Of a stretch of 64,000 bases of DNA, positions 1 through 64,000 are shown piece after piece. A program made the position numbers and the translations under genes. The stretch spans positions 3,716 through 67,715 of the IMG/VR virus record IMGVR_UViG_3300009873_001322, one strand, 5' to 3'. Origin of the DNA: a virus (lineage: Duplodnaviria; Caudoviricetes). The notes below the pieces were generated by a model, which did no database searches, was not told the DNA's origin, and saw nothing but the letters and a program-made list of their open reading frames with translations. The first letter of the stretch is position 1. Every line of letters starts with the position of its first letter.

Positions 1-166
1 CAACATGGCATGTCAGACCGCGCCGAACCTTTTCATACCGTACCAAACCCATTCGTACCCGACCTATCCCAACCGCATCAAAACAGACCTTACCATACAT
101 TACCTGACCGTGCCGGGTCTCAGAAAGCCGCTCCCTAGCTAACCCAACCAAACCTAAGCATTTCAT
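1..166 (-). CDS. Low-complexity R/G/V pentapeptide-repeat protein, partial (runs off the window)
   Basis: ATG overlaps the RHH stop (TAATG); hand translation MKCLGLVGLARERLSETRHGQVMYGKVCFDAVGIGRVRMGLVRYEKVRRG; plus strand has ACCxxACC-type 5-nt periodicity. Confidence 0.35.
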   Translation of the reverse strand, partial: MKCLGLVGLARERLSETRHGQVMYGKVCFDAVGIGRVRMGLVRYEKVRRGLTCHV

Positions 167-303
167 TATTTATTTTCTCTGTATTCATCTATTATTCTGC
201 GTATTACCTCAGAAACGCTTACCCCAAGATGCTTTGCCCTTGTTCGCAAAAATATCATCTGTGGTCGCGTGAAAGCGACCATACGTTTTAATAAAGTATC
301 CAT
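166..303 (-). CDS. Ribbon-helix-helix (CopG-like) DNA-binding protein, 45 aa
   Basis: MDTLLKRMVAFTRPQMIFLRTRAKHLGVSVSEVIRRIIDEY has the beta-strand plus helix-G-x-S-helix RHH pattern; internal ATG of track ORF 166..375. Confidence 0.75.
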   Translation of the reverse strand: MDTLLKRMVAFTRPQMIFLRTRAKHLGVSVSEVIRRIIDEYRENK

Positions 304-334
304 GAGGTAACTATAGGTACTGCGATTTATGAAG

Positions 335-1621
335 TCAAGAATTTTTTTCCATAAACTTACCAAGTATACCGACAACGTATTCTTGCACCGGATAGCTAAT
401 GTCCTGATGGCAGCCTATCGCAAATCCACGCTGCATAATGGTGTCGCAGTTTTCCAGCGATCCAGCTATCCGATGCTCATAATGCTTTAAAGCCGGATGC
501 CTGGCCATATTCCCAGCGATAATAGGGCGTGTCTCGACGCCGTTTTCCTGCAAGAATTTGGTTATCTCTTTTACTGAGAATTTGCACCGGTCGGTTAGGG
601 TGATGCAGAACCCAAACCAGCTTGGTTCGGAGTTTTCCTGTCTTTCCTGAAAACGGAAATAGTCGCTGTATTTTTCCAGTTCGACGCGGTATTTATTATA
701 CGCCCTCCGCCGCATCCTGATGAACTCTCCTAATTTGGGGAGTTGCTTCATGCCGATTACCGCCTGCACTTCGGTCGGTCGCAAATTGTAGCCAATATTG
801 ACAAAGATGAAGCGGGGGTCGATTCTAGGGTATTGCTTTACATAGTCTTCGTGGTCGTCTGCCTCCCTGCTCCATCCGTGCGCGCGGAGAATCCGTAACA
901 GATTTACGAGTTCATGATTCTTTACGAAGCACAGGCCGCCCTCAAAGGTGGTCATGTGATGGGAATAATAGAGACTCATGGTGCCGATGTCGCCGAACGT
1001 ACCGACTGGTTTGCTGCGGAACGTCGCACCCATGCTCTCGCATGTATCTTCAATTACCCACAAGCTATGATTTTGCGCCAGGTTCATAATGATGTCCATA
1101 TCGCAGGGATTTCCATAGACATGAACTACCATGATAGCGCGAGTTTTTTGGGTTATCGCCGCTTCGAGTTTTTTGTAATCGAAATTATAGGTCGCAAGGT
1201 CGCAATCCACAAATACGGGGATAAGCCCATGCTGGATGATAGGCCATACCGATGTCGCCCAGGATAGCGCCGGGACGATTACCTCATCACCTGGCTTCAG
1301 GTGATTCATCCATGCCGGATTTGAGAGCGCTGCGATAGCGAGCAGGTTAGCCGACGATCCGGAGTTGCACATCAGGCTGTGGGCGGAACCGAAATAATCC
1401 GCGCACTGGCTCTCGAATTCACGAACCTTAGCGCCCATCGTTACTTGCGTCGTGCGCATCTGCTCGCAGGCGGCTTGGATTTCTTCTTCGCCGAAAGTGG
1501 GCTCGTGTAGGCGTACTGTCATTATGGCATCTCTCTTATTCTTCGCTTCAGCTAGCGAACGAAGATACCCATCTGGATCATTTTTATATGCTGGAATGTT
1601 TTTAAGAGCTTCGATTACCAT
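335..1621 (-). CDS. colD: PLP-dependent GDP-4-keto-6-deoxy-sugar 3-dehydratase (ColD/RfbH-like, DegT/DnrJ family)
   Basis: NSGSSANLL, VPALSWAT, EDTCES motifs; SLYYSHHMTTFEGG has His at the position where aminotransferases have the Schiff-base Lys. Confidence 0.85.
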   Translation of the reverse strand: MVIEALKNIPAYKNDPDGYLRSLAEAKNKRDAIMTVRLHEPTFGEEEIQAACEQMRTTQVTMGAKVREFESQCADYFGSAHSLMCNSGSSANLLAIAALSNPAWMNHLKPGDEVIVPALSWATSVWPIIQHGLIPVFVDCDLATYNFDYKKLEAAITQKTRAIMVVHVYGNPCDMDIIMNLAQNHSLWVIEDTCESMGATFRSKPVGTFGDIGTMSLYYSHHMTTFEGGLCFVKNHELVNLLRILRAHGWSREADDHEDYVKQYPRIDPRFIFVNIGYNLRPTEVQAVIGMKQLPKLGEFIRMRRRAYNKYRVELEKYSDYFRFQERQENSEPSWFGFCITLTDRCKFSVKEITKFLQENGVETRPIIAGNMARHPALKHYEHRIAGSLENCDTIMQRGFAIGCHQDISYPVQEYVVGILGKFMEKNS

Positions 1622-1623
1622 AC

Positions 1624-2625
1624 CTACCTCGTCAAAAATTTATTTGTTTCCACACGATCTCGCCAGTACATCATCAGATCGTTCATCGTTTGTTCAAATG
1701 GTATCTGCGGTTTCCATCCGGTGTGCTTGGTGAACTTCTCACAGTTGGGCACTTGCAAATCAGCATCAATGGGTCGCAGACGATCCGGATCTTCCTCGAT
1801 AATGAACGCCAATGGAGATAGCGACATGAGATGCCTGAGTGTGCTCTCCACGGTGCAGGTATAATCCCCGCCGATATTATAGTACGCCCCCGGAATGGGA
1901 TTTACGGTAAGCAGCATATGATACGCGCGTACGGCATCGCGCGCGTCGGCATAGGTGCGCAGAGATTTAAGGTTTCCGACTTTAATAACGGCGTCGGTCT
2001 GTCCCGCTTCGGCCATAGCTATTTGTTTGGCGAAGCTGGATTCGTGAAAAACATCGCCCCGGCGCGGGCCGGTGTGGCTAAACATGCGCGTGGTTTGCAC
2101 GTTCATCCTATAAGCCTCGGCATAAAAGCGCCCGATTAGATCGGTTCCGACTTTGGAGATGGCGTAAGGGCTGGCTGGATTTATGGGAGCATCTTCATTG
2201 ATGGGTAAGATTTCTTTTGGCACTCTGCCAAATATTTCGCTACTTGAGCACACGTGTATAATTGATTCAGGAGCGTATTGGCGTAGAGCTTCAAGTATCC
2301 GTGATGTGCCGGAAATATTTGTCTCGTAGGTATCGAGCGGAGAGGTGAAGCTCGTTTTAGGATATGACTGTGCGGCGAGGTGAAATACATAATCAGGTAA
2401 GCATTCTCGTATGGCTTGATTGATTGAATCTGAATCTCGCAAGTCCCCATAGAGCAGCCTAACACGATCACTCGCGTTGATTCGTGGCAAAAGATGCTCG
2501 ATGTTATCGAGAGGGCTTCTCCATCTGATGAGTCCATAAATCTCCCAATCCGTGTTTTCCAAAAGGTAATCGGCTAAGTGGCTTCCGACGAAGCCGGTAA
2601 TTCCAGTGATGAGGCAGCGGGTCAT
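1624..2625 (-). CDS. wcbK: GDP-heptose (GDP-mannose-type) 4,6-dehydratase, WcbK/DmhA-like SDR
   Basis: GITGFVGSHL, HLAAQSYPKTSF, SPYAISK (YxxxK), LRPIDADLQVP; closely resembles Burkholderia WcbK as recalled; start MTRCL overlaps the upstream stop (ATGA). Confidence 0.85.
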   Translation of the reverse strand: MTRCLITGITGFVGSHLADYLLENTDWEIYGLIRWRSPLDNIEHLLPRINASDRVRLLYGDLRDSDSINQAIRECLPDYVFHLAAQSYPKTSFTSPLDTYETNISGTSRILEALRQYAPESIIHVCSSSEIFGRVPKEILPINEDAPINPASPYAISKVGTDLIGRFYAEAYRMNVQTTRMFSHTGPRRGDVFHESSFAKQIAMAEAGQTDAVIKVGNLKSLRTYADARDAVRAYHMLLTVNPIPGAYYNIGGDYTCTVESTLRHLMSLSPLAFIIEEDPDRLRPIDADLQVPNCEKFTKHTGWKPQIPFEQTMNDLMMYWRDRVETNKFLTR

Positions 2626-3200
2626 TCCACCCTCTCCTTCGCTTCCTCGTACCCTTGCGGCGTACCCATGTCTGTAAACCAATCTATAATATAAAATTTC
2701 TTCTGCATCGACATGACGAATGCTTCAAAGGAGAATGCGCCTTTTGGTGCCTTATTTAGCAATTCGGGATTGATGATATAAACACCGGCGCTGGTCATGC
2801 ACCCTTTATTTTGCGTCACAGCGACCGTCAGGGGCGGTATATGATTTGCCAGCATATCGTTGAAATCACAGTTCGCATAAGTATCGCCATTTAAAACAAG
2901 CACAGGCTCATTGCCTTCGACGCAGTTCTTGATAGCCCCGCCGGTTCCCAGCGGCTTGCTCTCAATTTTATATTTTAGCTTGTCTCCGAACCATTCCGTG
3001 AACACCTCGGCCTTATAATGAAGGGCGAGCGTAATATCGGTAATGCCCTGTTTTTTTAATTGCCTTATAATTATTTCCAGCCACGGTATATCTCTCGTGC
3101 CGGGGCGAAACATTCCCTTGACCATGCACTTGGGAATTTCTTCTCCGGTTATCGAGCGAAGCCTGGTGCCGAAGCCGCCCGCGAGAATGATACACTTCAT
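2622..3200 (-). CDS. hddC: Sugar-1-phosphate nucleotidyltransferase, HddC/WcbM-like (heptose-1-P guanylyltransferase)
   Basis: IILAGGFGTRL, PKCM, PLGTGGAI, VLNGDTY, DMGTP motifs; located between gmhA and the dehydratase. Confidence 0.8.
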   Translation of the reverse strand: MKCIILAGGFGTRLRSITGEEIPKCMVKGMFRPGTRDIPWLEIIIRQLKKQGITDITLALHYKAEVFTEWFGDKLKYKIESKPLGTGGAIKNCVEGNEPVLVLNGDTYANCDFNDMLANHIPPLTVAVTQNKGCMTSAGVYIINPELLNKAPKGAFSFEAFVMSMQKKFYIIDWFTDMGTPQGYEEAKERVE

Positions 3201-3700
3201 TGCGCGAATATCCTTCTCTCAATCATTCCACAGTAAATATGTCCCATCTTCATATGGTATTCCTGTATTTCCTGCGTGTTGTCGGTATCAGCTTGAAGTA
3301 ATATGTGGCACATTCTAACCATCTTCCCTCCGGTTTTCCCGGTTTTTCCGATTACAGTAATTCCACGCGCTGCTGCTATCTCGATTGCTTTGAGAATATT
3401 CGGAGAATTGCCAGATGTTGACATGGCGATAAGCACATCGCCGCGTTTTCCCAGTGCCGTGATTTGGCGGGAAAATACATGCTCAAACCCATAATCATTT
3501 CCGATGGCGGTGAGGATTGATGTGTCGGTTGTTAATGCTATTGCGGCTAGAGGAGGTCGATCAAAATTTAATTTTCCGACAAGTTCCGCCGCCAGATGTT
3601 GCGCATCTGCTGCACTTCCACCATTGCCACAAAATAAAATTTTTCCACCTGCGAGAAGCGAATTGATGCAAGTGTTGGCAATGATGTCGGGAGTTGTCAT
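3197..3700 (-). CDS. gmhA: Phosphoheptose (sedoheptulose-7-P) isomerase
   Basis: CGNGGSAADAQHLAAEL, NDYGFEHVFSRQ, STSGNSPN, IQEYH motifs. Confidence 0.95.
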   Translation of the reverse strand: MTTPDIIANTCINSLLAGGKILFCGNGGSAADAQHLAAELVGKLNFDRPPLAAIALTTDTSILTAIGNDYGFEHVFSRQITALGKRGDVLIAMSTSGNSPNILKAIEIAAARGITVIGKTGKTGGKMVRMCHILLQADTDNTQEIQEYHMKMGHIYCGMIERRIFAQ

Positions 3701-3834
3701 CTCTTATCCATATGCTCATCTATAATTCTACGAAGAACATCTGCGATGCTTGTGCCGAGATCATCTGCTTTATTTTTTAGATATTCCATTTGTCTCCTTG
3801 TGAGAGAAAATGTGCGACGTAAGAATGCTTCCAT
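3697..3834 (-). CDS. Ribbon-helix-helix DNA-binding protein, 45 aa (below the ORF-track cutoff)
   Basis: Hand translation MEAFLRRTFSLTRRQMEYLKNKADDLGTSIADVLRRIIDEHMDKR; AAGGA RBS; stop overlaps the gmhA ATG. Confidence 0.75.
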   Translation of the reverse strand: MEAFLRRTFSLTRRQMEYLKNKADDLGTSIADVLRRIIDEHMDKR

Positions 3835-3841
3835 GTGGTTC

Positions 3842-3870
3842 CTTTAAGCACCCAACGCACTGATTGTCAA
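3842..3870 (-). promoter_or_regulatory. Putative sigma70-type promoter for the heptose cassette
   Basis: Minus strand TTGACA-N17-TTAAAG upstream of the RHH gene; -10 match is weak. Confidence 0.4.
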
Positions 3871-3976
3871 ATGCTAATCACATTTATTCCTTTACTTAAT
3901 AATTATTTTATGCGATTATTCCGTCAACGTAAGCAAAAGACTTACGAAAAAGAATTCCTGTTAAGGGAACAGTTTG

Positions 3977-4828
3977 ATGGCCGAAGAGATTGCAAATTCA
4001 ACGCCTGCCGCTCCAGCGGCCTCATCTGCAACTCCCGTGGTTGAGGCCGCTCCTACCGTCGAAGCAACCCCCGTGGTTGAACCGACAGTTACCCCTGATC
4101 CTTCCAAACCAGAATCCACTCCTTCTGCTGAACCTGTAAAAACAGAGACAGAAGAACCAGCTAAACCAGAAGCGACTCCAGAGGCAAAAGCTGAAGAGAA
4201 AAAAGCCGATACGTTGCTCGGTGGAGAAAAAAAGCCGGAGGTCAAAGCCGATGACAAACCAGCGGAAGCCAAGCCGGAAGAAACTCCATCTGAAACCAAA
4301 GAACCAGAAATTAAACTTCCTGAGTATGAGCCTTTTAAACTTCCGGAAGATGTTCGGTTCGATCAGGAAAAGATGGGTGAGTTCACTAAAGCCCTCGCCG
4401 AATTTGAAACAACGACAAAAGCATCTCACGAAGAAGTCCAAAAATTCGGTCAGGGTTTAATTGACCGCCATATCGCCGAGGTCAACAGCACTCTGGAACG
4501 CTATACCCAATCGCTTACCGATGCGTGGAATAAACAGAAAACCGATTGGAAGGATGCTTTCATTAAAGATCCGGAGTTTGCCAACCGTACCGATACCGTG
4601 GTTAATGCCGCCATTGACGCTATCGGCATTTATGGTGGTGACTCAAAGCAGCAGCAGGAATTCCGTGAATTAATGGAATCCACTGGAATTGGAAATCATC
4701 CGGCAATGATTCGTCTGCTCTCTAATATCATGCTGGCAAAAGCCGAGCCGAAACCGCTTGCGGCACCGAAAATCGCGCCGAAGGTCGGTGGTAGTAAGCT
4801 AGAAAAAATGTACGGGAGGAAAGCATGA
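3977..4828 (+). CDS. Capsid scaffolding protein
   Basis: P/E/A-rich N-terminus, WKDAFIKDPEF and GIGNHPAMIRLL motifs typical of podovirus scaffolds; upstream of major capsid. Confidence 0.8.
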   Translation: MAEEIANSTPAAPAASSATPVVEAAPTVEATPVVEPTVTPDPSKPESTPSAEPVKTETEEPAKPEATPEAKAEEKKADTLLGGEKKPEVKADDKPAEAKPEETPSETKEPEIKLPEYEPFKLPEDVRFDQEKMGEFTKALAEFETTTKASHEEVQKFGQGLIDRHIAEVNSTLERYTQSLTDAWNKQKTDWKDAFIKDPEFANRTDTVVNAAIDAIGIYGGDSKQQQEFRELMESTGIGNHPAMIRLLSNIMLAKAEPKPLAAPKIAPKVGGSKLEKMYGRKA

Positions 4829-5478
4829 GTGCTGTTCTCCAGATGGTTGAGAAGACAAAGGTTTGTAGCAAATGCAGGCAGAGTAAGTATATTTTGGAAT
4901 TTGGTAAACATAAGATCGCATCGGATGGTCTTCGCCCTTCTTGTAATGCATGCCGTCATGCCGAATACAAAGCTAGGCGCGCTGCCGCCGGTAAGACTAG
5001 AGATGAGCGTCAAACCGTTGAGCTCATCGATGGCGGGCGAGTCTGCCTGACTTGTAACGAAGGGAAAATGTGGGCTGAATTTGCCAAAGATATTCGTGGC
5101 TATAATGAGAAAACGGCGACTTGCAAAACTTGTCGTAACGTGAAGTCACGGCAAATCTATCGCGATAATCCCGCTGTTCGCCGTAGTGGCATGATCAACC
5201 GCCCAGACAAACTAAAGCGGTTGTACGGGCTGACTTACGCAGCTTTGGTCGCAATGCTGGAAAAACAGTTCGGCCTATGTGCAAACGTTGGTTGCGGAAA
5301 ATCAATATCGTTAGATGTAAAAGGGCCTGTGAAAAGCCGGGCGGTCGTAGACCATTGTCATACTACTGGGAAAGTACGGGGGCTATTATGCACGAAATGC
5401 AATCTTGATTTAGGCATGATCGAGAACGGCATTCAACGTTTTAATGGTCTGATGGGTTATTTAGGCAAACACAACTAA
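4825..5478 (+). CDS. Endonuclease VII-like homing endonuclease
   Basis: VVDHCHTTGKVRGLLCTKCN motif; N-terminal CxxC pairs; inserted between scaffold and capsid genes. Confidence 0.85.
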   Translation: MSAVLQMVEKTKVCSKCRQSKYILEFGKHKIASDGLRPSCNACRHAEYKARRAAAGKTRDERQTVELIDGGRVCLTCNEGKMWAEFAKDIRGYNEKTATCKTCRNVKSRQIYRDNPAVRRSGMINRPDKLKRLYGLTYAALVAMLEKQFGLCANVGCGKSISLDVKGPVKSRAVVDHCHTTGKVRGLLCTKCNLDLGMIENGIQRFNGLMGYLGKHN

Positions 5479-5491
5479 GGAGCTTAATTAT

Positions 5492-6544
5492 ATGGTTTTT
5501 ACAGCGAACGTGCTTCCCAATCTGGTAGATTGGGCAAAGATGCAAGATCCCGATGGCGCAATTGCTGACATTGCGGAGCTCCTTGCTCAATGCAATGAGG
5601 TAATGAAAGATATTATCTGGCAGGAAGGCAATTTGCCCACCGGCCACCGCACCTCCATCCGCGTCGGTCTGCCGCAGGGCACATGGCGCTCGGCTAACGT
5701 CGGTGTTGCTTCTACGAAGCCGCTACAAGCCCAGTTCGATATCACCATTGGCGAACTTGTTTCCTACAGCCTCGTCGATAAATCCATCGCCGTATTGAAT
5801 GGCAACGTGGATAAATTCCGCTATTCCCAGGATATGGCGCAGGTGCAGGGATTGGGTCAACAGGTTGCGACCGCCATTTTCTACTCCAATGAAGCGGTCA
5901 ACCCGGCGCAATTCACCGGATTCTTCCCTTATTATAACTCCATCTCCACCGCTACCGCCCAGAGCGCTGTGAACGTCATCGACGGTGGCGGCACTGGTAG
6001 CTCGAATGCTTCCATTCTGCTCACCGGTTGGGGTGATGATACGACCTTCATGGTATTCCCGAAAGGCTCGACCGCTGGCCTAGTCTATGAAGACAAGGGC
6101 GATGTGCGCGCGCTCTATGACAGCAACGGCAATCAGTACGAAGGCTTCACCTCGTATTTCTGCTGGAAGCTGGGTCTTTGCCCAAAGAACTGGGAGTACA
6201 ACGTCCGTATCGCCAACCTGGATACCACCAGTGCTGGCTTGGCTGGCACATCGCCGCCTGATTTGTATGTGCTGATGTCGATGGCCGCTAACAAGCTGCC
6301 GACCGCCACGCGCCGCCTGTCCGGCATTACCGAAGTGGATTCTCCGACCGATCCTTCACCTGGTATTCTGCCCGCTTGGTATTGTAACCGTACTGTGCGT
6401 ACATACCTCGACATTCAGGCTATCCGCGATAAAAACGTCCTGATTTCGATGAACGATTACGCCGGTCAGCCGGTCATGCATTTCCGCGAGATACCGATTC
6501 GCGTGAACGACGTAATGACCAATACCGAAAGCACGTTAACCTAA
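5492..6544 (+). CDS. Major capsid protein (epsilon15 gp7/BPP-1 Bbp17-like, HK97 fold)
   Basis: DWAKMQDPDG, EGNLPTGH, GLPQGTWR, IRIANLD motifs; 350 aa. Confidence 0.9.
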   Translation: MVFTANVLPNLVDWAKMQDPDGAIADIAELLAQCNEVMKDIIWQEGNLPTGHRTSIRVGLPQGTWRSANVGVASTKPLQAQFDITIGELVSYSLVDKSIAVLNGNVDKFRYSQDMAQVQGLGQQVATAIFYSNEAVNPAQFTGFFPYYNSISTATAQSAVNVIDGGGTGSSNASILLTGWGDDTTFMVFPKGSTAGLVYEDKGDVRALYDSNGNQYEGFTSYFCWKLGLCPKNWEYNVRIANLDTTSAGLAGTSPPDLYVLMSMAANKLPTATRRLSGITEVDSPTDPSPGILPAWYCNRTVRTYLDIQAIRDKNVLISMNDYAGQPVMHFREIPIRVNDVMTNTESTLT

Positions 6545-6577
6545 TGTCTGCGACATTTTACATAAGGAGTTCTGAAC

Positions 6578-7108
6578 ATGGCATTTTATGATAATTCGCT
6601 TCTGCTGTCGAATGCGCAGTCGCTCGCAGGCGCGGCGACCACGGTAATCTCGACCAGCACCTATGATATTACCGGCGCTGGTTCCGGCACTGCTCCAAGC
6701 ATGGTTTGGGGCACGAGCACATTCCTTGCCGCAGATGTCATGGTCGGACGCCCGATGTACGCCTATTTCACGGTGACAACGGCGTTCTCCGCTACCACGG
6801 CTTTAACGGTGAGAATTCAAGCTGCCGCTCCAGCTACCGGCAACGTGCCTGGCACATGGGTTAATATTTACCAGAGCGCCGCCTTTACTGGAGCCACCGA
6901 CTTGGCTGCTGCCGCTCAGTTAGTAGTTCCCATCCCGCCCAAGCCGCTTCTTGGCAGCGCATTGCCGCGTTTCTATCGGTTTGCCTATGTAAATACCACG
7001 GCGGCTACTTTCTCCGCAGGTGCGTTTACTGCCGGTATCCTGCTGGATGCGCCGACGGGCATGGTCAGCACGCTGTATCCGAGCAACTTTGTTAGCGCCA
7101 GTGCATAA
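6578..7108 (+). CDS. Capsid cement/decoration protein (Bbp16-like)
   Basis: Beta-rich 176 aa immediately after the major capsid gene; PRFYRFAYV-like motif. Confidence 0.65.
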   Translation: MAFYDNSLLLSNAQSLAGAATTVISTSTYDITGAGSGTAPSMVWGTSTFLAADVMVGRPMYAYFTVTTAFSATTALTVRIQAAAPATGNVPGTWVNIYQSAAFTGATDLAAAAQLVVPIPPKPLLGSALPRFYRFAYVNTTAATFSAGAFTAGILLDAPTGMVSTLYPSNFVSASA

Positions 7109-7124
7109 CATTTAGGAGTAAATT

Positions 7125-7637
7125 ATGAGACATAATTTCCAAAGCGATCTCTCCCCGGTTCCGCCCAAGATGTATGCGGCACCGGAAATTCCGAAGAACG
7201 TCGCATGTTATCGGATCCTGCGTCCATGCTTCCTGGATGATATCATGTTTTATGAAGGTGATGTCGTCACTTGGTCGGAGGAACCCAATAGCGAGATGGA
7301 GCCTCTCAATGATTTAGCTCGCAAAGCTAGCGATGCGTTTTTCGATAAATGCGAAGAACTGGGCAAACTGGCAGCTAAAGAAAAAGGCAAATCGTTTGTT
7401 CCGGTTCAGCGCCCCTTCTCTGAGCGCCGTAGGAATAACACCGCTGAAACTCGCCGCGTGGAACTAGTCAAGGGCGATGGAGGCGTGCCGATTATGGGCG
7501 CGCGCAAAGGCCCAGGGCGTCCTCCCAAGGCACAGAAACTTGAGGTTTCCAAGATAGAGCAGAAGCCAGTTTCTGATCTTGCCCGTACCGGCAAGGCGGC
7601 TGCCAATGCAGTGAAAGATAATAAGATTGACAGTTAA
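7125..7637 (+). CDS. Hypothetical protein (head module)
   Basis: Strong GGAG RBS; 170 aa ORF in the operon. Confidence 0.7.
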   Translation: MRHNFQSDLSPVPPKMYAAPEIPKNVACYRILRPCFLDDIMFYEGDVVTWSEEPNSEMEPLNDLARKASDAFFDKCEELGKLAAKEKGKSFVPVQRPFSERRRNNTAETRRVELVKGDGGVPIMGARKGPGRPPKAQKLEVSKIEQKPVSDLARTGKAAANAVKDNKIDS

Positions 7638-7656
7638 TTTGGTGGATGCTGCTAAA

Positions 7657-7776
7657 ATGGAAGCTAAAAAAAATAAGTTCATCAAAAAAGCTATGGTTGC
7701 GGCAAAGAAAAAGCCGAAGAAAAAGCCGATGGCCGAGCGGATGAAGTCTATGTACGGTAAGAAAAATGGCTACTAA
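7657..7776 (+). CDS. Small Lys-rich protein, 39 aa
   Basis: Hand translation MEAKKNKFIKKAMVAAKKKPKKKPMAERMKSMYGKKNGY; fills the gap and overlaps the next start. Confidence 0.55.
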   Translation: MEAKKNKFIKKAMVAAKKKPKKKPMAERMKSMYGKKNGY

Positions 7777-8125
7777 GGAAGCTAGACACAAGCGCCTGTA
7801 TAAAGACTCCCCAAAGATGGAGAGGGGCGAAGACGGCAACATGAAGGCGGTTAAACCTTCTCAGAAAAAAGGTCCGACGGAGGCCGAAAAAGAATCGGAT
7901 GAGGTACAAGCTGGCACAGACGGCATGAAGGTAACTGAGGCCGAGAGTGCTCGTATCCAGGAAATAAAGGATATGCATTCTAGGCATCAGAAGGAGATGG
8001 AGGCAATCCATAAGCGGCATCAGAAAGAAGATGTGAAGAAATACGAGAAAACCGAGCATGACAGCGATAATAATGAATCGGCTGGTGCTGGTGAAAAAGA
8101 AATAAAAGAAGCAGAAAAGGAATAG
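7766..8125 (+). CDS. Charged hypothetical protein
   Basis: 119 aa ORF in the operon, K/E-rich. Confidence 0.65.
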   Translation: MATKEARHKRLYKDSPKMERGEDGNMKAVKPSQKKGPTEAEKESDEVQAGTDGMKVTEAESARIQEIKDMHSRHQKEMEAIHKRHQKEDVKKYEKTEHDSDNNESAGAGEKEIKEAEKE

Positions 8126-8128
8126 GTT

Positions 8129-8815
8129 ATGGCTCTTGAAGGCACAGAGATTTTAGAAGTCCAAGGCATAGCCGCCAACGGGATGCCTTCTGGTCAAACC
8201 TTCCAGACGACCACTGGAGAGATTGCTGACTTAGCCTCTCTTACGAGCAACAATGAAGTAGCAACCGCTCTTAATACCGTAGGTGCTGGTACGATTACGG
8301 CTGCTGGTATCGTTGGCATGGTAACGGTTCGCGGCGGCGCGCAATTAAGTGCTGCTTTTACTGATACCACCGCTACGGCTGCTCAGATTACGGCGGCGCT
8401 TCCAGATGGTGCGGCTGTCGGGACATCTTTCCGCTGGACATATGTAAATAATACGAATGCTCCGGCTACCATCTCTGCTGGCAGCAATGTTACCGTTTCG
8501 GTGATTACGGTTGTTCCCCCTAACAGCTATGCGAAGTGGCTGGTTACGAAAGATTCGGCTACCACCTATACCTTCGTTGGCATAGAGCAGGGCTATTTTC
8601 CGCATGGTGGCACCTACACATCAATTGGCACCGCTCCGGTAACCATCTCGGATACGAATGTCACCACATATTCGCAGATTAGTTTTACGCTGCGTAGCGT
8701 TGGCGGCACCATCGTCGGCTATCCGGTTGTCACCTCAATGATACCTGGCACCAGTTTTGCCGTAAGAGCGGGTACAACCGATTTGTCCGTGTACAACTAT
8801 AACATTCTTGGTTAA
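8129..8815 (+). CDS. Thr/Ala/Ser-rich beta-structured virion protein (head decoration/fibre candidate)
   Basis: Composition and position within the head module. Confidence 0.6.
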   Translation: MALEGTEILEVQGIAANGMPSGQTFQTTTGEIADLASLTSNNEVATALNTVGAGTITAAGIVGMVTVRGGAQLSAAFTDTTATAAQITAALPDGAAVGTSFRWTYVNNTNAPATISAGSNVTVSVITVVPPNSYAKWLVTKDSATTYTFVGIEQGYFPHGGTYTSIGTAPVTISDTNVTTYSQISFTLRSVGGTIVGYPVVTSMIPGTSFAVRAGTTDLSVYNYNILG

Positions 8816-8827
8816 GTCACTTTTTGC

Positions 8828-8856
8828 TTGACGGTTCTTAAAAGCACCCATAGTAA
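8828..8856 (+). promoter_or_regulatory. Sigma70-type promoter giving a near-leaderless transcript of the first glycosyltransferase
   Basis: TTGACG-N17-TAGTAA; GTG start ~7 nt downstream; no Shine-Dalgarno. Confidence 0.5.
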
Positions 8857-8862
8857 TGGTGT

Positions 8863-9738
8863 GTGCCGAAAATCATTTGTTATATCCCTACTTACTCACC
8901 AAATATCGAAGCCGATATGGAGCATATGCGTCCCTATGTCCGGCTTACTCAGGAAGAAATTAGAGCGAGAATAGCGTCTCCTGACGCTACTGCCAAGCCA
9001 GCTATGTATATGGACGCGATTGACAGCGTTCTCAATGTGCGCCCGGATATTAAACTGGTAGTTGGCGATGGCCGAAGCACCGATTCTATCCGCGAAGAAT
9101 TAAAAAAACACCATCTTGTCAATAAGGCTATGTATGACATCATGCTGTATCCTGAGAAGATGTCGCAATGGCTTATTTTTAACGACGTATTTAAGAATTA
9201 TGCTACTGAGGAAACTGAATACTTTATCTATTCCAGTTCTGATATAATTTGGTATATGGATTGGGTAGCGGAAGCAATAAAATCCTTTGAAAAAGATCCG
9301 ACATTAAAAATACTTTTTCCTTGCGTGAACAAGGGTGATCCGAATCTTCCGTGCCAAGTCGAACCCGGACCGCGCGATTTGGATCCTATAGCCCCTCCCT
9401 TTCAGAGTTATGCCAGGGCACCGTGCCTAAATGCGTATGCCATGATATTCCGTATGGATTTCCTGAGATCTTATGGGGGGTATCCCACGTTGTTCCGTAA
9501 TTGTTTCACTGAATCATTTCTGCATTATATGTGCGAGGCCATGGGTGGTGAAATGCGGCTTTTACCGCGTGGCCATGTTTTTCATCATGGCGAGGGCGAT
9601 AAATGGACGGATAACGGTAGCCCTTATTATTACAATGAAGAGAAATTCTTATTTCACGATATAATGAACCGAGTTTTGATGTTTAAGGCCATGGGGCAAA
9701 TGACCATCGAATTTTTGAAAAAAACTTTATATAAATAG
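8863..9738 (+). CDS. GT-A fold glycosyltransferase (GT2-like)
   Basis: ICYIPTY strand, VVGDGRSTD (typical DGxSTD), FIYSSSDII at the DxD position, VFHHG C-terminal His motif. Confidence 0.7.
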   Translation: MPKIICYIPTYSPNIEADMEHMRPYVRLTQEEIRARIASPDATAKPAMYMDAIDSVLNVRPDIKLVVGDGRSTDSIREELKKHHLVNKAMYDIMLYPEKMSQWLIFNDVFKNYATEETEYFIYSSSDIIWYMDWVAEAIKSFEKDPTLKILFPCVNKGDPNLPCQVEPGPRDLDPIAPPFQSYARAPCLNAYAMIFRMDFLRSYGGYPTLFRNCFTESFLHYMCEAMGGEMRLLPRGHVFHHGEGDKWTDNGSPYYYNEEKFLFHDIMNRVLMFKAMGQMTIEFLKKTLYK

Positions 9739-9753
9739 AAAAGGAAAAAAATT

Positions 9754-10512
9754 ATGGAAGTAAATGTTTCTGATGAAATCCCCCCATCTCCTCCTAAACC
9801 AGAATCTGGTACCCCTATTGATTTTAAGGGAAGAAAGGTGGCTATTGCATTTCCCTCTCCAGATTTTATCGATACAGAGTTCCACAATTCTTTGATTCAG
9901 CTTATTACACAAACTGCGCAATTTATTCCTTTGGGGCTTACTAATGCGGTTAGTTCCAGGATTGCCGCCAATCGCAATATTATCGTAGAAAATGCTCGTC
10001 AATTAGGTGCAACCGAAATTTTATGGATAGACGCAGATTCGGTATTTCCTATTCAGTCACTCATACAGCTTTTAATGCATAACAAGGATATTGTTTGCGC
10101 CGTTACATGCCGTCGTAAAGGAAATGATCGGACACCAGTAGCTGTACCGTTAGATTTTAATTCTATAGAGCCACATCAAAAAATGGTGAAGATGAAGCAT
10201 GTAGGCTTCCCGTTTATGCTTACTAAAATGTCGGTATTCGATAAGTTGGATGAGTTGGGGTTAGCGCCTGACAAATGTTATTTTGCCGAACCTCCGCGCT
10301 GGATGATGGATAAAATTGGATGGTCGCTGCCAAGCACCGACTCATTGGTGGGGGAGGACGAATACTGGTGTCAATTGGTTCTTCGCGCTGGATTTGATAT
10401 TTGGTGCGATATGGAGCTTTCCATGCAGATTGGGCATGTCGGAAGAACAGTATTTTATATTGAAAATCAGGAACCGGTTAATGCCGCAGCCAGAGTGGAT
10501 GAAACACTTTGA
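9754..10512 (+). CDS. GT-A fold glycosyltransferase (phage GT2-like)
   Basis: IAANRNIIV, ILWIDADSVFP (DxD), GEDEYWC, IGHVG motifs. Confidence 0.8.
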   Translation: MEVNVSDEIPPSPPKPESGTPIDFKGRKVAIAFPSPDFIDTEFHNSLIQLITQTAQFIPLGLTNAVSSRIAANRNIIVENARQLGATEILWIDADSVFPIQSLIQLLMHNKDIVCAVTCRRKGNDRTPVAVPLDFNSIEPHQKMVKMKHVGFPFMLTKMSVFDKLDELGLAPDKCYFAEPPRWMMDKIGWSLPSTDSLVGEDEYWCQLVLRAGFDIWCDMELSMQIGHVGRTVFYIENQEPVNAAARVDETL

Positions 10513-11135
10513 TCATTCTTCCCACCAAAGGACGCCCACACAGCCTTGAGCGCTTCATAAAGGCGTATAATGATACCGGTGGCACTCTACCCATATGGGT
10601 TGTGCTCGACGCGAATGACGCCCACCGCTATAACGATATTGAAACCCCTTCTCATTGGCGCAGGATTTCCGTATCGGCTGGCACCAGTCTCGGCGGTATT
10701 TTTGATAAAATATTCAAGAAATACCCCGATGAATCCTATTACGGGATGGTGGCTGATGACGTGTTTCCGGAAACTAAAGGATGGGACGTAACCATGTCCA
10801 CCCTATGTCAGCCCGACAAAATCGTATGGGGATGGGACGGTATACAGAACGAAAGATTGCCGGTGCATCCATTTATCGGAGGCAATCTGGTTAGGAAATT
10901 AGGCTGGTGGGCAGCGCCGGGGCTTAAACACTGGTTCGTGGATAATGTGTGGAAAAATATTGCCGATTCCCTTGGCTGTGGAGTGTACCTCCCGGATGTG
11001 AAAATGACACATTTGCATTACGTTAATGGCGGAGCGCCTGTAGATCGCACCTATCGAGAGCAGCCTGACCATGGGGCGGATGAGCGGGCTTATTTTCAGT
11101 TTATGAAAGAGGAATTCCCTTTGATTGTAAAATAA
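10509..11135 (+). CDS. GT-A fold glycosyltransferase (phage GT2-like)
   Basis: ILPTKGRP, VVLDAND, YGMVADDVFP, HWFVDNVW, MTHLHY motifs; TTG start overlaps the upstream stop. Confidence 0.75.
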   Translation: MIILPTKGRPHSLERFIKAYNDTGGTLPIWVVLDANDAHRYNDIETPSHWRRISVSAGTSLGGIFDKIFKKYPDESYYGMVADDVFPETKGWDVTMSTLCQPDKIVWGWDGIQNERLPVHPFIGGNLVRKLGWWAAPGLKHWFVDNVWKNIADSLGCGVYLPDVKMTHLHYVNGGAPVDRTYREQPDHGADERAYFQFMKEEFPLIVK

Positions 11136-11149
11136 CTTAGTGCTATAAT
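11121..11149 (+). promoter_or_regulatory. Sigma70-type promoter for staple and tail genes
   Basis: TTGATT-N17-TATAAT with extended -10 TG. Confidence 0.6.
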
Positions 11150-11186
11150 GTCGCCAAGCTCTGCACCAAGACAGGGAGAAGACAAA

Positions 11187-11495
11187 ATGCTCAGAAAAAT
11201 GATATCTATGGCTCGTTCCGTTCAGGAACTCAATGAAGCCGCTAATCCATCTCCAATTACTATGTCCCGTTATCCGTGGGGGCTGTCTCTCCGATTCGAT
11301 CAAGAAACGCTTGATAAGCTCAGTCTCGATACTTCCGATGTTGAGGTCGGTGATATGCTACACATGGTTTGTATGGCCGAAGTCACATCTGTTTCAAAAC
11401 ATGATTCCGGTGACGGAGCCAAGTGCTGCGTAGAGCTTACGCTGACGCATATTGGGCTTGAGAACGAGAATACCGAGTATCTTGAGGCTGAATAA
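11187..11495 (+). CDS. Capsid staple protein (epsilon15 gp10-like)
   Basis: YPWGLSLRFDQETLDKL, VGDMLHMVCMAEV pattern; start after GGGAG RBS. Confidence 0.65.
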   Translation: MLRKMISMARSVQELNEAANPSPITMSRYPWGLSLRFDQETLDKLSLDTSDVEVGDMLHMVCMAEVTSVSKHDSGDGAKCCVELTLTHIGLENENTEYLEAE

Positions 11496-11520
11496 GCAGC
11501 TTCTGATAAAGGAGTTGTAA

Positions 11521-12309
11521 ATGGCTACCGGCACCAGTTTGAATATTATCAACCGATCACTTTTAGCGATCGGCTCCCAAGCCCAGGTTTCCTCCCTCAA
11601 TGAAGGCTCTGCGCAAGCCAATGCAGCAGCCACTCTTTATACGCCAACATTTGAACAATTAGCCCGCTCCGCGCCTTGGAATTGCTTACGAAAGGAAGCG
11701 ACTCTGACTCTTCTTGCTGCTGCTGAGGGTACGCCGGAAAATCCCGACGGAGAAACGCTGCCGCTGCCGCCGGTGCCGTGGCTATATCAATACCAGCTTC
11801 CCTCCGATTGTTTGCAGATGCGGTTTATCGTGCCGTCGCTTCCATCGCCAACTGGCGGCGTTCCGCTATTCTCGGTCAACACGGGTGCCCCAACATGGCT
11901 ACCGAACCAAGGACAGATTCCCTATGTGGTTGCTTACGCAACCGATGCTTCCAACAATCCGGTAAGCGTTATTCTTACCAATCAATCATCTGCGATTGCG
12001 GTTTATACCGTGAACCAGCCTAATCCACAGTTCTGGGACTCCCTGTTTCAAGCAGCAATGGTCGCCTCTTTAGCAGCCTATTTCGTGCCTGCCCTTTCCC
12101 TGCATATGCCGTTGATGGACAGGCAGGTAAAACTCGCCGAAGAGATGATACAGCAAGCGAGGGTTAGGGATGGCAACGAGGGCGTCACCTCCATGGATCA
12201 TGTTCCAGATTGGTTGAGGGCGAGGCAAGGGGCCAGCGGAGCCTATTGGCGGAATGGTTACAATGGGGCTGGGTATAATTATCCGAACATGCTCTGGCCG
12301 TCATACTAG
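11521..12309 (+). CDS. Tail tubular protein A / head-tail adaptor
   Basis: IINRSLLAIG, APWNC, YQLPSDCL, AMVASLAAY pattern of the T7 gp11-like family. Confidence 0.85.
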   Translation: MATGTSLNIINRSLLAIGSQAQVSSLNEGSAQANAAATLYTPTFEQLARSAPWNCLRKEATLTLLAAAEGTPENPDGETLPLPPVPWLYQYQLPSDCLQMRFIVPSLPSPTGGVPLFSVNTGAPTWLPNQGQIPYVVAYATDASNNPVSVILTNQSSAIAVYTVNQPNPQFWDSLFQAAMVASLAAYFVPALSLHMPLMDRQVKLAEEMIQQARVRDGNEGVTSMDHVPDWLRARQGASGAYWRNGYNGAGYNYPNMLWPSY

Positions 12310-12321
12310 AAGAGGCAGGAA

Positions 12322-15300
12322 ATGGCGTTCTCTTCGATGCAGCATGGGTTTTCGGCGGGGGAATTCTCTCCGCGCCTATTTGGCCGCAACGATTTAGCCA
12401 AATATGCCATGGGCTGCTCGACTCTCCGCAACTTTTTTGTTGATTATCGGGGTGGGGCATCTTCGCGCGCCGGATGCGCCTATATAGGGATGTGCAAACA
12501 GGGAGCACCAAATAGCGGCGGCACAGCAACCGACAATCCTCCGCGCGATATTCCGTTCCAGTTTAATATCAGCCAAGGGTACGCACTGGAGTTTGGCGAT
12601 GAGTACATGCGCATTAAATCCAATGGTGCATACGTCACCGAAACTGGAAAAAATATAAGTGCTGCGACAGTGGCAAATCCACTCGTTCTCACGATTACTG
12701 CGCACGGCTTCATCAATGGCGATTGGGTTTATATTTCCGGCATGGAAGGGATGACGGAAATCAATGGCCTGACATGGATTGTCGCAGGTGCGGCGACCAA
12801 TACGATCCAGGTGACGAGTTTATTTGATGTTACGGTGAATTCCGCCAACTTCTCGACTTATACGACGGGGGGTACGGCAGCCAGAATCTACACCGTTGAC
12901 GCTCCCTATGCGGCCATTGATTTGCCTTTCGTGAAATACACGCAATCCGCCGATACGATGACGCTGACCTGCGTGAATCAGGATAGCAATACCGAATACC
13001 CATCTTATCAACTTGTGCGGCAAGGGGCAACGGATTGGGTTTTCACGGAAGACTCTTTCGCGTCTTCCGTCAGCGCCCCCACGGCGGTAGCGGTTACGGC
13101 CAATAGCTCGGCGGCAACGACGACTTTTTATAGCTATGTCGTTACGTCAGTAAGCGGGCTTACTGGCGAGGAGAGCGTGGCATCGACGCCTGCCACGGTA
13201 AAAAATAATGATATATCAGTTAATGCCGGTTCCAATGTTATTACATGGACGGGGACTACGGCGGCCACCAGCTATAATATATATTCGGCCATTCCTTCTT
13301 ATAATGCAGCGGTGCCCGTGGGATCGTCATTCGGCTATCTAGGAACGGCGTTTGGCAATCAATTTGTCGATACCAATATTGTCGCGGATTTTACAACGGT
13401 ACCGCCGGTTCATAAAAATCCATTCGCTCGCGGGACTATAGTATCTGTCACTCCTACCAATACCGGAGGCAGTTATACTCAAACTAATGTGGGATACAAT
13501 ATAACCACATCGACCGGTTCCGGGGCGGTAATCGCTCCAGTTGTTACCAACGGAAATGTGGTGGGATATATCGTTCAAAACGGAGGGATGGATTACGTCG
13601 CCAGCGACACCATCACCATTACCAGCAGCGGTTCTGGGCACGATGCAACTGCTATTCTGAATATCGGCCCGCAGAGCGGAACATACCCAGGGACATGTGC
13701 GTATTTCCAACAAAGGCGAGCCTACGCTTTTACGCTGAACCAGCCGGACACTTATTTCATGAGCCAGCCAGGGGCATTCAATAATATGGATTCCTCCATC
13801 CCCACCACTGCTTCTGACTCTATTATCGGCTCTCCCTGGGCGCAGCAAATAAACGGCATACAATTTCTGGTTCCGATGCCTGGTGGTCTGGTTATTCTTA
13901 CCGGTGAGGGGGCATGGCAATTGAGCGGCGGAGGGCAGAATGCGGCTTTAACGCCAATCGATCAGCAAGCAACGCCGCAAGCCTACAATGGTTGCCATTT
14001 CCACATTCCACCGATTGTCGTCAATTATGACATTCTTTATGTGCAGTCCAAGGGAAGCATTGTCCGGGATTTAGCCTATAACTTCTTTGTCAATATTTAC
14101 ACCGGCACGGATATGACGGTGCTTTCCAATCACCTTTTCGACTTCCATCAGCTTCAGCAATGGGACTATGCGGAAGAACCGTTCAAGATTGTTTGGGCAA
14201 CCAGAGATGACGGCGTGATGTTATCGCTTACTTATTTAAAAGAGCAGGACGTTTACGGCTGGGCGCGGCATGATACCAATGGTCTATTCATCGGAGTGTG
14301 CTCGGTGACATATGTCATTACGCGCAGGTATATTGAGGGTGAGGGCGAATGGGTTTATTATTCCGAGCGCATGGATGACCGCAATTGGCTGACTGTAGAG
14401 GATTGTTTTTGTGTGGATGCGGGGCTTTCATTGCCTCTCACGTTCCCTAACGCCATTCTTACGCCAGCCGCCGCGAATGGAACCAACAATATATCGGATC
14501 TTAATATAATTATTGGCGGCAGCGGTTATGTTGCGCCGACTATTCTGGCGTCCGATCCGACCGGACAAGGAACCGGATTTATCGCCACGGTTTCTGTCAC
14601 CGGTGGGGTAATCACGGGATATACAATTACAGATGAGGGCACAAATTATCAGCCGGGAACGGAGATTGTTATTTCCGACTCCACCGGTTCGGGCGCTAAA
14701 ATCGCCCCTATCATAACCAATAATGTGACATTCACCACATCCGCCAGCGTGTTTACCTCTGATAACGAAGGTGATGTCATCCGTATCGGACATAATAACG
14801 TAAGCCCAAGCGGGACTTTTTCCATAACACCGAACGGCGGCGGTAAGGCGGTAATTACGGATTATGTTTCCGGAACGGAAGTGGTTGCCAACATCATCGA
14901 ACCCATCACCAATATCCTTCCCAACGATCCGAATGACACGCCCATTCCGGTGAACCCGGATTACTGGTCACTTTCCACGCCCGTCACCTCCATTAGCGGG
15001 CTGAATCATCTGGAAGGAATGGAAGTGGCTATTCTCGCCGACGGCAGCGTGGTGGCTAACCAGGTGGTTGAGGATGGGGCAATTGAACTCCCCGCTCCGT
15101 ATTCCTCCGTGACCATCGGACTGCCGTTTACCGCGCAGTTGCAAACGCTTTATCTCGATCCGCCATCGTCGATGACGACGCAGGGGAAAAGAAAAAACAT
15201 TCAGGCTGTGACGGTACGAGTACAGAATAGCAGAGGATTATTTGTCGGGACTAACCAACCAGATGCTTCCACGCAGCCTAACGGGCAGACCCCGGAATGG

Positions 15301-15501
15301 ACGGGGCTATATGAGATGAAACAGAGAAATGTAACGCAACCCCCAGGTTCGGCCATTCCGCTTTATACCGGAGATTTACGGGAATTGGTAGGTGGTTCGT
15401 GGCAAAAGCCTGGGCAGATCGCCATTCAATCGCAATTCCCAATCGGATTAAACATACTTGCCATCATCCCTGAATGGCAGATCGGCGATACGCCTGGATA
15501 G
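12322..15501 (+). CDS. Tail tubular protein B / nozzle with FCCH-like inserts
   Basis: FSAGEFSPRL, YFQQRRAY, GWARHDT, GLPFTAQLQTL motifs; 1059 aa. Confidence 0.9.
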   Translation: MAFSSMQHGFSAGEFSPRLFGRNDLAKYAMGCSTLRNFFVDYRGGASSRAGCAYIGMCKQGAPNSGGTATDNPPRDIPFQFNISQGYALEFGDEYMRIKSNGAYVTETGKNISAATVANPLVLTITAHGFINGDWVYISGMEGMTEINGLTWIVAGAATNTIQVTSLFDVTVNSANFSTYTTGGTAARIYTVDAPYAAIDLPFVKYTQSADTMTLTCVNQDSNTEYPSYQLVRQGATDWVFTEDSFASSVSAPTAVAVTANSSAATTTFYSYVVTSVSGLTGEESVASTPATVKNNDISVNAGSNVITWTGTTAATSYNIYSAIPSYNAAVPVGSSFGYLGTAFGNQFVDTNIVADFTTVPPVHKNPFARGTIVSVTPTNTGGSYTQTNVGYNITTSTGSGAVIAPVVTNGNVVGYIVQNGGMDYVASDTITITSSGSGHDATAILNIGPQSGTYPGTCAYFQQRRAYAFTLNQPDTYFMSQPGAFNNMDSSIPTTASDSIIGSPWAQQINGIQFLVPMPGGLVILTGEGAWQLSGGGQNAALTPIDQQATPQAYNGCHFHIPPIVVNYDILYVQSKGSIVRDLAYNFFVNIYTGTDMTVLSNHLFDFHQLQQWDYAEEPFKIVWATRDDGVMLSLTYLKEQDVYGWARHDTNGLFIGVCSVTYVITRRYIEGEGEWVYYSERMDDRNWLTVEDCFCVDAGLSLPLTFPNAILTPAAANGTNNISDLNIIIGGSGYVAPTILASDPTGQGTGFIATVSVTGGVITGYTITDEGTNYQPGTEIVISDSTGSGAKIAPIITNNVTFTTSASVFTSDNEGDVIRIGHNNVSPSGTFSITPNGGGKAVITDYVSGTEVVANIIEPITNILPNDPNDTPIPVNPDYWSLSTPVTSISGLNHLEGMEVAILADGSVVANQVVEDGAIELPAPYSSVTIGLPFTAQLQTLYLDPPSSMTTQGKRKNIQAVTVRVQNSRGLFVGTNQPDASTQPNGQTPEWTGLYEMKQRNVTQPPGSAIPLYTGDLRELVGGSWQKPGQIAIQSQFPIGLNILAIIPEWQIGDTPG

Positions 15502-15505
15502 AATT

Positions 15506-16000
15506 ATGAGCGAAGTCTACAAAATAGAAATTGAAGAACCGATGCCGCAAGAGCCAGTGATAACGGTTTCCGACACTCTCCCGGAGCATGTCCGATCTCT
15601 GGGGGGTAATTTACGCGAGCGCGATATTGATGCTGCCTCTAAATTTAAGATTCCGCCTCACCGCGCATTGTGGAGGATATATAAGCGTTCACTGATAAGC
15701 AAAACGGTTTTTGTCAATGGTAAAGTAGTGGCGATTTTTGGGCTTGGCGGCACGTTTCTTGGAAAAAACGGCAATCCTTGGTTTGTCGCCTCTCCGATGG
15801 TAGAGGATTATCCGATGAAATTGGCATTCCGTTATCGCTCGGAATTGAAGAATATGTTAAAGTATTTCCCGATATTAGAAGATTGGGTGGATGCCAAAGA
15901 TAAAAAAACCATTCGCTTGCTGGAGATTTTGGGATTTAAGTTTATGGAAGAAAAGATGGTGAATGATGTGATATTCAAAAAAGCAGTGTTGGAGAAATAA
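15506..16000 (+). CDS. Acetyltransferase-like virion assembly protein (T7 gp13-like)
   Basis: GNPWFVAS, LEDWVD, RLLEILGF motifs; position after the nozzle gene. Confidence 0.65.
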   Translation: MSEVYKIEIEEPMPQEPVITVSDTLPEHVRSLGGNLRERDIDAASKFKIPPHRALWRIYKRSLISKTVFVNGKVVAIFGLGGTFLGKNGNPWFVASPMVEDYPMKLAFRYRSELKNMLKYFPILEDWVDAKDKKTIRLLEILGFKFMEEKMVNDVIFKKAVLEK

Positions 16001-16001
16001 T

Positions 16002-16565
16002 ATGGGAATTACAGCGATTCTAACGGCAGCCAGCGTTGGGATGCAGGCGCTTGGCTCCATCCAGCAGGGTAAAGCGGCGGCGGCATCCGCTAAATACAAC
16101 GCACAGGTGCAGCAAAACAATGCAGAAATTGCCCGGCGGAATGCCCAGATGGCTATAGAAAAGGGCAATGCTGCCGCATCAGCCGAGCAACAAAAAACAC
16201 GAGCCAATGTAGGGGCGATAAAAGCAGCGCAGGCCGCGTCCGGAGTGGATGTAGGTTCTGAATCCGCCGTCGATGTGCGCTCCAGCGCCGCCGAGCTTGG
16301 CATGTTAAACACTATCAGCATCCGCAGCAACGCCGCCCGCGAGGCATATGGCTACCAAACTAGGGAGTTAGATGCGCTCTCCCAATCGCAACTCGACACC
16401 GCTCAGGGTAAATCTGCCAAACAGGCAGGATATATGGATGCTGGTGGAACCATTCTTGGCGGGGCCAAGCCGATTAAAGATGCTTGGGGTGATTATAATA
16501 ATAGTAAGAGCTTATTTCCGTGGCAGCAGCCAGGGAATGTAAACCCAGCGGGCGGGTATTATTAA
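16002..16565 (+). CDS. Internal virion/ejection protein (gp14-like)
   Basis: Ala/Gln-rich, ASGVDVGSES motif; position. Confidence 0.75.
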   Translation: MGITAILTAASVGMQALGSIQQGKAAAASAKYNAQVQQNNAEIARRNAQMAIEKGNAAASAEQQKTRANVGAIKAAQAASGVDVGSESAVDVRSSAAELGMLNTISIRSNAAREAYGYQTRELDALSQSQLDTAQGKSAKQAGYMDAGGTILGGAKPIKDAWGDYNNSKSLFPWQQPGNVNPAGGYY

Positions 16566-18859
16566 TGGCTGATGTCCCTTACACCCCCTATCCTACCGTT
16601 GAAAACACGGGAAATCTAGGCCCAGGATTTGGCGTTCGGGCGACGCCGGAAGACGCCGGAGCCGGTGTTGGCAGAGCTATGCAGAGAACTGGGAAAATCG
16701 CCCAGGATCTGACAGCGCAATATATGAAAGAGGCATCGGAGGCGAAGGCCAACGATATTCTTGCTAACCAATGGGCACCGACGATGGCCAAGATGCGCGT
16801 CGATTACGATAGCTTGCAGGGGCCGGATAAGGTTCATGGGTATCAAGCCTATCTGGATGGGCTTAAAAATTTCCAGAAGGAAATTACCGAGAAAGAAGGC
16901 AATTCTTATACTAAAAATTTGATTCAAGATTACACCACTAAACAGATTGTTGACCAAACCAAAAGCGCCACCGCCGGTCTGGCGGCATGGCAGAAGCAGT
17001 TTAACAATCAAACCACCAAGGAACTCATCTACGCGCAAAACAGCCATGTTGCCAATAATTACAACAATCCCGAAGTCGTAAAGTCGGTAACGAACGGCAA
17101 CGATGCGCTTATCACTAAGCAGTTTATCGATAATGGCGTCGATCCCAATACGCCGGAAGGCGCGGCGCAAATACAAGACGCGCAGCGCACGGTAAGGGGC
17201 GAGATGGCCGTTGGCATGATAACCCGCGCCGTGCAAAGCGGAGACATGAGCACGGCTAATTCCCTGCGGGCGGAATATGGAACTGCGATCCCCGGCTACC
17301 AGCAGATTCAGATTGACAACCTTCTCGGCGTTGAAAACCTACGCCAAACCAGCGTTCAGTCTGTCCAAGCGTTAAAAAGCGGCAATCCGTTGCCGCAGCC
17401 CATGGGCCTGCCTCCGGTTAAGATACAGGCATCTCTGGCGAGAACGGCGCAGTTGGAAGGCGTTGACCCCAATACGGCGCTTGCTTATCTAAGCATCGAG
17501 TCATCCAACGGAACCAACCTTGGGAAGCGCGGCACGATATTGCAGGACAAAGAGGGCGGCACTCTGGAAGACCAGATCGCCCGCGCACCGAAGCAGATAC
17601 GGGCGAGTGAGGAGATAGCCGGGAACGCGCTTGGCAGACCCGCATTGCCGTGGGAAGGCTATGTCGTGCACCAGCAAGGCAGCGGCGGCGGTGCGGAACT
17701 CTTAAAAGACAGCCAGAAGCCCTTGGAGCAGCAGGCGCTGGCGATAGACGTTCTGCGGCAGTTCGAGGGCAAGGAGAAGGGCTATAACGCCTATGCCGCC
17801 ATTATAGAGAACGGCGGCAACGCTACGATGACAACTGGACAATTTACTGACTTTATCCGGCAAAAATACGAGAGCCACGCCAAGCGCTCAACCATCCAGC
17901 TCGCCAGCAGCGGTGAGATAATGAATGATGCTGGACAAGCCATCCTCTCCGCCCACGAAGGACGCACACCGCCCCTTCAACCGGCGGCGAATCCTATTCA
18001 GGCGCTGCAAAATTATGAGACGCTGTATCCATTGTACATAGCAAAGGCAAAAGCTATCCCCAATACGGAAGTGCGCAAATCCGTCATCGCGTCCATGGAA
18101 GAGGATTTGCAGAATTATCGGACGGAGGAGGGGGCGTATAAATCCGCTATTCAGCATGAGGCTCAACAGTTGGCGGTAAGGCCAGACTTCACCTCCACCG
18201 ACCAGATACCGGCGGAGCTTAAAGCCAAACTGCTCGATATGCCGGAAACGATGCACATGATGAAGGTAAGGGCTAGAGAAAATCTTAGTGATGGCGGGGG
18301 TGGAATAAGTAAAGACAAGCAAACTTATGGATTGGAATATTTTAATCTTTTCAGAAAATATGCGGATGGAGAAATAACATCGCTTCCTCAACTCTATCCA
18401 TATTTGGATAACGGTTTAACTGTAGCTGGACTCAATCAATTTAAATCAATGATGGATTCGCCGCGCACGCCAGAAGCAAAATCCGAAGCGGAAATGCAAA
18501 AGATATTTTTAGAAAAAGCACGAAAATCACTCGTTCTGTCTGGCCGAGATATAAATGGCTTGGATAAATTTTCTGCCTTTCAAGCGTGGTTTTTCCCCGC
18601 TTACGATAAAGCGAAGTCGGAGGGAAAATCCTCGGATTCATTACTTAACGCTGATTCCCCAGATTATATGGGAAAAGGCATCGCGGCCTTCAAGCGGTCA
18701 ACGGCAGAGAGGTTGAAAGATAGATTGGCTGACCCAATGGAGTATGCGCCCCCGGTTAAGACCGAGGTTGAACTTATAGATGATGTGAAATCTGGGAAAA
18801 TGACAAAAGAACAACATAAGCAGGAACTTATAAAGCGCGGATTAATCAGGGCTGAATAA
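16565..18859 (+). CDS. Internal virion/ejection protein with possible lytic-transglycosylase-like segment
   Basis: 764 aa, helical; ARTAQLEGVDPNTALAYLSIESS resembles SLT motif I; TAATG coupling. Confidence 0.7.
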   Translation: MADVPYTPYPTVENTGNLGPGFGVRATPEDAGAGVGRAMQRTGKIAQDLTAQYMKEASEAKANDILANQWAPTMAKMRVDYDSLQGPDKVHGYQAYLDGLKNFQKEITEKEGNSYTKNLIQDYTTKQIVDQTKSATAGLAAWQKQFNNQTTKELIYAQNSHVANNYNNPEVVKSVTNGNDALITKQFIDNGVDPNTPEGAAQIQDAQRTVRGEMAVGMITRAVQSGDMSTANSLRAEYGTAIPGYQQIQIDNLLGVENLRQTSVQSVQALKSGNPLPQPMGLPPVKIQASLARTAQLEGVDPNTALAYLSIESSNGTNLGKRGTILQDKEGGTLEDQIARAPKQIRASEEIAGNALGRPALPWEGYVVHQQGSGGGAELLKDSQKPLEQQALAIDVLRQFEGKEKGYNAYAAIIENGGNATMTTGQFTDFIRQKYESHAKRSTIQLASSGEIMNDAGQAILSAHEGRTPPLQPAANPIQALQNYETLYPLYIAKAKAIPNTEVRKSVIASMEEDLQNYRTEEGAYKSAIQHEAQQLAVRPDFTSTDQIPAELKAKLLDMPETMHMMKVRARENLSDGGGGISKDKQTYGLEYFNLFRKYADGEITSLPQLYPYLDNGLTVAGLNQFKSMMDSPRTPEAKSEAEMQKIFLEKARKSLVLSGRDINGLDKFSAFQAWFFPAYDKAKSEGKSSDSLLNADSPDYMGKGIAAFKRSTAERLKDRLADPMEYAPPVKTEVELIDDVKSGKMTKEQHKQELIKRGLIRAE

Positions 18860-21800
18860 TGGTACTCCCCACATACGAAGAATATATAGAAAATCCTCCG
18901 TCTGCTCCGCAGGAAAAGACGCATCTTCCTACATATGAAGAATATATGGACGATGACTCATCACCTTCAATGGCGGGTCGCCTAATGACCGACATGCTCA
19001 AACCAAGCCTCTATGCCACCGATGTTATCTTACGGTCATTTGGCTATGAGCCAGAGAATAAGGAAAAGAAGCTAACTCCGGAAACTGTACAGTCAATGAA
19101 GCTGTCCGGTGATTGGGATGATTACGTTAAGAGAAATGCTGATTGGAAAGAGGGGGTGATAGAGGGAGTGGCCAAGCCATCGGCTGAAAATATGCAGCAA
19201 AGATTCGCCTCGGCAACTGGAAGAACGGTTCGTGCGTTTTTAGAAGAGGCGGGTGAAGGTTATGATAGAGGGGCTTTATTTGGTCAGCCAGATCCTATAG
19301 CAGCAGCAAGTGGAATAGCTGGGCTAACAACAGAAATGGGACGCCAAGTGCTTAACGAACCACTCCGAAGGCTTTCCTCTCTTTTCTCAGGTGTTGGGGG
19401 AGCATTAAATGAAGCTGGAACTTCCATTGGGACTACTGAAACCGCAAAAGATATAGATAAATTAACCGGTGGGTTGGTTAGGCCGCAAGCGCTAGGAAGG
19501 GATCTCCAGTTTGCTTGGGAATATGCTGGTATATTTCACCCAGCCTCCTATGGGCGCTTTGTTTCTCCTACTGTCAGAACTATCCAGCGCGGTGTGGCAG
19601 AAGGAGTCGTTGGTGTACCGGAATCGGTCTGGATGGGGTTAAAGGAGCCAACACCAGAACAGCGTCTGCGGATGGACATGGCTGTGGAAACCCCTCCGAC
19701 AAACGCGGAAAAATTAGCTTTTTATGACGAACAAACTGCAAATCTCAAAGCAGCGATTGAGAAAAATCCGCAAAAGACTGAGATATACCAAGCGCAACTT
19801 GACCGGATTGATGAGGCGCGAAAAACGATAGAGCCAAAAGAACCGCGTATTCCGGTTGATAGGGCTGTGCGACTTGAAAACCCGCAGTTATTCAATGAAT
19901 TTGATGCCGCTGCTGCAAGGCAGGATGTATTGCGAAGTGGCATTGCCAATCTTAAGGAAGAACATGCCGCTCAAGTGGAAGCAAATGCCCCCCAGAATAA
20001 ACAGATTGCAGAACTTAAAGAAAGCATGGCTGGAAAGAATGATAGGCAGAAAAAAAAGGCACAGCAAAAAATAGATGCGCTAGAAGAGGAACGCCGCGCA
20101 TGGATTGATGAGCAAATAGCCCAAGAAACACCGGAAATACAAAAATTGCGCGAAGGAGTGATGGAGTTTGAGCGCAAGCGCATGGACTTGGCTGAACAGG
20201 TTTCCGCTGCTTATCGTAAGACACGAGAAGATTATCCGGAAGCTGAGGCCGTTGAGCCGAAAGCTGAATCTTATATCCCAGAGCAAAAAGCCGCGCCAGT
20301 TCTCAAGGAAGGTGAGGGACCGTGGGGGCCGATACCGTCCGAGTTCAGTATTGCTGACGATTTCAGGAAGAGCGCTGTAGCTGCTGGTCGTACAGCGGAA
20401 CAAGCTAATGCAGAAGCTGCATTGGTAGAAGCGCATTATAAAGCGATTTCGGAGCAGGGATGGGCTAAGGGAACGCCGGAAGAGATTTATAAGCGGCATA
20501 TGGCGGAGATAATCTCTGGAAAAAAACCCAAGGAAATGGAGTTATCGCAAGGAAATCGCGGCTCCATAAAATTAGCTACAGATACTGCGCGCGCCGCCAT
20601 TAAGCTATTCAAATCACAAAACGCCTCTAGCCTTGTCCATGAACTCGGTCATCATTGGCTTGACGAAATGATGACGTGGGCCAAAGCCGAAGGCGCTCCC
20701 GAAAGCCTTATCAAGCACTCTCAGGAAGTTCGTAAATGGTTGGGCGCTAAGGAGGGGGAATTCAGTGGTTTCACTCGTACCCAACATGAGAAATTTGCTC
20801 GTGGATTTGAGCGTTATTTAATGGAAGGTGTGGCTCCAAGCAAGGAATTGGCCAATGTCTTTGCGCAATTTAAAGATTGGATGACAGCCATTTATCAGAC
20901 TGTAGATAAATTACGATCACCAATTACACCAGAGATTCGCAGTGTATTTGACCACATGCTTTCCGCAAATCCGGAAAGAATATCCATTGTTACCGAGAAG
21001 CCCGTAAAAACAGTGGAATCCTCCCCATCTGTCAGCTCAAAGGCGATAACTCCGGAGATTTCTACAGCCAAGCCTGCGGATGCCAAGTCAGTTATAGCTG
21101 AAACGGCGGAAGTCGAGCCGAACGTTGCCATTGATAGAACGCCGATGCTACCACCAGAAGCAAAAAAGGCACCGGAAGCACAGGGCCCGAATCAGGTTCT
21201 TCCTACTCCTCGCGGAGAATTAGTGGATAAAGCCGGGAATATCCGGCTTGAAAACCTTACCGATGCCGAAGATGTGCGCGAAGGTATAAGGCAACTTGCG
21301 GCACAAGAGCAGAATTTCCTTGATGCTAGACGAGGTACTGTAAGCGATATGGAGGTCGCGAATCTTGCCGATTCAATGGGCGTTGAACAGCAGAAGATAA
21401 ATTTAGAAAGAATGCGCGAACTGTCCGTGGAAGATGGAATTCCCTTGGCTGCTCGTATTCGCGCGTTGAGAAAAATGCTAGAACCCGCTGAAATAGCCGC
21501 CCGCGAAGCCATGCAGAAGGTTATTGAAAGTAAGGGCTCGGATGACGCCCTTATGGAATTTGCCGATGCCCGCAGGCGTTTCCTGATGATCGCTGAAACC
21601 GTTTCCGGAGTAACCGCAGAGTGGGGACGCGCCGGGCGCGCTTTCCGCGACATCAGCAAGGAGCAAAAAGGCAATAGTGCCGCACTGCAAGAATTGTTCC
21701 AGAAGATGACTGGAAAGACCATGGAAGAAATGAGGAAAATGGCGGAAAATCCTCAAAACTTCGATACTCCGGCCAAAATGGGCAAGTATTTGCAGGACTC

Positions 21801-23472
21801 CGCCAAGCCTGGGTTTCTCAAAATGCTCACCGAATACCGTATGGCGGCGATGCTGTGGGGGCCGAGGACGCATATCAAGAACTTTGTATCGAACGCTGCT
21901 ATTGCTGTGAACTCCGTTTTGGAAACGGCATTGGCCTCAACCGTGGGTAAAGTCCTTAAATCCACCGATAGGATTGAACTTAACGAGGCGGCGGCAAGAT
22001 GGACGGCTATTGCACGGGGATCGGAAGAGGGTTGGACGGCGGCTAAAGCTATTCTCGTCGATGAAAACGCCATCACTGGTACGCGAACCATAGAAAACGT
22101 CTATCAACACGCCATTCCGGGGAAGGCTGGTGAAGTGGCTCGTTTTTCCTTTCGCGCGCTTTCAGCAGCGGATGAGCTTTTTAAAAGTATAGCTTACCGT
22201 CAGGAAATAAATGCTCTCGCTACCAGAATGGCGAATAAGGAAGGATTAAAGGGAGAGGCACATGCAAGCCGCGTAACTGATATAATTCGCAACCCCACCG
22301 AGGAAATGATGGAAGCCGCTAAGAAACATGCGGATTATCAGACGCTGACAAAATCTTTAGAGGGTACAGCATTAAAAGGGCAGTTCTTGGTTAATTCCAA
22401 CTTCATATTGAAAAACATAGTGCCGTTTTATCGCACAAATATCAATAGTTTGGAGTATTTTCTTAAAGAAAGAACAGTGCTTGGGCTTGCCTCGCGTGAA
22501 GTGCGCGATAATCTGATGGGTAAAAACGGGGAAAGAGCTAGGGATTTACAAATAGCTAGAACTACGCTCGGGACGGCTGTGGCAGGAATAGCCATTGCCT
22601 CGGTGTTGGATGATAAAGTGACTGGCCGTGGGCCGAAAGACCCGCAGGAGCGGGCTTTATGGTTGCGCACGCATCAACCCTACAGTGTGCGCGTAGGCGA
22701 TATGTGGTACAGTTACGAAGGCTTACAGGGGTTTTCCACACCGTTTGGCATGGCAGCAGATATAGCTGAAACCGTTGTAGATGGCTTAGAAAGACAGGAT
22801 GAGGTAGAAAAAATCGTGTTAGCGGGAGTCGGAGCTTTATCAAAAAGACTGTTGGAGATAGCCTCATTACAAGGCGTTTCCGATACTGTGCAGGCGATGA
22901 ATAATCCTGATCAATATTTTCATCGCTGGCTGAGAAATTACATGACGAGCCACATCCCTAATTTTGTTCCAACGATTGCTTCGGCCATGGATCCGGAGTT
23001 GCGTGAAGTAAATGATATGATTGAGGCTTTTAAATCTAAAACACCTTTTATCAAAGAGACTCTTCTTCCCAGATTAGATATATGGGGACAGCCTATTGTT
23101 AAAGAGGGGGCTTTAGGGCCGGATGTGATAAGCCCTATTTTTCAAAGCAAAATCAGCGATGACCCCGTTGACCAGAAATTACAGGCATTAAAAAAATATC
23201 CAGGCAAAGTTGCAGATAGAATAAATGGGGTAAAACTTACCGAACAGCAATACCACGATTATCAGAAGCTATCCGGTAGGCTATCCCATGATTTGCTCAC
23301 TGAAATCATTTTACAGCCTAATTTTTCTGAGATGCCAGAATTTGCTCAAGTTGAAGTTATCAATGATATTATTGGCGATGCTAGAGAAGAGGCGCGTGGT
23401 GAGATGCTAAGGCTTTATCCGGAAATAATCGATCAGGCTATTCAAAGCAGGCAGGAACTATATTCCCAATAA
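18859..23472 (+). CDS. Large ejection protein / large polyvalent protein with zincin-like HELGH domain and LPD38-like C-terminus
   Basis: 1537 aa; ASSLVHELGHHWLD, HEKFARGFERYLMEG, PRLDIWGQPI motifs. Confidence 0.8.
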   Translation: MVLPTYEEYIENPPSAPQEKTHLPTYEEYMDDDSSPSMAGRLMTDMLKPSLYATDVILRSFGYEPENKEKKLTPETVQSMKLSGDWDDYVKRNADWKEGVIEGVAKPSAENMQQRFASATGRTVRAFLEEAGEGYDRGALFGQPDPIAAASGIAGLTTEMGRQVLNEPLRRLSSLFSGVGGALNEAGTSIGTTETAKDIDKLTGGLVRPQALGRDLQFAWEYAGIFHPASYGRFVSPTVRTIQRGVAEGVVGVPESVWMGLKEPTPEQRLRMDMAVETPPTNAEKLAFYDEQTANLKAAIEKNPQKTEIYQAQLDRIDEARKTIEPKEPRIPVDRAVRLENPQLFNEFDAAAARQDVLRSGIANLKEEHAAQVEANAPQNKQIAELKESMAGKNDRQKKKAQQKIDALEEERRAWIDEQIAQETPEIQKLREGVMEFERKRMDLAEQVSAAYRKTREDYPEAEAVEPKAESYIPEQKAAPVLKEGEGPWGPIPSEFSIADDFRKSAVAAGRTAEQANAEAALVEAHYKAISEQGWAKGTPEEIYKRHMAEIISGKKPKEMELSQGNRGSIKLATDTARAAIKLFKSQNASSLVHELGHHWLDEMMTWAKAEGAPESLIKHSQEVRKWLGAKEGEFSGFTRTQHEKFARGFERYLMEGVAPSKELANVFAQFKDWMTAIYQTVDKLRSPITPEIRSVFDHMLSANPERISIVTEKPVKTVESSPSVSSKAITPEISTAKPADAKSVIAETAEVEPNVAIDRTPMLPPEAKKAPEAQGPNQVLPTPRGELVDKAGNIRLENLTDAEDVREGIRQLAAQEQNFLDARRGTVSDMEVANLADSMGVEQQKINLERMRELSVEDGIPLAARIRALRKMLEPAEIAAREAMQKVIESKGSDDALMEFADARRRFLMIAETVSGVTAEWGRAGRAFRDISKEQKGNSAALQELFQKMTGKTMEEMRKMAENPQNFDTPAKMGKYLQDSAKPGFLKMLTEYRMAAMLWGPRTHIKNFVSNAAIAVNSVLETALASTVGKVLKSTDRIELNEAAARWTAIARGSEEGWTAAKAILVDENAITGTRTIENVYQHAIPGKAGEVARFSFRALSAADELFKSIAYRQEINALATRMANKEGLKGEAHASRVTDIIRNPTEEMMEAAKKHADYQTLTKSLEGTALKGQFLVNSNFILKNIVPFYRTNINSLEYFLKERTVLGLASREVRDNLMGKNGERARDLQIARTTLGTAVAGIAIASVLDDKVTGRGPKDPQERALWLRTHQPYSVRVGDMWYSYEGLQGFSTPFGMAADIAETVVDGLERQDEVEKIVLAGVGALSKRLLEIASLQGVSDTVQAMNNPDQYFHRWLRNYMTSHIPNFVPTIASAMDPELREVNDMIEAFKSKTPFIKETLLPRLDIWGQPIVKEGALGPDVISPIFQSKISDDPVDQKLQALKKYPGKVADRINGVKLTEQQYHDYQKLSGRLSHDLLTEIILQPNFSEMPEFAQVEVINDIIGDAREEARGEMLRLYPEIIDQAIQSRQELYSQ

Positions 23473-23541
23473 TTCCCTAGCCATTTTCTCTGGTTAGGTG
23501 TAATATACCGCCAAAGAGCGTGTAAAACGCCAGCACGGAGA

Positions 23542-24063
23542 ATGCCATTGAAGTCCAACCCCTTTAATGCCGAATATGTACGCCTAATTTTGGATTACAA
23601 TCCAGAAACGGGAATATTTAAATGGAAAAATTTATCCACAGCTACCCCTCAACGTAATGCTCAATGGGCTGGGAAGATAGCTGGATATCCTCATAAGGGA
23701 TATCAAAGAATTAATATAAATGGGGCTCATCATCGTGCCCACCGCCTTGCATGGCTTTACATGACTGGTGAGTGGCCAAAAGAAGAAATAGACCATAGAA
23801 ATAATGAAAAAAATGATAACAGATTTTTAAATCTTCGAGAAGTTGTGCGTAATGAAAACGCAAAGAATCGCCTAAAATCATGCAATAATACTAGTGGGGT
23901 AAAGGGGGTTAGTTATCGCAAAGAAAGTGGCTTATGGCGAGTTAGGATTATGGTTGATAAAAAACCCATTCATTTAGGTGATTTTAAAAACATAAAAGAA
24001 GCTGGAGAAGTTTATAAAGAAGCAGCCCTGAAATTACATGGTGAATTTGCGAGGGTTGCATGA
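23542..24063 (+). CDS. HNH endonuclease with AP2-like DNA-binding domain
   Basis: AHRLAWLYMTGEWP, IDHRNNEKNDNRFLNLR, NNTSGVKGV, HGEFA motifs. Confidence 0.9.
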   Translation: MPLKSNPFNAEYVRLILDYNPETGIFKWKNLSTATPQRNAQWAGKIAGYPHKGYQRININGAHHRAHRLAWLYMTGEWPKEEIDHRNNEKNDNRFLNLREVVRNENAKNRLKSCNNTSGVKGVSYRKESGLWRVRIMVDKKPIHLGDFKNIKEAGEVYKEAALKLHGEFARVA

Positions 24064-25643
24064 CAATTTCCACATCCGCTAGTCAGGTTACGGTTCTTGG
24101 AAATGGAGCGACAACGTCGTGGGACTTTTCATTTATTGGAGATTCTGAAGAATTTATCACCGTCACATTTAATGACACTGATAACACTCAAACCGTACTT
24201 TCAACATCTTCCTATACACTTGTTTTGAATCCCCCCGCGACCGGATCGTTATGGGGAGTTGGTGGGACGCTTGTTTATCCTCTTGTTGGATCGCCAATTG
24301 CCAGCGGCACATCTCTTACTATATCCCGCATATTACCCTACACACAGGTTATCTCCATCTCCAACCAGGGAGATTTTGCGCCGCAGGTTATTGAGGAAAT
24401 GGGCGATACGCTGGAAATGCAGATACAGCAGCTTGCCGCGCGTACCACTCAATTCAGGGGAACATGGGTAACCAATACCGATTACACAGTTGGCGACATC
24501 GTGCAAGATGGAGATAATGGCTTAGATACTGGTAATTATTATATTTGTACGATTGCAAACACCTCGGATGTATGGGCAGACGACCTCGCGGCTGGATATT
24601 GGGCACTTTCCGTTACGGCCACGGTTCCCAGCGGCAGCCTGACTCTGACCGGGGATGTGACTGGAAGCAGTACACTAGGGACTCCGACAGCTACTACCAT
24701 AGCTGCTAATGCAGTTACTAACGCCAAGATGGCTACAATGCCAGCCAATACTGTCAAAGTTAATGCTACCTCTGCTACTTCGGTTCCGACGGACTTTACT
24801 ATAAATTTATCTACGCTTTTGGGGCGCGGGCCTACAGGAAATATTGCCGCTCTATCATTGGGATCCAATTTATCTATATCAACCTCAACATTGAATGTTA
24901 CCAATATTAATATTCCATATTCATATATTTCTGGATTTTTGCTTTCATCCATTGCTGGCAACAGTACAACGGCCTCTCTTACTGTGGGTGCGGGACAGGC
25001 AACGGATTCCACTAACGTCGCCACTATTTCTAAAGCGACGAGCACGTCATGGGCAGTATCGAATGGCAATGCCATTAACGGCTACCAGGGCGGTACAACG
25101 CTTCCCAATAGCGATACGATTCACATATTCATGATTTCCAAGACGGATGGTACGACCGCCTCATTCGCACACAACGGGTTGACTCCGACATTACCCACAG
25201 ATTATATTTATTATCGGCGGGTTGGCTCGTTCAATACCACTGGTGCCGGAGCCCCCTTACCCTACACCGCTATAGAGATGGGTGGTGGTGCTGTTGAAGC
25301 CATTCTCACAACTGCTGTTTCCCAAACATATACCGGATCAACTGGCGGCGCATTGCTTGTTATTGGTGGCGTTCCCACCGATATAAGGGTCAAGCCGAAT
25401 ATTGTCGCTACTGCGGGTACTTCTTCCACCTATGGTATTATCAGTTCAGAAGACGCAACAAGTGCGGCACCGGCAGTGAACGGCACTGCTCCCGGAACGA
25501 ATTTCTCTAACGATGGCGGCCAGAATCCAGGATTCCCTAATGTAATTACTAACACGTCAGCGCAAGTTCGCCAACGCACAAGTAGCACTGATACCAACTA
25601 TTATATTTACTGCCACGGATGGACGGATTTTAGACGTTCTTAG
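24060..25643 (+). CDS. Tail fibre protein with T7 gp17-like N-terminal adaptor domain
   Basis: GNGATTSWDFSF, LTISRILPYTQ, LEMQIQQL; Thr/Ser-rich C-terminus. Confidence 0.85.
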   Translation: MTISTSASQVTVLGNGATTSWDFSFIGDSEEFITVTFNDTDNTQTVLSTSSYTLVLNPPATGSLWGVGGTLVYPLVGSPIASGTSLTISRILPYTQVISISNQGDFAPQVIEEMGDTLEMQIQQLAARTTQFRGTWVTNTDYTVGDIVQDGDNGLDTGNYYICTIANTSDVWADDLAAGYWALSVTATVPSGSLTLTGDVTGSSTLGTPTATTIAANAVTNAKMATMPANTVKVNATSATSVPTDFTINLSTLLGRGPTGNIAALSLGSNLSISTSTLNVTNINIPYSYISGFLLSSIAGNSTTASLTVGAGQATDSTNVATISKATSTSWAVSNGNAINGYQGGTTLPNSDTIHIFMISKTDGTTASFAHNGLTPTLPTDYIYYRRVGSFNTTGAGAPLPYTAIEMGGGAVEAILTTAVSQTYTGSTGGALLVIGGVPTDIRVKPNIVATAGTSSTYGIISSEDATSAAPAVNGTAPGTNFSNDGGQNPGFPNVITNTSAQVRQRTSSTDTNYYIYCHGWTDFRRS

Positions 25644-25666
25644 AAAAATTATATAGGAGAATATTT

Positions 25667-26056
25667 ATGGCAATATCCCCCCCACAATTACAAAGCAAAC
25701 TGTCAGTTCCGCAGACGGCTAACAATTTTATCGCCATGCAGTCGGCCAAGCTGTCAGTAGCTACTGCAAGCGTATCAGTGACCTTCACCAATATTCCGAG
25801 CAGCCAGCGCGTTACGTTTAAGTTGTCCAATACCGGAGGTGCGTCGGCTTATATAGCCAGCGGCAATAATACGGCTACGGCGGTTCTTTCATCTTCCACG
25901 CCACAACCGACATCCGGTGCGGCCTCCGTTTCCAATTGTGACTGTATCCCCGCTGGTGCAATTCTCACACAGGACTATGTATCGGATACCAATACCTTAG
26001 CTTTCATATCTGCCGGTACGACGGTTATAGAAATATCAATAGGCGGCGGTCAATAA
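25667..26056 (+). CDS. Beta-rich hypothetical virion protein
   Basis: 129 aa, S/T/A-rich, GGAG RBS. Confidence 0.6.
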   Translation: MAISPPQLQSKLSVPQTANNFIAMQSAKLSVATASVSVTFTNIPSSQRVTFKLSNTGGASAYIASGNNTATAVLSSSTPQPTSGAASVSNCDCIPAGAILTQDYVSDTNTLAFISAGTTVIEISIGGGQ

Positions 26057-26077
26057 TAAATAAACAAGGAGAGATAT

Positions 26078-26662
26078 ATGGCAGTCAGTCAAAGAATAAT
26101 GCAGCGTGAAGATTTTGCCTTAATATTAAATGAGCTAAAGGATATTAATCCTTCGGATATTAAGGCATTGGAGGAAACGCGCCGTAAAGAAGCGGCTTTA
26201 ACCGAGACGGAATTGGCTAAATTAGCAGAGTCACGGGCTTATATTGCTCAAGCGGATTCTCTTTACTCTGAACTAAAAAAAGAGAGGGATGCTTTATCGC
26301 AGATCAAAAAAGAGCACGAGGATAAAGTTTCCGCATTCTCTACCCAGGTTCAAGCAGAGAATAAAAGATTATCCGACTGGGAAGCGAAATTGAATGCGAT
26401 TTCTGCGCAGCAACTCGAAACTTTTAGTTTGTTTTCGCAGAAAGAAAAGGCATTGGCCGATGAGCGTCGTCAAATAGAAATAGATGCTGCTACGGCGCAA
26501 GCGGATTTAAATAAAAAAGTTGCTCAAATAGATATTTCTTTAAAAGAAATTGAAAAGAAAGAATCTTTAAACGCAAAAGAAGCAGAAAGAATCTCTGCAT
26601 GGGAAGCTAAATTGAAAGCCAAGGCAGCGAGACTTGCCGCTGAAGCCCAATCCGATGGCTAA
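26078..26662 (+). CDS. Coiled-coil protein
   Basis: E/K/A/L heptad-rich; AGGAG RBS. Confidence 0.65.
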   Translation: MAVSQRIMQREDFALILNELKDINPSDIKALEETRRKEAALTETELAKLAESRAYIAQADSLYSELKKERDALSQIKKEHEDKVSAFSTQVQAENKRLSDWEAKLNAISAQQLETFSLFSQKEKALADERRQIEIDAATAQADLNKKVAQIDISLKEIEKKESLNAKEAERISAWEAKLKAKAARLAAEAQSDG

Positions 26663-26665
26663 TAA

Positions 26666-28699
26666 ATGGTTTTTAAAAGCAGCATCAACCAAAACAACGG
26701 AAGCGGTGGCGGTTCGGTAAACTCAGTAACTGGTCTTAATACCGACAACGCTGATCCCGCTAATCCTGTTGTAAAAATATCGGTTGATGGCGTAACTATC
26801 ACTGGGCAAGGAACCCCTGCTGACCCACTTGTTGGTACTCCTAGCGGCGTTACCTCGGTTTCAAATTCTGATGGAACCCTAGCTATTACCCCCACCACTG
26901 GAGCAGTGGTTGCCTCTCTGGCTTCTTTATCAAGCTCCAGTATCCTCATTGGCAATTTATCTGGCGTAGCAACCCCACGCACACTAGCTGGAGATGCGAC
27001 TTTAACAAACAATGGTACCATTACATTAGCTACCGTAAATGCCAACGTAGGGTCATTCGGCTCCACAATTGCGATTCCCAATTTTGCTGTAAATGCTAAA
27101 GGACTTTTAACGGCAGCTGGTTCAACTCCTGTAGTTGCTCCGGCGGGTACTTTGACTGGAACAACCATTGGTTCCACGGTTATTACCTCCTTTTTAACCT
27201 CCGTAGGCATTCTAACTGGCGGAGCGACCGGATCTGGATTTACAGTTAATATTGGGGCATCAACTGTTTCTGGAATATTACTTGTCCCCAATGGCGGTAC
27301 GGGGGCGGCCACCCTTTCAAATCATGGAGTTTTAATCGGTGCCGGTACAGGTGTGATTCAAACCGCAACCACAGGCATTGCAGGCGCTATTTTAACCGAC
27401 CAGGGGGCTGGAGCCGATCCCGCATTTAAAGCTGTAGTTGGAGATTTTACATTTACTGCCAATGGCACCGCAACACTTGCCACAGTTAATTCTAACATTG
27501 GGTCATTCGGCTCATCTTCGAGTGTTTCAACTTTTACAGTAAATGCCAAAGGATTGCTTACGGCAGCTGGAAGCACCGTTATCCAAATCGCCGAATCACA
27601 AGTTACAAATCTTGTGTCGGATTTGGCTTCTAAGCAATCCACTACTCTTACTGATTCTCATATATTAGTTGGCAATGCATCAAATATAGCAACGGATAAA
27701 GCGATGGTAGGAGATGCTACACTCACTAATAATGGTTCAATTGTTTTAGCAACGGTAAATTCAAACGTCGGAAATTTTGGTTCTTCCACCGCTATTCCAG
27801 CTTTTGCTGTAAACGCCAAGGGACTCATGACTGCCGCAAGTACAAATCCCGTAGTAGCGCCAGCCGGAACCTTAACTGGGACAACTTTAGGATCGTCTGT
27901 AGTAACATCCTTTCTTACCTCGCTGGGAACTCTCACTAATTTAACCGTGACTAATCCAATTTCTGGTTCAGTCACTGGGAATGCCGGTACCGTTACGGTC
28001 GGTGCAGAAAATGCTGATACAACAAGCTTTCCGTTATTTTCTACAGCCGCTTCTGGCAGCCTCTCACCAAAAACCAGCGCCAGTTTTACCTTTAACGCTC
28101 TCACATCCAATCTTTCAGCAGTAACATTTACCGGAGCATTCGTTGGCTCATTAACTGGAACAGCGAGCGTAGCCACAGCCTCTGTTAATATAAGGGCGAC
28201 TACGGATGTAACTGATACAACTTGTTTTCTTTTATTTTCAAACACAGCCACTGGCAACATAGCACCTAAAACGAATGCGAGCTTCACTTTTAATTCTGTC
28301 ACAAGCAATTTAACAGCGGGAGGATTTACTGGATCATTGGCAGGTAGCACTGGCCTACCTTCGACAGATGGACATTCGCGTACTTTTGAACGCCCGCTAA
28401 ATCAACTTTATATCGCATGGCTTAAAGTCCCATTCGATTGCACAATTACTGCCATTGATCATATCTGCCTTTCTGGTTCCATTGGTGCCGCCTATTATAT
28501 CCGAAGCGGTACAGCTAATGTTCAGGGTACACTAATTACCAGTGGTACAGGTATTATCACCACCACGATTGCCACACTCACACCATCCGGTGCAAATGTT
28601 ATAACGGCAGGCAATCACCTGCAAGCTGTCTTCTCTTCAAATTCGTTATGTAAAAATGCTGAAATCACCTTCAAATATACACGGACTTTACCAACATGA
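26666..28699 (+). CDS. Repeat-containing fibre/adhesin-like virion protein
   Basis: Three GD(A/F)TxTxNG..LATVN.N.G.FGS..VNAKGL.TAA repeats and two DTTxFxLFS..PKT.ASFTFN repeats. Confidence 0.75.
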   Translation: MVFKSSINQNNGSGGGSVNSVTGLNTDNADPANPVVKISVDGVTITGQGTPADPLVGTPSGVTSVSNSDGTLAITPTTGAVVASLASLSSSSILIGNLSGVATPRTLAGDATLTNNGTITLATVNANVGSFGSTIAIPNFAVNAKGLLTAAGSTPVVAPAGTLTGTTIGSTVITSFLTSVGILTGGATGSGFTVNIGASTVSGILLVPNGGTGAATLSNHGVLIGAGTGVIQTATTGIAGAILTDQGAGADPAFKAVVGDFTFTANGTATLATVNSNIGSFGSSSSVSTFTVNAKGLLTAAGSTVIQIAESQVTNLVSDLASKQSTTLTDSHILVGNASNIATDKAMVGDATLTNNGSIVLATVNSNVGNFGSSTAIPAFAVNAKGLMTAASTNPVVAPAGTLTGTTLGSSVVTSFLTSLGTLTNLTVTNPISGSVTGNAGTVTVGAENADTTSFPLFSTAASGSLSPKTSASFTFNALTSNLSAVTFTGAFVGSLTGTASVATASVNIRATTDVTDTTCFLLFSNTATGNIAPKTNASFTFNSVTSNLTAGGFTGSLAGSTGLPSTDGHSRTFERPLNQLYIAWLKVPFDCTITAIDHICLSGSIGAAYYIRSGTANVQGTLITSGTGIITTTIATLTPSGANVITAGNHLQAVFSSNSLCKNAEITFKYTRTLPT

Positions 28700-29415
28700 G
28701 CACAACCGCTGATTGTCTACCGCAGTATTCATTAAACTTTGACGGCGCATCGAGCATGGGGCTTACTAATGCTAATCAGCCTACTTGGGGAAATGTTCAA
28801 TCCTTTAGTATTCGTTTTAAACGTAGCGTAACGGCTACGGAAGAGTTCCTCTGGAGTAAAAGCGGTGAGGGAGATCCTTTGTCTGGTTTCTGCTGTAAAA
28901 TACAATCTGATGGGAAAATTTATTTTATCATAGGTGTAAGCGTTACTATAGGCATGATTACCCTTCTCACTTCAAATTATTTTATATCGACAACTACTGT
29001 AGAGGATTCCAACTGGCATCAACTCGATATTGATTATGATACAAATAACGCCACTTCTTCCAATAGAATAAAGATGCGATTAGATGGAGCTGCTGAAACA
29101 GCATCATTAAGTAGTCTTACAGCACAAGGATCATTCATTGGGAATACTTCCCGTTTTTGGTGGGGGTGTAGTGTTGCAGTTGATAGATATTTTACTGGCC
29201 TCATGTATAATATGGGGATTACCGCAAGCGGTACTCAGTTTACAAGTTCTGACACTAGAGTCAGTGATGGCACAGCAGCAGATTTCAAGAGTGTCTCTCT
29301 TGCGGCATTTCCTTGGGTCGATGCAGGTTCTGTTACATCTGATTGGATAGGTAATACGTGGTCAAATGCCGGAGTCACCGCAAGTTCGACTTTGGGGGAT
29401 GCGTCAACGCCATGA
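28696..29415 (+). CDS. LamG/concanavalin A-like lectin-fold protein
   Basis: YSLNFDG, SFSIRFKR, DSNWHQL, RYFTGLMYNM pattern. Confidence 0.6.
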   Translation: MSTTADCLPQYSLNFDGASSMGLTNANQPTWGNVQSFSIRFKRSVTATEEFLWSKSGEGDPLSGFCCKIQSDGKIYFIIGVSVTIGMITLLTSNYFISTTTVEDSNWHQLDIDYDTNNATSSNRIKMRLDGAAETASLSSLTAQGSFIGNTSRFWWGCSVAVDRYFTGLMYNMGITASGTQFTSSDTRVSDGTAADFKSVSLAAFPWVDAGSVTSDWIGNTWSNAGVTASSTLGDASTP

Positions 29416-29765
29416 TTTTAGTCTTTGATAAGCCGCAGGAACTTACGGACATAGATAATGCCGTTGAAGCAGCTATGGGAAATATTCAATCCTGGCAAGC
29501 TGTAGAACTTGAGAACAATGGGAAATATTCAAATCTGCAAGATATTTCGACTCTATTCGATTTTCCACCAAACGTAGGCCGAATCGTAGCCTATATAGCA
29601 GAAGCATCTGGATATTTTATTATCTTGCATGGGGAAACCCCGCCAACTGAATATATTTATACCAATGGCAATTGGGATATTCTTACCGATGGTGTTGCCG
29701 CATTATGGCAAAAAATTGTGGATTCACAGGAAGACATTGAAGATTGGGCGCCGTTAAATGTTTGA
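29412..29765 (+). CDS. Hypothetical protein
   Basis: ATGA-coupled ORF. Confidence 0.55.
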   Translation: MILVFDKPQELTDIDNAVEAAMGNIQSWQAVELENNGKYSNLQDISTLFDFPPNVGRIVAYIAEASGYFIILHGETPPTEYIYTNGNWDILTDGVAALWQKIVDSQEDIEDWAPLNV

Positions 29766-30243
29766 TATTATATTATCTATTTTTTGTGTAATTGGCTATC
29801 GTCTACGCGGATCAGCTGGCGAGGGCGGCTGGGTTGAAAAGATACTCGGCTTCCCCGTAGGAACGATTATAGGGCGGCTTTTCTGGTGCATACCCTTTGC
29901 GCTGCTTATGACAACCACATGGTGGCATTTCTTCCCGCTGGTGGTTCTAGCCTATATCGGTGTGATGTTCGGTTATTGGGGCAAGTTTGATTTAGAAAAT
30001 CCAAATAATCGTAATTGGAAAAACTACGCGCTTCTCACACTGCGTGGGGCGTTTATTCCGCTGCTGGTGTGCGCGTTTATCCAAGACCATTACTGGGCGA
30101 TAGCTGGCGGGGCGTTATTCGTCCCATGCTATTTGCTCGGCGGGGTTATCAGCAAGCGTTTGAAATTACCCCTACTTTATGGTAATACGGAATGGGGTGA
30201 GGCGCTACTTGCTACGGCAATAATCACAGGGGTTATGCTATGA
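29758..30243 (+). CDS. Multi-pass membrane protein
   Basis: Several hydrophobic segments; upstream of lysis genes. Confidence 0.65.
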   Translation: MFDIILSIFCVIGYRLRGSAGEGGWVEKILGFPVGTIIGRLFWCIPFALLMTTTWWHFFPLVVLAYIGVMFGYWGKFDLENPNNRNWKNYALLTLRGAFIPLLVCAFIQDHYWAIAGGALFVPCYLLGGVISKRLKLPLLYGNTEWGEALLATAIITGVML

Positions 30244-30560
30244 ACAATCAACACAACAGACGTAAGGACGATGTTCTTATGGGTCGCATAGATGAGCGCC
30301 TTAAGGGACTTGACAGATCCTTTGTTGCCCATGAAGTAGAGGATCATGCGCGGTTTGAACTTGTATTTTCTCACATGAAGGAAAGCTTCGATAAGATGGA
30401 TAAACGGTTTGATACCGTTGACCATAGATTAGGAACACTTTGGGATTTAAAAAATTCTCAATCAGGTGCATTTAGTGCGGGTCGTTTAGTCGCAGGTGCG
30501 GTATGGGGTTTTATCGTTGTTGCCGCCAGTTGGTTCGTAAACAACAAGATAGATATATGA
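30240..30560 (+). CDS. Holin-like/XhlA-like membrane protein
   Basis: Coiled-coil N-terminus plus C-terminal TM segment; directly before the endolysin. Confidence 0.55.
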   Translation: MNNQHNRRKDDVLMGRIDERLKGLDRSFVAHEVEDHARFELVFSHMKESFDKMDKRFDTVDHRLGTLWDLKNSQSGAFSAGRLVAGAVWGFIVVAASWFVNNKIDI

Positions 30561-31024
30561 CACCGAATCAGAAAGCATTCCTTGACATGATCGCTATAAG
30601 CGAGATTGGCCAAGCATTGCTAGATGTTTCGGATAATGGTTATAATGTTATAGTGGGAAGCACTCCATCTCACCCCATTTTGTTTGATGATTACAGCACT
30701 CATCCGCGCAAGTTGATCGATCTTGGGCGTGGACTTAAATCAACCGCTGCTGGGCGGTATCAATTACTCGCTAGATATTACGAGCCCTATAGGCTCCAAC
30801 TTAACCTTCCTGATTTTTCTCCAGCCTCTCAAGATGCTATTGCATTACAACAAATAAAAGAGCGACGTGCTTTGCCAGAAATAGAGGCCGGGTTGTTTCG
30901 TATAGCTGTAGCTCATTGCTCAAATATATGGGCTAGTCTGCCTGGAGCCGGTTATGGACAGCATGAAAATAGCATGGAAAAACTTGAGGCAGCTTATGTT
31001 GCTGCTGGAGGAACTTTAGCATGA
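30557..31024 (+). CDS. Endolysin, lambda R-like lytic transglycosylase (GH104)
   Basis: KAFLDMIAISE, GYNVIVG, STAAGRYQLL, SQDAIALQQIKER, IWASLPGAGYGQHE motifs. Confidence 0.95.
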   Translation: MTPNQKAFLDMIAISEIGQALLDVSDNGYNVIVGSTPSHPILFDDYSTHPRKLIDLGRGLKSTAAGRYQLLARYYEPYRLQLNLPDFSPASQDAIALQQIKERRALPEIEAGLFRIAVAHCSNIWASLPGAGYGQHENSMEKLEAAYVAAGGTLA

Positions 31025-31407
31025 GCGAACAATGTCGATGGAGGGAATTTGTCGAAGATGGAGATGGGCGAGGTTCCGCCGCTCGTCTTAATATGGTTAT
31101 AGGTGTTATTATAGGCAGCATTACTATTATATGGCTAACAGCTGTTAATAATCTGGGGGGTGAAATATTTGCTTCTTACATGCTTGCTACAGGCGGAGTG
31201 TACGGATTTTCCAAATACCGTGAATCAGCGGTTGAAATGCAACAAATTAAATCGGATTCTCCGAATCAAGAACCAGCGCCTCCTCCGCAACCGCCAAACA
31301 CGGTTATTCAGGTTGGGCAGCCAGCATCGGAAGTTAAAGCTAAAGACGTGTCAGTAAAAGCAGAGGGGGATATTAATATATCCCCCAAATCAAAACGTAG
31401 GAGATAA
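31021..31407 (+). CDS. Two-TM membrane protein (holin candidate)
   Basis: GSAARL followed by two hydrophobic helices. Confidence 0.55.
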   Translation: MSEQCRWREFVEDGDGRGSAARLNMVIGVIIGSITIIWLTAVNNLGGEIFASYMLATGGVYGFSKYRESAVEMQQIKSDSPNQEPAPPPQPPNTVIQVGQPASEVKAKDVSVKAEGDINISPKSKRRR

Positions 31408-31408
31408 T

Positions 31409-31843
31409 ATGTGGCTTTTAGCAAACTGGAAGATGGTGGCTATAGGAACGGCAATTATAGCCGTTTTTGGTGCCGGGGTACATGTGCGTGGACTTTGGGA
31501 CGAATCTCGGTTAGAATCCAAGCTTAAAGCTCAGGAAGCAGCACTTAATGAAGATTGTGCCAAACAACAGAAATTAGCACAAGGAGTCAGCGATGCGTAC
31601 CAGAAAAAGCTTAATGCTACCACTGCTCGTTACAACGATGCTTTGCGCCAGTTGCGCTCCTCAAGTGGTAACTCGCTCCCAACCGGAGCCGCCAGCCGAC
31701 CTAATGCAACCACCAGCGGAGAGAGACTTTATTGGACAGATGAAAATGTTGCTAGGGCTGCCCTCGACTTAGCGGCTACGGCTGATAGGCAAACTCAACA
31801 ACTTCTTGCCTGCCAGGACTTCATAAGGAAAGAGCGCGAATAA
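31409..31843 (+). CDS. Inner-membrane spanin (Rz-like)
   Basis: N-terminal TM, coiled coil, QLLACQDFIR C-terminus. Confidence 0.8.
   Translation: MWLLANWKMVAIGTAIIAVFGAGVHVRGLWDESRLESKLKAQEAALNEDCAKQQKLAQGVSDAYQKKLNATTARYNDALRQLRSSSGNSLPTGAASRPNATTSGERLYWTDENVARAALDLAATADRQTQQLLACQDFIRKERE
31593..31772 (+). CDS. Outer-membrane spanin lipoprotein (Rz1-like), embedded in +1 frame
   Basis: Hand translation MRTRKSLMLPLLVTTMLCASC-APQVVTRSQPEPPADLMQPP; lipobox, Pro-rich; AAGGAG RBS 6 nt upstream. Confidence 0.8.
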   Translation: MRTRKSLMLPLLVTTMLCASCAPQVVTRSQPEPPADLMQPPAERDFIGQMKMLLGLPST

Positions 31844-31862
31844 CCCCTTAAAGGAGAAAACC

Positions 31863-32048
31863 ATGGGACTCATTGAATTTATCATTGTATTGGCTGTATT
31901 AGGAACCTGTTGGTACTTAGTCACCACCTATATTCCAATGCCTGCCGCCATTAAGACTGTTATTACAGTGGTCGCTGTCGTTGCGCTGTGTATCGTGCTT
32001 TTGCAGATGGTGGGTATAGGAACTGGCTTGGGGAATGTTCGGCTTTAG
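31863..32048 (+). CDS. Small two-TM membrane protein (Thivi_2564-like)
   Basis: WYLVTTYIPMPAAIKTVITVV pattern; AAGGAG RBS. Confidence 0.6.
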   Translation: MGLIEFIIVLAVLGTCWYLVTTYIPMPAAIKTVITVVAVVALCIVLLQMVGIGTGLGNVRL

Positions 32049-32549
32049 AATAGCACTAATACTCTTCGTAGCTCTATCCGCCTGCACCTGCCAGACTATA
32101 GGCTATGAGTGTAAGCACTTCTGGCAGAATGAATAGCTAGGGAGTCTTAGTCTGGTTAGCGCGCGCGCGAAGTGCGGCATTTATAGCATGTTTTTCGTTC
32201 AATAACTTGACTTCATTAACTAAATTCGTGCGCGCGGTTTCTGGATTCTGAGTTGATACCATTTTCCCCTCTTGCGGAATATGGTCTATATGCTTGTTAC
32301 GGCAAAGCTCAATCGCCTTTTTAATCCGCCATTTCCCATGCCAATCCTGCTCAGCAATGGGTTCAAGTGTTCCTGCTATTGTTTCCAGAATATTATCCAT
32401 GTTCCGAATCCTTGTTTGGTTTATCTAGCAGCCCCCAGGCCTGAGCGCAGGCTTTCGCAAAGTAATATGCGTCTATGGGTTTTACCTTGGGGTTGAGAAG
32501 CTGTATCGCATCTCTTCCGCGCTCTACCAACAATCTATTGTATCTCCGG

Positions 32550-32795
32550 TCATTCAGGCTTCTCCGTTATTGGCATCCAGTGAGTAGGGTTATCGTAACC
32601 ATCACGCCATGAGCCGTCCCAATAGCAGATTACCCAAGCAGCATCATCCCATTTTGCCACTACAGGGCGGTATTGATCTGGCGGCGGCTTATCTTCCATA
32701 TAGAAGTCTTCCGTGGTTTTTCCGCCACAAAGTAAAATCCACGATCCGTCATTAGGCGCTGTTTCTATCGGTTGCCAATCCAACAGCTTATTCAT
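32550..32795 (-). CDS. DUF551-like phage protein
   Basis: WQPIETAPNDG and PTHWMP motifs. Confidence 0.75.
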   Translation of the reverse strand: MNKLLDWQPIETAPNDGSWILLCGGKTTEDFYMEDKPPPDQYRPVVAKWDDAAWVICYWDGSWRDGYDNPTHWMPITEKPE

Positions 32796-32890
32796 ACAGC
32801 ATCTCCAACTGCAATATTGCCGTTATGGAAAACGGTAATGAGCCTATCGGGTAAAATAACTATCTGCCTAACCTACCTATAAATACTTGG

Positions 32891-33151
32891 TTACACACCG
32901 CTTGCTTTGATATTGTCCTGCATATCCAGTTCTGGCGTTTCAGCAGGGGTGCTCTTAATATGGCTTCCGCATGTGCGCCCATAATATTGTTCGCGTCTAT
33001 GGGTCGCCAGATTGAAGGCTGTAAGACATTGCTCAAGATAATTTGCCAACACAAAGTCCGGCGTATCGCTTGAATTTTCTTTGCTAAACTCATTGAGCAA
33101 GTGCGCTAGGCGTTCTTCAAAATTAGAATTTCTTCCTAAATTTTCGCTCAT
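32891..33151 (-). CDS. Conserved phage hypothetical protein
   Basis: ENSSDTPDFVLANYL motif; ATGA-coupled start. Confidence 0.6.
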   Translation of the reverse strand: MSENLGRNSNFEERLAHLLNEFSKENSSDTPDFVLANYLEQCLTAFNLATHRREQYYGRTCGSHIKSTPAETPELDMQDNIKASGV

Positions 33152-33312
33152 TTCTTCATCCAATCCATAAGGTGTTTGTTAAATTCTACCGCATCTTCAT
33201 AGATAAAATACTGTTTCGTAAACATTGTCGGGAACACCCAGCCTTCGGATTCACGCTTCCATCCCATGCGTTCTAAGTCTAAAAGCTCTTTGCTTGGTGT
33301 TTGCTCATTCAT
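33148..33312 (-). CDS. Hypothetical protein, 54 aa
   Basis: Hand-translated; stop coupled to the next gene. Confidence 0.45.
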   Translation of the reverse strand: MNEQTPSKELLDLERMGWKRESEGWVFPTMFTKQYFIYEDAVEFNKHLMDWMKK

Positions 33313-33493
33313 AAGATTACCCTAGGTTATTACGTTTACTCTGAATGGGCATAGAGGAAGAGGTGGCGGCAGTGACCTTATTCCGCTGTACTATCACGTG
33401 ATTCAAGCGGTCTTTGGTAACATCACCATCATGCTTGCAAGATACTCGTACGCGCACCGACTCCTCCTCTATACCCATCCGTCTTTTCAGTGT

Positions 33494-33688
33494 TTATAAG
33501 CGTCTAGTATATTCAGCAAGGATATCTTCTTTGCTTGCGTTTAGGACGATAGAAAGAAGGGCTACGGCAAGGCTTTTTTCTTCCGTGTTGGTTTCTCCTT
33601 CTGACTCTCCACGCATTCTGTAGTCGGATGCGGTGGCGATATAGTTGAAAATCAAATCGCTTTGCGCGTCAGTAAAATCGTTATTCAT
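33494..33688 (-). CDS. Hypothetical protein
   Basis: GAGGAT RBS following an intergenic repeat. Confidence 0.55.
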   Translation of the reverse strand: MNNDFTDAQSDLIFNYIATASDYRMRGESEGETNTEEKSLAVALLSIVLNASKEDILAEYTRRL

Positions 33689-33726
33689 ATCATCCTCTCG
33701 TACTCGGTTTCTATTCCGTCTTTTGG

Positions 33727-33873
33727 TTACTTTAACAAAGAGGCTATGCGGTCGAGAGATAATGCCAAATCTTTTGGGCTATCTTCGTCCGTTTCGACAA
33801 TGATTTTCATGATCTGCTTGAAAAGCTTTTTGTCTTTTTTCTGCACTTCTTCTGTCGTCAATATTCGTTTCAT
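33727..33873 (-). CDS. Hypothetical protein, 48 aa
   Basis: Hand translation MKRILTTEEVQKKDKK...; bounded by two repeat copies. Confidence 0.55.
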   Translation of the reverse strand: MKRILTTEEVQKKDKKLFKQIMKIIVETDEDSPKDLALSLDRIASLLK

Positions 33874-33911
33874 GCCGTTATCCCTCACTCGGTTTCTATT
33901 CCGTCTTTTGG

Positions 33912-34334
33912 TTACTGTTTTGCGATACCCCGTCCGGCCTCTAGTATCGGAAGCCCTGCCTCAGTCGGAACATAAATCACTTGATGCGGGACATCGGCAA
34001 CTTTGTCTATCCATAGATACCGGAGATATGCTTCATTATCTTTAAGAGAATTGGCGATAATATGATTCGCTTCCGCTACGCCTCTAGCTCGCTCTATCTC
34101 TGCATCAGCCAGTGACTTAGCCGCCTCCTTCTTGGCGTTTGCTTCCTGAATGGTGATTTGTCTGTTGTATTCAGCCCGCGATAACTCGGCCTTTCCTGAC
34201 AGGCTTTGTTGCCATACATTATATTGTGGGCATCCCCAAAGCCCCAGGCATAGCGCCAAGCTAGAAAATATCGCTACCCTACGGATGATAAAAAACACCT
34301 GCTCGCTGTCGCCCATATCATCGAATTTAGCCAT
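33912..34334 (-). CDS. Membrane-anchored SPFH/band-7-like coiled-coil protein
   Basis: TM followed by PQYNVWQQ, AEIERARGVAEAN, YLRYLWI, IYVPTEAGLPILEA motifs. Confidence 0.7.
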   Translation of the reverse strand: MAKFDDMGDSEQVFFIIRRVAIFSSLALCLGLWGCPQYNVWQQSLSGKAELSRAEYNRQITIQEANAKKEAAKSLADAEIERARGVAEANHIIANSLKDNEAYLRYLWIDKVADVPHQVIYVPTEAGLPILEAGRGIAKQ

Positions 34335-34374
34335 AACTTTTTATCCTCTCAAACTCGGTTTCTATTCCGTCTTT

Positions 34375-34503
34375 TCAGCTATCGGGGTTAGAAAGTTGTT
34401 CTAATTGATATGAGCAACCCAATTCCTTTTTAGCCCATTTATCGGCTAACAAGCACGTCTTGAATACCCCGTATTTCTTAGTCCCTGCTATCACTATCCA
34501 CAT
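34375..34503 (-). CDS. Hypothetical protein, 42 aa
   Basis: Hand-translated; AAGGAG RBS; bounded by repeat copies. Confidence 0.5.
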   Translation of the reverse strand: MWIVIAGTKKYGVFKTCLLADKWAKKELGCSYQLEQLSNPDS

Positions 34504-34540
34504 AATTTTCTCCTTTCAAACTCGGTGTCTTTGTAGTTGG

Positions 34541-34759
34541 TTAGCCTATATCTTCAAATTTCATCACTGTAGTTTTCTTGTCCGTAAACGCCTTGCGAAG
34601 CCCCATAGCCTTGAGCAGCTTCCGCCCCGGTTTTGCATCTCCGCGCCGTACTGCGGCAACGTAGCTGAAGGCCAAACCGTTCTGTTCAGCCCACGCTTTG
34701 ATACTGCCAGCGTTTTCTGTCAGTTCGTAGAGCCGTTGTCTTACTGCCATTATGTTCAT
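34541..34759 (-). CDS. Cro-like HTH transcriptional regulator
   Basis: SIKAWAEQNGLAFSYVAAVRRG...PG HTH pattern; own TTGACA-N16-TATTAT promoter. Confidence 0.7.
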   Translation of the reverse strand: MNIMAVRQRLYELTENAGSIKAWAEQNGLAFSYVAAVRRGDAKPGRKLLKAMGLRKAFTDKKTTVMKFEDIG

Positions 34760-34789
34760 ACCGCAATAATACGCAAATAAAAGTAAGTG

Positions 34790-35017
34790 TCAAGTGTCTT
34801 TTTTGTCATCGCTATACTCGCATCGTTTCGCGTATTTAAGCCCATCGCATTGCCAGCGATAATCTTTGCCATCACAACGAGCCACAACGTCAACCGAGCC
34901 GCCATGTTTGATGATGCTCATCATTTTATGAAAAGTATCCTTGGCTATACCGCTCATGCAGTCATCGGGAATAAACCACCCATTCGTCAGTTGGTCTACC
35001 ATGGGATTAATCTCCAT
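34790..35017 (-). CDS. Hypothetical protein
   Basis: ORF track; fits the minus-strand operon. Confidence 0.45.
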   Translation of the reverse strand: MEINPMVDQLTNGWFIPDDCMSGIAKDTFHKMMSIIKHGGSVDVVARCDGKDYRWQCDGLKYAKRCEYSDDKKDT

Positions 35018-35120
35018 CCGAGTAAGAGCAATTCCCAGATTGCCCTAGCTATGACACCCACCGACAAAACAAAAACGGGCCATATCAAAATTCGCCACCA
35101 AATGTTACCTATTAATTTCT

Positions 35121-35327
35121 TCATTTCGTTACATCACCTCCTGGTTGGGTTGCCTCTCTACGTCCGGCATCACGCCCCATTTCAATCATGTTGCAGCACC
35201 AGCCCAAGAGATCGTCTACAGATACGCTGGGGAATCGTGCGTGTATTTCCTTAGCCCACTCCATGCCGTTAGTACCGAGCCTGTTTAGGAAATCTGCCGA
35301 TGTTTCGTTATCGTTTGTTGCGTTCAT
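35121..35327 (-). CDS. Hypothetical protein
   Basis: ORF track; fits the operon. Confidence 0.5.
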   Translation of the reverse strand: MNATNDNETSADFLNRLGTNGMEWAKEIHARFPSVSVDDLLGWCCNMIEMGRDAGRREATQPGGDVTK

Positions 35328-35843
35328 TTTTCCTCCGTGTGATCGACGTTTGATTTAGATACCGCTTTCTCATAAGTTGTTATTGCCGCTCTGGCGCCTT
35401 GTACCGCGCACATTTTCTCTATATGTCTGCTTTCACAAAATGGATGTGCAAAATAGGCATTATGGAATGCTTCGGCAACTTCCCAAACTATATCTTCATT
35501 TTTGTTTTCGTTCATTACCATATCCATGAAATAAATGCGGCTCCCAAGCATATACAAATCGTTATAATAAAATGCTTACTTCCGTTTTTTATACGATATG
35601 CCGCATCATAAATAGCAGCGTTAAGTAACCAGAATTGTATCCAGGTCATTTTGATTCCCCGACTTTGGATAGGGTGTTCATACTTCCTTGCTCGCTCGTA
35701 ATAAGGCTTTGCTTATAACCTCGCCATGTTCGCGAATAAATTCGAGCAGACGACCTGGGGTAACTTCCCTGCGAAACATAATGTCAGCACCTATGCTTTC
35801 CAGTCGGTCTCTAGCAACTTCAAATTCGTTTGTTGACATACCC

Positions 35844-36332
35844 TTAATCCCTTACATAATCATTGGTGTTAAAAGAAATTTGTCCTTCAAATAATTGAAC
35901 GTTTGTATGGTCAACGATAACCACATGGTGCGGATGGCAGTTATCGTTAATCCATTTCATCAGCGGGCGGCACGACTTCGCAAGCTCTTCTTTATTGTAG
36001 CCAGCACCGTATTCGCATTTTTTCTCGGCCATAATTGGCTTGTTTTCGGCAAGCATACTTGCTGCCTCAAACATAAATAGCCAGTGCGATATGGCGCTGA
36101 CTAAGCAGCCGTGAAATTCGGATAGGTTTCCAACATACGCCGGATCGTCTCTAAGTCCTCTTGCGGGGTTATCGTATTCTTCCATGCAATTTGCGATGAT
36201 AGATAAGAGATTCAAAATTTTATAACTATCATTCTCTGCTACTATTGCCGGTAGAGAATCAGTACGTTTTGGTTCTGGGAGTGGAACGCTGCGTGGGGTA
36301 TAGGTCATTTCAAACATATTATGTCCTTTCAT
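35844..36332 (-). CDS. Hypothetical protein
   Basis: ORF track; fits the operon. Confidence 0.55.
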   Translation of the reverse strand: MKGHNMFEMTYTPRSVPLPEPKRTDSLPAIVAENDSYKILNLLSIIANCMEEYDNPARGLRDDPAYVGNLSEFHGCLVSAISHWLFMFEAASMLAENKPIMAEKKCEYGAGYNKEELAKSCRPLMKWINDNCHPHHVVIVDHTNVQLFEGQISFNTNDYVRD

Positions 36333-37473
36333 CTTCTATTTGATTGGTCGGCGCCACGACAATCGCTCCATGATCGGCAGTCCATGACGCAGGGATTTCC
36401 TCGACCAGCAATCCCTTGCCGCCATTTTTATGCGAGTAGCTTACGCGCCACGACTTAGTTTCCGGCAACGCGCTATATTGGGTTTCCCACTTATTCTTGT
36501 GATTGACGTAGCATTTCACAAAGCCTTCTTCAGCCAGCAACTTACAAGCAGCTTCGTTTAGTCTAGCGTCGTCGGCGACCTCATAAAACTCAATGCTGCC
36601 GTCATAGTCATCACAGCCAAATCGCTCATATTCAAAGGGGCAAATCTCGTAAAACTTATCTTCAAAGTCGCTCTCTTTTCTGTGATAGGAGTGATACGCC
36701 TCCGCAAGATCAACGGATTCCCGCATGATTGGCTTTTGGTCGGTGTCGGCTATTCTGCCGCCTGGGTCACACTCCGAACACCTAACACAGGATATAACTT
36801 CCCATATTGCAGCCCAAACATTAGAATAAGCGGCGGTGTCCCAACATTTTGGGTAGTGAATCTTTTCGCGAATTTTACCTAGCCAATCTTCCGGCTGTTG
36901 AGTAGCAGTACGGCTATCATCAGCGCTGTCCTTATAATGCTCTTTCGGTGCGCCTCCCATAAGAGACTGCGCCGTACCGACAGCCTCCACATTACTCATC
37001 ACCGGCATGATTGCATCTGCTTTCCCTGCTTCATACCCTTTGGAGAATATTTCTTCATGGATAGGGTTGCCAATTATAAGACCTTCGCGTAAATACCTTA
37101 CTGCTGCCTCTTCATCGCCAGCCTTAATCGGCTCCGTTGTGCGGAGATAGGGGAGTAAAGCATCCCTTATCTCCCTAGCGATCATCTCACGAGAAACCCC
37201 TGACTCTCCTGCCTGCATTTTTCGCCAGAGATAATCAGCAATTTGCTTTATATCGGCATCTGGCACGGCGGTGTGCTGGCGGATGATGTCTATGGCATCC
37301 TCAAGGTGAAGCATATAGTCGCTTTCGCCATGCCCGGTGGTTTTTAAGGTAGCCTTGGCCTTCAATCTATCAATCAGCGATAGCGTGTGTGCATCAGTCA
37401 TGTTTTCCTCCGCATTTAGGACAGGATTTCCACCATGTCCAAGCATTAATCTGTGGGTTATATTTATGTCCAC
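36319..37473 (-). CDS. Hypothetical mosaic phage protein
   Basis: Long ORF in the operon; start uncertain. Confidence 0.55.
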   Translation of the reverse strand: MDINITHRLMLGHGGNPVLNAEENMTDAHTLSLIDRLKAKATLKTTGHGESDYMLHLEDAIDIIRQHTAVPDADIKQIADYLWRKMQAGESGVSREMIAREIRDALLPYLRTTEPIKAGDEEAAVRYLREGLIIGNPIHEEIFSKGYEAGKADAIMPVMSNVEAVGTAQSLMGGAPKEHYKDSADDSRTATQQPEDWLGKIREKIHYPKCWDTAAYSNVWAAIWEVISCVRCSECDPGGRIADTDQKPIMRESVDLAEAYHSYHRKESDFEDKFYEICPFEYERFGCDDYDGSIEFYEVADDARLNEAACKLLAEEGFVKCYVNHKNKWETQYSALPETKSWRVSYSHKNGGKGLLVEEIPASWTADHGAIVVAPTNQIEDERT

Positions 37474-37521
37474 AGCAGCAACATTTTACCCATGCAATTA
37501 AATCTACGAGCGAGTTCGTGT

Positions 37522-37788
37522 TCATTGCGGTTCCTCCCACGCATCCAGCATCGCCTCGTAAGCTGCGCCGAACGATTCGTAGTAACCAGTAGAGCCACCA
37601 AGGTATTTACACTTCTCAGAGAACACTCGCCAAAACGCATCTGCCATCGCAGTAGTTGGCATCAATGCCTTGATCCCGTTATCCCATACCCCACGATGCG
37701 GAACGCGCTTCCATTCCGTCACGGTTACGCGATCTGAAAGACGCTTCTCTTGCGCCAGTCTCTCCTGTACTATCAGATCTTTGCTCAT
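37522..37788 (-). CDS. Hypothetical protein
   Basis: ATGA-coupled ORF. Confidence 0.55.
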   Translation of the reverse strand: MSKDLIVQERLAQEKRLSDRVTVTEWKRVPHRGVWDNGIKALMPTTAMADAFWRVFSEKCKYLGGSTGYYESFGAAYEAMLDAWEEPQ

Positions 37789-38213
37789 GCTGATTTCTCC
37801 CGCGCCCGTTCCGCATCGTAATTATATACGTCAAACACGCGCTTACTCTGCATCATGCCCCAGCCATCCGGCGACATAGCATGACGGCGGTTGATATGGT
37901 GGAAAGAGATAATGAATACGATATGGTTGCAATCGCCTAGCGTATAGCACCAGAAGCTAGTGTACCTATGCGGGTAATCAGCGGCGGTTTTGTACTCGTC
38001 GCTCTGGCGCTGGCTTTCCTTTGCCAAGCTGTCTGCGTATTCCTTTATGCGCTTGATGAAAGCATCAGTGAAATACGTTTCCGGCTCTTTGGAAAACTCA
38101 TCGGCCACGTAATCCCACATTTGGCTCTCCAGCTTTTCCTCAAAGCGTTTCTCGGTATCGCCAAATCCTAATATGATGTTCATGTACTCAACCCTTTGTC
38201 CGTTAACCTTCAC
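37785..38213 (-). CDS. Hypothetical protein
   Basis: Coupled to the methyltransferase stop. Confidence 0.5.
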   Translation of the reverse strand: MKVNGQRVEYMNIILGFGDTEKRFEEKLESQMWDYVADEFSKEPETYFTDAFIKRIKEYADSLAKESQRQSDEYKTAADYPHRYTSFWCYTLGDCNHIVFIISFHHINRRHAMSPDGWGMMQSKRVFDVYNYDAERAREKSA

Positions 38214-39042
38214 ATTGTTGCTTTGATAAATTCTGCTGCGACTTGCGGGACGATGGCATTGCCAAGGGCGCGCAAGCGTCCCACTCTGGCGGGAACCCCA
38301 TTAGCCACACGACCCACGTTGGGTTCAGTTGCCCAGAACCCAAATCCACAACTTGGCTCAGTGAAAGTTGTTTCCCTATCCTCCTGCGTCTCTGAACACT
38401 CGGATTGCTCAGATTCCCTCGATCCCGGTGATCCGAGGCTTGGGGTGTTGGAAATAATCTCGCTATCGCACTCAGGTCTGGATTGTTGCGCCTCAGCTCC
38501 GCCTGGCAACCGCCCCTCATGGTTGCTTTCGGAGTTGGCCAGAATTGCGGGTATTTCACCTGTACTGCCAAGTTGGGAAAACAGGTGCTGTTCCTGTCTC
38601 CCATCCTCTTTACGAAATTCTCCGGTGATTCTTCTATCATCACCGCCCGCGGCGAGTGCCACAAACCAAAGCCTATCTCTTTTATGCGGTGCGCCGACAG
38701 AACAAGCTGGCAATACCGCCGAAGCGCAGGCGTAGCCTTCCTTTTCCAAGTCATGGCATACGTCATCAAGCCAGCCCGCGGCAATTGCTGATGCAACCTG
38801 CTCTCCAAATATCGTTGTAGGTTTTGACTCTCCAATGAGCCTTGCCCAATGCGGCCAAAGGTGGCGCTCATCTGATTGTTTTTTACCGTTTCCTGCTGTT
38901 GAGAAGGGCTGGCAGGGGCAACTTCCTGTCCAAACAGGTCTAGTGTCATCCCATCCTGCGAGTCTAAGCGCGCGCGACCATCCACCGAGGCCGGCGAAGA
39001 AGTGGCATTGGTCGTATCCTCGGAGGTCGTCTGAACAGACAT
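38203..39042 (-). CDS. Nested alternative-frame methyltransferase beta polypeptide (M.EcoHK31I beta-like)
   Basis: 279 open codons in a second frame; WPTP/FPTP repeats and LNPTWVVWLMGFPPEW (motif IX-like); start possibly at MTLDLFGQ. Confidence 0.7.
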   Translation of the reverse strand: MSVQTTSEDTTNATSSPASVDGRARLDSQDGMTLDLFGQEVAPASPSQQQETVKNNQMSATFGRIGQGSLESQNLQRYLESRLHQQLPRAGLMTYAMTWKRKATPALRRYCQLVLSAHRIKEIGFGLWHSPRAVMIEESPENFVKRMGDRNSTCFPNLAVQVKYPQFWPTPKATMRGGCQAELRRNNPDLSAIARLFPTPQASDHRDRGNLSNPSVQRRRRIGKQLSLSQVVDLGSGQLNPTWVVWLMGFPPEWDACAPLAMPSSRKSQQNLSKQQCEG

Positions 39043-39151
39043 CTAGGATACTCCTTTCATCCACATCGCCAGGCGCAATGTGACCCGCCGCAATGAGGTT
39101 GCGGAGCCACTGCGCTGCGTAAGGTTCCCATTCGTTATAATAAGCGGCCAT
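38210..39151 (-). CDS. dcm: DNA (cytosine-5)-methyltransferase, alpha polypeptide
   Basis: FFAGLGGW (motif I), GSCPCQPFS (motif IV), GEQV (VI), HKRDRLWFVA (VIII), LGNAIVPQVA (X); start at MAAYYNE. Confidence 0.9.
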   Translation of the reverse strand: MAAYYNEWEPYAAQWLRNLIAAGHIAPGDVDERSILDVCSDDLRGYDQCHFFAGLGGWSRALRLAGWDDTRPVWTGSCPCQPFSTAGNGKKQSDERHLWPHWARLIGESKPTTIFGEQVASAIAAGWLDDVCHDLEKEGYACASAVLPACSVGAPHKRDRLWFVALAAGGDDRRITGEFRKEDGRQEQHLFSQLGSTGEIPAILANSESNHEGRLPGGAEAQQSRPECDSEIISNTPSLGSPGSRESEQSECSETQEDRETTFTEPSCGFGFWATEPNVGRVANGVPARVGRLRALGNAIVPQVAAEFIKATM

Positions 39152-39179
39152 ATCATCCGTTATCCCGATCCCTCGATGG

Positions 39180-39659
39180 TTAATTAGATTTGCTTGCATC
39201 AAAGGCTGGAGCAGGCATAACCAGCGTTTGCCAATAGGCTTTGAAGTTTTGCAGGAAATATGCTTTGCGATCTTCGAGGTCTTGAATCTCGTTTTTCTTT
39301 TTGGCAATTTCCTTATCCATCATCGCAACGATGTTGGAAGCCTCTAGACTCTCTCTATCGTTTTCGTCTGAAACGATGATTTTCTCTTTAGATTTGTCGG
39401 TGAAATATAGGAACTTGATTTCAGCCGGTGAGCCATAGGAGGGTTTTAGATAGGCGATGATGATGGTCGGCTTGTCTTGGAATGGCTCAAAACCAACAAC
39501 TGCGCCGTGATGAATTTCCACGCTATCGCTATATCCGTTAATGAGAACCTTAACCCTTGCGCCAATTTTAATATGGTCAAGCTGGCGTAGCGTTGCGGTG
39601 CGGGCGTCAACTTCAAATTTAACACCGTTGATTTCGATAATTTGGTTAGCTTCAGTCAT
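39180..39659 (-). CDS. Conserved phage hypothetical protein
   Basis: GGAG RBS; IEINGVKFEVDAR N-terminus, coiled-coil C-terminus. Confidence 0.7.
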   Translation of the reverse strand: MTEANQIIEINGVKFEVDARTATLRQLDHIKIGARVKVLINGYSDSVEIHHGAVVGFEPFQDKPTIIIAYLKPSYGSPAEIKFLYFTDKSKEKIIVSDENDRESLEASNIVAMMDKEIAKKKNEIQDLEDRKAYFLQNFKAYWQTLVMPAPAFDASKSN

Positions 39660-39692
39660 TTTATTCTCCTTTGTTATATGAACATTTACGTG

Positions 39693-39899
39693 TTATGCCG
39701 CCGTATCGTCTTTTTCGTAGTCAAGTTCTTCGACGTTTCCATCCTCATCGCAGTAGTTAGAGGCAATATCCCAGCACAACTTGATAAGTTTCTGGCGCTT
39801 CTTATGTTCACGCTCCGAACAAGACTCGTCCATGCTTTCGTAGCAATCCTGTAAATCAGATAGTGTATTTTCAAACCGGCAATAACTCATGTTTCCCAT
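39693..39899 (-). CDS. Conserved phage hypothetical protein
   Basis: MGNMSYCRFENTLSDLQDC motif. Confidence 0.65.
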   Translation of the reverse strand: MGNMSYCRFENTLSDLQDCYESMDESCSEREHKKRQKLIKLCWDIASNYCDEDGNVEELDYEKDDTAA

Positions 39900-39927
39900 A
39901 AAATCTCCTCTCATCCGTTAATTAAAA

Positions 39928-40122
39928 CTACTTCCGCTTCTTCCTATCCGGCGCTTGCGTTAAAGCACTGGCGGCAGAAGTTTTGGCGCTATCAAGAACC
40001 TGGATTGCCGTATGCAACACGCGCTGAAAATGTTTAAATTCACCAATTAATTGATCTGCCTCACTCATCACATACGATGACGCTGTAGCCGATTTCTTTC
40101 TGGTCTTTTCATTCCTAGCCAT
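39928..40122 (-). CDS. Hypothetical protein
   Basis: GAGG RBS; ORF track. Confidence 0.5.
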   Translation of the reverse strand: MARNEKTRKKSATASSYVMSEADQLIGEFKHFQRVLHTAIQVLDSAKTSAASALTQAPDRKKRK

Positions 40123-40126
40123 AACT

Positions 40127-40312
40127 CTACCTCCCCAGTTGTTTACGTTCTTTTATCCAGTTGCAGCTGTAGCGCTCCTCATACCACTCACGCATTAGCC
40201 TATAATTATCCGCATCCTTCGGTGACTTCTCCGCCTTATCCTGAAGCTCACAAAGCAAGCGCCTTTGATTTTCGCGCTGTCTAACTGCTTTAAGTTTCTC
40301 TGCGTGAGTCAC
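40127..40312 (-). CDS. Hypothetical protein
   Basis: ORF track. Confidence 0.5.
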   Translation of the reverse strand: MTHAEKLKAVRQRENQRRLLCELQDKAEKSPKDADNYRLMREWYEERYSCNWIKERKQLGR

Positions 40313-40488
40313 TTTTATCTTCCCTCTATATATCCTTCATCATGGTTTTAAACGTACTCTGGTCTATAATGTCGAAAGGATTAACATTATAACAGCAAGC
40401 TTGCTCAAATACACGAGTCGCTTCCCTCTCGCCTATAAGATAAGTCTCGCCACGTTTATAATGCTCAAAATCTTTAAAGAATTTAACC

Positions 40489-40746
40489 CTAATCACGGTC
40501 ATCTCCTCTATATGGATTGGATGATTCCGGTAGCTGTTTAAAATCCACTCCCAATTCGTTATCGACTTTTTGTATTTCGTCATTAGCTTTTCTATGCGCG
40601 TGGGCAATAGCATCTTGTTGAGCATCGGCCTGGGTATCGAAATAACCGGCGCACTCATCTTGTTTGGTAGTCCAAGCATATCCCTTAATTCCGATACCAG
40701 AATAGTATTCTATATTGTATTCGGTGCCGTTTAAAAAGAATTGCAT
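40489..40746 (-). CDS. Hypothetical protein, first gene of the leftward early operon
   Basis: GGGA RBS; downstream of a leftward promoter. Confidence 0.55.
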   Translation of the reverse strand: MQFFLNGTEYNIEYYSGIGIKGYAWTTKQDECAGYFDTQADAQQDAIAHAHRKANDEIQKVDNELGVDFKQLPESSNPYRGDDRD

Positions 40747-40769
40747 ATGTTTCCCTATTTAAAATCTAA

Positions 40770-40809
40770 TTGACAAACGCACCCTATCATGCTAAAAAGG
40801 TATAGTCAA
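40770..40809. promoter_or_regulatory. Interdigitated divergent sigma70 promoters
   Basis: Plus: TTGACA-N17-TAAAAA (40770-40798); minus: TTGACT-N17-TAGGGT (40809-40781); both have extended -10 TG. Confidence 0.55.
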
Positions 40810-40833
40810 GCACAAAAAAGCACAAAAGGATAA

Positions 40834-41013
40834 ATGATGAGAAAGCTCAAAAAATCCAAGTCCGATAATAAAGCAAGTGAACGTATTGTCACTTACGTTT
40901 CTCAGGAAATGATTGAATGGGTAAGGGCTGAAGCTAATCGTCTAGCAATGAACGAAAGCGCATTTATACGTTATACATTACAGCAAACAATGAACGGGGT
41001 AACGGTTCCCTAG
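40834..41013 (+). CDS. RHH/CopG-like regulator, 59 aa
   Basis: Hand translation ...ERIVTYVSQEMIEWVRAEANRLAMNESAFIRYTL; AAGGA RBS. Confidence 0.65.
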   Translation: MMRKLKKSKSDNKASERIVTYVSQEMIEWVRAEANRLAMNESAFIRYTLQQTMNGVTVP

Positions 41014-41043
41014 TCGTTACCTCACTCCTTTAAGGAGAGTCTA

Positions 41044-41286
41044 ATGGTCACACCTCACATATTCCCTATAGGTTCGCAAGTATGCTGCCAAGGCAGGCCA
41101 GCTTACATTATAACTATCCAACGCGGCACGCGGCATGACTCAGGCCAGCAGGAGGGTATCTATTACGGGGTGAGCCATATTGAAAATGCTAGGAAGCCAT
41201 CCTTTATAGTTCATAATAGTCAGGTGTGGGAAATGTCTGCCAATGTCGAAGCAGAAGCGCAAAAGATTTCCCTAGTAAAAGCATGA
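41044..41286 (+). CDS. Hypothetical protein (SH3/KOW-like beta protein)
   Basis: AAGGAG RBS; FPIGSQV...YYGV pattern. Confidence 0.55.
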   Translation: MVTPHIFPIGSQVCCQGRPAYIITIQRGTRHDSGQQEGIYYGVSHIENARKPSFIVHNSQVWEMSANVEAEAQKISLVKA

Positions 41287-41541
41287 AGCCCGAATCACAG
41301 ACGGATAAAGAACGAGACTTTTGGCTTGGTTATAATGCCTGCAAGGCTCCAGAGCCAGACGCTATCCCCTTAAAATACTACAAACACTTTATAATGGGTA
41401 GCCCCTATCCGGTTAAAAAATTGGTTGATGAGGTGGCGTAATGAAAAAGTCTCCGATAGTCGTGATAAAAAAGATCAGAAAACCTAAGGAGCTGATTGTA
41501 TTCTTTAGGCCGGAGCCTGTTTTGGTGAAGCCGATTAAAAA

Positions 41542-41709
41542 ATGAAATGCGTCCACTCAAAATCTAAAATAATAAACACCCGCAAATGGGGTAAGGGTGG
41601 ATCGACCAAGGCTTTCCAATATATCCAGTACAGGCGCAGGGTGTGTCTTAATTGCAAAAAGCGTTTCTCAACCTATGAGATGACACTTTCTCAGGCCACC
41701 AAGGTTTAG
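41542..41709 (+). CDS. NrdR-N-terminus-like zinc-ribbon protein, 55 aa
   Basis: MKCVH...INTR...YRRRVCLNCKKRFSTYE, matching the NrdR RRRRxCxxCxxRFTTYE pattern. Confidence 0.65.
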   Translation: MKCVHSKSKIINTRKWGKGGSTKAFQYIQYRRRVCLNCKKRFSTYEMTLSQATKV

Positions 41710-41933
41710 CAACACTTGCCAAAGAAATAATAGATCGGAAGTATAAGAACGATGAGTGGGGAAGAAAAACCAAATTTTACCGTCGTCATCAAAAGGCGCC
41801 CCAAAATTCCAAAGGATTTGCTGATATACTTCACGCCGGAAACGAAGGTTGAGCTGGTGAAGTCAGGATATGCGCGGGGATATGTGCCTGAGCCGACAGC
41901 GAAACCGCATAAAAAGGGAAAGTAAGTAACTAC

Positions 41934-42296
41934 TCATTCCGTTCTGTAATCAGTGAGTTCCTTTAGCGTATCAACCCATTCCGTAATAATTCTTTTTCCT
42001 TCTAAAAATCCATATGCTACAGCGCGAGAGAAATTGAGAGGATGAGAAGTGTCAAATTTTTCATTCCATTCGATCTGAGATAGCAATAGTTTTCCTTTTT
42101 TCTTTTTTAACTCAAGAAACAAAACACAGCCATATATCATGTCGAATAAAAGCAAATCAGTGATGCCTGGACTGCCAATTTGTTTTGTTTCTTTATAGTT
42201 TTTTTCATTTGCCGTGGCTGTAATGATGAGATGGGGATAAGTTTCTTTTACCCAAAGAATAATGGCGGATTGGATAGCATTTTCGATTCTATTCAT
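41934..42296 (-). CDS. VRR-NUC domain nuclease
   Basis: ENAIQSAI, PGITDL, FLELKKKKGKL..SQ motifs. Confidence 0.85.
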   Translation of the reverse strand: MNRIENAIQSAIILWVKETYPHLIITATANEKNYKETKQIGSPGITDLLLFDMIYGCVLFLELKKKKGKLLLSQIEWNEKFDTSHPLNFSRAVAYGFLEGKRIITEWVDTLKELTDYRTE

Positions 42297-42298
42297 GG

Positions 42299-43963
42299 CT
42301 AATACGGAATAAAGTCGCCATCAAGGATTTCATCCATGGTCTTTTGCGGCTCCATCTTCATCTCATCCCAAATATATTTTATAATCTTGGGAAATTTTTC
42401 GGAGTGATCGACCACTATCTGGCTTGGTTTTTTCAAGTTACCGGCATGATAAAGCAGAGTCTGCATATCATAATTCCATATCCCGCCAAATGCATCCCAG
42501 CCTCTTTCTTTGAAAAAAGAATGTGCCTTTCCTCTGGCGTATTCACTGGTATTATGTGGGGAAAGCCACTCGCTTATTGCTCCATATTTATTTGCGCCAG
42601 GACAATGATAATCAACACGCAAACTTGTTGTTCCCTTTTTTCGGCTTACATGTTCATGATATGAAACACCGGTTACAGTATAGATTTCTGTCTCTCCAGT
42701 ATAAATAGTTTTGCTTTCTGTGTCGGGGTTGTGGTTGTGATCCACCTTTGAATTTTCTGGTTCTGGGAAGACATATCCGCAATCCGAACATTCTCGTATA
42801 TTGGCACCAGGAAACCACGATTCACATACGGGGCAAATTCGCCCTATTTCTCGCTTTGCTTCTTTTTTTGATTTCTCTTTATAGGGAGATCCCAGCGCCC
42901 CATGCCTACGAAAATTTCCGCCCAAATCAATTACGGTAAAAGATGTTTTGTTTAAGTGTGGGGCGGGACGAGTGCCTCGATAAACTATCTGTTCAAATTT
43001 TCCTCGGCTGACCGTGCTGGTAAAAATAGCAATGCAATCTATGGGCGGGCAGTCCCATCCCTCAATAAGAAGCGCTACGTTAATGAGATATTTGAATTCC
43101 CGGCGCGCGAAGGAATCCAACGTAAGGGATAATTCATCCTTTGGTGTCTCGCCGTCCACATACACCACATTAGAAAAACCATTATCCAACATGGCTTGTT
43201 GCAGCACCTTACCATGCTTGCGGCTTTGAGTAAAAATAACTACGGAATGGCGATCCTTGGCATATTTCTGCAATGCTTCTATGGATTTTGCCAATAGTTC
43301 AGGCTCCAGATAAATATCTTCAAGCTGCTGGCCGTTATATTCACCACGAACGATTTGAACATCGCTTAAATCGATGTCTCCTGGCGTTTTAGGGGGTGCT
43401 GGCGGTATTAGCCATCCACCGTCAATAAGGGCTTGGATAGGTATCTCGCATATCTTATCGCCAAAATTAAGGCTTCCGCTTGCAGTGCGCCAGTCCGTGG
43501 CGGTGAAACCGATTATTTGCGGCTCACCTATCGCTTTGATGAATTTCCAATATTGCGTATCGCTTTCGTCGTCGGGATGCAGGTTTTGCACTTCATCTAT
43601 GAGAAGGATTAGATTGCCGCCGTTTAATGCTTCTCCCATGCTATAAATAGATTGTATGGAGGCAATCGTAATAGGACGATGCAGTATTTTCTCGCCTATT
43701 CCGGCGCAATAAATACCGATATGTTGCCAATATTCAGGAGAGAATTTATCCCTGTTTTGCGTCAATAGTTTTTCGTTGCGGGCAAGTATGATAATACGCT
43801 TGCCAGCATCGAAGCAAAACTCTGCTGTTTTTGCTATTAAAACGGATTTGCCCGATCCCCCCGGCGCTTTAACATATCCATTGGAATCGGGCTTGTATTT
43901 AATCCAGTTTTTAATAGCCGTTAGAGCATAGTCCTGATATGGACGATCCTCTTTTACGAACAT
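42299..43963 (-). CDS. Superfamily 2 (DEAD/DEAH, ResIII/YejH-like) helicase with C-terminal Zn finger
   Basis: PGGSGKS, IDEVQ, FTAT, EGWDCP, QIVYRGTR motifs; CPVC..CSDC. Confidence 0.9.
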   Translation of the reverse strand: MFVKEDRPYQDYALTAIKNWIKYKPDSNGYVKAPGGSGKSVLIAKTAEFCFDAGKRIIILARNEKLLTQNRDKFSPEYWQHIGIYCAGIGEKILHRPITIASIQSIYSMGEALNGGNLILLIDEVQNLHPDDESDTQYWKFIKAIGEPQIIGFTATDWRTASGSLNFGDKICEIPIQALIDGGWLIPPAPPKTPGDIDLSDVQIVRGEYNGQQLEDIYLEPELLAKSIEALQKYAKDRHSVVIFTQSRKHGKVLQQAMLDNGFSNVVYVDGETPKDELSLTLDSFARREFKYLINVALLIEGWDCPPIDCIAIFTSTVSRGKFEQIVYRGTRPAPHLNKTSFTVIDLGGNFRRHGALGSPYKEKSKKEAKREIGRICPVCESWFPGANIRECSDCGYVFPEPENSKVDHNHNPDTESKTIYTGETEIYTVTGVSYHEHVSRKKGTTSLRVDYHCPGANKYGAISEWLSPHNTSEYARGKAHSFFKERGWDAFGGIWNYDMQTLLYHAGNLKKPSQIVVDHSEKFPKIIKYIWDEMKMEPQKTMDEILDGDFIPY

Positions 43964-44221
43964 CTAAACAAAAAGCGCCATTTGGCCGGATGCTTCGATA
44001 TAACTGTTAGCGGCTGCTTTCAGTTCTTCATCCAGCGGTTTTCGTATTTGCTTTACCGCAATTTGTAACGCCTTCATATCAAGGCCAGATGCCTTAGCCT
44101 CTGCTTTTAGTTCCTTAATATCTTCAGCTAAACCATCCTTTTCGTCCAGCAATGTACATAAGCGATTGATTATGGTTTTTGGGTCAGCCGAATTATGGCC
44201 TTTGGTGGCTGCTTTTGACAT
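43964..44221 (-). CDS. gapR: GapR-like (DUF2312) nucleoid-associated protein
   Basis: GHNS, LLDEKDGLAEDIKELKAEAKASGLDMKAL pattern. Confidence 0.8.
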   Translation of the reverse strand: MSKAATKGHNSADPKTIINRLCTLLDEKDGLAEDIKELKAEAKASGLDMKALQIAVKQIRKPLDEELKAAANSYIEASGQMALFV

Positions 44222-44236
44222 GGGTAGCGCTCCTTT

Positions 44237-44635
44237 TTAGAATGGTGCTTTCGTTTCTGCTTCATAATTCTCCGGCAGATACTTCTTAATCTCAGTATAA
44301 TCCGGATTCTTCTTCTGAACCTCCACCTGAATCGTAAACACGCGCCCTTTGATTGGAGACGATGCTGTAACTGCTTTGCCAGTCGCATCAGCTATGCGCT
44401 TAACCGCTTGTTTGGCGATATTGGCTGTTTGAGGATTGGAGTGTTTCGTATTATACCAGCACTTGCCTTTTCGCCCCTTGTTATCACCGCTCAATACTTC
44501 GTATTCTACGATAAAGCCATTACCCTTCGGATCATCCTCTTCCGATAAGGCCATTACTTTGTAGGTGCCTACTGGAAGCCCCTGTTTATCGTACTGAACG
44601 TCATCGGTTGAATTAAAGCCATAATCTGTGGTCAT
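44237..44635 (-). CDS. DUF669-family single-stranded DNA-binding protein
   Basis: LPVGTYKV, ANIAKQ, EIKKY motifs, acidic/APF C-terminus. Confidence 0.75.
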   Translation of the reverse strand: MTTDYGFNSTDDVQYDKQGLPVGTYKVMALSEEDDPKGNGFIVEYEVLSGDNKGRKGKCWYNTKHSNPQTANIAKQAVKRIADATGKAVTASSPIKGRVFTIQVEVQKKNPDYTEIKKYLPENYEAETKAPF

Positions 44636-44636
44636 A

Positions 44637-45428
44637 TTATTTTACTCCTTTGGTTATGTATTTTTTCAGTTCGTTATAATCAAGCGGCAAGTCCCTATCC
44701 AATTTCATCCTACCGCCGCCGATATAGGATGCGCTGTTACCCGATAAGAGCATCGGTTTTGGTTCGCTTGTTTTCATGCCCTCTTCTGCAACATGAAAAA
44801 CCTTATCGCAGAATAAAATGAGATCGCTCCATTCCATCAGCTTATGGCCGAATCCTTTAGCAAAAAACTTAAGTTCATAACGATTGTAAGGATCAGTAAG
44901 CGGTGTGGTTACTTCACGCAATTGGCTATGCGCGATAAAAACAGCCTTGATACCTTTCTTTTCGTAGATAAGATTCAGCGCCGTAATCACGCGCAGGCAT
45001 TCATTCATAACAAGCAGATAGCCATTGCCATACGCATAGCCATCATATTTTTTATCGGTGATTTTTACGCCGTGTTGCGCTTCAATCTTGGCAATAGCGA
45101 GAGATTCCAGCCAATCGGCTGAGTCGATAACAAGCGTTCCGGCCTTGAATTTATCATCAGTCAGAATGTACTCCAGCCATTTAATCACTTCGTCAAAAGT
45201 TTTCAGCTTAGGAGTGGCGCGCACCTTCTTGTCCAAGTAACCAAGGCCGCCTTCGATATCCAGAAAAAACACGTCCTCTATGGCTGCGCAAAAGCGGCTT
45301 TTGCCAAGTTTGGGAGGGCCATAAATTACCATTTTCGCGGGCATTTCATTTGACTGCCCCACCGTCACCTCTGCGAAAGGATTAGGCGCTGGTGCGGATG
45401 GAGTTACGGGTTCTTGTGGTGTTGTCAT
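44637..45428 (-). CDS. AAA_24 ATPase (Sak4-like annealing/loader protein)
   Basis: YGPPKLGKS, FLDIEGG, LVIDSADWLE, FIAHS motifs. Confidence 0.85.
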   Translation of the reverse strand: MTTPQEPVTPSAPAPNPFAEVTVGQSNEMPAKMVIYGPPKLGKSRFCAAIEDVFFLDIEGGLGYLDKKVRATPKLKTFDEVIKWLEYILTDDKFKAGTLVIDSADWLESLAIAKIEAQHGVKITDKKYDGYAYGNGYLLVMNECLRVITALNLIYEKKGIKAVFIAHSQLREVTTPLTDPYNRYELKFFAKGFGHKLMEWSDLILFCDKVFHVAEEGMKTSEPKPMLLSGNSASYIGGGRMKLDRDLPLDYNELKKYITKGVK

Positions 45429-45448
45429 GTTGTCAATATCCTTTCATG

Positions 45449-45829
45449 TTATTTCGTGGTTATAGTTATTTTCTGATTCGTTTTGATAGAATACCAATTT
45501 GCTCCGGCTGGGCGCAATTCTTTAATAAGGATCTTGTTCGGCTCCTTGACAATTTTCTCACGAATAAACTGTGACGGTATAGCATCAATATCAGGGCAAT
45601 CCACTACTTCGGATATACCGATAGTAATTTTATGGGTTCCCACCTCAAATTGCTTGAGGCCATTGGCATTTACATAGTCAAGCAATGCTTGTTCCGTATC
45701 GGCAAGCCGCTTTTCCAATTCATTCTGTTTGAATTTGCGCGCCGATGATTCTTGCTTAAAGAGTTCCAGGGCATGACGGGCATCGAGCAATTGTTGCGTC
45801 AAAAAACCTTCTTCATCATCATTTGTCAT
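45449..45829 (-). CDS. Siphovirus Gp157-like protein
   Basis: Coiled coil followed by DAIPSQF..EPNKILIK. Confidence 0.55.
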   Translation of the reverse strand: MTNDDEEGFLTQQLLDARHALELFKQESSARKFKQNELEKRLADTEQALLDYVNANGLKQFEVGTHKITIGISEVVDCPDIDAIPSQFIREKIVKEPNKILIKELRPAGANWYSIKTNQKITITTK

Positions 45830-45927
45830 CGTTATAAATTTTCCATAAATTTGTAATTGTCAGAGCCTACGGAGATGTGTTATAGCTCGTTTATTCTATA
45901 ATGTCTATGGAAAAATAAGGATGCATT

Positions 45928-46206
45928 ATGAAATTATCGCAGCGCCTAAAGGAATTAAGAAAAAACAAAGGCTTAACACTTTCTCAGGTTGCTCGTAGAT
46001 GTGAATGTTCCTTTCAATATATATCCAATTTAGAAAACGATAAGGCATTTAGACCTAAAATAGAATTACTTTATAAATTAGCCGCTTATTATGATTTTCC
46101 CTCGGATGTTCTCATCAACGAAGCGGGGAAAATTCCTCAAGATGTTTATTGGAAAATTGTAAACAACCCCCCATTAGTTCAAGTTATCCGCGATTATCCT
46201 GAGTAG
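45928..46206 (+). CDS. XRE-family HTH regulator
   Basis: RLKELRKNKGLTLSQVA...YISNLEND motif. Confidence 0.9.
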   Translation: MKLSQRLKELRKNKGLTLSQVARRCECSFQYISNLENDKAFRPKIELLYKLAAYYDFPSDVLINEAGKIPQDVYWKIVNNPPLVQVIRDYPE

Positions 46207-46218
46207 GGAAAAGTAGCG

Positions 46219-48225
46219 ATGTCTTTGAGCAATGCTTTTTCCAATGCTGATTTGATTGTCGGAGAGATAATCAAGGACGAGCAACTCCATCGTTGCGGCA
46301 CGCGCAAAAAGCCAAAGGGAAAAAATGGCTGGTACATTGTTTTTGACAATGGGAAGGCCGCTATTTTCGGCAATTGGGAAAATGGTGATGGATATGAATA
46401 TTGGCGTGAAGACGGAAATACCGAATATACGCCTATTGATAAAGAGCGCATAAGAAAATTCAAAGAACAAAAAGAGGAATCGCACCTAAAAAATTCAGAA
46501 GAGGCGCTTTCATTTTATGAGTCTTGCGCCAAAGAAGGGTTCAGCGATTATTTAAAGAGAAAACGGATTTATCCGTATGGAGCAAGATTTGACGGTAGTG
46601 TTTTGATTATCCCGTGCCAAGATGCAAACGGGAAAATCTGGAGCTACCAGAAAATATACAGTGATGGATCAAAATATTTTATGCCGGGTGGAAAAGTTTC
46701 CGGCTGTTATTATGCTATCTTTCCCAACAGAAATATATCCCGCGATGAATTGGTAGTGGTTTGTGAAGGCTTTGCAACCGGCGCGACCATACATCAGGAA
46801 ACGGGTTTGCCGGTAATTGTTGCGTTTAACGCGGGAAATATTAAAACCGTATGTGAAACGGTTATTTTCCGCAATCTTCTTATCGCAGCGGATAACGATG
46901 TCTCCGGTGTCGGAGAAAAAGCAGCGCAGGAAAGCGGCTATCCCTATGTAATGCCGAAAGTGGAGGGATTCGATTACAGCGATTTATTTCTTGATGGGAA
47001 AGATTTTAAATCCGACTTTGAGAAAAAAGAGGAAGAATATCAGCAAATCAGAGTTACCGGCCTTGTCGGAGAAATAGCCGATTGGATCACTGCTACAGCC
47101 ATTCGACCACAACCCGAATTATCCCTTGCCGCTGCAATTGCTTTCATGGGCATGGTCAAGAGCAGGCGAATTAAGGGGAAATATAATTTACGGACTAACT
47201 GGTATAGCCTCGCTCTGGCCCCGACCGGCGGCGGCAAGGATCATCCTATTTATGCCATAAACAGATTAGCGAAAGCCTGCGGTTTATATGATAATTTAAT
47301 GGGCAAGCCTACCAGTGGCACGGGATTGCTTACGGGACTTTTAAAAGCCAAGCTGGCAGCTTTATTAGTTGTAGATGAAATAGGCCGTTATATAGGAAAT
47401 ATCAGCCAAAAAGGCTCCGGCACCCATATGCGGGAAATTACCGATTATTTCGTAGAACTTTTCAGTTCAGCCGGGCGCTCTTTCGAGGGGCGGCAATATG
47501 CCAATGAAAAAGTCAATCCGCAGATAAAATTCGATCAAGGGCATTTGAGCGTTTTGGGTTATTCCGTAAAAGAAAAATTGCAGGCGGCTTGTAGTAGCTC
47601 GGAGGTAGTGGACGGCTTTCTCAATCGCTGGGTTTTGTTTTCCACCGATAACCGCCCTCCGAAACAAGTGCGTACTAGGGAAGATTCGCCGCCTGAAAAT
47701 ATAATAGAGAAGGTAAAGGGATGGCAGAATGAATTTCCCTTGCAAATAGATAATTACGGCGATCTCAATCCTATTGTTATTTCATTTACGCCGGAAGCAT
47801 GGGAAATTTTTCTTGCTTTTGATGAAAAAATGGAAAAATCCATAGCTAATGCCTCCTATCCCATTGATAAACTATATACCCGCAGCGCCGAACACGTTGA
47901 AAAACTAGCCATGATTCTTGCCGATGGCGCATTTATTGGCGTTCCGGAAGTCACGCAAGCAATCGCTATTGTCGAAAGATCAAATAAAGCGCTTATTAGA
48001 TTTTGCAATATGATCGCTGATAATATATCGGAGCAGGATTACATAAAGGTGCGCGAGAAAATAAAAGAAGCGGGAGAGATAAAAAGATCGCACCTCACCA
48101 TGAAATGCCAATTCGTGCAGGGAGGCGCGAAAAGAATTTCCGATATAATAAACGTCCTTTTGGAAGGAAATATTATAGCAGAGTCAAAAAAAGGCAATAA
48201 GACAATCTATAAGTGGATTGGCTAG
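46219..48225 (+). CDS. Toprim DNA primase fused to a DUF3987-like ATPase/helicase domain
   Basis: KNGWY, WSYQKI, VCEGFATG, IAADND, APTGGGK, DGFLNRW motifs. Confidence 0.85.
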   Translation: MSLSNAFSNADLIVGEIIKDEQLHRCGTRKKPKGKNGWYIVFDNGKAAIFGNWENGDGYEYWREDGNTEYTPIDKERIRKFKEQKEESHLKNSEEALSFYESCAKEGFSDYLKRKRIYPYGARFDGSVLIIPCQDANGKIWSYQKIYSDGSKYFMPGGKVSGCYYAIFPNRNISRDELVVVCEGFATGATIHQETGLPVIVAFNAGNIKTVCETVIFRNLLIAADNDVSGVGEKAAQESGYPYVMPKVEGFDYSDLFLDGKDFKSDFEKKEEEYQQIRVTGLVGEIADWITATAIRPQPELSLAAAIAFMGMVKSRRIKGKYNLRTNWYSLALAPTGGGKDHPIYAINRLAKACGLYDNLMGKPTSGTGLLTGLLKAKLAALLVVDEIGRYIGNISQKGSGTHMREITDYFVELFSSAGRSFEGRQYANEKVNPQIKFDQGHLSVLGYSVKEKLQAACSSSEVVDGFLNRWVLFSTDNRPPKQVRTREDSPPENIIEKVKGWQNEFPLQIDNYGDLNPIVISFTPEAWEIFLAFDEKMEKSIANASYPIDKLYTRSAEHVEKLAMILADGAFIGVPEVTQAIAIVERSNKALIRFCNMIADNISEQDYIKVREKIKEAGEIKRSHLTMKCQFVQGGAKRISDIINVLLEGNIIAESKKGNKTIYKWIG

Positions 48226-48247
48226 TCTAAGTGCGCGCCATTTTCGC

Positions 48248-48385
48248 TTAGATATTCTTTGCCAGATATTCATTGAGCGCTCGCTGTATTAATTCAAGAA
48301 GCGTTATCCCTTCTAGGGCGGCGCTGCTCTTTGCTTTTTTTACAAGTTCTAAATCCGATAAACGAATAGTGGCGTATTTCTTCAT
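48248..48385 (-). CDS. RHH DNA-binding protein, 45 aa
   Basis: Hand translation MKKYATIRLSDLELVKKAKSSAALEGITLLELIQRALNEYL; GGGG RBS. Confidence 0.65.
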   Translation of the reverse strand: MKKYATIRLSDLELVKKAKSSAALEGITLLELIQRALNEYLAKNI

Positions 48386-51300
48386 TTTATTTCCCCTTTT
48401 AAATCATTATTAATTCGCACTCCAGTAGCTTGCGCGGCTAAGTAACCTTTGACGTATTGCGCCTGTTTCCAGAATTGAACGGCGCTCCATGGGCAGTTAG
48501 ACTCTCTTCCCATGACATAATCGCAGTAACCCCAGCGATATGGGTTGCCTACAGGATTAGAAGCGCTGTTAAAGCGTGCGTGTGGTATTACGGTCATATA
48601 CTATCCTTTCATATCGTCTTTAATGTTATCAGCCTTCGCTCTCCACCAGTCATCGAATGACAAAGCATATTTGATAGGGAATCCCCAACGTGGGAATTCT
48701 GCACAATATTGCTCGTATTCAGGGCGGAGTAGCGCCTCTTCTTCGTGGTTTAGATTTATCATTTGTTTTCACTCCCTACGCTTTTAAACATGCTATATCT
48801 TTCTCCGCCTGCTTTATATTCCAGCAAGATCGCTGATTCCTCCGCTACGGGTAATTCCATAGGGATTTTTCGCACTGTATCAGCATCCCAGTCATAATTA
48901 GCGCCGTTACAGATTTTTATTGCTTCCTCCAGCGTAAAGCGGCCCGCATATTGTACGCGCTGCGTATAACCGCTATGATTAGGACTCCACCATGAGTTAT
49001 GCTCATTACTCCAGATTAGGTATTTCATAATTGCAATCCCGCCTTTCTCCGGCAATCCAAGCAATCAGCGACATGCATATCGCTTAGAAATGATTTATCC
49101 GCCGGTACGTCCATTTTTTCGCATAGCGTCCATACGATATATGTATTTACGTCACCAGGGATAACTTGGGATGCATTACACAAATGCGTTACGCCCGTTT
49201 TATCCTCATAGAAGTGTTGCGGATGGGGATGATATGACGGCTTCATATCGAATCCCTTTCTACTTGGTCAAAAGCGTCCAGTGCCTCTGGCTTTTCGCTT
49301 TCGTCATACAGAAACGCCCATTTTGTGCCGTATTTACTGTTAAACATTTTCTCCCGCGCTTCTTCGCGCTCAGTGGCTTCAATGGTAACATATCCTCCGC
49401 CGTCACGAAGGCATAGGCTTGCGTAGAATTTTGTCATTTTGATTCCTTTGCTAAAAATTGTTCAATAGCTTCCTGTGTTTTATATCCGACACTATGGGCA
49501 TTAAGTACCGTTACGGCATCGTTAAGCAATCCTACGGCATCCCGGCACCATGTTACGACTTGTCCCCATTGTTTCATGCCTTCCAGCCCATGCCCTGCCC
49601 CGTGGGTGCCGACATACTGCAAGGCATTGGCAATCGCTTTTACTTCATTAAGCGGATCATCGGGATGCAATTCTACCGGCTCTTTCTCTTGCTGCATTTT
49701 GTGGCGTTCTTGCTCAAGATAACAAAGCGTGCATGGATATTCCTCATGCACATGCGGATGCACCTCGCAATGGCCGGAGCGTAAAACTCTCCCGTAAATA
49801 TCAAATGGCATTTGCATTCCCTCCCGTTAGTGCATTGATCGCCCTATCCTCAATGAGAATGCGCCTATCATGTTCAATCCTGACTTCGCTGTTAGGCGAG
49901 CCGACATTTTTTGCGCGGAAGGCTGGATATTCGTTGAGATAAAGGTGCAAGCATTCCTTGTATTCGGCCAACCTATCTTCATACACCTTAATAAGTTTAT
50001 CCAAGTATATTCCATGCCGTCACCAAGCAGGCGTGCTTCAATCTCTTTCCTGATGTTCATGCTACTTCCCTTTCAATCGGTGGAGAGATAAAATTCATCA
50101 ACTGGCGCATACCTTCGCGGAGCTGGCATAGCTGGCTACCGGCATCCTTGCTTACTTCATACAGCACGCTTCCATCCTGGCGCGTGTAATGCAGCGTAGT
50201 TGTCGCAACACCGCCTTTGCGGCATACGGCGATATTGGCATCCATCAGGTATTTTTCGGCCTCGCCTAAGCGGCGTAAAATAGATGCCAATTCGGCTGTT
50301 TGTTTTTTGGTTAGCTTAGGCATATTACTTTCCCTCCCTTTTAAGTTTGCGCTCCGCCGCAAGTTCTTTCTTGTAGCGCTTCACATACACGGCATTGAAT
50401 GCCCGTAACTCCGCGAAGGCTTTATCCATTGCCGCCTTCGCGATACGGTAATCAGGCCGCGCCCTAACGTCATCCGGCGTTAATCCCATTTGACCGCTAC
50501 CCACGCCTGGTATGGCTTTAAGGTTACGGATTGCCGCATCATAATCAGAATTGAGCAATGAGGCAGTGGCTTTTGCTATTGCGAATGACATATTAAGCGG
50601 CCTCCTTCGCCAGATAGTTTTTTAACTGCTTGGCAAAATCGCTATGCCGAGGCTGTAACAGGCGCGTCACATAGCCTAAGTCTATCTTCACCAAGCCAGC
50701 GGTAGCCATATCCTGCAAATACGCTTGTACAGGCGCGGGAAAGGCATCCAGCGGGCAAGTAGCCTTGAGCGCATCCCATATGCCAAAATAGGCGTTAGGG
50801 TATGCCGTCATTACAGTTTCATTGGCCGGGAATGAACACCAGATCATGCAATCCTTGTCATCCATCACCATGCTTTCCACCAAGTCACACGACTCGCTAA
50901 TGCGCTTGGCTATGTTCATAGCGCGGCCTTTCGTGTCAAAGCGGCCCATGCAGATACCGCGATTAAAATCCTTGTGAGCAATGTCAGTTGCGTAAACGTA
51001 ATACATATTACAGTTCTCCTCCAATTTGACGCGCTACGATACGCGCAATGTTGCTAACAGGCCGGTAAACGTCCGGCGCAATACGTCCGTCATTGAGCGC
51101 CTTGCAGCGCTCTTGTGCCTTAGCCAAGTTAGGGAATAAATCCACAAAACCGCCCGTTTTAGTATCGCGGATGTAGTGCCAGTTATCGCCTTGGGTTTTT
51201 TCCGATTCAATAAAATATCTCATGATGATTACTCCCTGTCCTTTAAAGCTTGTTTTGCTACGTTATAAGCATCGATAGGATGATAATCATCCACCATGCA

Positions 51301-51622
51301 ATACTCAGCGGAATGATAGTCATTCCATGCGGCAATCGTGCCTTCGCCTTTGTGGCAGAATTGCGTTTTACCTTTATAGGTGCCGTTAAAAACTTCCGTA
51401 AGCATATTACAATCCTCCCTGTTGAGCGTTATAAGTGTTTAATGATGCCGCAATGATCGAGGCAAAGACTTTGCCTTGTTCCTCGTTTTCGGCATCCTGA
51501 ATGAGATTAGAGCCTTTTAGAAACTGTGAGCGAGCAACAGCCTGGTTAGTGGTTGTGTCGATGACGTATAAGCCTTGAGCAATGTAGCGCATTTTGTTTT
51601 CCTTTCGTTTGTGTGTTGTCAT
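48382..51622 (-). other. Cluster of ~12 short early-gene ORFs of unknown function (e.g. 48759-49046, 49025-49246, 49243-49437, 49434-49817, 49801-50004, 50057-50332, 50325-50591, 50593-51024, 51008-51223, 51407-51592)
   Basis: Tightly coupled minus-strand ORFs with GGAG RBSs; no recognisable family. Confidence 0.6.
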
Positions 51623-51649
51623 TAGTCATCCAGTAAGTAGAAATCTAGC

Positions 51650-52062
51650 ACGCCTCTTTTGCTCGTGCAATAGCAAATGTGATAATAATTGCGATAATAG
51701 CAAATGATATGTTTTCATTTTGAAATGTCTGAAGCCTTTTTGAAGGGTATTTGAAATGTCTTTTGAAGCCTTTGTCTATGTATTATAATGATAAATGGCA
51801 AAAAAAGAGACATTTCAAGGCTAGGGCGATAAAGAGGGATAGAAATAACCATTATTAACATAAATTAATATATATATTTTATATATACTCTCTTTTATAT
51901 ATATTATTAAAAATAACTATTAGAAAATCAATAACATAAACCACATTTGAAATGTGTTGAAGCGTGCTTTTTCTATTTTTAATGCAATGTGTTATGTTAA
52001 TTGATGCCTTGAAGTGTCGGTTTTGTTGTATAATCCTGCGCATTGGTATATGATTTTTCCCT
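51650..52062. other. AT-rich non-coding region with iteron-like repeats (origin or packaging-site candidate)
   Basis: TTGAAATGT x4 (one inverted), TGAAG(C) repeats, palindrome CACATTTGAAATGTG (51942-51956), (TA)n tract; lies between divergent early and late arms. Confidence 0.55.
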
Positions 52063-52530
52063 ATGACGCTCATTCTCGATAAAGAAACAGGCAAATGGCG
52101 TGAAGGCATCCCAAATGCCACACAAATGCCCCAGGAACAGGTTCCCCCCATTGACCTGGCCGCTATTGACCAAATGGACGCTACAGCGCTCCGCGCGCTT
52201 ATTAGGCGCGTTTCCGGCGCTATGTGGGGAATAGGGCTAAAAACCAAAGAAGAGATTGCGGACGCCTTCAAGCTAAAACTGGCAATCGGCGGCATGAGTG
52301 AAAAGGATATGTTTAAAGCGTTGCCGATCATGCGCGAATGGTTTGACCGCGAGCTAGGCAAGGCCGCGCAGTCAATCGCCATGACTGTCGAGGATAAAGG
52401 CATAACCAAACTAAGCGACGAGCGACTGCTAAGGCTGGAGCGTGAACTTGCACGCATGACCGGCCAAGATGCCATCGTCATTGCCCCAGCGCCTAGAAAG
52501 CTAGATGTTGATTCGAGCGCGCGCGAGTAA
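52063..52530 (+). CDS. terS: Probable terminase small subunit
   Basis: WFDRELGKAAQSI (DRxxGKxxQ) and LSDERL motifs; first late gene, upstream of TerL. Confidence 0.55.
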   Translation: MTLILDKETGKWREGIPNATQMPQEQVPPIDLAAIDQMDATALRALIRRVSGAMWGIGLKTKEEIADAFKLKLAIGGMSEKDMFKALPIMREWFDRELGKAAQSIAMTVEDKGITKLSDERLLRLERELARMTGQDAIVIAPAPRKLDVDSSARE

Positions 52531-52757
52531 CTATAATATCACACGCCACATATAGATTATCCTTATATATCATGGTGCTATTACTTACCATAATAACCAT
52601 TATAAGATAATTATCAAATAAGCCATTGATTTTATTATATAGAGTAATTTTCAAAAAATAGACCCCCTACCCTACCCCCGTACCCTCGCTATTGGCGAAG
52701 CCCCACCCCTCTCGTATATCCCCACACCCCCACCCCGGCGCCCTCTTGTCACTTAAC

Positions 52758-52786
52758 TTGACACTCGTTGTCACTTATGTTATAGA
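52758..52786 (+). promoter_or_regulatory. Sigma70 promoter with TTGTCACTTA boxes
   Basis: TTGACA-N17-TATAGA; boxes at 52746 and 52768. Confidence 0.55.
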
Positions 52787-52832
52787 GAGCGCACTATCAT
52801 TATTATTAACATTATCATTATGGAGAATTATT

Positions 52833-53192
52833 ATGCTGCTGAAGATTTACACGAGCCAAAATTCCATCAAAATTATAAGCGATATCGAAGACGCGGAAAT
52901 CCGTGGCGGAGAATGGCGCTTTGAAGACAGGAAGCAATTACAGGATTGCATCACCTATGGCCCCGGGGTTTTTACCGAAACCGGGATGACTCCTCAAGAG
53001 ACCATTTGTTATGATGCCACTTGCTTCGCCATGCCTGGCGGTGACTATGCGCAAGGACAGGATATTCTTGCGACCTCAGTTGCAAAGCTGGTGGATTATA
53101 AAAAAGGCGGTCAGTGGCATCGCGTGGCGATTTTACAGTATGCGTATTTGTGCAATGATGACGGCAAGACTATTGCTAAGATAGGGGCTTAA
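52833..53192 (+). CDS. Hypothetical protein
   Basis: GGAG RBS; 119 aa. Confidence 0.6.
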   Translation: MLLKIYTSQNSIKIISDIEDAEIRGGEWRFEDRKQLQDCITYGPGVFTETGMTPQETICYDATCFAMPGGDYAQGQDILATSVAKLVDYKKGGQWHRVAILQYAYLCNDDGKTIAKIGA

Positions 53193-53348
53193 GTATCAGC
53201 CCAGCCGCAGGTGGCGTGGTAACGGCGGCAGGAGAGGGTGGGGTGTGGTTCCCGTTTCTGGCCTCATGCCTCTCCAACTTCATCGGCAGCACTCGTCGAG
53301 CCTACTGTCAGGCTTTACATTGTCACTTATAAGTGATAGTGTGCTTGG

Positions 53349-53540
53349 ATGCCGCGTGCACGAGATATTACTGGAGAGAAGTTCGGACGCCTGACGGCGC
53401 TATCCCCCGTCTGCAAACAAAAACGTGAGATGGTTTGGCTGTGCCGGTGCGAGTGCGGCAAGGAGACGCGGGTGCGTGTGGGTAATCTGGTTAGCGGGAA
53501 TACGTCTTCATGCGGGTGTTTGAAGAGGGAGAAGCGATGA
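53349..53540 (+). pseudogene. Isolated N-terminal domain of an HNH/AP2 homing endonuclease (nuclease domain absent)
   Basis: DITGEKFGRLT..WLCRCECG...NLVSGNTSSCGCL, then stop. Confidence 0.7.
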
Positions 53541-53669
53541 TCCGCGAGCAGGCGACATTGCGGCTGCCGGGCAGCACGGAGATACCGCTCATCGCATTCG
53601 ACGACTGGCGGTTCTGGGTATTGCTTGCGGTTATCATCGGCGCGGCGTTCGCGTGGAAGAGGATGTGAA

Positions 53670-55109
53670 GTGAGTGAGTTCACCGAGCAGGACTACTATC
53701 GCGTGCGGCAGGAGGTGGAGCGCCGGAGACTGGCGTTCTACAGACCATACCCGAAACAGATGGAGTTTCACAAGGCATCGGCCAACTATCGAGAGATACT
53801 GTTGAGAGCGGGGAACCAGCTTGGCAAGACGCTCGCCGCTGCCGCCCAGACAGCGATCTTTGCGACAGGCCGATATCCGGAGTGGTGGCCGGGGAAGGTG
53901 TTCAAGAAAGCGCCGGTGGGTTGGTGCGCGGGCGTGACCGGAGAGGTGGTGCGCGATTCCATTCAGAGATTGCTCATCGGCGACACGGCAGGAAATCCAG
54001 GCTTCATCATGAAGGAAGATATTGTGGACGTGTTGCCCAGCCGTGGCGTCGCCGACTTGGCCGACACGATACTGGTCAAGCATCAGGGCGGCGGTACATC
54101 GCGTATTCGCTTGAAGTATTATGAGCAAGGGCGGGAGAAGTTCCAGGCGGATACGATTGATTTTGGCTGGCTCGATGAAGAGTGCGACAGCGATATTTAT
54201 ACCGAGGTGCTGACTCGTACCAATGCGACTAAAGGCATCGTGTACATGACGTTCACGCCGCTCAAGGGCATGAGTGAAGTGGTACGCCGGTTTTTGCTGG
54301 AATCATCTCCTGACCGTATCGACATAAATATGACGATCATGGATGCGCTGCACATCGCACCAGAAGAACGCAAGCGCATCATCGACAGCTACCCTGCGCA
54401 CGAGAAAGAAGCGCGCATCAACGGTACGCCCATTCTCGGTTCCGGTCGCATCTTTCCCGTCGCGGAATCCGAGATTACAGTCAAGCCGTTCAACGTGATG
54501 GACATGCCGTGGTACTGGATGGAGATCGCAGGTATCGACTTTGGGTGGGATCACCCGACGGCGGCAGCGAAGCTATTGTACGACCCGCAGGGAGATGTAA
54601 TTTACGTCACAAATGTTTATAAGCGCCGGGAAGCCACGCCGCTCATCCACGCCGCCGCTCTGAAGCCGTGGGGTAAGGAATTGCAGTGGGCATGGCCGCA
54701 CGATGGATTGCAGCACGATAAGGGTTCCGGCGTGCAGCTTAAAGAGCAATACCAGCAGCAGGGATTGAAGATGCTGGCAGAGAAGGCGACGTTTGACGAC
54801 GAGCGCAGCAACGGCGTCGAGGCCGGTATCGCCGAGATGTTGATGCGCATGGAGTCTGGGCGGTTCAAAGTATTTAGTCACTTGACCGAGTTCTTTGAAG
54901 AGTTTAGGTTGTACCATCGGAAGGAAGGGAAGGTGGTCAAAGAATTCGACGACATACTTTCCGCCGCCCGAGCCGGGGTAATGATGCTGCGTTACGCCCA
55001 ACCCATTCGCCCACCGGCGTCGATGGTGTCTGGAGGCGGGAATTTTAAAAGTAATTATAATGCCCTAAGTCCCGAATATATAAAGAAACAATTACGCGAA
55101 AGGACTTGA
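53670..55109 (+). CDS. terL: Terminase large subunit
   Basis: AGNQLGKT Walker A, WLDEE Walker B, MTFTPLKG, GIDFGWDHP nuclease motif, FDDILSA; GTG start inferred. Confidence 0.95.
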   Translation: MSEFTEQDYYRVRQEVERRRLAFYRPYPKQMEFHKASANYREILLRAGNQLGKTLAAAAQTAIFATGRYPEWWPGKVFKKAPVGWCAGVTGEVVRDSIQRLLIGDTAGNPGFIMKEDIVDVLPSRGVADLADTILVKHQGGGTSRIRLKYYEQGREKFQADTIDFGWLDEECDSDIYTEVLTRTNATKGIVYMTFTPLKGMSEVVRRFLLESSPDRIDINMTIMDALHIAPEERKRIIDSYPAHEKEARINGTPILGSGRIFPVAESEITVKPFNVMDMPWYWMEIAGIDFGWDHPTAAAKLLYDPQGDVIYVTNVYKRREATPLIHAAALKPWGKELQWAWPHDGLQHDKGSGVQLKEQYQQQGLKMLAEKATFDDERSNGVEAGIAEMLMRMESGRFKVFSHLTEFFEEFRLYHRKEGKVVKEFDDILSAARAGVMMLRYAQPIRPPASMVSGGGNFKSNYNALSPEYIKKQLRERT

Positions 55110-55140
55110 CTATACGTTGTATGCCTGATATACGCATAAT

Positions 55141-55947
55141 ATGTTTGATTATAACGAAGAAAAATTTGATGATGCTGCAAGGGCGAGATTTTCTTCTCGC
55201 TATACCGTGGATGATAATACGGGGTGCTGGATTTGGCGCGGCCCATTAGATAATGATGGATATGGGCAAATTACTATACGAGGAGTGGGGTATAGACCGC
55301 ATCGTGTTTCGTACATGATGTATAATGGTGATATCACAAGCGGATTATATGTTTTACACAAATGTGATAGGCCATCATGCGTCAATCCATCCCATTTGTT
55401 TTTAGGAACTCAGGCGGAAAATGTACTTGATTGTATGAAGAAAGGTAGAAGATCGGTGGGATTCTATCACTATCGCTCTAAACTTGATGGGAATAGTATT
55501 AATATCTTAGTGGATCTTTTAAAACGCGGCTATCATTATACATATATAGCAAAAAAATTGAATATGAGTTCCTCAAGTATAAAGCACATTGCTGCTGGCT
55601 ATTCGAGAAAGGATTTAGGAACCGTTGCTACGGATGCTGATAAAAAGCCAAGCCATCTAAAGGATGACCCTGAGCGTTTGCTTTATTGGACACGTTCCAA
55701 CAGCGGATGGAAACTGATTAAGAGACAGCCGGAAAATCATCGCCGCCGCATTGCTACCGCTGCGATTGCGGAGAAAAATAAAAATAAAAAATGTATTGTT
55801 TGTGGCAATCCTTATATTTCTCTAAGGCCGTCTAAATATTGTTCAATGGCTTGCAGCGCAAAGGGTTTTAGAAAAAATAACCCAAATTATCATAAAAAAT
55901 ATAAGAAAAAATACATAAAGAAATCCCTTACGGAGAGAAGAAAATGA
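55141..55947 (+). CDS. HNH homing endonuclease (HNH_3)
   Basis: GCWIWRG, PHRVSY, VLHKCDRPSCVNPSHLFLGTQAENV motifs. Confidence 0.9.
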   Translation: MFDYNEEKFDDAARARFSSRYTVDDNTGCWIWRGPLDNDGYGQITIRGVGYRPHRVSYMMYNGDITSGLYVLHKCDRPSCVNPSHLFLGTQAENVLDCMKKGRRSVGFYHYRSKLDGNSINILVDLLKRGYHYTYIAKKLNMSSSSIKHIAAGYSRKDLGTVATDADKKPSHLKDDPERLLYWTRSNSGWKLIKRQPENHRRRIATAAIAEKNKNKKCIVCGNPYISLRPSKYCSMACSAKGFRKNNPNYHKKYKKKYIKKSLTERRK

Positions 55948-56156
55948 ACGTCATAGACCTGATAAATCACTTGTCTTCCTATGCCGCGAAATCACCCGAC
56001 AATGGAAAAGCAGAGGTGAGAATCCAATTCTTCGATGATGTTTGCTACGGCATTCTCGGCGCTAACGATGCGCGCGGTATGCCGGGGCAGCACTTTTTGA
56101 TAATGGTTCCCGATATTAAAGAGCGAATCGGCGTTCGGGAGTTGAAGATACAATGA
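55944..56156 (+). CDS. Hypothetical protein
   Basis: ATGA-coupled ORF. Confidence 0.55.
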   Translation: MNVIDLINHLSSYAAKSPDNGKAEVRIQFFDDVCYGILGANDARGMPGQHFLIMVPDIKERIGVRELKIQ

Positions 56157-57085
56157 GTAGAGTTTTAGTTCTTGGAGCCACTGGGTTCATCGGGAGAAAT
56201 ATGACCAAGCATTTCGCCGCGCTTGGGCACGAAGTAATGGCAGCGTTGCATACTGGTAAGGACGATAATTTTCCGAATGTTCACAGGTGGTGGGGTGATC
56301 TTAGGGATCCGATTGCAGTAAATTCTGTAGTTGATGGATGGCGTCCAGATATCATTATTCACGCAGCCGCAACAACTTCCGGCTCTAGGGATATTTGCAA
56401 TAATCCCGCACTGCACGTTACCGATAATGCCGTGATGGGTTCTTACATTTTTCGTGCGGCTGTCGAGGCGAAGGTTAAGCATGTAGTGTTTTTCTCGTGC
56501 AGCACTATGTTCAGTAACGGAGAGATCACGGAGGAATCACCTATCGATATTCATCCAAAATATTTTGGCGTAGCGCATACGAAACTTTATCTTGAGAAGC
56601 TGTGCGAATTTTATTCCGGTGTCGGAACAACTAAATTTACGGCAATACGGCATAGTAATATTTACGGCTCCCATGATAAGTTCGACTTGGAGCGTTCGCA
56701 TTTCTTTGGGGCTACGGTGACGAAGGTGATGCGGGCCGATGACAAAATAACCATCTGGGGCACTGGCGAAGAAGCGCGCGACCTCCTTCATGTCGATGAT
56801 CTATGTCGGTTTGTGGAGTTGGTCATCGAGAAGCAGCCGGAGAAGTTTGGGCTTTATAACTGCGGATACGGCATTGCCTTTAAAGTAAAAGACGTTGTGC
56901 AGAAGATAATCGATGCGTCCGGGAAAAGTCTTGTCATCGAGCATGACTTATCTGCGCCTTCCATTTCGACATCCTTAAGCCTCAATTTTGATAAGGCGAG
57001 AAAGGAACTGGGATGGAACCCTATGGTAACACTGACGGATGGGATTAAGATGACGCTGGAGTGGTGGAAAAATAATGCAGGTTGA
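56153..57085 (+). CDS. NAD(P)-dependent nucleotide-sugar epimerase/reductase (GDP-fucose synthase-like SDR)
   Basis: GATGFIG, IHAAA, FFSCSTMF, YFGVAHTK, RHSNIYGSHD, WGTGEEARDLLHVDD motifs. Confidence 0.85.
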   Translation: MSRVLVLGATGFIGRNMTKHFAALGHEVMAALHTGKDDNFPNVHRWWGDLRDPIAVNSVVDGWRPDIIIHAAATTSGSRDICNNPALHVTDNAVMGSYIFRAAVEAKVKHVVFFSCSTMFSNGEITEESPIDIHPKYFGVAHTKLYLEKLCEFYSGVGTTKFTAIRHSNIYGSHDKFDLERSHFFGATVTKVMRADDKITIWGTGEEARDLLHVDDLCRFVELVIEKQPEKFGLYNCGYGIAFKVKDVVQKIIDASGKSLVIEHDLSAPSISTSLSLNFDKARKELGWNPMVTLTDGIKMTLEWWKNNAG

Positions 57086-57254
57086 TTTTAAATTCTCTCC
57101 GTTGCAGAAGGTAAAAATCCATGCCTATGATTTGCACTATGATGGGTTGGTTATTAAGTGTGAATATGATGGTCATACAAAAAACTACGACGTAGAATTC
57201 GCATCAGAAGGAAAAATCCAACGTCAAGTATTTTTTGAGGATCAATTAGCATGA
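57075..57254 (+). CDS. Hypothetical protein, 59 aa
   Basis: Hand-translated; overlaps both flanking genes. Confidence 0.5.
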   Translation: MQVDFKFSPLQKVKIHAYDLHYDGLVIKCEYDGHTKNYDVEFASEGKIQRQVFFEDQLA

Positions 57255-58231
57255 GTTTTTATCGCGGAAAAAAATGCTTAGTCACTGGCGGCACCGGCCT
57301 GATTGGCCGCCCATTGGTTGAAATGCTCTCCGATGCTGGGGCTATCGTCACGGTGGTTTCTCTGGATTCTATTCCAAAGGTTCAAAAAGGGTGCTCGACT
57401 TTTTTACAGCTCGATCTGAGAGATAGAGAAAATTGTCGCATTGCTTGCGAGGGACAGGATATAATTTTTCAACTTGCCGGAATAAAGGGATCTCCTGTTG
57501 CCACAAAAACAAAACCGGCATCGTTCTTCGTTCCGACACTTCAATTCGGCGTCAATATGATGGAGGCTGCTCGCCTCGCGGGTGTTGAATGGTATCTGAA
57601 CACAAGCTCAATCGGCGTGTATGGGCCAGCGGAAGTGTTTTACGAAGATGCGGTATGGGACGATAAGCCGTCCACTCATGATAAGTTCGCCGGTTGGGCG
57701 AAGCGCATCGGAGAGATGCAGGCGGAAGCCTATAAAATCGAATATGGGTGGGATAGATGTTCCATTGTGCGCCCAGCCAATGTTTACGGGCCTTATGATT
57801 CCTTCGCTAATGACAGCGCAATGGTCATACCGTCGCTTATAAAACGGGCGATCAATGGAGAAAATCCGTTAAAAGCATGGGGTGACGGCAGCCCGATTCG
57901 GGATTTCATCCACGCAAGGGACGTTGCGCGCGGAATGATGATGGTTGTCGAGAATAAAGTGCAGGAACCCGTCAATTTAGGCTCAGGAATAGGGGTTTCC
58001 ATCAAGGAATTAGCCGAAACTATAGCGGAATTGACCGGGATTACCGTTGAATGGGACATAAACAAGCCAAATGGCGATAAAAAACGCCTGATGGACATGA
58101 AAAGAGCCTCGGAAATAGGTTTTAAACCGGAGATTTCACTAAAAGACGGTCTAAGACAGACAATAGAGTGGTATAGGACTAATAAAAACCAAGACACCTT
58201 GCGGTATAACGTATTTTCTGATAGGATTTAA
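57251..58231 (+). CDS. NAD(P)-dependent nucleotide-sugar epimerase/reductase (GDP-fucose synthase-like SDR)
   Basis: GGTGLIG, FQLAG, SSIGVY, FAGWAKR, RPANVYGPYD, WGDGSPIRDFIHARD motifs. Confidence 0.85.
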   Translation: MSFYRGKKCLVTGGTGLIGRPLVEMLSDAGAIVTVVSLDSIPKVQKGCSTFLQLDLRDRENCRIACEGQDIIFQLAGIKGSPVATKTKPASFFVPTLQFGVNMMEAARLAGVEWYLNTSSIGVYGPAEVFYEDAVWDDKPSTHDKFAGWAKRIGEMQAEAYKIEYGWDRCSIVRPANVYGPYDSFANDSAMVIPSLIKRAINGENPLKAWGDGSPIRDFIHARDVARGMMMVVENKVQEPVNLGSGIGVSIKELAETIAELTGITVEWDINKPNGDKKRLMDMKRASEIGFKPEISLKDGLRQTIEWYRTNKNQDTLRYNVFSDRI

Positions 58232-58233
58232 CC

Positions 58234-58491
58234 ATGCGATATTTTTTAGTTTTCATTCTCTTATCTTTCCCTGCGTCCTCTCCCGCATTTGCGCAGTATG
58301 TTCCGTATCCTACTGCATCAAATGACTCTAAGCCTGCCGGGTATTCTGATAATAACCCATATATGCCGAAGAACACACGTCCCGCTTACGGAGATAATGG
58401 CTATCGGGTAGGGTCGTATGGGTATAATGGGCAGCGCTATGTGCCTGCTGGCCGTGATCCAAATCCTCGTCCTAATTTATACGGGAGATAG
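58234..58491 (+). CDS. Secreted low-complexity Y/G/P-rich protein
   Basis: Signal peptide MRYFLVFILLSFPASSPAFA. Confidence 0.55.
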   Translation: MRYFLVFILLSFPASSPAFAQYVPYPTASNDSKPAGYSDNNPYMPKNTRPAYGDNGYRVGSYGYNGQRYVPAGRDPNPRPNLYGR

Positions 58492-58493
58492 AG

Positions 58494-58676
58494 GTGCCAT
58501 CAAAATCCGAATCCCAGAAGCGAACCATGCAAGCGGCAGCCCATGATCCAAAATTCGCAAAAAAAATTGGAATTCCTCAAGATGTAGCTCGTGAATTTGA
58601 AGCGGCTGATAAAGCGAAGGATGAGAAAAAGAGAACGCGCTCGGATCGCATCAAAGCCATGTACAAGAAGAAATAA
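58494..58676 (+). CDS. Small basic conserved phage protein
   Basis: MPSKSESQKRTMQAAAHDPKFAKKIGIPQDVA; GGAG/GAGG RBS. Confidence 0.65.
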   Translation: MPSKSESQKRTMQAAAHDPKFAKKIGIPQDVAREFEAADKAKDEKKRTRSDRIKAMYKKK

Positions 58677-58696
58677 TATCAAAACGCCACCGAGTA

Positions 58697-59458
58697 GTGA
58701 GCTCATGTGGCGTTTCTAATCAAGAACGGAGTTCACCCGTCATGACTAAGACAATCATATCAAAGCTACAAGCACAAGAGCAAGGACTAAAACGGTATTT
58801 TACCGGGAAGCCTTGCAAACACGGTCATATCTCAGAGCGTTACATTTATGGTTATTGTGTCGAGTGTGACAATGTACGCATTAAAAAAGAGCGCGAAATA
58901 AGGAACCATAGGCAACGTAAATACAGGGAAAAAGACAAAGATAGATATAAGGCATACAGAATTAAGCATAGGGAGAGCGGCTTAATAGCCACAAAAAGAT
59001 GGAGGGCAAATAATCTATTGGCAGTCAGGGAGAAAAAGAGGATATGGAGGGCTAATAATCCATCAGCGGTGAAGGAGCAAAAGAGAAGAGACTACGAAAA
59101 GAATAAGGATAAACGTATTTCCTCAGTAAATAAATGGGCGTCTAAAAATAAAGATAAATGCATTGGTTACAGAAGAAATACTAAGGCGAGGAGAAGAAAA
59201 GCGAGTGGTAAGCATACCCAAGATGATGTTTTGTTGATATTAAAGTTACAAAATAATAAATGCGTTTATTGCAGAAGAAAAATATCCTTTGACCCAAATG
59301 CCGAGGAATTAAAGGTTCATGTAGACCATATAATGCCTATAGCTCTTGGTGGTTCAAATAATAAAAGTAACTTGCAATGTTTATGCCCATCCTGTAATAT
59401 CTCAAAGAATGCGACTGACCCCATAATCTGGGCTCGACGCATGGGCAATCTATTGTAG
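58697..59458 (+). CDS. HNH endonuclease
   Basis: YFTGKPCKHGH, CVYC, VDHIMPIALGGSNNKSNLQCLCPSCN motifs. Confidence 0.9.
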   Translation: MSSCGVSNQERSSPVMTKTIISKLQAQEQGLKRYFTGKPCKHGHISERYIYGYCVECDNVRIKKEREIRNHRQRKYREKDKDRYKAYRIKHRESGLIATKRWRANNLLAVREKKRIWRANNPSAVKEQKRRDYEKNKDKRISSVNKWASKNKDKCIGYRRNTKARRRKASGKHTQDDVLLILKLQNNKCVYCRRKISFDPNAEELKVHVDHIMPIALGGSNNKSNLQCLCPSCNISKNATDPIIWARRMGNLL

Positions 59459-59468
59459 GAGAAGTGTT

Positions 59469-59705
59469 ATCGGATTCCTTAGCCCCCCCAAAATACCCGC
59501 GCCACCCCCCGTCCCCCCAGTTCCACCTGCTGCGCATCCAGCTACTGCTGCTGATCCAAAAGTAGCCGCTACTGGTGCGGCAGCCAGAGCTAAGGGTGGC
59601 GCTGCTGGTGCGAATGCATCGGGTACTAATCCTACCGGGCCACAGGGATTGCAACAGCCGATTTCCACGGCACCTGCAACATTGCTAGGGAGTACGAAGA
59701 AGTGA
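59469..59705 (+). CDS. Small Pro/Ala-rich virion protein preceding portal; apparent ATC start
   Basis: AGGAG 7 nt upstream of ATC; (I)GFLSPPKIPAPPPVPP...TLLGSTKK; no in-frame ATG/GTG/TTG upstream. Confidence 0.6.
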   Translation: MGFLSPPKIPAPPPVPPVPPAAHPATAADPKVAATGAAARAKGGAAGANASGTNPTGPQGLQQPISTAPATLLGSTKK

Positions 59706-59853
59706 CCGCCAGCCCTCCTAAAAAAGCCGATGGTAGCCATATCAGGAAACAGCGAGAGCAGATTAAGGGAAAGTCACGCCCAGTTTTAGAAAAACCAAAT
59801 TTAGCGAAGCCGGGGTTGAAGCGATCCTGATATCCTAAAGAAAGAACGATAAG

Positions 59854-61686
59854 ATGGCTAAAAAGGCCACAAAAGAACAGGAATCAACCGCCGTATATGA
59901 GCAGGCAAGCGCAACGCTGTTAAGCCGACAGCCATCAATGGCGAAGAAAGACCGATCAAAAACCGATCCGAAATGGAATACGCTTCGTGGGCATTTAGAA
60001 GCACGGCTTAATTCCCTCTACACATGGCGGCAAAGTTGGTGGACGCAGAACTGGTCTGACTTGACACAATTCTTGTTGCCGCGCCGTTCGATATGGCTAA
60101 CGCAAAGTGCTGGCGGCACACCGACCCCGAATAACATGACTCGCGGCAGGGAAATCAACCAAAGCATCGTTGATCCGACGGGAACATTCGCCGTCCGTGT
60201 ATGCGCCGCTGGGTTGATGTCTGGCCTTGCTTCCCCATCCCGCCCATGGTTTAAGATTACGCCAAAGATTAAGAATTTTGAGCCTGACGATGCCGGGAAA
60301 CTATGGATGGATGAGGTTGAGAATAGGATTTATACCGTTCTCGCTAGTTCAAATTTTTACAATTGCTTTGCGCAGGAATGCGAGGATCTGGTCGTGTTCG
60401 GGAGCGCCCCGACGATTATATACGAAGATGAGGCAGACCTTATTCGTCTTTATAATCCATGCATCGGAGAATATTTCTTTGCTTCCGGCGCTACTTTGCG
60501 CGTTGATGGATTGTATCGCCGCTTCCTGATGACTATCGCGCAGATCGTGGATTTCTTCGGACTCGATAATTGCCCGCCTGAAGTTCAAAAGTTATGGCAA
60601 GCGAAAGGTAGTTCTTTGCAAATAGAACGTATCATCGCTCATAGCATCGAGCCTAACTTCGGCATCGGCAAAGACAACGCGGGTAAGGTTCCAGGGAATT
60701 TTACCTGGCGAGAAGTTTATTGGGTGTATGGTGGCGCGAGCGATTATCCGCTTTCGATGCGCGGATTTATGGATCAGCCGTTCACGGCTTCAAGGTGGGC
60801 AACGCAGAGCAATGACGCCTATGGCCGTTCACCCGGAATGGATGTGCTCCCCGATGTGATGCAGCTTCAGGTGGAAACCATGCGTAAGGCCGAGGCGCTT
60901 GAGAAGCAGGTAAGGCCGCCGCTTCTGGCCGACTCCCAGCTTAAAAACCAGCCAGCTTCGACGCTGCCCGGCGAAGTAACGTATGTGCAGAATCTCAATG
61001 CCACAAGTGGGATGCGTTCGATTTACAATGTCAATCCCGATATACGCGGCATGATGGAGGATATTAAGGAAATTCAGCAGCGCATCAAAGTTGGCCTATT
61101 CAACGATTTGTTCAATATTTTCTCTGAAATACCGCAGGGGAAAATGACCGCTTATGAAACAGCTCAAAGAGTGCAGGAGCGGTTGCAGCTTGTCGGGCCA
61201 ATTGTGGACAATCTTCTCGGAGAGTCCCTGAAGCCCAAGCTGACATATATCTATAAAGTTCTCACGCGCCGCAACATGCTTCCACCGCCGCCTGATTCCA
61301 TGAAGGGCATACCGCTAGATTTGACGTTCGTATCGCTGCTGGCGCTGGCTCAGAAAGCTGCCTCTACCGGCGGTATCGAGCGCCTTGCTTCCTTCGTCGG
61401 CGGCCTGCAAGCCGTGGATCCAAACGCCATCGACAAGTTCAACGTCGATCAGGCTATCGATGAGATGAATATGCTTCTTGGCAACCCTCAGAAGATATTG
61501 AGGGACGACGAGGATGTGGCCAAAATCCGCGAACAGCGCGCTAAAATCCAGGAACAAGCCAATGCGTCTCAAATGGCAGCGCAGGATATGAACGCCATTA
61601 AGAGCGGTGCGCAAAGCGCAGAGGTATTGGCCAACACCACCGTTGGCTCCGGCAAGTCGGCGCTTGACCAGCTATTCGGGCTTTGA
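59854..61686 (+). CDS. Portal (head-tail connector) protein
   Basis: GLMSGLASPSRPWF, YGRSPGMDVLPD, MTAYE..QRVQE..LGP-like motif; 610 aa. Confidence 0.95.
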   Translation: MAKKATKEQESTAVYEQASATLLSRQPSMAKKDRSKTDPKWNTLRGHLEARLNSLYTWRQSWWTQNWSDLTQFLLPRRSIWLTQSAGGTPTPNNMTRGREINQSIVDPTGTFAVRVCAAGLMSGLASPSRPWFKITPKIKNFEPDDAGKLWMDEVENRIYTVLASSNFYNCFAQECEDLVVFGSAPTIIYEDEADLIRLYNPCIGEYFFASGATLRVDGLYRRFLMTIAQIVDFFGLDNCPPEVQKLWQAKGSSLQIERIIAHSIEPNFGIGKDNAGKVPGNFTWREVYWVYGGASDYPLSMRGFMDQPFTASRWATQSNDAYGRSPGMDVLPDVMQLQVETMRKAEALEKQVRPPLLADSQLKNQPASTLPGEVTYVQNLNATSGMRSIYNVNPDIRGMMEDIKEIQQRIKVGLFNDLFNIFSEIPQGKMTAYETAQRVQERLQLVGPIVDNLLGESLKPKLTYIYKVLTRRNMLPPPPDSMKGIPLDLTFVSLLALAQKAASTGGIERLASFVGGLQAVDPNAIDKFNVDQAIDEMNMLLGNPQKILRDDEDVAKIREQRAKIQEQANASQMAAQDMNAIKSGAQSAEVLANTTVGSGKSALDQLFGL

Positions 61687-61698
61687 TAAAGTGACAAG

Positions 61699-62934
61699 AT
61701 GGATTTGACTTCTGACGAAGCCGTAGAATTAGAAAACATCTACTCTGGCGGGTTGATGCGCAAGATAACGCCACCACATATTGAGCAGCAGTTTTTAGAA
61801 AGCGGTTATGTTCGTCGAGCTGTAGGCGGGTTGATGCCGACAAAGGCCGGGCATGAGGCGCTTATGAATTGGAAAAATAAGGGCGAGAAATGACACCAGA
61901 GCAATGCGCAAGGGAATGGTGGGATTTAACTCTATTTTGTAAAGATGAAAACAATCGAGAGAATGACCCAGAATCTATAAGATTAGATTTGCCGGTTAAA
62001 ACCAGATTAAAAAAAGATGCGAAAGATATTTACAAATCTAGGTCTTACGCGATTTCTCAGGCTCAAAATAAGTTTAATCCTCAACAGTGGGGAGAGTATA
62101 GCCTTCATCATTCGAGAATAAGCGATGAAATATATGGGAAATTAGTTAGGCCGCACGAAAAAGGTGGTACATTATGGCAGAAGATTAAATGCCGTCTTCC
62201 TATGAAGTATGTGCTTAAATTATCAAAAATTGGGTTATGAATGATAAAAAAAACCACGCCGCAACTTCTAAATGATTTCATTCAGGGATTGAATGAGATG
62301 ATCGGTGCGTCAGGGGTGATGATTCACCACCACCAAGATTTGCGCTGGCACATTATCCGGGAGAACCTTGAGTTTGTGAAAAACGCTGTTGTCCGGTTAG
62401 CGGTGAACCCTCTTACCGCTCCAAAAGTGACGAAGCACGAGAAGAAAGCACAGATATTATTGTCATGACCACCCCGCTTATCTTTAATGATGGATATATG
62501 AAGTGTCGCCTCGTGAGGAAAGACCGAGATTGGTATATTGGCGAGTGGAAATATGTAAATGACTTTGATGAAAATGGTAAACCGAACACTACTGGCTGCC
62601 TTACTGAGAAAGACACCAGTGCTAAAAATATATGGTTCCCTTGGATAGCTGGTACTGCGGAGTATCTTGGACTAACTATCCAAGAGAAAGAATGGGCAAA
62701 ATGAACGACATCACCGAAAAACAAACGATGGAATATTTTTTGCAGGGCGCAAAAAAAGCCAAGGCTGCTGCAAGAGAACTTGCGTCACAGAATCAGACGA
62801 ACGCATGGACTCGCGTTCGCAGCCAACTTGGGCAACTGGAGAAGCACGCGCAGAAACTCTTTACCGATAAGCCGCAGACGCGGTTGCAGACGTTGGATCT
62901 CGCTAATAAGATAGTCGGCGAGCAGGTGCATTAA
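61699..62934 (+). other. Five small coupled hypothetical ORFs (61699-61893, 61890-62240, 62241-62468, 62465-62704, 62701-62934)
   Basis: ATGA couplings after the portal gene. Confidence 0.55.
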
Positions 62935-63189
62935 TTACTTGTGGTAAAGCTCGACCCACTCTACCAGAAGCGTGCTCCCATCCCTCTCCATCGCCGCCTT
63001 GTATTCCGGCACAATCATCTCATGTGAAGTAAGGCGCACTACTTTCACCGTGGAAAGCATCGCCTCGATGGCATCGGTGTAATCGCCGATGTGTTGCGGG
63101 CCTGGGTCTAACGGGTTCGTTGTGGCAATAGACGTGCGGATGAGGACGCGCGGGCGGTAGTCGCTGAATAGGGGAATTTTGTCTAGGTG
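62935..63189 (-). pseudogene. 5'-truncated ThDP-dependent enzyme subunit (transketolase pyrimidine-binding / PDH E1-beta-like), 84 aa
   Basis: Hand translation HLDKIPLFSDYRPRVLIRTSIATTNPLDPGPQHIGDYTDAIEAMLSTVKVVRL...STLLVEW; in-frame TAA directly upstream, no start codon. Confidence 0.7.
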
Positions 63190-63229
63190 TTAGTTAATTT
63201 AACACTAGACTTCTCGTAACGTCCTCCAA

Positions 63230-63267
63230 TTTGACTCCTAGCGTCAGCCATAACACCAGGAGTCAAA
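63230..63267. terminator. 10-bp inverted repeat downstream of the DUF2334 gene
   Basis: TTTGACTCCT-N18-AGGAGTCAAA. Confidence 0.4.
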
Positions 63268-63282
63268 GAGAAATAGTATGGT

Positions 63283-64000
63283 TTATGGTTTGAGACTGTC
63301 GACGGTGACGAATGTGTAGCCTTGTTGCTTGAGTCCATCCACCACTTGAAGAAGCATATTTTGCCCTAAATAGGGATGGTAAAAGAAGCTAGCAAATCCG
63401 TCTCGAACCACAAGATTGGCTTGACCGGCAGCAAGCAAATCTGCCGGCAGCCGAGCCGGATGATTGTTAAACGGCTCAGGTTCGATATTCCCGAGGTTCT
63501 CTGGAATAATCAAACTGCCATATATATCCTTCACGGGATAAGGAAAAAATTGCCCAGCGAGCTGACTGTAATCGATGGGTTGATTACTTAGGTTACCTGG
63601 GAAATACAAACCGCGATCGTAGCGCATCCCGAACCGCTCTTGTACCGCCATGTAGTCTATTACCGAACCGGCATAGTGTGGAAATTCAAAGATTGTTGGA
63701 ACTTGTAGTCCGGCCGCTACAAATGCCGCTTCAGACAAAGCGATACGATTAGCTACCCATGCTTCGGAATCACCCGGAACCGGTCCGTCGTACCTAACGG
63801 TATTATTGGCATCTACGTGAGCGGTGTAAAATTCAAAATCTTCGGCGCTAACCCCATTGTAGGGATTTATTAAGTTTTCGAACTGATGGGTATAGCCGTG
63901 CATAAGCAACGTACCACCCATGGATTGCATAAATTGTAAAGCCTGAACAACATTGGGCCTGTCAGCAAGGCTATAAGCTTCAGGCACTCCATTGTTGTAT
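63283..64000 (-). CDS. DUF2334 / polysaccharide deacetylase-like protein, partial (5' end outside the window)
   Basis: LLMHGYTHQ, FEFPHYAGS, IPENLG, SFFYHPYL motifs; frame stays open past the window edge. Confidence 0.8.
   Translation of the reverse strand, partial: YNNGVPEAYSLADRPNVVQALQFMQSMGGTLLMHGYTHQFENLINPYNGVSAEDFEFYTAHVDANNTVRYDGPVPGDSEAWVANRIALSEAAFVAAGLQVPTIFEFPHYAGSVIDYMAVQERFGMRYDRGLYFPGNLSNQPIDYSQLAGQFFPYPVKDIYGSLIIPENLGNIEPEPFNNHPARLPADLLAAGQANLVVRDGFASFFYHPYLGQNMLLQVVDGLKQQGYTFVTVDSLKP

Follow-up and report, generated by a model that had tools for sequence, protein, structure and literature searches.

A tailed phage from activated sludge encodes genes for a rare activated deoxy-heptose and soluble glycosyltransferases among its head genes

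Gene content of the phage

The tailed phage studied here, of 66 kb, derives from activated sludge, and the window analyzed is the final 64 kb of its 67.7-kb IMG/VR record, with the first 3715 record bases lying outside. In the source reads the circularised record predominates at ~420x, and a contig from the source run with a depth of 418 spans the junction from record position 66906 to 704. The window closes with a non-phage flank outside the system (63192..64000) carrying a Nitrosomonas-like DUF2334 gene (E = 9e-35) whose protein is 95% identical to that of Nitrosomonas sp. Nm84. Nucleotide homology of this flank to Nitrosomonas ends at the repeat edge, and the source run covers it at ~3x, compared with ~420x for the phage; it is probably an assembly artefact, and a host link to the Nitrosomonas family is doubtful.

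Packaging and head genes on the plus strand include the large terminase (53625..55109; Terminase_6N, E = 5e-27; Terminase_6C, E = 2e-23), a T7-type portal protein (59854..61686; Head-tail_con, E = 6e-123), a major capsid protein of the eps15 gp7 type (5492-6544; PF20911 GP7, E = 6e-103), a Bbp16-like decoration protein (6578-7108; Bbp16, E = 3e-5, 24.6 bits, below the 27.1-bit cut-off), a 228-aa fibre-like protein (8129..8815), and an eps15 gp10-like capsid staple protein (11148..11495; PF21628 Gp10-like, E = 2e-12). The 228-aa protein has a C-terminal K1-lyase_C domain (E = 2e-6; 28.4 bits, cut-off 27), and serine and threonine make up 25% of its residues. An earlier note on this DNA had placed sugar genes and glycosyltransferases at three positions in the morphogenesis arm. 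All of the genes it named are located where it put them and the set is larger than it described, with about ten genes for a rare activated deoxy-heptose and three soluble glycosyltransferases among the head genes.

The heptose block occupies the interval between portal and scaffold on the minus strand, an orientation opposite to that of the late genes, and the GmhA, HddC, dehydratase, and 3-dehydratase genes sit there as read from the circular map. At the head of the cassette is a 45-aa ORF (3697..3834), possibly a small regulator, that is conserved at the same position in the relatives L005 and L006 at 54-60% identity; its paralogue (166-375) has a weak RHH_1 match (E = 0.0024). A GmhA-like sedoheptulose-7-phosphate isomerase follows (3197..3700; SIS_2, E = 2e-26), scoring 194 bits with TIGR00441, below the cut-off of 209, with ~30 N-terminal model residues missing, a length that is kept in L005 and L006. 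The HddC-like sugar-1-phosphate nucleotidyltransferase (2622..3200; NTP_transferase, E = 5e-13) is matched best in NCBIfam by the model for D-glycero-D-manno-heptose 1-phosphate guanosyltransferase, but the score of 101 bits is far below the cut-off of 300 and the match is confined to the N-terminal residues 1-117.

The NDP-heptose 4,6-dehydratase (1624..2682, minus strand) has its best solved match in the GDP-D-glycero-D-manno-heptose 4,6-dehydratase 7US5 (E = 2e-97, 329 bits), whereas GDP-mannose dehydratases reach just ~137 bits (~1e-39). The 7US5 match begins at residue 21 and an ATGA lies around 2622-2625; the true start is probably the ATG at 2625, for a predicted protein of 333 aa. The next gene (335..1621, minus strand; DegT_DnrJ_EryC1, E = 3e-91) encodes a ColD-type PLP/PMP-dependent NDP-4-keto-6-deoxy-sugar 3-dehydratase, which in the PDB is closest to E1 (3bcx, E = 2e-84) and ColD (2gms, E = 1e-82). 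In the alignment, the column holding E1 His220 and ColD His188, a lysine in aminotransferases, is histidine in the phage protein too; the Cys-rich insert of E1 is missing.

Record bases 1-3715, outside the window, add a GHMP (HddA-like) kinase and a ThDP alpha subunit. The ThDP beta subunit (pyrimidine-binding domain) begins in the same stretch, with its 5′ part at record 704-1031 and its 3′ part at 62935..63191 on the minus strand of the window. A ThDP gene had been noticed here as a fragment; joining record position 66906 to 704 restores an intact 173-aa ORF that the record ends had split, and the protein aligns end to end with homologues in L006 (82%), L005 (78%), and L013 (66%; Transket_pyr, E = 7e-4). 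The split enzyme is minimal, with an alpha subunit of 218 aa and a beta subunit of 173 aa.

Two extended SDRs lie between terminase and portal on the plus strand, as previously reported, flanked by HNH genes (55141-55947 and 58697-59458). SDR1 (56153..57085; Epimerase, E = 7e-41) is an Fcl/GalE-like epimerase/reductase, and SDR2 (57251..58231; Epimerase, E = 4e-43) is an Fcl-like 4-reductase, possibly also an epimerase. GDP-L-fucose synthase is the best NCBIfam model for both (113 and 146 bits, respectively, against a cut-off of 500), and in the PDB both come closest to Fcl or GalE (for SDR2, Fcl 7ll6/8du0, E = 4e-37). The closest relative has a 76% homologue of SDR2, likewise between terminase and portal.

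Soluble glycosyltransferases ahead of the staple gene

Three plus-strand genes between the 228-aa protein and the staple had been described as soluble GT-A transferases, which holds at the level of predicted fold for the first and third and less firmly for the second. GT1 (8863..9738; AlphaFold2 pLDDT 95.2) and GT3 (10509..11135; pLDDT 95.7) are predicted to fold as GT-A glycosyltransferases. By Foldseek and VIA-align, GT1 resembles ppGalNAc-T catalytic domains at Z 17.4, with heparosan synthase and SpsA tied within 1 Z, and its matches to TarP, WrtF, and polysaccharide synthases are as good as those to protein glycosyltransferases; many of its 152 homologues have a PF00535 match. GT3 matches phrog_14945 ‘glycosyltransferase’ (E = 2e-35) and, by Foldseek, B4GALNT1, the GDP-fucose-using WrtF, and EXTL2 (E ~1e-6). 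It is followed directly by the staple gene in the same frame, separated by a TAA stop and 12 nt, and in one database protein (P0185) GT3 and the staple are fused.

GT2 (9754..10512) is the weakest of the three and is a probable GT-A glycosyltransferase, judged from conserved WIDADS (DxD-like) and GEDEY motifs in its family and from profile matches below cut-off (Anp1, E = 7e-5; Glycos_transf_2, E = 0.004), the Anp1 match recurring in 4 of 11 family members. A PDB sequence search with GT2 gave no match, and its ESM Atlas clusters are mostly viral with an automatic “glycosyltransferase” label. A Kyte-Doolittle scan found no hydrophobic 19-mer above 1.3 and no transmembrane segment in GT1-3, in agreement with the earlier description of these enzymes as soluble.

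Conservation of the gene set in relatives

Co-occurrence in relatives had been set beforehand as a refutation test of the system, and the genes do co-occur in several independent arrangements. In L013 and L014, whose structural genes gave no tblastn match to the window proteins, sugar genes and glycosyltransferases are contiguous and co-directional, in the order glycosyltransferase (250 aa), GT1 (51%), 4,6-dehydratase (72%), 3-dehydratase (66%), nucleotidyltransferase, ThDP alpha, ThDP beta, SDR1 (51%), kinase (62%), SDR2 (57%), a 253-aa ORF, and a TerL-like gene. GT1 adjoins the 4,6-dehydratase in both and also in L145, where the dehydratase directly follows GT1, and L143 carries GT1-GT2-GT2′-HddC. 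The closest relative, with a capsid protein 91% identical, keeps the split layout: SDR1 and SDR2 precede the portal gene, and the heptose block occupies the portal-scaffold interval. A contig from the same sample has GT2′-GT1-GT2-GT3 ahead of the staple. One relative lacks the heptose block; its terminase-portal interval holds genes for a TylF-like sugar O-methyltransferase and a GT3-like protein, and a gene resembling GT2 follows the one for the 228-aa protein. The glycosyltransferases of both phage families are always within, or heading, the packaging/head module. This conserved linkage indicates, at the level of gene order, that the three positions form one functional unit.

A proposed route to a deoxy-heptose donor

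The enzyme identities support the claim that the phage has a pathway of its own for making an activated deoxy-heptose, of the 3,6-dideoxy type. In the route that we infer, including its order of steps, branching, and stereochemistry, sedoheptulose-7-phosphate would be isomerised by GmhA and phosphorylated at C1 by the GHMP kinase, and the 7-phosphate would be taken off by a phosphatase, presumably GmhB of the host, which was not found among the phage genes. The HddC-like enzyme would then form an NDP-heptose, probably the GDP form; the nucleotide carrier is uncertain, since L013 has a cytidylyltransferase-like gene in place of HddC and the 3-dehydratase is equally near to the CDP-using E1 and the GDP-using ColD. 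The heptose-type 4,6-dehydratase followed by the ColD-type 3-dehydratase would yield an NDP-4-keto-3,6-dideoxy-heptose, and the first two steps are as in the C. jejuni GDP-3,6-dideoxy-heptose pathway (PMC10440746). The split ThDP enzyme probably puts a two-carbon branch on the keto carbon, as PDH-E1-like alpha/beta pairs do with NDP-4-keto sugars (PMC4802897), and the two Fcl-like SDRs would epimerise and/or reduce the product.

Candidate acceptors of the glycan

Given this gene set, virion glycosylation is the best reading, a tentative one for a phage known from its genes alone, and the acceptor, above all, is a candidate that we infer. The three cytoplasmic transferases would use the donor, possibly with host donors as well, to build a short glycan on one or more head structural proteins during lytic growth, the nearest candidates being the 228-aa fibre-like protein, the decoration protein, and the staple. 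Use in lytic growth is suggested by the depth of the circular form, ~420x against ~3x for the bacterial flank, and by searches that found no integrase or recombinase. As a precedent, the phages Che8 and Rita have glycans on their capsids (Freeman 2023, as cited in PMC11256854). The premise invoked earlier that mycobacteriophage glycosyltransferases lie near structural genes is not general, as those of the F1-cluster phage Maravista are near the genome 3′ end (PMC11256854). The proposal that Ser/Thr-rich virion proteins are the acceptors gains no support from comparison: in Ser/Thr content and at their C-termini, the capsid, decoration, and 228-aa proteins are alike in relatives with and without glycosyltransferases, and most relatives of either kind encode a homologue of the 228-aa protein (109-588 aa) directly ahead of the staple, so that this family is not an acceptor signature. 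The earlier interpretation as a whole is partly supported.

The same pathway and transferases could instead work on the cytoplasmic side of the host membrane to modify a surface glycan of the cell, such as LPS core, O-antigen, or capsule intermediates, which the host machinery would then export. We regard this as less likely, but as a live competitor. Many O-antigen and capsule glycosyltransferases are likewise soluble GT-A enzymes, every one of the closest characterised homologues of the sugar enzymes functions in making a bacterial capsule or O-antigen, and the cultured cyanophage Bellamy has a comparable heptose and glycosyltransferase block far from any obvious capsid context. The mixed likeness of GT1 and the reversed heptose block also fit, and the soluble enzymes may act on host lipid-linked intermediates. 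Such a change would block superinfection or keep progeny from re-adsorbing to debris, an idea long proposed for cyanophage LPS genes. Against it, a flippase, polymerase, ligase, Gtr protein, or priming transferase was not found in the record, none of whose predicted proteins has more than three hydrophobic segments, which leaves no candidate for a Wzx-, Wzy-, or Gtr-like protein, as had been noted for Gtr; two unrelated phage families have their glycosyltransferase genes embedded in the head operon; and the heptose 4,6-dehydratase occurs in just 1 of 81 genomes of the presumed, itself doubtful, host family. The variant raised previously, epsilon15-style conversion, finds no support, as an integrase, a recombinase, and membrane-bound modification proteins were looked for and not found.

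Transfer of the glycan to phage DNA as a hypermodified base, to a host protein, or to a small molecule is improbable. The phage does encode a C5-cytosine methylase, GT3 has a further likeness to AvpGT, a nucleoside glycosyltransferase, and is matched weakly and partially by phrog_2675 (annotated as a DNA methyltransferase), and DNA-glycosylating viral glycosyltransferases are known (Pyle 2024, as cited in PMC12619734). However, a six-frame search of the whole record found no thymidylate-synthase-like hydroxymethylase or TET/JBP dioxygenase, so that no 5hmC/5hmU route is visible, and the glycosyltransferases are 27 kb from the methylase, within the head operon.

Virion glycosylation is favoured over these possibilities, although position alone is weak evidence because the portal-scaffold, terminase-portal, and pre-staple slots are general hot spots that also take HNH and EndoVII homing endonucleases. 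That the three groups are unrelated cargo gathered there by chance, as other, unrelated genes filling these slots in most relatives and GT1 homologues without heptose genes within 10 kb in L015 and L016 might suggest, is already disfavoured and very improbable given the contiguous cassette of L013 and L014, the direct pairing of glycosyltransferases with sugar genes in L145 and L143, and the same split layout in the closest relative.

The phage genome and the ends of its record

The source record, a 67,715-bp IMG/VR sequence rated by CheckV as linear and 97% complete, comes from an activated-sludge metagenome, and its structural and replication gene content is of the podovirus type. The structural set includes a T4-type large terminase, a T7-type portal, an epsilon15 gp7-type capsid protein, a Bbp16-like decoration protein, a gp10-like staple and T7 gp13/gp14-like internal proteins, and the replication arm encodes a helicase, a primase and a C5 methylase (a C5-cytosine DNA methylase at window 38210-39307, with a partial Pfam match over residues 127-258). 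No cultured phage has a capsid protein more than 42% identical to this one, megablast with 25 kb returned no nucleotide match to cultured phages, and a 384-aa early protein and several other ORFs had no match in PHROGs or Pfam. The promoters listed in the earlier note are present as matches but carry no statistical weight, since promoter-like sites in window 1-12400 are no commoner than in shuffled sequence (20 versus 19.1); terminator-like sites in the same interval are likewise not in excess (17 versus 14.2).

An exact 92-bp direct repeat, at record 612-703 and 66815-66906 (the second copy being window 63100-63191), encloses the 66.2-kb phage. In the source run, a contig of depth 418 passes through exactly the junction of record 66906 with 704, and DNA outside the repeat is present at ~3x versus ~420x for the phage, so that the phage is a 66.2-kb circle, concatemer or terminally repeated unit. 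Joining 66906 to 704 produces a 173-aa ORF, the ThDP beta subunit, immediately after the alpha subunit; its homologues in the cassette-bearing viral loci L006 (82%), L005 (78%) and L013 (66%) align with it from end to end. The part of a ThDP gene seen in the window is therefore real but not, as first described, a fragment, as it belongs to an intact gene across the junction. The placement of the heptose block between portal and scaffold is genuine and is matched in L005 and L006, where the sequence is contiguous.

Both record ends are foreign DNA. The right flank (window 63192-64000, 46% GC) holds a DUF2334 gene with 95% amino-acid identity to a Nitrosomonas DUF2334 protein, and the left flank (record 1-611, 64% GC) holds a 5'-truncated CoxE-type VWA gene that was not found in five Nitrosomonas genomes, nor does such a gene adjoin DUF2334 there. 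The 92-bp repeat and the 95% match of the right flank prompted the idea of an integrated Nitrosomonas prophage, which was not adopted because of the GC content and VWA gene of the left flank, the lack of an integrase and the depth of the flanks relative to the phage. Six-frame searches with PF00589 and PF00239 matched neither an integrase nor a serine recombinase and, together with the left flank, this makes Nitrosomonas a lead and not a host assignment. The flanks could derive from a prophage junction, from chimeric assembly or, if the 92-bp repeat is terminal, from foreign DNA joined to the physical ends.

Enzymes of a predicted heptose pathway

All of the genes named in the earlier note are present. 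The heptose block, on the minus strand, comprises a 3-dehydratase (3-DH, 335-1621), a 4,6-dehydratase (4,6-DH, 1624-2682), an HddC-like gene (2622-3200) and a GmhA-like gene (3197-3700), and the two SDRs reported between terminase and portal (SDR1, 56153-57085; SDR2, 57251-58231) were found to be Fcl/GalE-like. The 3.7 kb upstream of the window is part of the same block and holds two genes that the earlier note had not seen, the ThDP alpha subunit and a GHMP kinase for an HddA-like step (record 1628-2674; GHMP_kinases_N, E 6e-14; GHMP_kinases_C, E 4e-10), the latter being kept in the L005, L006 and L013 cassettes.

The best solved match of 4,6-DH is 7US5 (E 2e-97, 329 bits, residues 21-347), the C. 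jejuni GDP-D-glycero-D-manno-heptose 4,6-dehydratase, compared to 137 bits at best (about 1e-39) for GDP-mannose dehydratases and 164 bits for the TIGR01472 gmd model, whose cut-off is 415. Over its full length, the predicted enzyme resembles heptose dehydratases of established function more than it does GDP-mannose 4,6-dehydratases. The 3-DH has a DegT fold and is equally near E1 and ColD (~280 bits each). In the alignment, its 'yshh' lies opposite 'pahh' of E1 (His220) and 'yshh' of ColD (His188), placing a His at the Schiff-base (PLP-binding) Lys position of DegT aminotransferases, where the E1 mutant H220K (3bb8) has Lys; the query, like ColD, has a gap where E1 (3bcx) carries its Cys-rich [2Fe-2S] insert. 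The His-for-Lys substitution and the absent insert mark it as a ColD-type 3-dehydratase, and the E1 subtype (CDP-6-deoxy-4-hexulose-3-dehydrase) was rejected because it calls for this insert and for an E3 reductase partner, of which there is none among the annotated ORFs.

GmhA scores 194.1 bits against TIGR00441, just under the cut-off of 209.45, and covers model positions 4-154 of 154; its match to PRK13936 starts at model position 34 of 197, as the ORF is without the N-terminal ~30 residues of longer models. The HddC-like gene, at 101 bits, falls far short of the 300-bit cut-off of its model, and its match is N-terminal only (residues 1-117, model positions 1-116 of 221); for both reasons equivalog status was rejected, and the gene is predicted to encode a sugar-1-phosphate nucleotidyltransferase. 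Given this low score, and a cytidylyltransferase-like gene in its place in L013, GDP is at most a probable nucleotide carrier. No GmhB was found, and a host phosphatase is thus assumed. Between the kinase and 3-DH lies a 207-aa ORF (record 3040-3663, minus strand) whose sole match is phrog_4652, of unknown function (E 1e-19), and which has no counterpart in the cassettes of L005, L006 and L013; this ORF may supply the phosphatase step for which no gene was found, or may be unrelated cargo.

The ThDP alpha subunit is E1-alpha-like and 218 aa long, and the L013 homologue of the 173-aa beta subunit matches the transketolase pyrimidine-binding domain (Transket_pyr) under the cut-off. The split ThDP enzyme genes adjoin the dehydratases in every cassette version, and the enzyme resembles the PDH-E1-like pairs, which furnish NDP-4-keto deoxysugars with a two-carbon branch at C4 that comes from pyruvate (PMC4802897); by this analogy a branched product may be expected. 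In the pathway that we propose, the GmhA, kinase and HddC-type route would yield an NDP-heptose, with the 7-phosphate removed by a host phosphatase, and the heptose-type 4,6-DH followed by the ColD-type 3-DH would convert it to NDP-4-keto-3,6-dideoxy-heptose, steps that match a route biochemically established in C. jejuni (PMC10440746). The two SDRs would then complete the branched heptose product.

Glycosyltransferases of the head operon

Three putative glycosyltransferases, GT1 (8863-9738), GT2 (9754-10512) and GT3 (10509-11135), lie between the gene for a 228-aa protein (p228) and the staple gene and, as stated in the earlier note, have no hydrophobic segment. The absence of a flippase was also upheld, and since at most three hydrophobic segments occur in any protein of the record, a polymerase or Gtr-type protein is absent as well. 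By their predicted structures (pLDDT 95), GT1 and GT3 are GT-A fold glycosyltransferases (GT2-family-like), with the acidic motifs SSD and ADD, respectively. The top structural matches of GT1 are polypeptide GalNAc-transferases (GalNAc-T4, Z 17.4, rmsd 3.0 over 223 residues), with polysaccharide synthases and SpsA at most 1 Z unit away, indicating that the fold is uninformative on the acceptor. Foldseek matched GT3 to B4GALNT1 and WrtF (E 7e-7). For GT2, matches to Anp1 and to the GT2 family are sub-threshold, the WIDADS and GEDEY motifs are conserved, and the phage clusters matched were named automatically. Sequence searches of the PDB, made with each of the three GTs and with GT2 and GT3 profiles, gave nothing meaningful, and tblastn found no match for GT1 in cultured phages. 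Tandem duplication as the origin of the three was rejected, as hhalign comparisons between them gave short alignments that were not significant, and they are treated as three separate families.

The staple gene follows GT3 in frame after no more than a TAA and 12 nt (window 11133-11150), and a 341-aa database protein from a 1.9-kb NCBI contig (P0185) is a GT3-staple fusion. This may reflect read-through, a true fusion, or an error of sequencing or gene calling, and carries no weight here; a GT3-staple complex prediction prompted by it scored 0.00.

Linkage of sugar genes and glycosyltransferases in relatives

The earlier note expected the sugar genes and GTs to occur together in relatives and, among the IMG/VR and JGI loci covered, they do. 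One case is a 66-kb phage (L013/L014) whose structural similarity to the window phage is undetectable. Here, a co-directional run reads GT, 250 aa, GT1, 4,6-DH, 3-DH, a small nucleotidyltransferase, ThDP alpha, ThDP beta, SDR1, kinase and SDR2, followed by a 253-aa ORF and a TerL-like gene. Once found contiguous in this way, the gene set described as 'distributed' is recognisable as a single unit. Other loci show parts of the same linkage: GT1 abuts a 4,6-dehydratase (L145), GT1-GT2-GT2' abuts HddC (L143), or GT1 occupies the portal-scaffold slot (L144). As a counter-case, GT1 homologues in L015 and L016 have no heptose genes within 10 kb.

In the closest relative (capsid 91% identical), homologues of SDR1 and SDR2 precede the portal and the heptose block follows it, and a contig from the same sample carries GT2'-GT1-GT2-GT3 upstream of the staple. 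About 20 family members share the order portal, p101, scaffold, capsid, decoration, p170, p119, p228, staple and tail, among which the sugar genes and GTs are accessory insertions, both in one sub-lineage. GT1 homologues number more than 150 in metagenomes, on contigs of 57-69 kb. A related cassette is present on 14 further IMG/VR contigs of 17-163 kb (L097-L110), with a DegT-like gene (32-36%), an SDR2-like gene (52%), a second SDR, a 4,6-DH (64%), ThDP alpha (41-46%) and ThDP beta; these phages have no similarity to this phage and no GT1-3 homologues.

In the relative L009, the interval from terminase to portal (3643-5685) holds a methyltransferase, a TylF-like gene (macrocin O-methyltransferase family) and a GT3-like gene, and there is no heptose block. 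The terminase-portal slot is a repeated home of glycan-related cargo. The terminase ORF of L009 (33-3419, 1128 aa) has TerL similarity in two blocks ~950 bases apart, which suggests an intein or other in-frame insertion.

The possible acceptor of the glycan

The interpretation of the earlier note is upheld for the pathway and for the link between it and the GTs, while the virion as target has not yet been borne out, and we put virion glycosylation at slightly less than an even chance. In its favour, two unrelated phage families both place the GTs within the packaging/head module or at its head, a relative that lacks the heptose genes still fills the same slots with genes for a sugar O-methyltransferase and for GT2- and GT3-like proteins, lysogeny and membrane machinery are absent, and the phage was replicating or free at ~420x. 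Against it, these slots are general hot spots in which homing endonucleases are also found. No acceptor signature in the form of a Ser/Thr-rich tail co-varying with the GTs was found: for the capsid, decoration and 228-aa proteins, both the Ser/Thr content and the C-termini are the same whether or not a relative carries GTs, and relatives that carry none still keep the 228-aa family. The full proposal, that a widespread uncultured podovirus family of ~62-69 kb bears a capsid glycan containing a phage-made C-branched 3,6-dideoxy-heptose, is tentative and, in our judgement, rather doubtful.

That the soluble GTs instead modify a host surface glycan is less likely, though a serious contender. The share left by these two readings goes to other acceptors or to no joint function. 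A lysogenic O-antigen conversion module of the Gtr or eps15 type was rejected, there being no integrase and no polytopic membrane protein, and a phage DNA glycosylation system is improbable because no route to 5hmC/5hmU is visible, PF00303 and PF12851 having no match in the record and neither a hydroxymethylase nor a TET/JBP enzyme being found.

Comparison with known systems

The nearest pathway is that to the GDP-3,6-dideoxy-heptoses of the C. jejuni HS:5/HS:11 capsules (Ghosh, Xiang & Raushel 2023, PMC10440746), with which the phage shares, as predicted from sequence, a heptose-type 4,6-dehydratase, a PLP-dependent C3-dehydratase, SDR-type reduction and a GmhA-, kinase- and HddC-type feed. 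The differences are that the genes are those of a phage rather than of a capsule locus, that no cupin-type C5 or C3 epimerase was seen and two Fcl-like SDRs are present instead, and that a split ThDP enzyme suggestive of a branched product is added, GmhB is missing and the carrier is only presumed. Like ColD (colitose) and E1 (CDP-ascarylose), 3-DH has a DegT fold with His for the Schiff-base Lys; its substrate, judged from context, would be a heptose. The ThDP genes resemble Plm8/Plm9 (paulomycin) and AviB1/AviB2 (avilamycin) in having separate PP-domain (E1_dh) and Pyr-domain (Transket_pyr) subunits (PMC4802897) and, here, in adjoining 4,6- and 3-dehydratases. Those pairs belong to actinomycete antibiotics, not to phages or heptoses, and the phage subunits are much shorter (218 and 173 aa), with an activity that is only predicted. 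YerE (yersiniose) is a functional analogue of such C2-branching PDH-E1-like pairs.

Lysogenic O-antigen conversion by epsilon15, P22 and SfV relies on prophage-expressed membrane proteins (Gtr, polymerase, inhibitor). The present phage resembles these in having its own glycan-altering enzymes and, for epsilon15, in its capsid proteins, but neither an integrase nor membrane enzymes were found in it. Chlorovirus PBCV-1 and giant viruses glycosylate their capsids with virus-encoded GMD- and GMER-type enzymes and cytoplasmic soluble GT-A transferases, so that, as here, nucleotide-sugar synthesis and soluble GT-A transferases are both virus-encoded; they differ in their eukaryotic hosts and sugars, with no sequence kinship beyond fold. 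Among cultured phages, genes 211-228 of Synechococcus phage Bellamy (NC_047838) form a heptose/GT block annotated as phosphoheptose isomerase, kinase, nucleotidyltransferase, two SDRs and GTs, one SDR being 51% identical to 4,6-DH. Bellamy, unlike this phage, is a 205-kb cyanomyovirus with the block outside the head operon and no 3-dehydratase or ThDP enzyme annotated. Virion glycosylation is described for mycobacteriophages Che8, Corndog and Myrna (Freeman et al. 2023, as described in PMC11256854). These share phage-encoded GTs with the present phage and have the glycan coat on capsid proteins that is only proposed here, whereas this phage, known from its genes alone, probably has a Gram-negative host, is a podovirus of eps15 capsid/T7 portal type, would make its own rare donor sugar and carries the GTs in the head operon.

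Precedents thus exist for phage nucleotide-sugar genes, for phage GTs and for capsid glycosylation, and our literature search found none for a portable deoxy-heptose-plus-ThDP cassette together with GT-A enzymes in a podovirus head operon. To our knowledge, the demonstrated cases of phage virion glycosylation are confined to a few mycobacteriophages, in which the glycans act as a capsid shield against antibodies; the present lineage is different and widespread, with an entire rare-sugar pathway physically linked to transferases inside the capsid operon. Should the C-branched heptose coat be real, phages with a (probably) Gram-negative host would have their first case of virion glycosylation, which would also be the first with a virus-supplied rare donor sugar, from a portable 10-gene cassette moving between unrelated phage families. 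A virion target would make phage glycan coats far more general than thought, with a bearing on adsorption, on defence evasion and on how phages behave in soil or sludge. Irrespective of its target, the cassette offers in compact form the enzymes to make deoxy-heptoses and possibly branched ones, a minimal split ThDP enzyme among them.

Homing-type nucleases

Four homing-type nuclease genes (window 4825-5478, 23542-24063, 55141-55947 and 58697-59458) are interspersed among the structural and sugar genes, one of them EndoVII and three HNH, with an AP2 domain also present in one HNH. These nucleases may act as drivers of cassette mobility. Among relatives, the position of EndoVII-like genes within the head module varies.

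Follow-up and report, generated by a model that had tools for sequence, protein, structure and literature searches.

The window analysed here, a stretch of 64,000 nucleotides from a phage genome, carries four sugar genes on its minus strand between positions 335 and 3700. They encode, in operon order, a GmhA-like sedoheptulose-7-phosphate isomerase (3197..3700, 167 aa; Pfam SIS_2, 1.9e-26), a compact HddC-like sugar-1-phosphate nucleotidyltransferase (NT; 2622..3200, 192 aa) with GGxGTRL, PLGTGGA, and NGD motifs, a predicted NDP-heptose 4,6-dehydratase of the DmhA/WcbK type (1624..2625, 333 aa), which is an extended SDR with SSSE and YAISK motifs, and a predicted PLP/PMP-dependent sugar C3-dehydrase of the DegT family (335..1621, 428 aa; Pfam DegT_DnrJ_EryC1, E 3.4e-91). 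The initial annotation had the first three genes joined by ATGA and the PLP gene starting 2 nt further on, and the junctions read from the sequence bear this out: GmhA/NT (gcgcaATGAagtg) and NT/dehydratase (gtggaATGAccc) are ATGA overlaps, and the dehydratase and the PLP gene are separated by a 2-nt spacer (gagGTAGgtATGg). The fourth junction, again an ATGA overlap, leads into gmhA from the first gene of the operon, a 45-aa RHH-like gene (3697..3834, minus strand) whose TGA stop overlaps the gmhA ATG, as read from the sequence. Each start is preceded by an SD-like purine-rich motif. A homologue of the first RHH gene, 53–60% identical, occupies the equivalent position in two close phage relatives (loci L085 and L086). 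A second 45-aa RHH paralogue (166..303, minus strand; weak Pfam RHH_1 match, E 0.001) lies directly downstream of the cassette with its own promoter-like site at 338-310, and was not found as a gene of its own in L085 or L086. The coupled order GmhA-NT-dehydratase-3-dehydrase recurs in phage L086 and in the bacterial locus L007, which marks it as a conserved operon and not a chance arrangement. With moderate confidence, we read the stretch as a horizontally acquired, bacterium-derived, translationally coupled operon, RHH-GmhA-NT-dehydratase-3-dehydrase, that would form the first half of a phage pathway to a rare NDP-heptose.

All four operon proteins score below the NCBIfam equivalog cut-offs. 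The SIS protein reaches 202.7 bits against the phosphoheptose isomerase model (cut-off 276) and 205 bits against PDB 2XBL, the GmhA of B. pseudomallei, and it is closer to GmhA (194–203 bits for the GmhA models) than to DiaA (141 bits). The alignment with 2XBL, which starts at residue 36 of that structure, shows identical His, Glu, Gln, and His positions that we take to be the metal-binding and catalytic site of the B. pseudomallei enzyme. Relative to its bacterial orthologues, the phage protein lacks about 28 N-terminal residues (the N-terminal helix), so that at 167 aa it falls short of the full-length GmhA architecture (~190–200 aa); the short form is kept in L086 (168 aa), and the bacterial loci L006 and L007 have the full N-terminus. 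For the NT, the top NCBIfam model is HddC (101 bits, cut-off 300) and the top PDB match is Y. pseudotuberculosis HddC (5XHW/6JQ8), relative to which it has an internal deletion of ~30 residues. Its homologues in L085 and L086 are 53–60% identical, and the transferases of the bacterial clusters only 27–38%. The NDP-heptose that it is predicted to form is probably the GDP form; another nucleotide is conceivable, given that the transferase of the phage loci L002 and L003 is of a different, RfaE-domain-II-like kind. The HddA kinase and GmhB had been described, correctly, as absent from the window, with the suggestion that both be sought upstream. A GHMP kinase with HddA as its top model does lie there, at genome positions 1628-2674 (1.0–2.1 kb upstream of window position 1), and neither GmhB nor any other encoded 7-phosphatase is present in the whole 67.7 kb record.

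The nearest solved relative of the phage dehydratase is the C. jejuni GDP-D-glycero-D-manno-heptose 4,6-dehydratase, PDB 7US5 (328 bits, E 4.6e-97), and its bacterial and phage homologues are 66–78% identical. An alternative TTG start of this gene at 2682 was rejected in favor of the ATG at 2625. Taken together, the GmhA, the HddA-like kinase, the HddC-like NT, and the 7US5-like dehydratase support heptose, not mannose, as the predicted substrate, as originally proposed.

The PLP enzyme had been singled out for a His in place of Lys within SLYYSHH, and the alignments agree: the first His of the motif (H221) aligns with His220 of E1, where it replaces the Schiff-base Lys, a Lys that is present in the H220K structure 3BB8. 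Across the clade alignment A1, S216, Y218, S220, H221, and H222 never vary, and Y219 hardly does. The protein is about equally distant from E1 (287 bits) and ColD (281 bits). A gap replaces the Cys-rich Fe-S insert of E1, and in that respect alone the enzyme is ColD-like. It also scores 385 bits against the RfbH model (cut-off 423), which, with the absence of the Fe-S cysteines, places it outside E1/RfbH. In a general look through the record, no E3-like gene was noticed. What stands of the suggestion of a ColD-type enzyme is thus a His-type 3-dehydrase acting after a 4,6-dehydratase; orthology with ColD was rejected on the two scores. By sequence, the phage enzyme is a member of a separate clade of predicted 3-dehydrases.

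The same phage also encodes a split mini thiamine enzyme (ThDP; PDH-E1 alpha/beta-like), two atypical Fcl-like SDRs, and GT2-like transferases. The 3' part of the E1beta gene lies at 62935..63191 (minus strand) and its 5' part at genome positions 612-1031, upstream of the window; a 92-bp exact repeat in two copies marks the circular join, and the joined ORF (194 aa) is 66–81% identical to E1beta in L002-L004, L085, and L086. Both subunits are pared down to the PP and Pyr domains (~200 aa each), and they keep the ThDP motifs (GDM...EDN vs GDG...ENN) and the conserved E1beta Glu (AEN). Several features expected of a sugar-branching enzyme are present: a ThDP motif in alpha, the Glu in beta, and a setting in a 4-keto-deoxysugar cluster. 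SDR_A (56153..57085, plus strand), an Fcl/GalE-like extended SDR, has a YFGVxxTK motif, and SDR_B (57251..58231, plus strand), which resembles GDP-fucose synthase, has an FAGWAK motif and lacks the canonically placed Tyr; these non-canonical active-site motifs show no variation in 35 and 41 homologues. Three tandem candidate GT-A (GT2-like) glycosyltransferases (8863..11135, plus strand) lie inside the head-tail module. Their Pfam matches to GT2/Anp1 are weak and below threshold, and GT1 is 51% identical to a gene adjoining the sugar cluster in L002 and L003. As a lead only, GT1 also resembles viral GT2 clusters in Atlas.

Beyond this phage, the gene set turns up in dozens of bacterial MAG loci and in five phage loci, two of them from close relatives and three unrelated. 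In the relatives L085 and L086, whose MCP is 89–91% identical, a single block flanked by MCP and portal holds RHH-GmhA-NT-dehydratase-3-dehydrase, kinase, E1alpha, and E1beta. The unrelated phage loci L002-L004 carry dehydratase, 3-dehydrase, E1alpha/beta, kinase, both SDRs, and GT1 (50–72% identity). In each of these five phage loci, E1alpha/beta is part of the sugar operon. The bacterial loci L006, L007, L010, and L012 share the order GmhA-NT-dehydratase-3-dehydrase-SDR_A, with SDR_B as well in L006 and L007, and in most bacterial loci the 3-dehydrase is accompanied by SDR_A. An E1alpha-E1beta pair directly precedes 3-dehydrase-dehydratase, in the same direction, in about 28 bacterial loci. 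In another type of bacterial locus, Kin-3-dehydrase-SDR_A-SDR_B (about 25 cases), a search to a distance of 10 kb turned up no dehydratase and no E1alpha/beta, so the ThDP step is not universal. The set ranges over Alpha- and Gammaproteobacteria, Legionellales/Coxiellaceae-type MAGs, Nitrospiraceae, Verrucomicrobia, and Prochlorococcus.

From the observed gene content, order, overlaps, family placement, catalytic motifs, and synteny, we infer every activity, the nucleotide, the branching, and the acceptor of the following route, which we regard as the best explanation and as somewhat more probable than an even chance. GmhA would convert sedoheptulose-7-P to D-glycero-D-manno-heptose-7-P, the HddA-like GHMP kinase, whose gene lies shortly before window position 1, would phosphorylate C1, and a host phosphatase (GmhB or an equivalent) would remove the 7-phosphate. 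The compact HddC-like transferase would then yield NDP-heptose, probably the GDP form, and the DmhA-type SDR would convert this to NDP-6-deoxy-4-keto-heptose. The His-type PLP/PMP enzyme would work by ColD-type chemistry, using neither an Fe-S cluster nor an E3 partner, and eliminate the 3-OH to give NDP-3,6-dideoxy-4-keto-heptose as an intermediate. On its sequence, the operon itself most likely delivers just this activated 3,6-dideoxy-4-keto-heptose, made from a common seven-carbon sugar phosphate. The mini ThDP E1alpha/beta would most likely add a two-carbon acyl branch to its C4, and the resulting sugar would be reduced or epimerised by the two atypical Fcl-like SDRs; the parallels with yersiniose (YerE/YerF) and with AviB1/AviB2 make branching of the 4-keto product at C4 probable. 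The GT2-like enzymes of the structural module may finally transfer the sugar to an acceptor, for which virion proteins are our favored guess from the gene position. More tentatively, this phage and widespread bacteria might make an undescribed heptose analogue of yersiniose, a 3,6-dideoxy-heptose bearing an acetyl or hydroxyethyl group as its C4 branch, by means of a minimal, largely phage-borne E1 pair, and the virion might be glycosylated with it.

The initial annotation had proposed GDP-3,6-dideoxy-heptose as the product. Its dideoxy logic stands; the plain C. jejuni-type end product probably does not, because the four genes alone would stop at the 4-keto stage and E1alpha/beta and the SDRs show genomic linkage to the 3-dehydrase in many bacteria. 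We consider it rather unlikely that the pathway ends in plain GDP-3,6-dideoxy-heptose, with C4 reduction by an Fcl-like SDR and the ThDP enzyme unrelated. Fcl-type enzymes are able to epimerise and reduce 4-keto sugars, which would suit such an ending, as would the many bacterial loci that have 3-dehydrase, SDR_A, and SDR_B but lack E1alpha/beta over a distance of 10 kb. C. jejuni HS:5/HS:11 also follows the same logic of dehydratase and 3-dehydrase (PMC10440746). Against it stand the placement of E1alpha/beta, inside the sugar operon in the other five phage loci and directly ahead of the 3-dehydrase in the ~28 bacterial ones, as well as the non-canonical, invariant motifs of both SDRs; moreover, no C. 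jejuni-like cupin-type C3/C5 epimerase was seen.

A route from GDP-mannose, in which GmhA and the kinase merely raise the host's supply of LPS-core heptose and the other enzymes form a colitose-like sugar, appears very unlikely. DmhA/WcbK-type enzymes have some GDP-mannose activity in vitro, and the cyanophages S-CAM7 and ACG-2014f carry GMD together with a 3-dehydrase 37% identical to the one described here. GDP-mannose dehydratases, however, reach only ~120–138 bits with the phage dehydratase, far below 7US5; GmhA, NT, and dehydratase are translationally coupled in an order kept in bacteria; and no ManB or ManC homologue was seen. Hypermodification of the phage DNA by the sugar nucleotide, as in arabinosyl-hmC phages with SIS-domain and nucleotidyltransferase genes, seems highly improbable. 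Phage "phosphoheptose isomerases" are linked to DNA arabinosylation in a passage of 10.64898/2026.03.26.713887 that cites Mahler et al. 2025; however, the SIS protein here is a bona fide GmhA homologue, and the record holds no gene of the thymidylate-synthase/dCMP-hydroxymethylase family. Bacterial clusters that share the operon encode an ArnT-like GT-C along with a DedA protein, pointing to an envelope glycan and against DNA modification. That the PLP enzyme is a C4 aminotransferase making a 4-amino-4,6-dideoxy-heptose is extremely unlikely: its Pfam family consists mostly of aminotransferases, but the His in place of the Schiff-base Lys is clade-invariant and aligned with E1 His220, and the closest structures are two known 3-dehydrases, with aminotransferases at no more than 185 bits.

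If the branched-heptose route proposed above is correct, a podovirus-like phage of ~66 kb commits at least 10 genes to making a rare sugar from central metabolism and transferring it (gmhA, kinase, NT, dehydratase, 3-dehydrase, two ThDP subunits, two SDRs, and the candidate transferases), far beyond the single sugar genes usually reported as phage auxiliary genes. The phage may benefit through virion decoration, a change of the host surface, or otherwise. The remark that heptose intermediates are innate-immune agonists was set aside, as the phage is environmental and its predicted sugar is of the GDP-alpha-heptose type. The analysis also exposes a conserved, apparently uncharacterised bacterial set, in which a heptose 4,6-dehydratase and a distinct His-type 3-dehydrase go together with two atypical SDRs and a ThDP enzyme of the PDH-like kind. 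Since the C. jejuni work already supplies GDP-heptose substrates and assays, this set is open to direct testing. The pared-down ThDP subunits may serve as small carboligases.

In C. jejuni HS:5/HS:11, GDP-heptose is converted to the 6-deoxy-4-keto and then the 3,6-dideoxy-4-keto sugar by a GDP-heptose 4,6-dehydratase and a PLP-dependent, His-type C3-dehydratase (PMC10440746), and the phage appears to follow the same sequence. The C3-dehydratases of C. jejuni are ColD orthologues (62–67% identical to ColD; PMC10440746), whereas the phage enzyme belongs to a separate clade, and where C. jejuni goes on with an epimerase and a C4-reductase, the phage has two atypical Fcl-like SDRs and the ThDP E1alpha/beta. 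With ColD and E1/RfbH, the phage enzyme shares the DegT fold and the catalytic His for Lys, and with ColD the absence of Fe-S cysteines; unlike in ColD and E1, to which its distance is similar, the presumed substrate is a heptose. YerE of the yersiniose A pathway, also ThDP-dependent, consists of a single chain and differs from the PDH-E1 type. In the systems of YerE/YerF and of the acyl-branching ErwE/MyGE, ThDP-dependent branching of CDP-3,6-dideoxy-4-keto-glucose is followed by reduction (PMC9306805), whereas the phage has a split minimal PDH-E1 alpha/beta, a presumed heptose, and probably GDP rather than CDP. By description, the phage pair resembles AviB1/AviB2 and Pau11/Pau12, two-subunit PDH-E1-like ThDP enzymes in deoxysugar clusters that are proposed to install C4 acetyl branches (PMC4753412), although its subunits retain only PP and Pyr domains.

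Among isolated phages, the cyanomyoviruses SynMITS9220M01 and Bellamy carry gmhA, a D,D-heptose 7-phosphate kinase, nucleotidyltransferases, and glycosyltransferases (PMC7378029), together with a dehydratase 50–51% identical to that of the present phage. No 3-dehydrase or E1alpha/beta is annotated in the 19 kb inspected of that island; these islands belong to another virus family and host, and have been interpreted only as LPS-related auxiliary genes. As in mycobacteriophages with glycosylated virions, candidate GT genes lie in the structural module. Mycobacteriophages use host sugar nucleotides, whereas the present phage encodes a sugar pathway of its own.

Five minus-strand genes are arranged head to tail at 335–3834: a 45-aa ribbon-helix-helix-like (RHH) gene (3697–3834), a GmhA-like isomerase (3197–3700), a 192-aa nucleotidyltransferase (NT, 2622–3200), a 333-aa SDR (1624–2625), and a 428-aa DegT-family enzyme (335–1621). 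The initial annotation described the sugar genes as coupled, and the junctions bear this out, with ATGA overlaps at RHH/gmhA, GmhA/NT, and NT/SDR and a 2-nt spacer ahead of the DegT-family gene. A purine-rich SD-like motif lies upstream of each gene start in this operon. A promoter scan returned 7 matches versus 7.1 in shuffled sequence, that is, no excess, and two candidate sites.

The isomerase scored 205 bits against B. pseudomallei GmhA (2XBL), with DiaA well below, and residues aligned with the 2XBL positions that we take to be metal-binding and catalytic are identical. The phage GmhA is without ~28 N-terminal residues present in its closest bacterial orthologues; because a short form (168 aa) is also conserved in a related phage (L086), the protein is probably functional. 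For the transferase, HddC ranked first among both family models and structures (the latter from Y. pseudotuberculosis); the protein has lost ~30 internal residues and scored far under the curated cut-off for HddC. With 7US5, the GDP-D-glycero-D-manno-heptose 4,6-dehydratase of C. jejuni, the SDR aligned at 328 bits (E 4.6e-97), as opposed to ~120–138 bits with GDP-mannose dehydratases, and this gap is, at the level of homology, the strongest single argument for a heptose over a mannose substrate. The record extends 3.7 kb upstream of the window, and this part encodes a GHMP kinase of 348 aa for which HddA is the best-scoring model. Neither GmhB nor a member of the IMPase family was found when the record was searched; the 7-phosphatase would thus have to be supplied by the host.

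The DegT-family enzyme scored about equally against the CDP-ascarylose 3-dehydrase E1 (3BCX, 287 bits) and the GDP-colitose 3-dehydrase ColD (2GMS, 281 bits), versus 185 bits or less against aminotransferases. The first His of its SLYYSHH motif aligned with E1 His220, and in an alignment of its clade S216, Y218, S220, H221, and H222 are invariant and Y219 nearly so. The E1 insert bearing the Fe-S cysteines is a gap in the alignment of the DegT-family enzyme, and E1-type chemistry (Fe-S, E3-dependent) was rejected because this insert is missing. Given the aligned histidine, the conserved motif, and the absent cysteine insert, the enzyme appears to be a 3-dehydrase that works by ColD-type chemistry.

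The record is a single contig of 67,715 bp from a tailed phage, estimated by CheckV as 97% complete, and carries a terminase (53625–55109), a portal (59854–61686), a major head protein (5492–6544), and a large tail protein (12322–15501). The portal shares only ~35% identity with its counterparts in isolated podoviruses (e.g., SPN1S), and a nucleotide search of window 1–12000 against the isolated-phage collection gave no match. The upstream 3.7 kb also includes the 5' portion of a gene resembling E1-beta, and an exact 92-bp direct repeat (record coordinates 612–703 and 66815–66906, the latter being window 63100–63191) falls within the phage E1beta gene. Joined over the repeat, E1beta is intact (194 aa), with 66–81% identity to homologues elsewhere. 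Beyond the repeats lie a VWA_CoxE gene fragment on the left (record 1–611, 60–69% G+C) and a DUF2334 fragment on the right (window 63192–64000, ~48% G+C). From this layout, the record is most likely a circular phage genome of ~66.2 kb with foreign (chimeric) sequence at both ends; that the 92-bp repeat is a true att duplication is less likely than such a circular assembly. An integrated prophage with its operon split by integration was rejected, since no tyrosine integrase was found in the record, the outer flanks are unrelated fragments of very different G+C, the repeat is inside E1beta, and the gene order is uninterrupted in two related phages (L085 and L086). On the proposed circular genome, the order is RHH-GmhA-NT-dehydratase-3-dehydrase ... 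kinase ... E1alpha-E1beta, with the scaffold/head genes on one side of this block and the portal on the other. A second RHH paralogue (window 166–303) and adjacent 79-aa and 207-aa ORFs (record 3040–3881) part the 3-dehydrase from the kinase; neither a second RHH copy nor a counterpart was detected in this interval of L085 and L086, so these genes look like a later insertion.

The E1alpha gene (positions 973–1626 of the upstream part) encodes a cut-down, 218-aa PDH-E1-alpha-like ThDP protein that keeps the ThDP motif (GDM...EDN versus GDG...ENN), and the mini E1beta retains the activating Glu. Atlas clusters of mini E1alpha (~200 aa) are 80–95% viral, and by this clustering the family is largely phage-borne; the clusters also include fused forms of ~400 aa in which a single chain comprises both alpha and beta. 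Two Fcl-like SDRs, SDR_A (56153–57085) and SDR_B (57251–58231), are encoded between the terminase and the portal. The SDR motif FAGWAK, with no canonical Tyr, is invariant in 35 homologues and the motif YFGVxxTK in 41; as judged from their sequences, these families are specialised, not decayed copies. Genes for HNH endonucleases (55141–55947 and 58697–59458) flank the SDR pair, and a gene resembling endonuclease VII (4825–5478) separates the scaffold gene from the major head gene; nucleases of the homing type may account for the scatter of the sugar genes. Three candidate GT2-like glycosyltransferase genes (8863–11135), identified by Pfam matches that are all sub-threshold plus an Atlas lead, are located in the head-tail module. 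Just upstream of them, a 228-aa protein (8129–8815) has a C-terminal K1-lyase_C domain (28.4 bits, cut-off 27).

Among IMG/VR contigs, L085 and L086 have major capsid proteins 89–91% identical to that of the phage, the L086 portal is 71% identical, and both are, on these identities, its true relatives. They carry the whole sugar block contiguously with similarly tight spacing (in L086, overlaps of 4, 4, and 14 nt and a spacer of 3 nt). Three unrelated phage loci (L002–L004) share only sugar genes with the phage, at 50–72% identity, and have in common the dehydratase, 3-dehydrase, E1alpha, E1beta, kinase, SDR_A, SDR_B, and one candidate glycosyltransferase (GT1); therefore, the module moves between phage backbones. 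In L002 and L003, a 141-aa cytidylyltransferase-like protein (11185–11610, RfaE domain II-like) replaces the HddC-like transferase, so the activating nucleotide may differ among phages with otherwise homologous pathways.

For the bacterial context, 80 loci were retrieved by scanning prokaryotes at one genome per species, and tblastn matrices then revealed two recurrent architectures. The first (kinase / GmhA-NT-dehydratase / 3-dehydrase-SDR_A-SDR_B) was found in Rickettsiales-type, Alphaproteobacteria, Legionellales/Coxiellaceae, and Gammaproteobacteria MAGs; two bacterial MAG loci (L006 and L007) retain the phage gene order, and all their enzymes but the transferase are 62–75% identical to those of the phage. 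In the second (~28 loci), full-size E1alpha and E1beta genes directly precede the 3-dehydrase and dehydratase on the same strand; it occurs in Alpha-/Gammaproteobacteria, Nitrospiraceae, Verrucomicrobia, Marinimicrobia, and Prochlorococcus MIT 0603. L007 (3019–19586), from an uncultured Rickettsiales MAG, also encodes full-size E1alpha/E1beta, an ArnT-like PMT_2 GT-C, an IMPase-family phosphatase that could replace GmhB, and a DedA/VTT protein between the SDRs. The presence of this transferase, phosphatase, and DedA/VTT protein suggests that the bacterial cluster serves an envelope glycan.

All enzyme functions in the phage sugar pathway are predicted. The steps up to an NDP-3,6-dideoxy-4-keto-heptose would follow the C. 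jejuni pathway (PMC10440746) and ColD chemistry. The carrier nucleotide is likely GDP, as the affinities to HddC, 7US5, and Fcl all favour it, although the RfaE-domain-II-like transferase of L002 and L003 keeps this from being certain. In the yersiniose, erwiniose, and caryophyllose routes, 4-keto-3,6-dideoxy sugars are the acceptors that ThDP enzymes branch at C4, and NAD(P)H reduction comes after branching (PMC9306805); the predicted phage product is the same type of acceptor. For antibiotic sugars, it has been proposed that the PDH-E1-like pairs AviB1/B2 and Pau11/12 add acetyl branches at C4 (PMC4753412). The phage ThDP pair would likewise branch the 4-keto-3,6-dideoxy heptose at C4, and with these precedents and the tight genomic linkage, we infer that a branched heptose is the most economical reading. 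A transketolase role for the pair, making sedoheptulose-7-P, was rejected on its homology to PDH-E1 and its position directly upstream of the 3-dehydrase in bacteria. Judging from where the candidate glycosyltransferases are encoded, within the structural module, the sugar acceptor may be virion proteins; DNA is an unlikely target, since a search of the record for the thymidylate-synthase (hydroxymethylase) family was negative.

Phage-borne nucleotide-sugar genes are not new, because isolated cyanomyoviruses carry annotated heptose genes or GMD plus a 3-dehydrase. The ~19-kb sugar island of the Synechococcus cyanomyovirus SynMITS9220M01 (148121–167140) contains gmhA, a heptose kinase, two nucleotidyltransferases, phosphatases, three glycosyltransferases, and a dehydratase 50% identical to that of the phage; in other isolated cyanomyoviruses, the 3-dehydrase accompanying GMD is 37% identical to the phage enzyme. 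The C. jejuni C3-dehydratases are ColD orthologues (62–67% identical to ColD; PMC10440746), whereas the phage 3-dehydrase, judged by its sequence, is not. In the literature searched, the combination of a heptose 4,6-dehydratase, a distinct 3-dehydrase clade, ThDP E1alpha/beta, and two atypical SDRs appears to be undescribed, as does its spread over phages and many uncultured bacteria.
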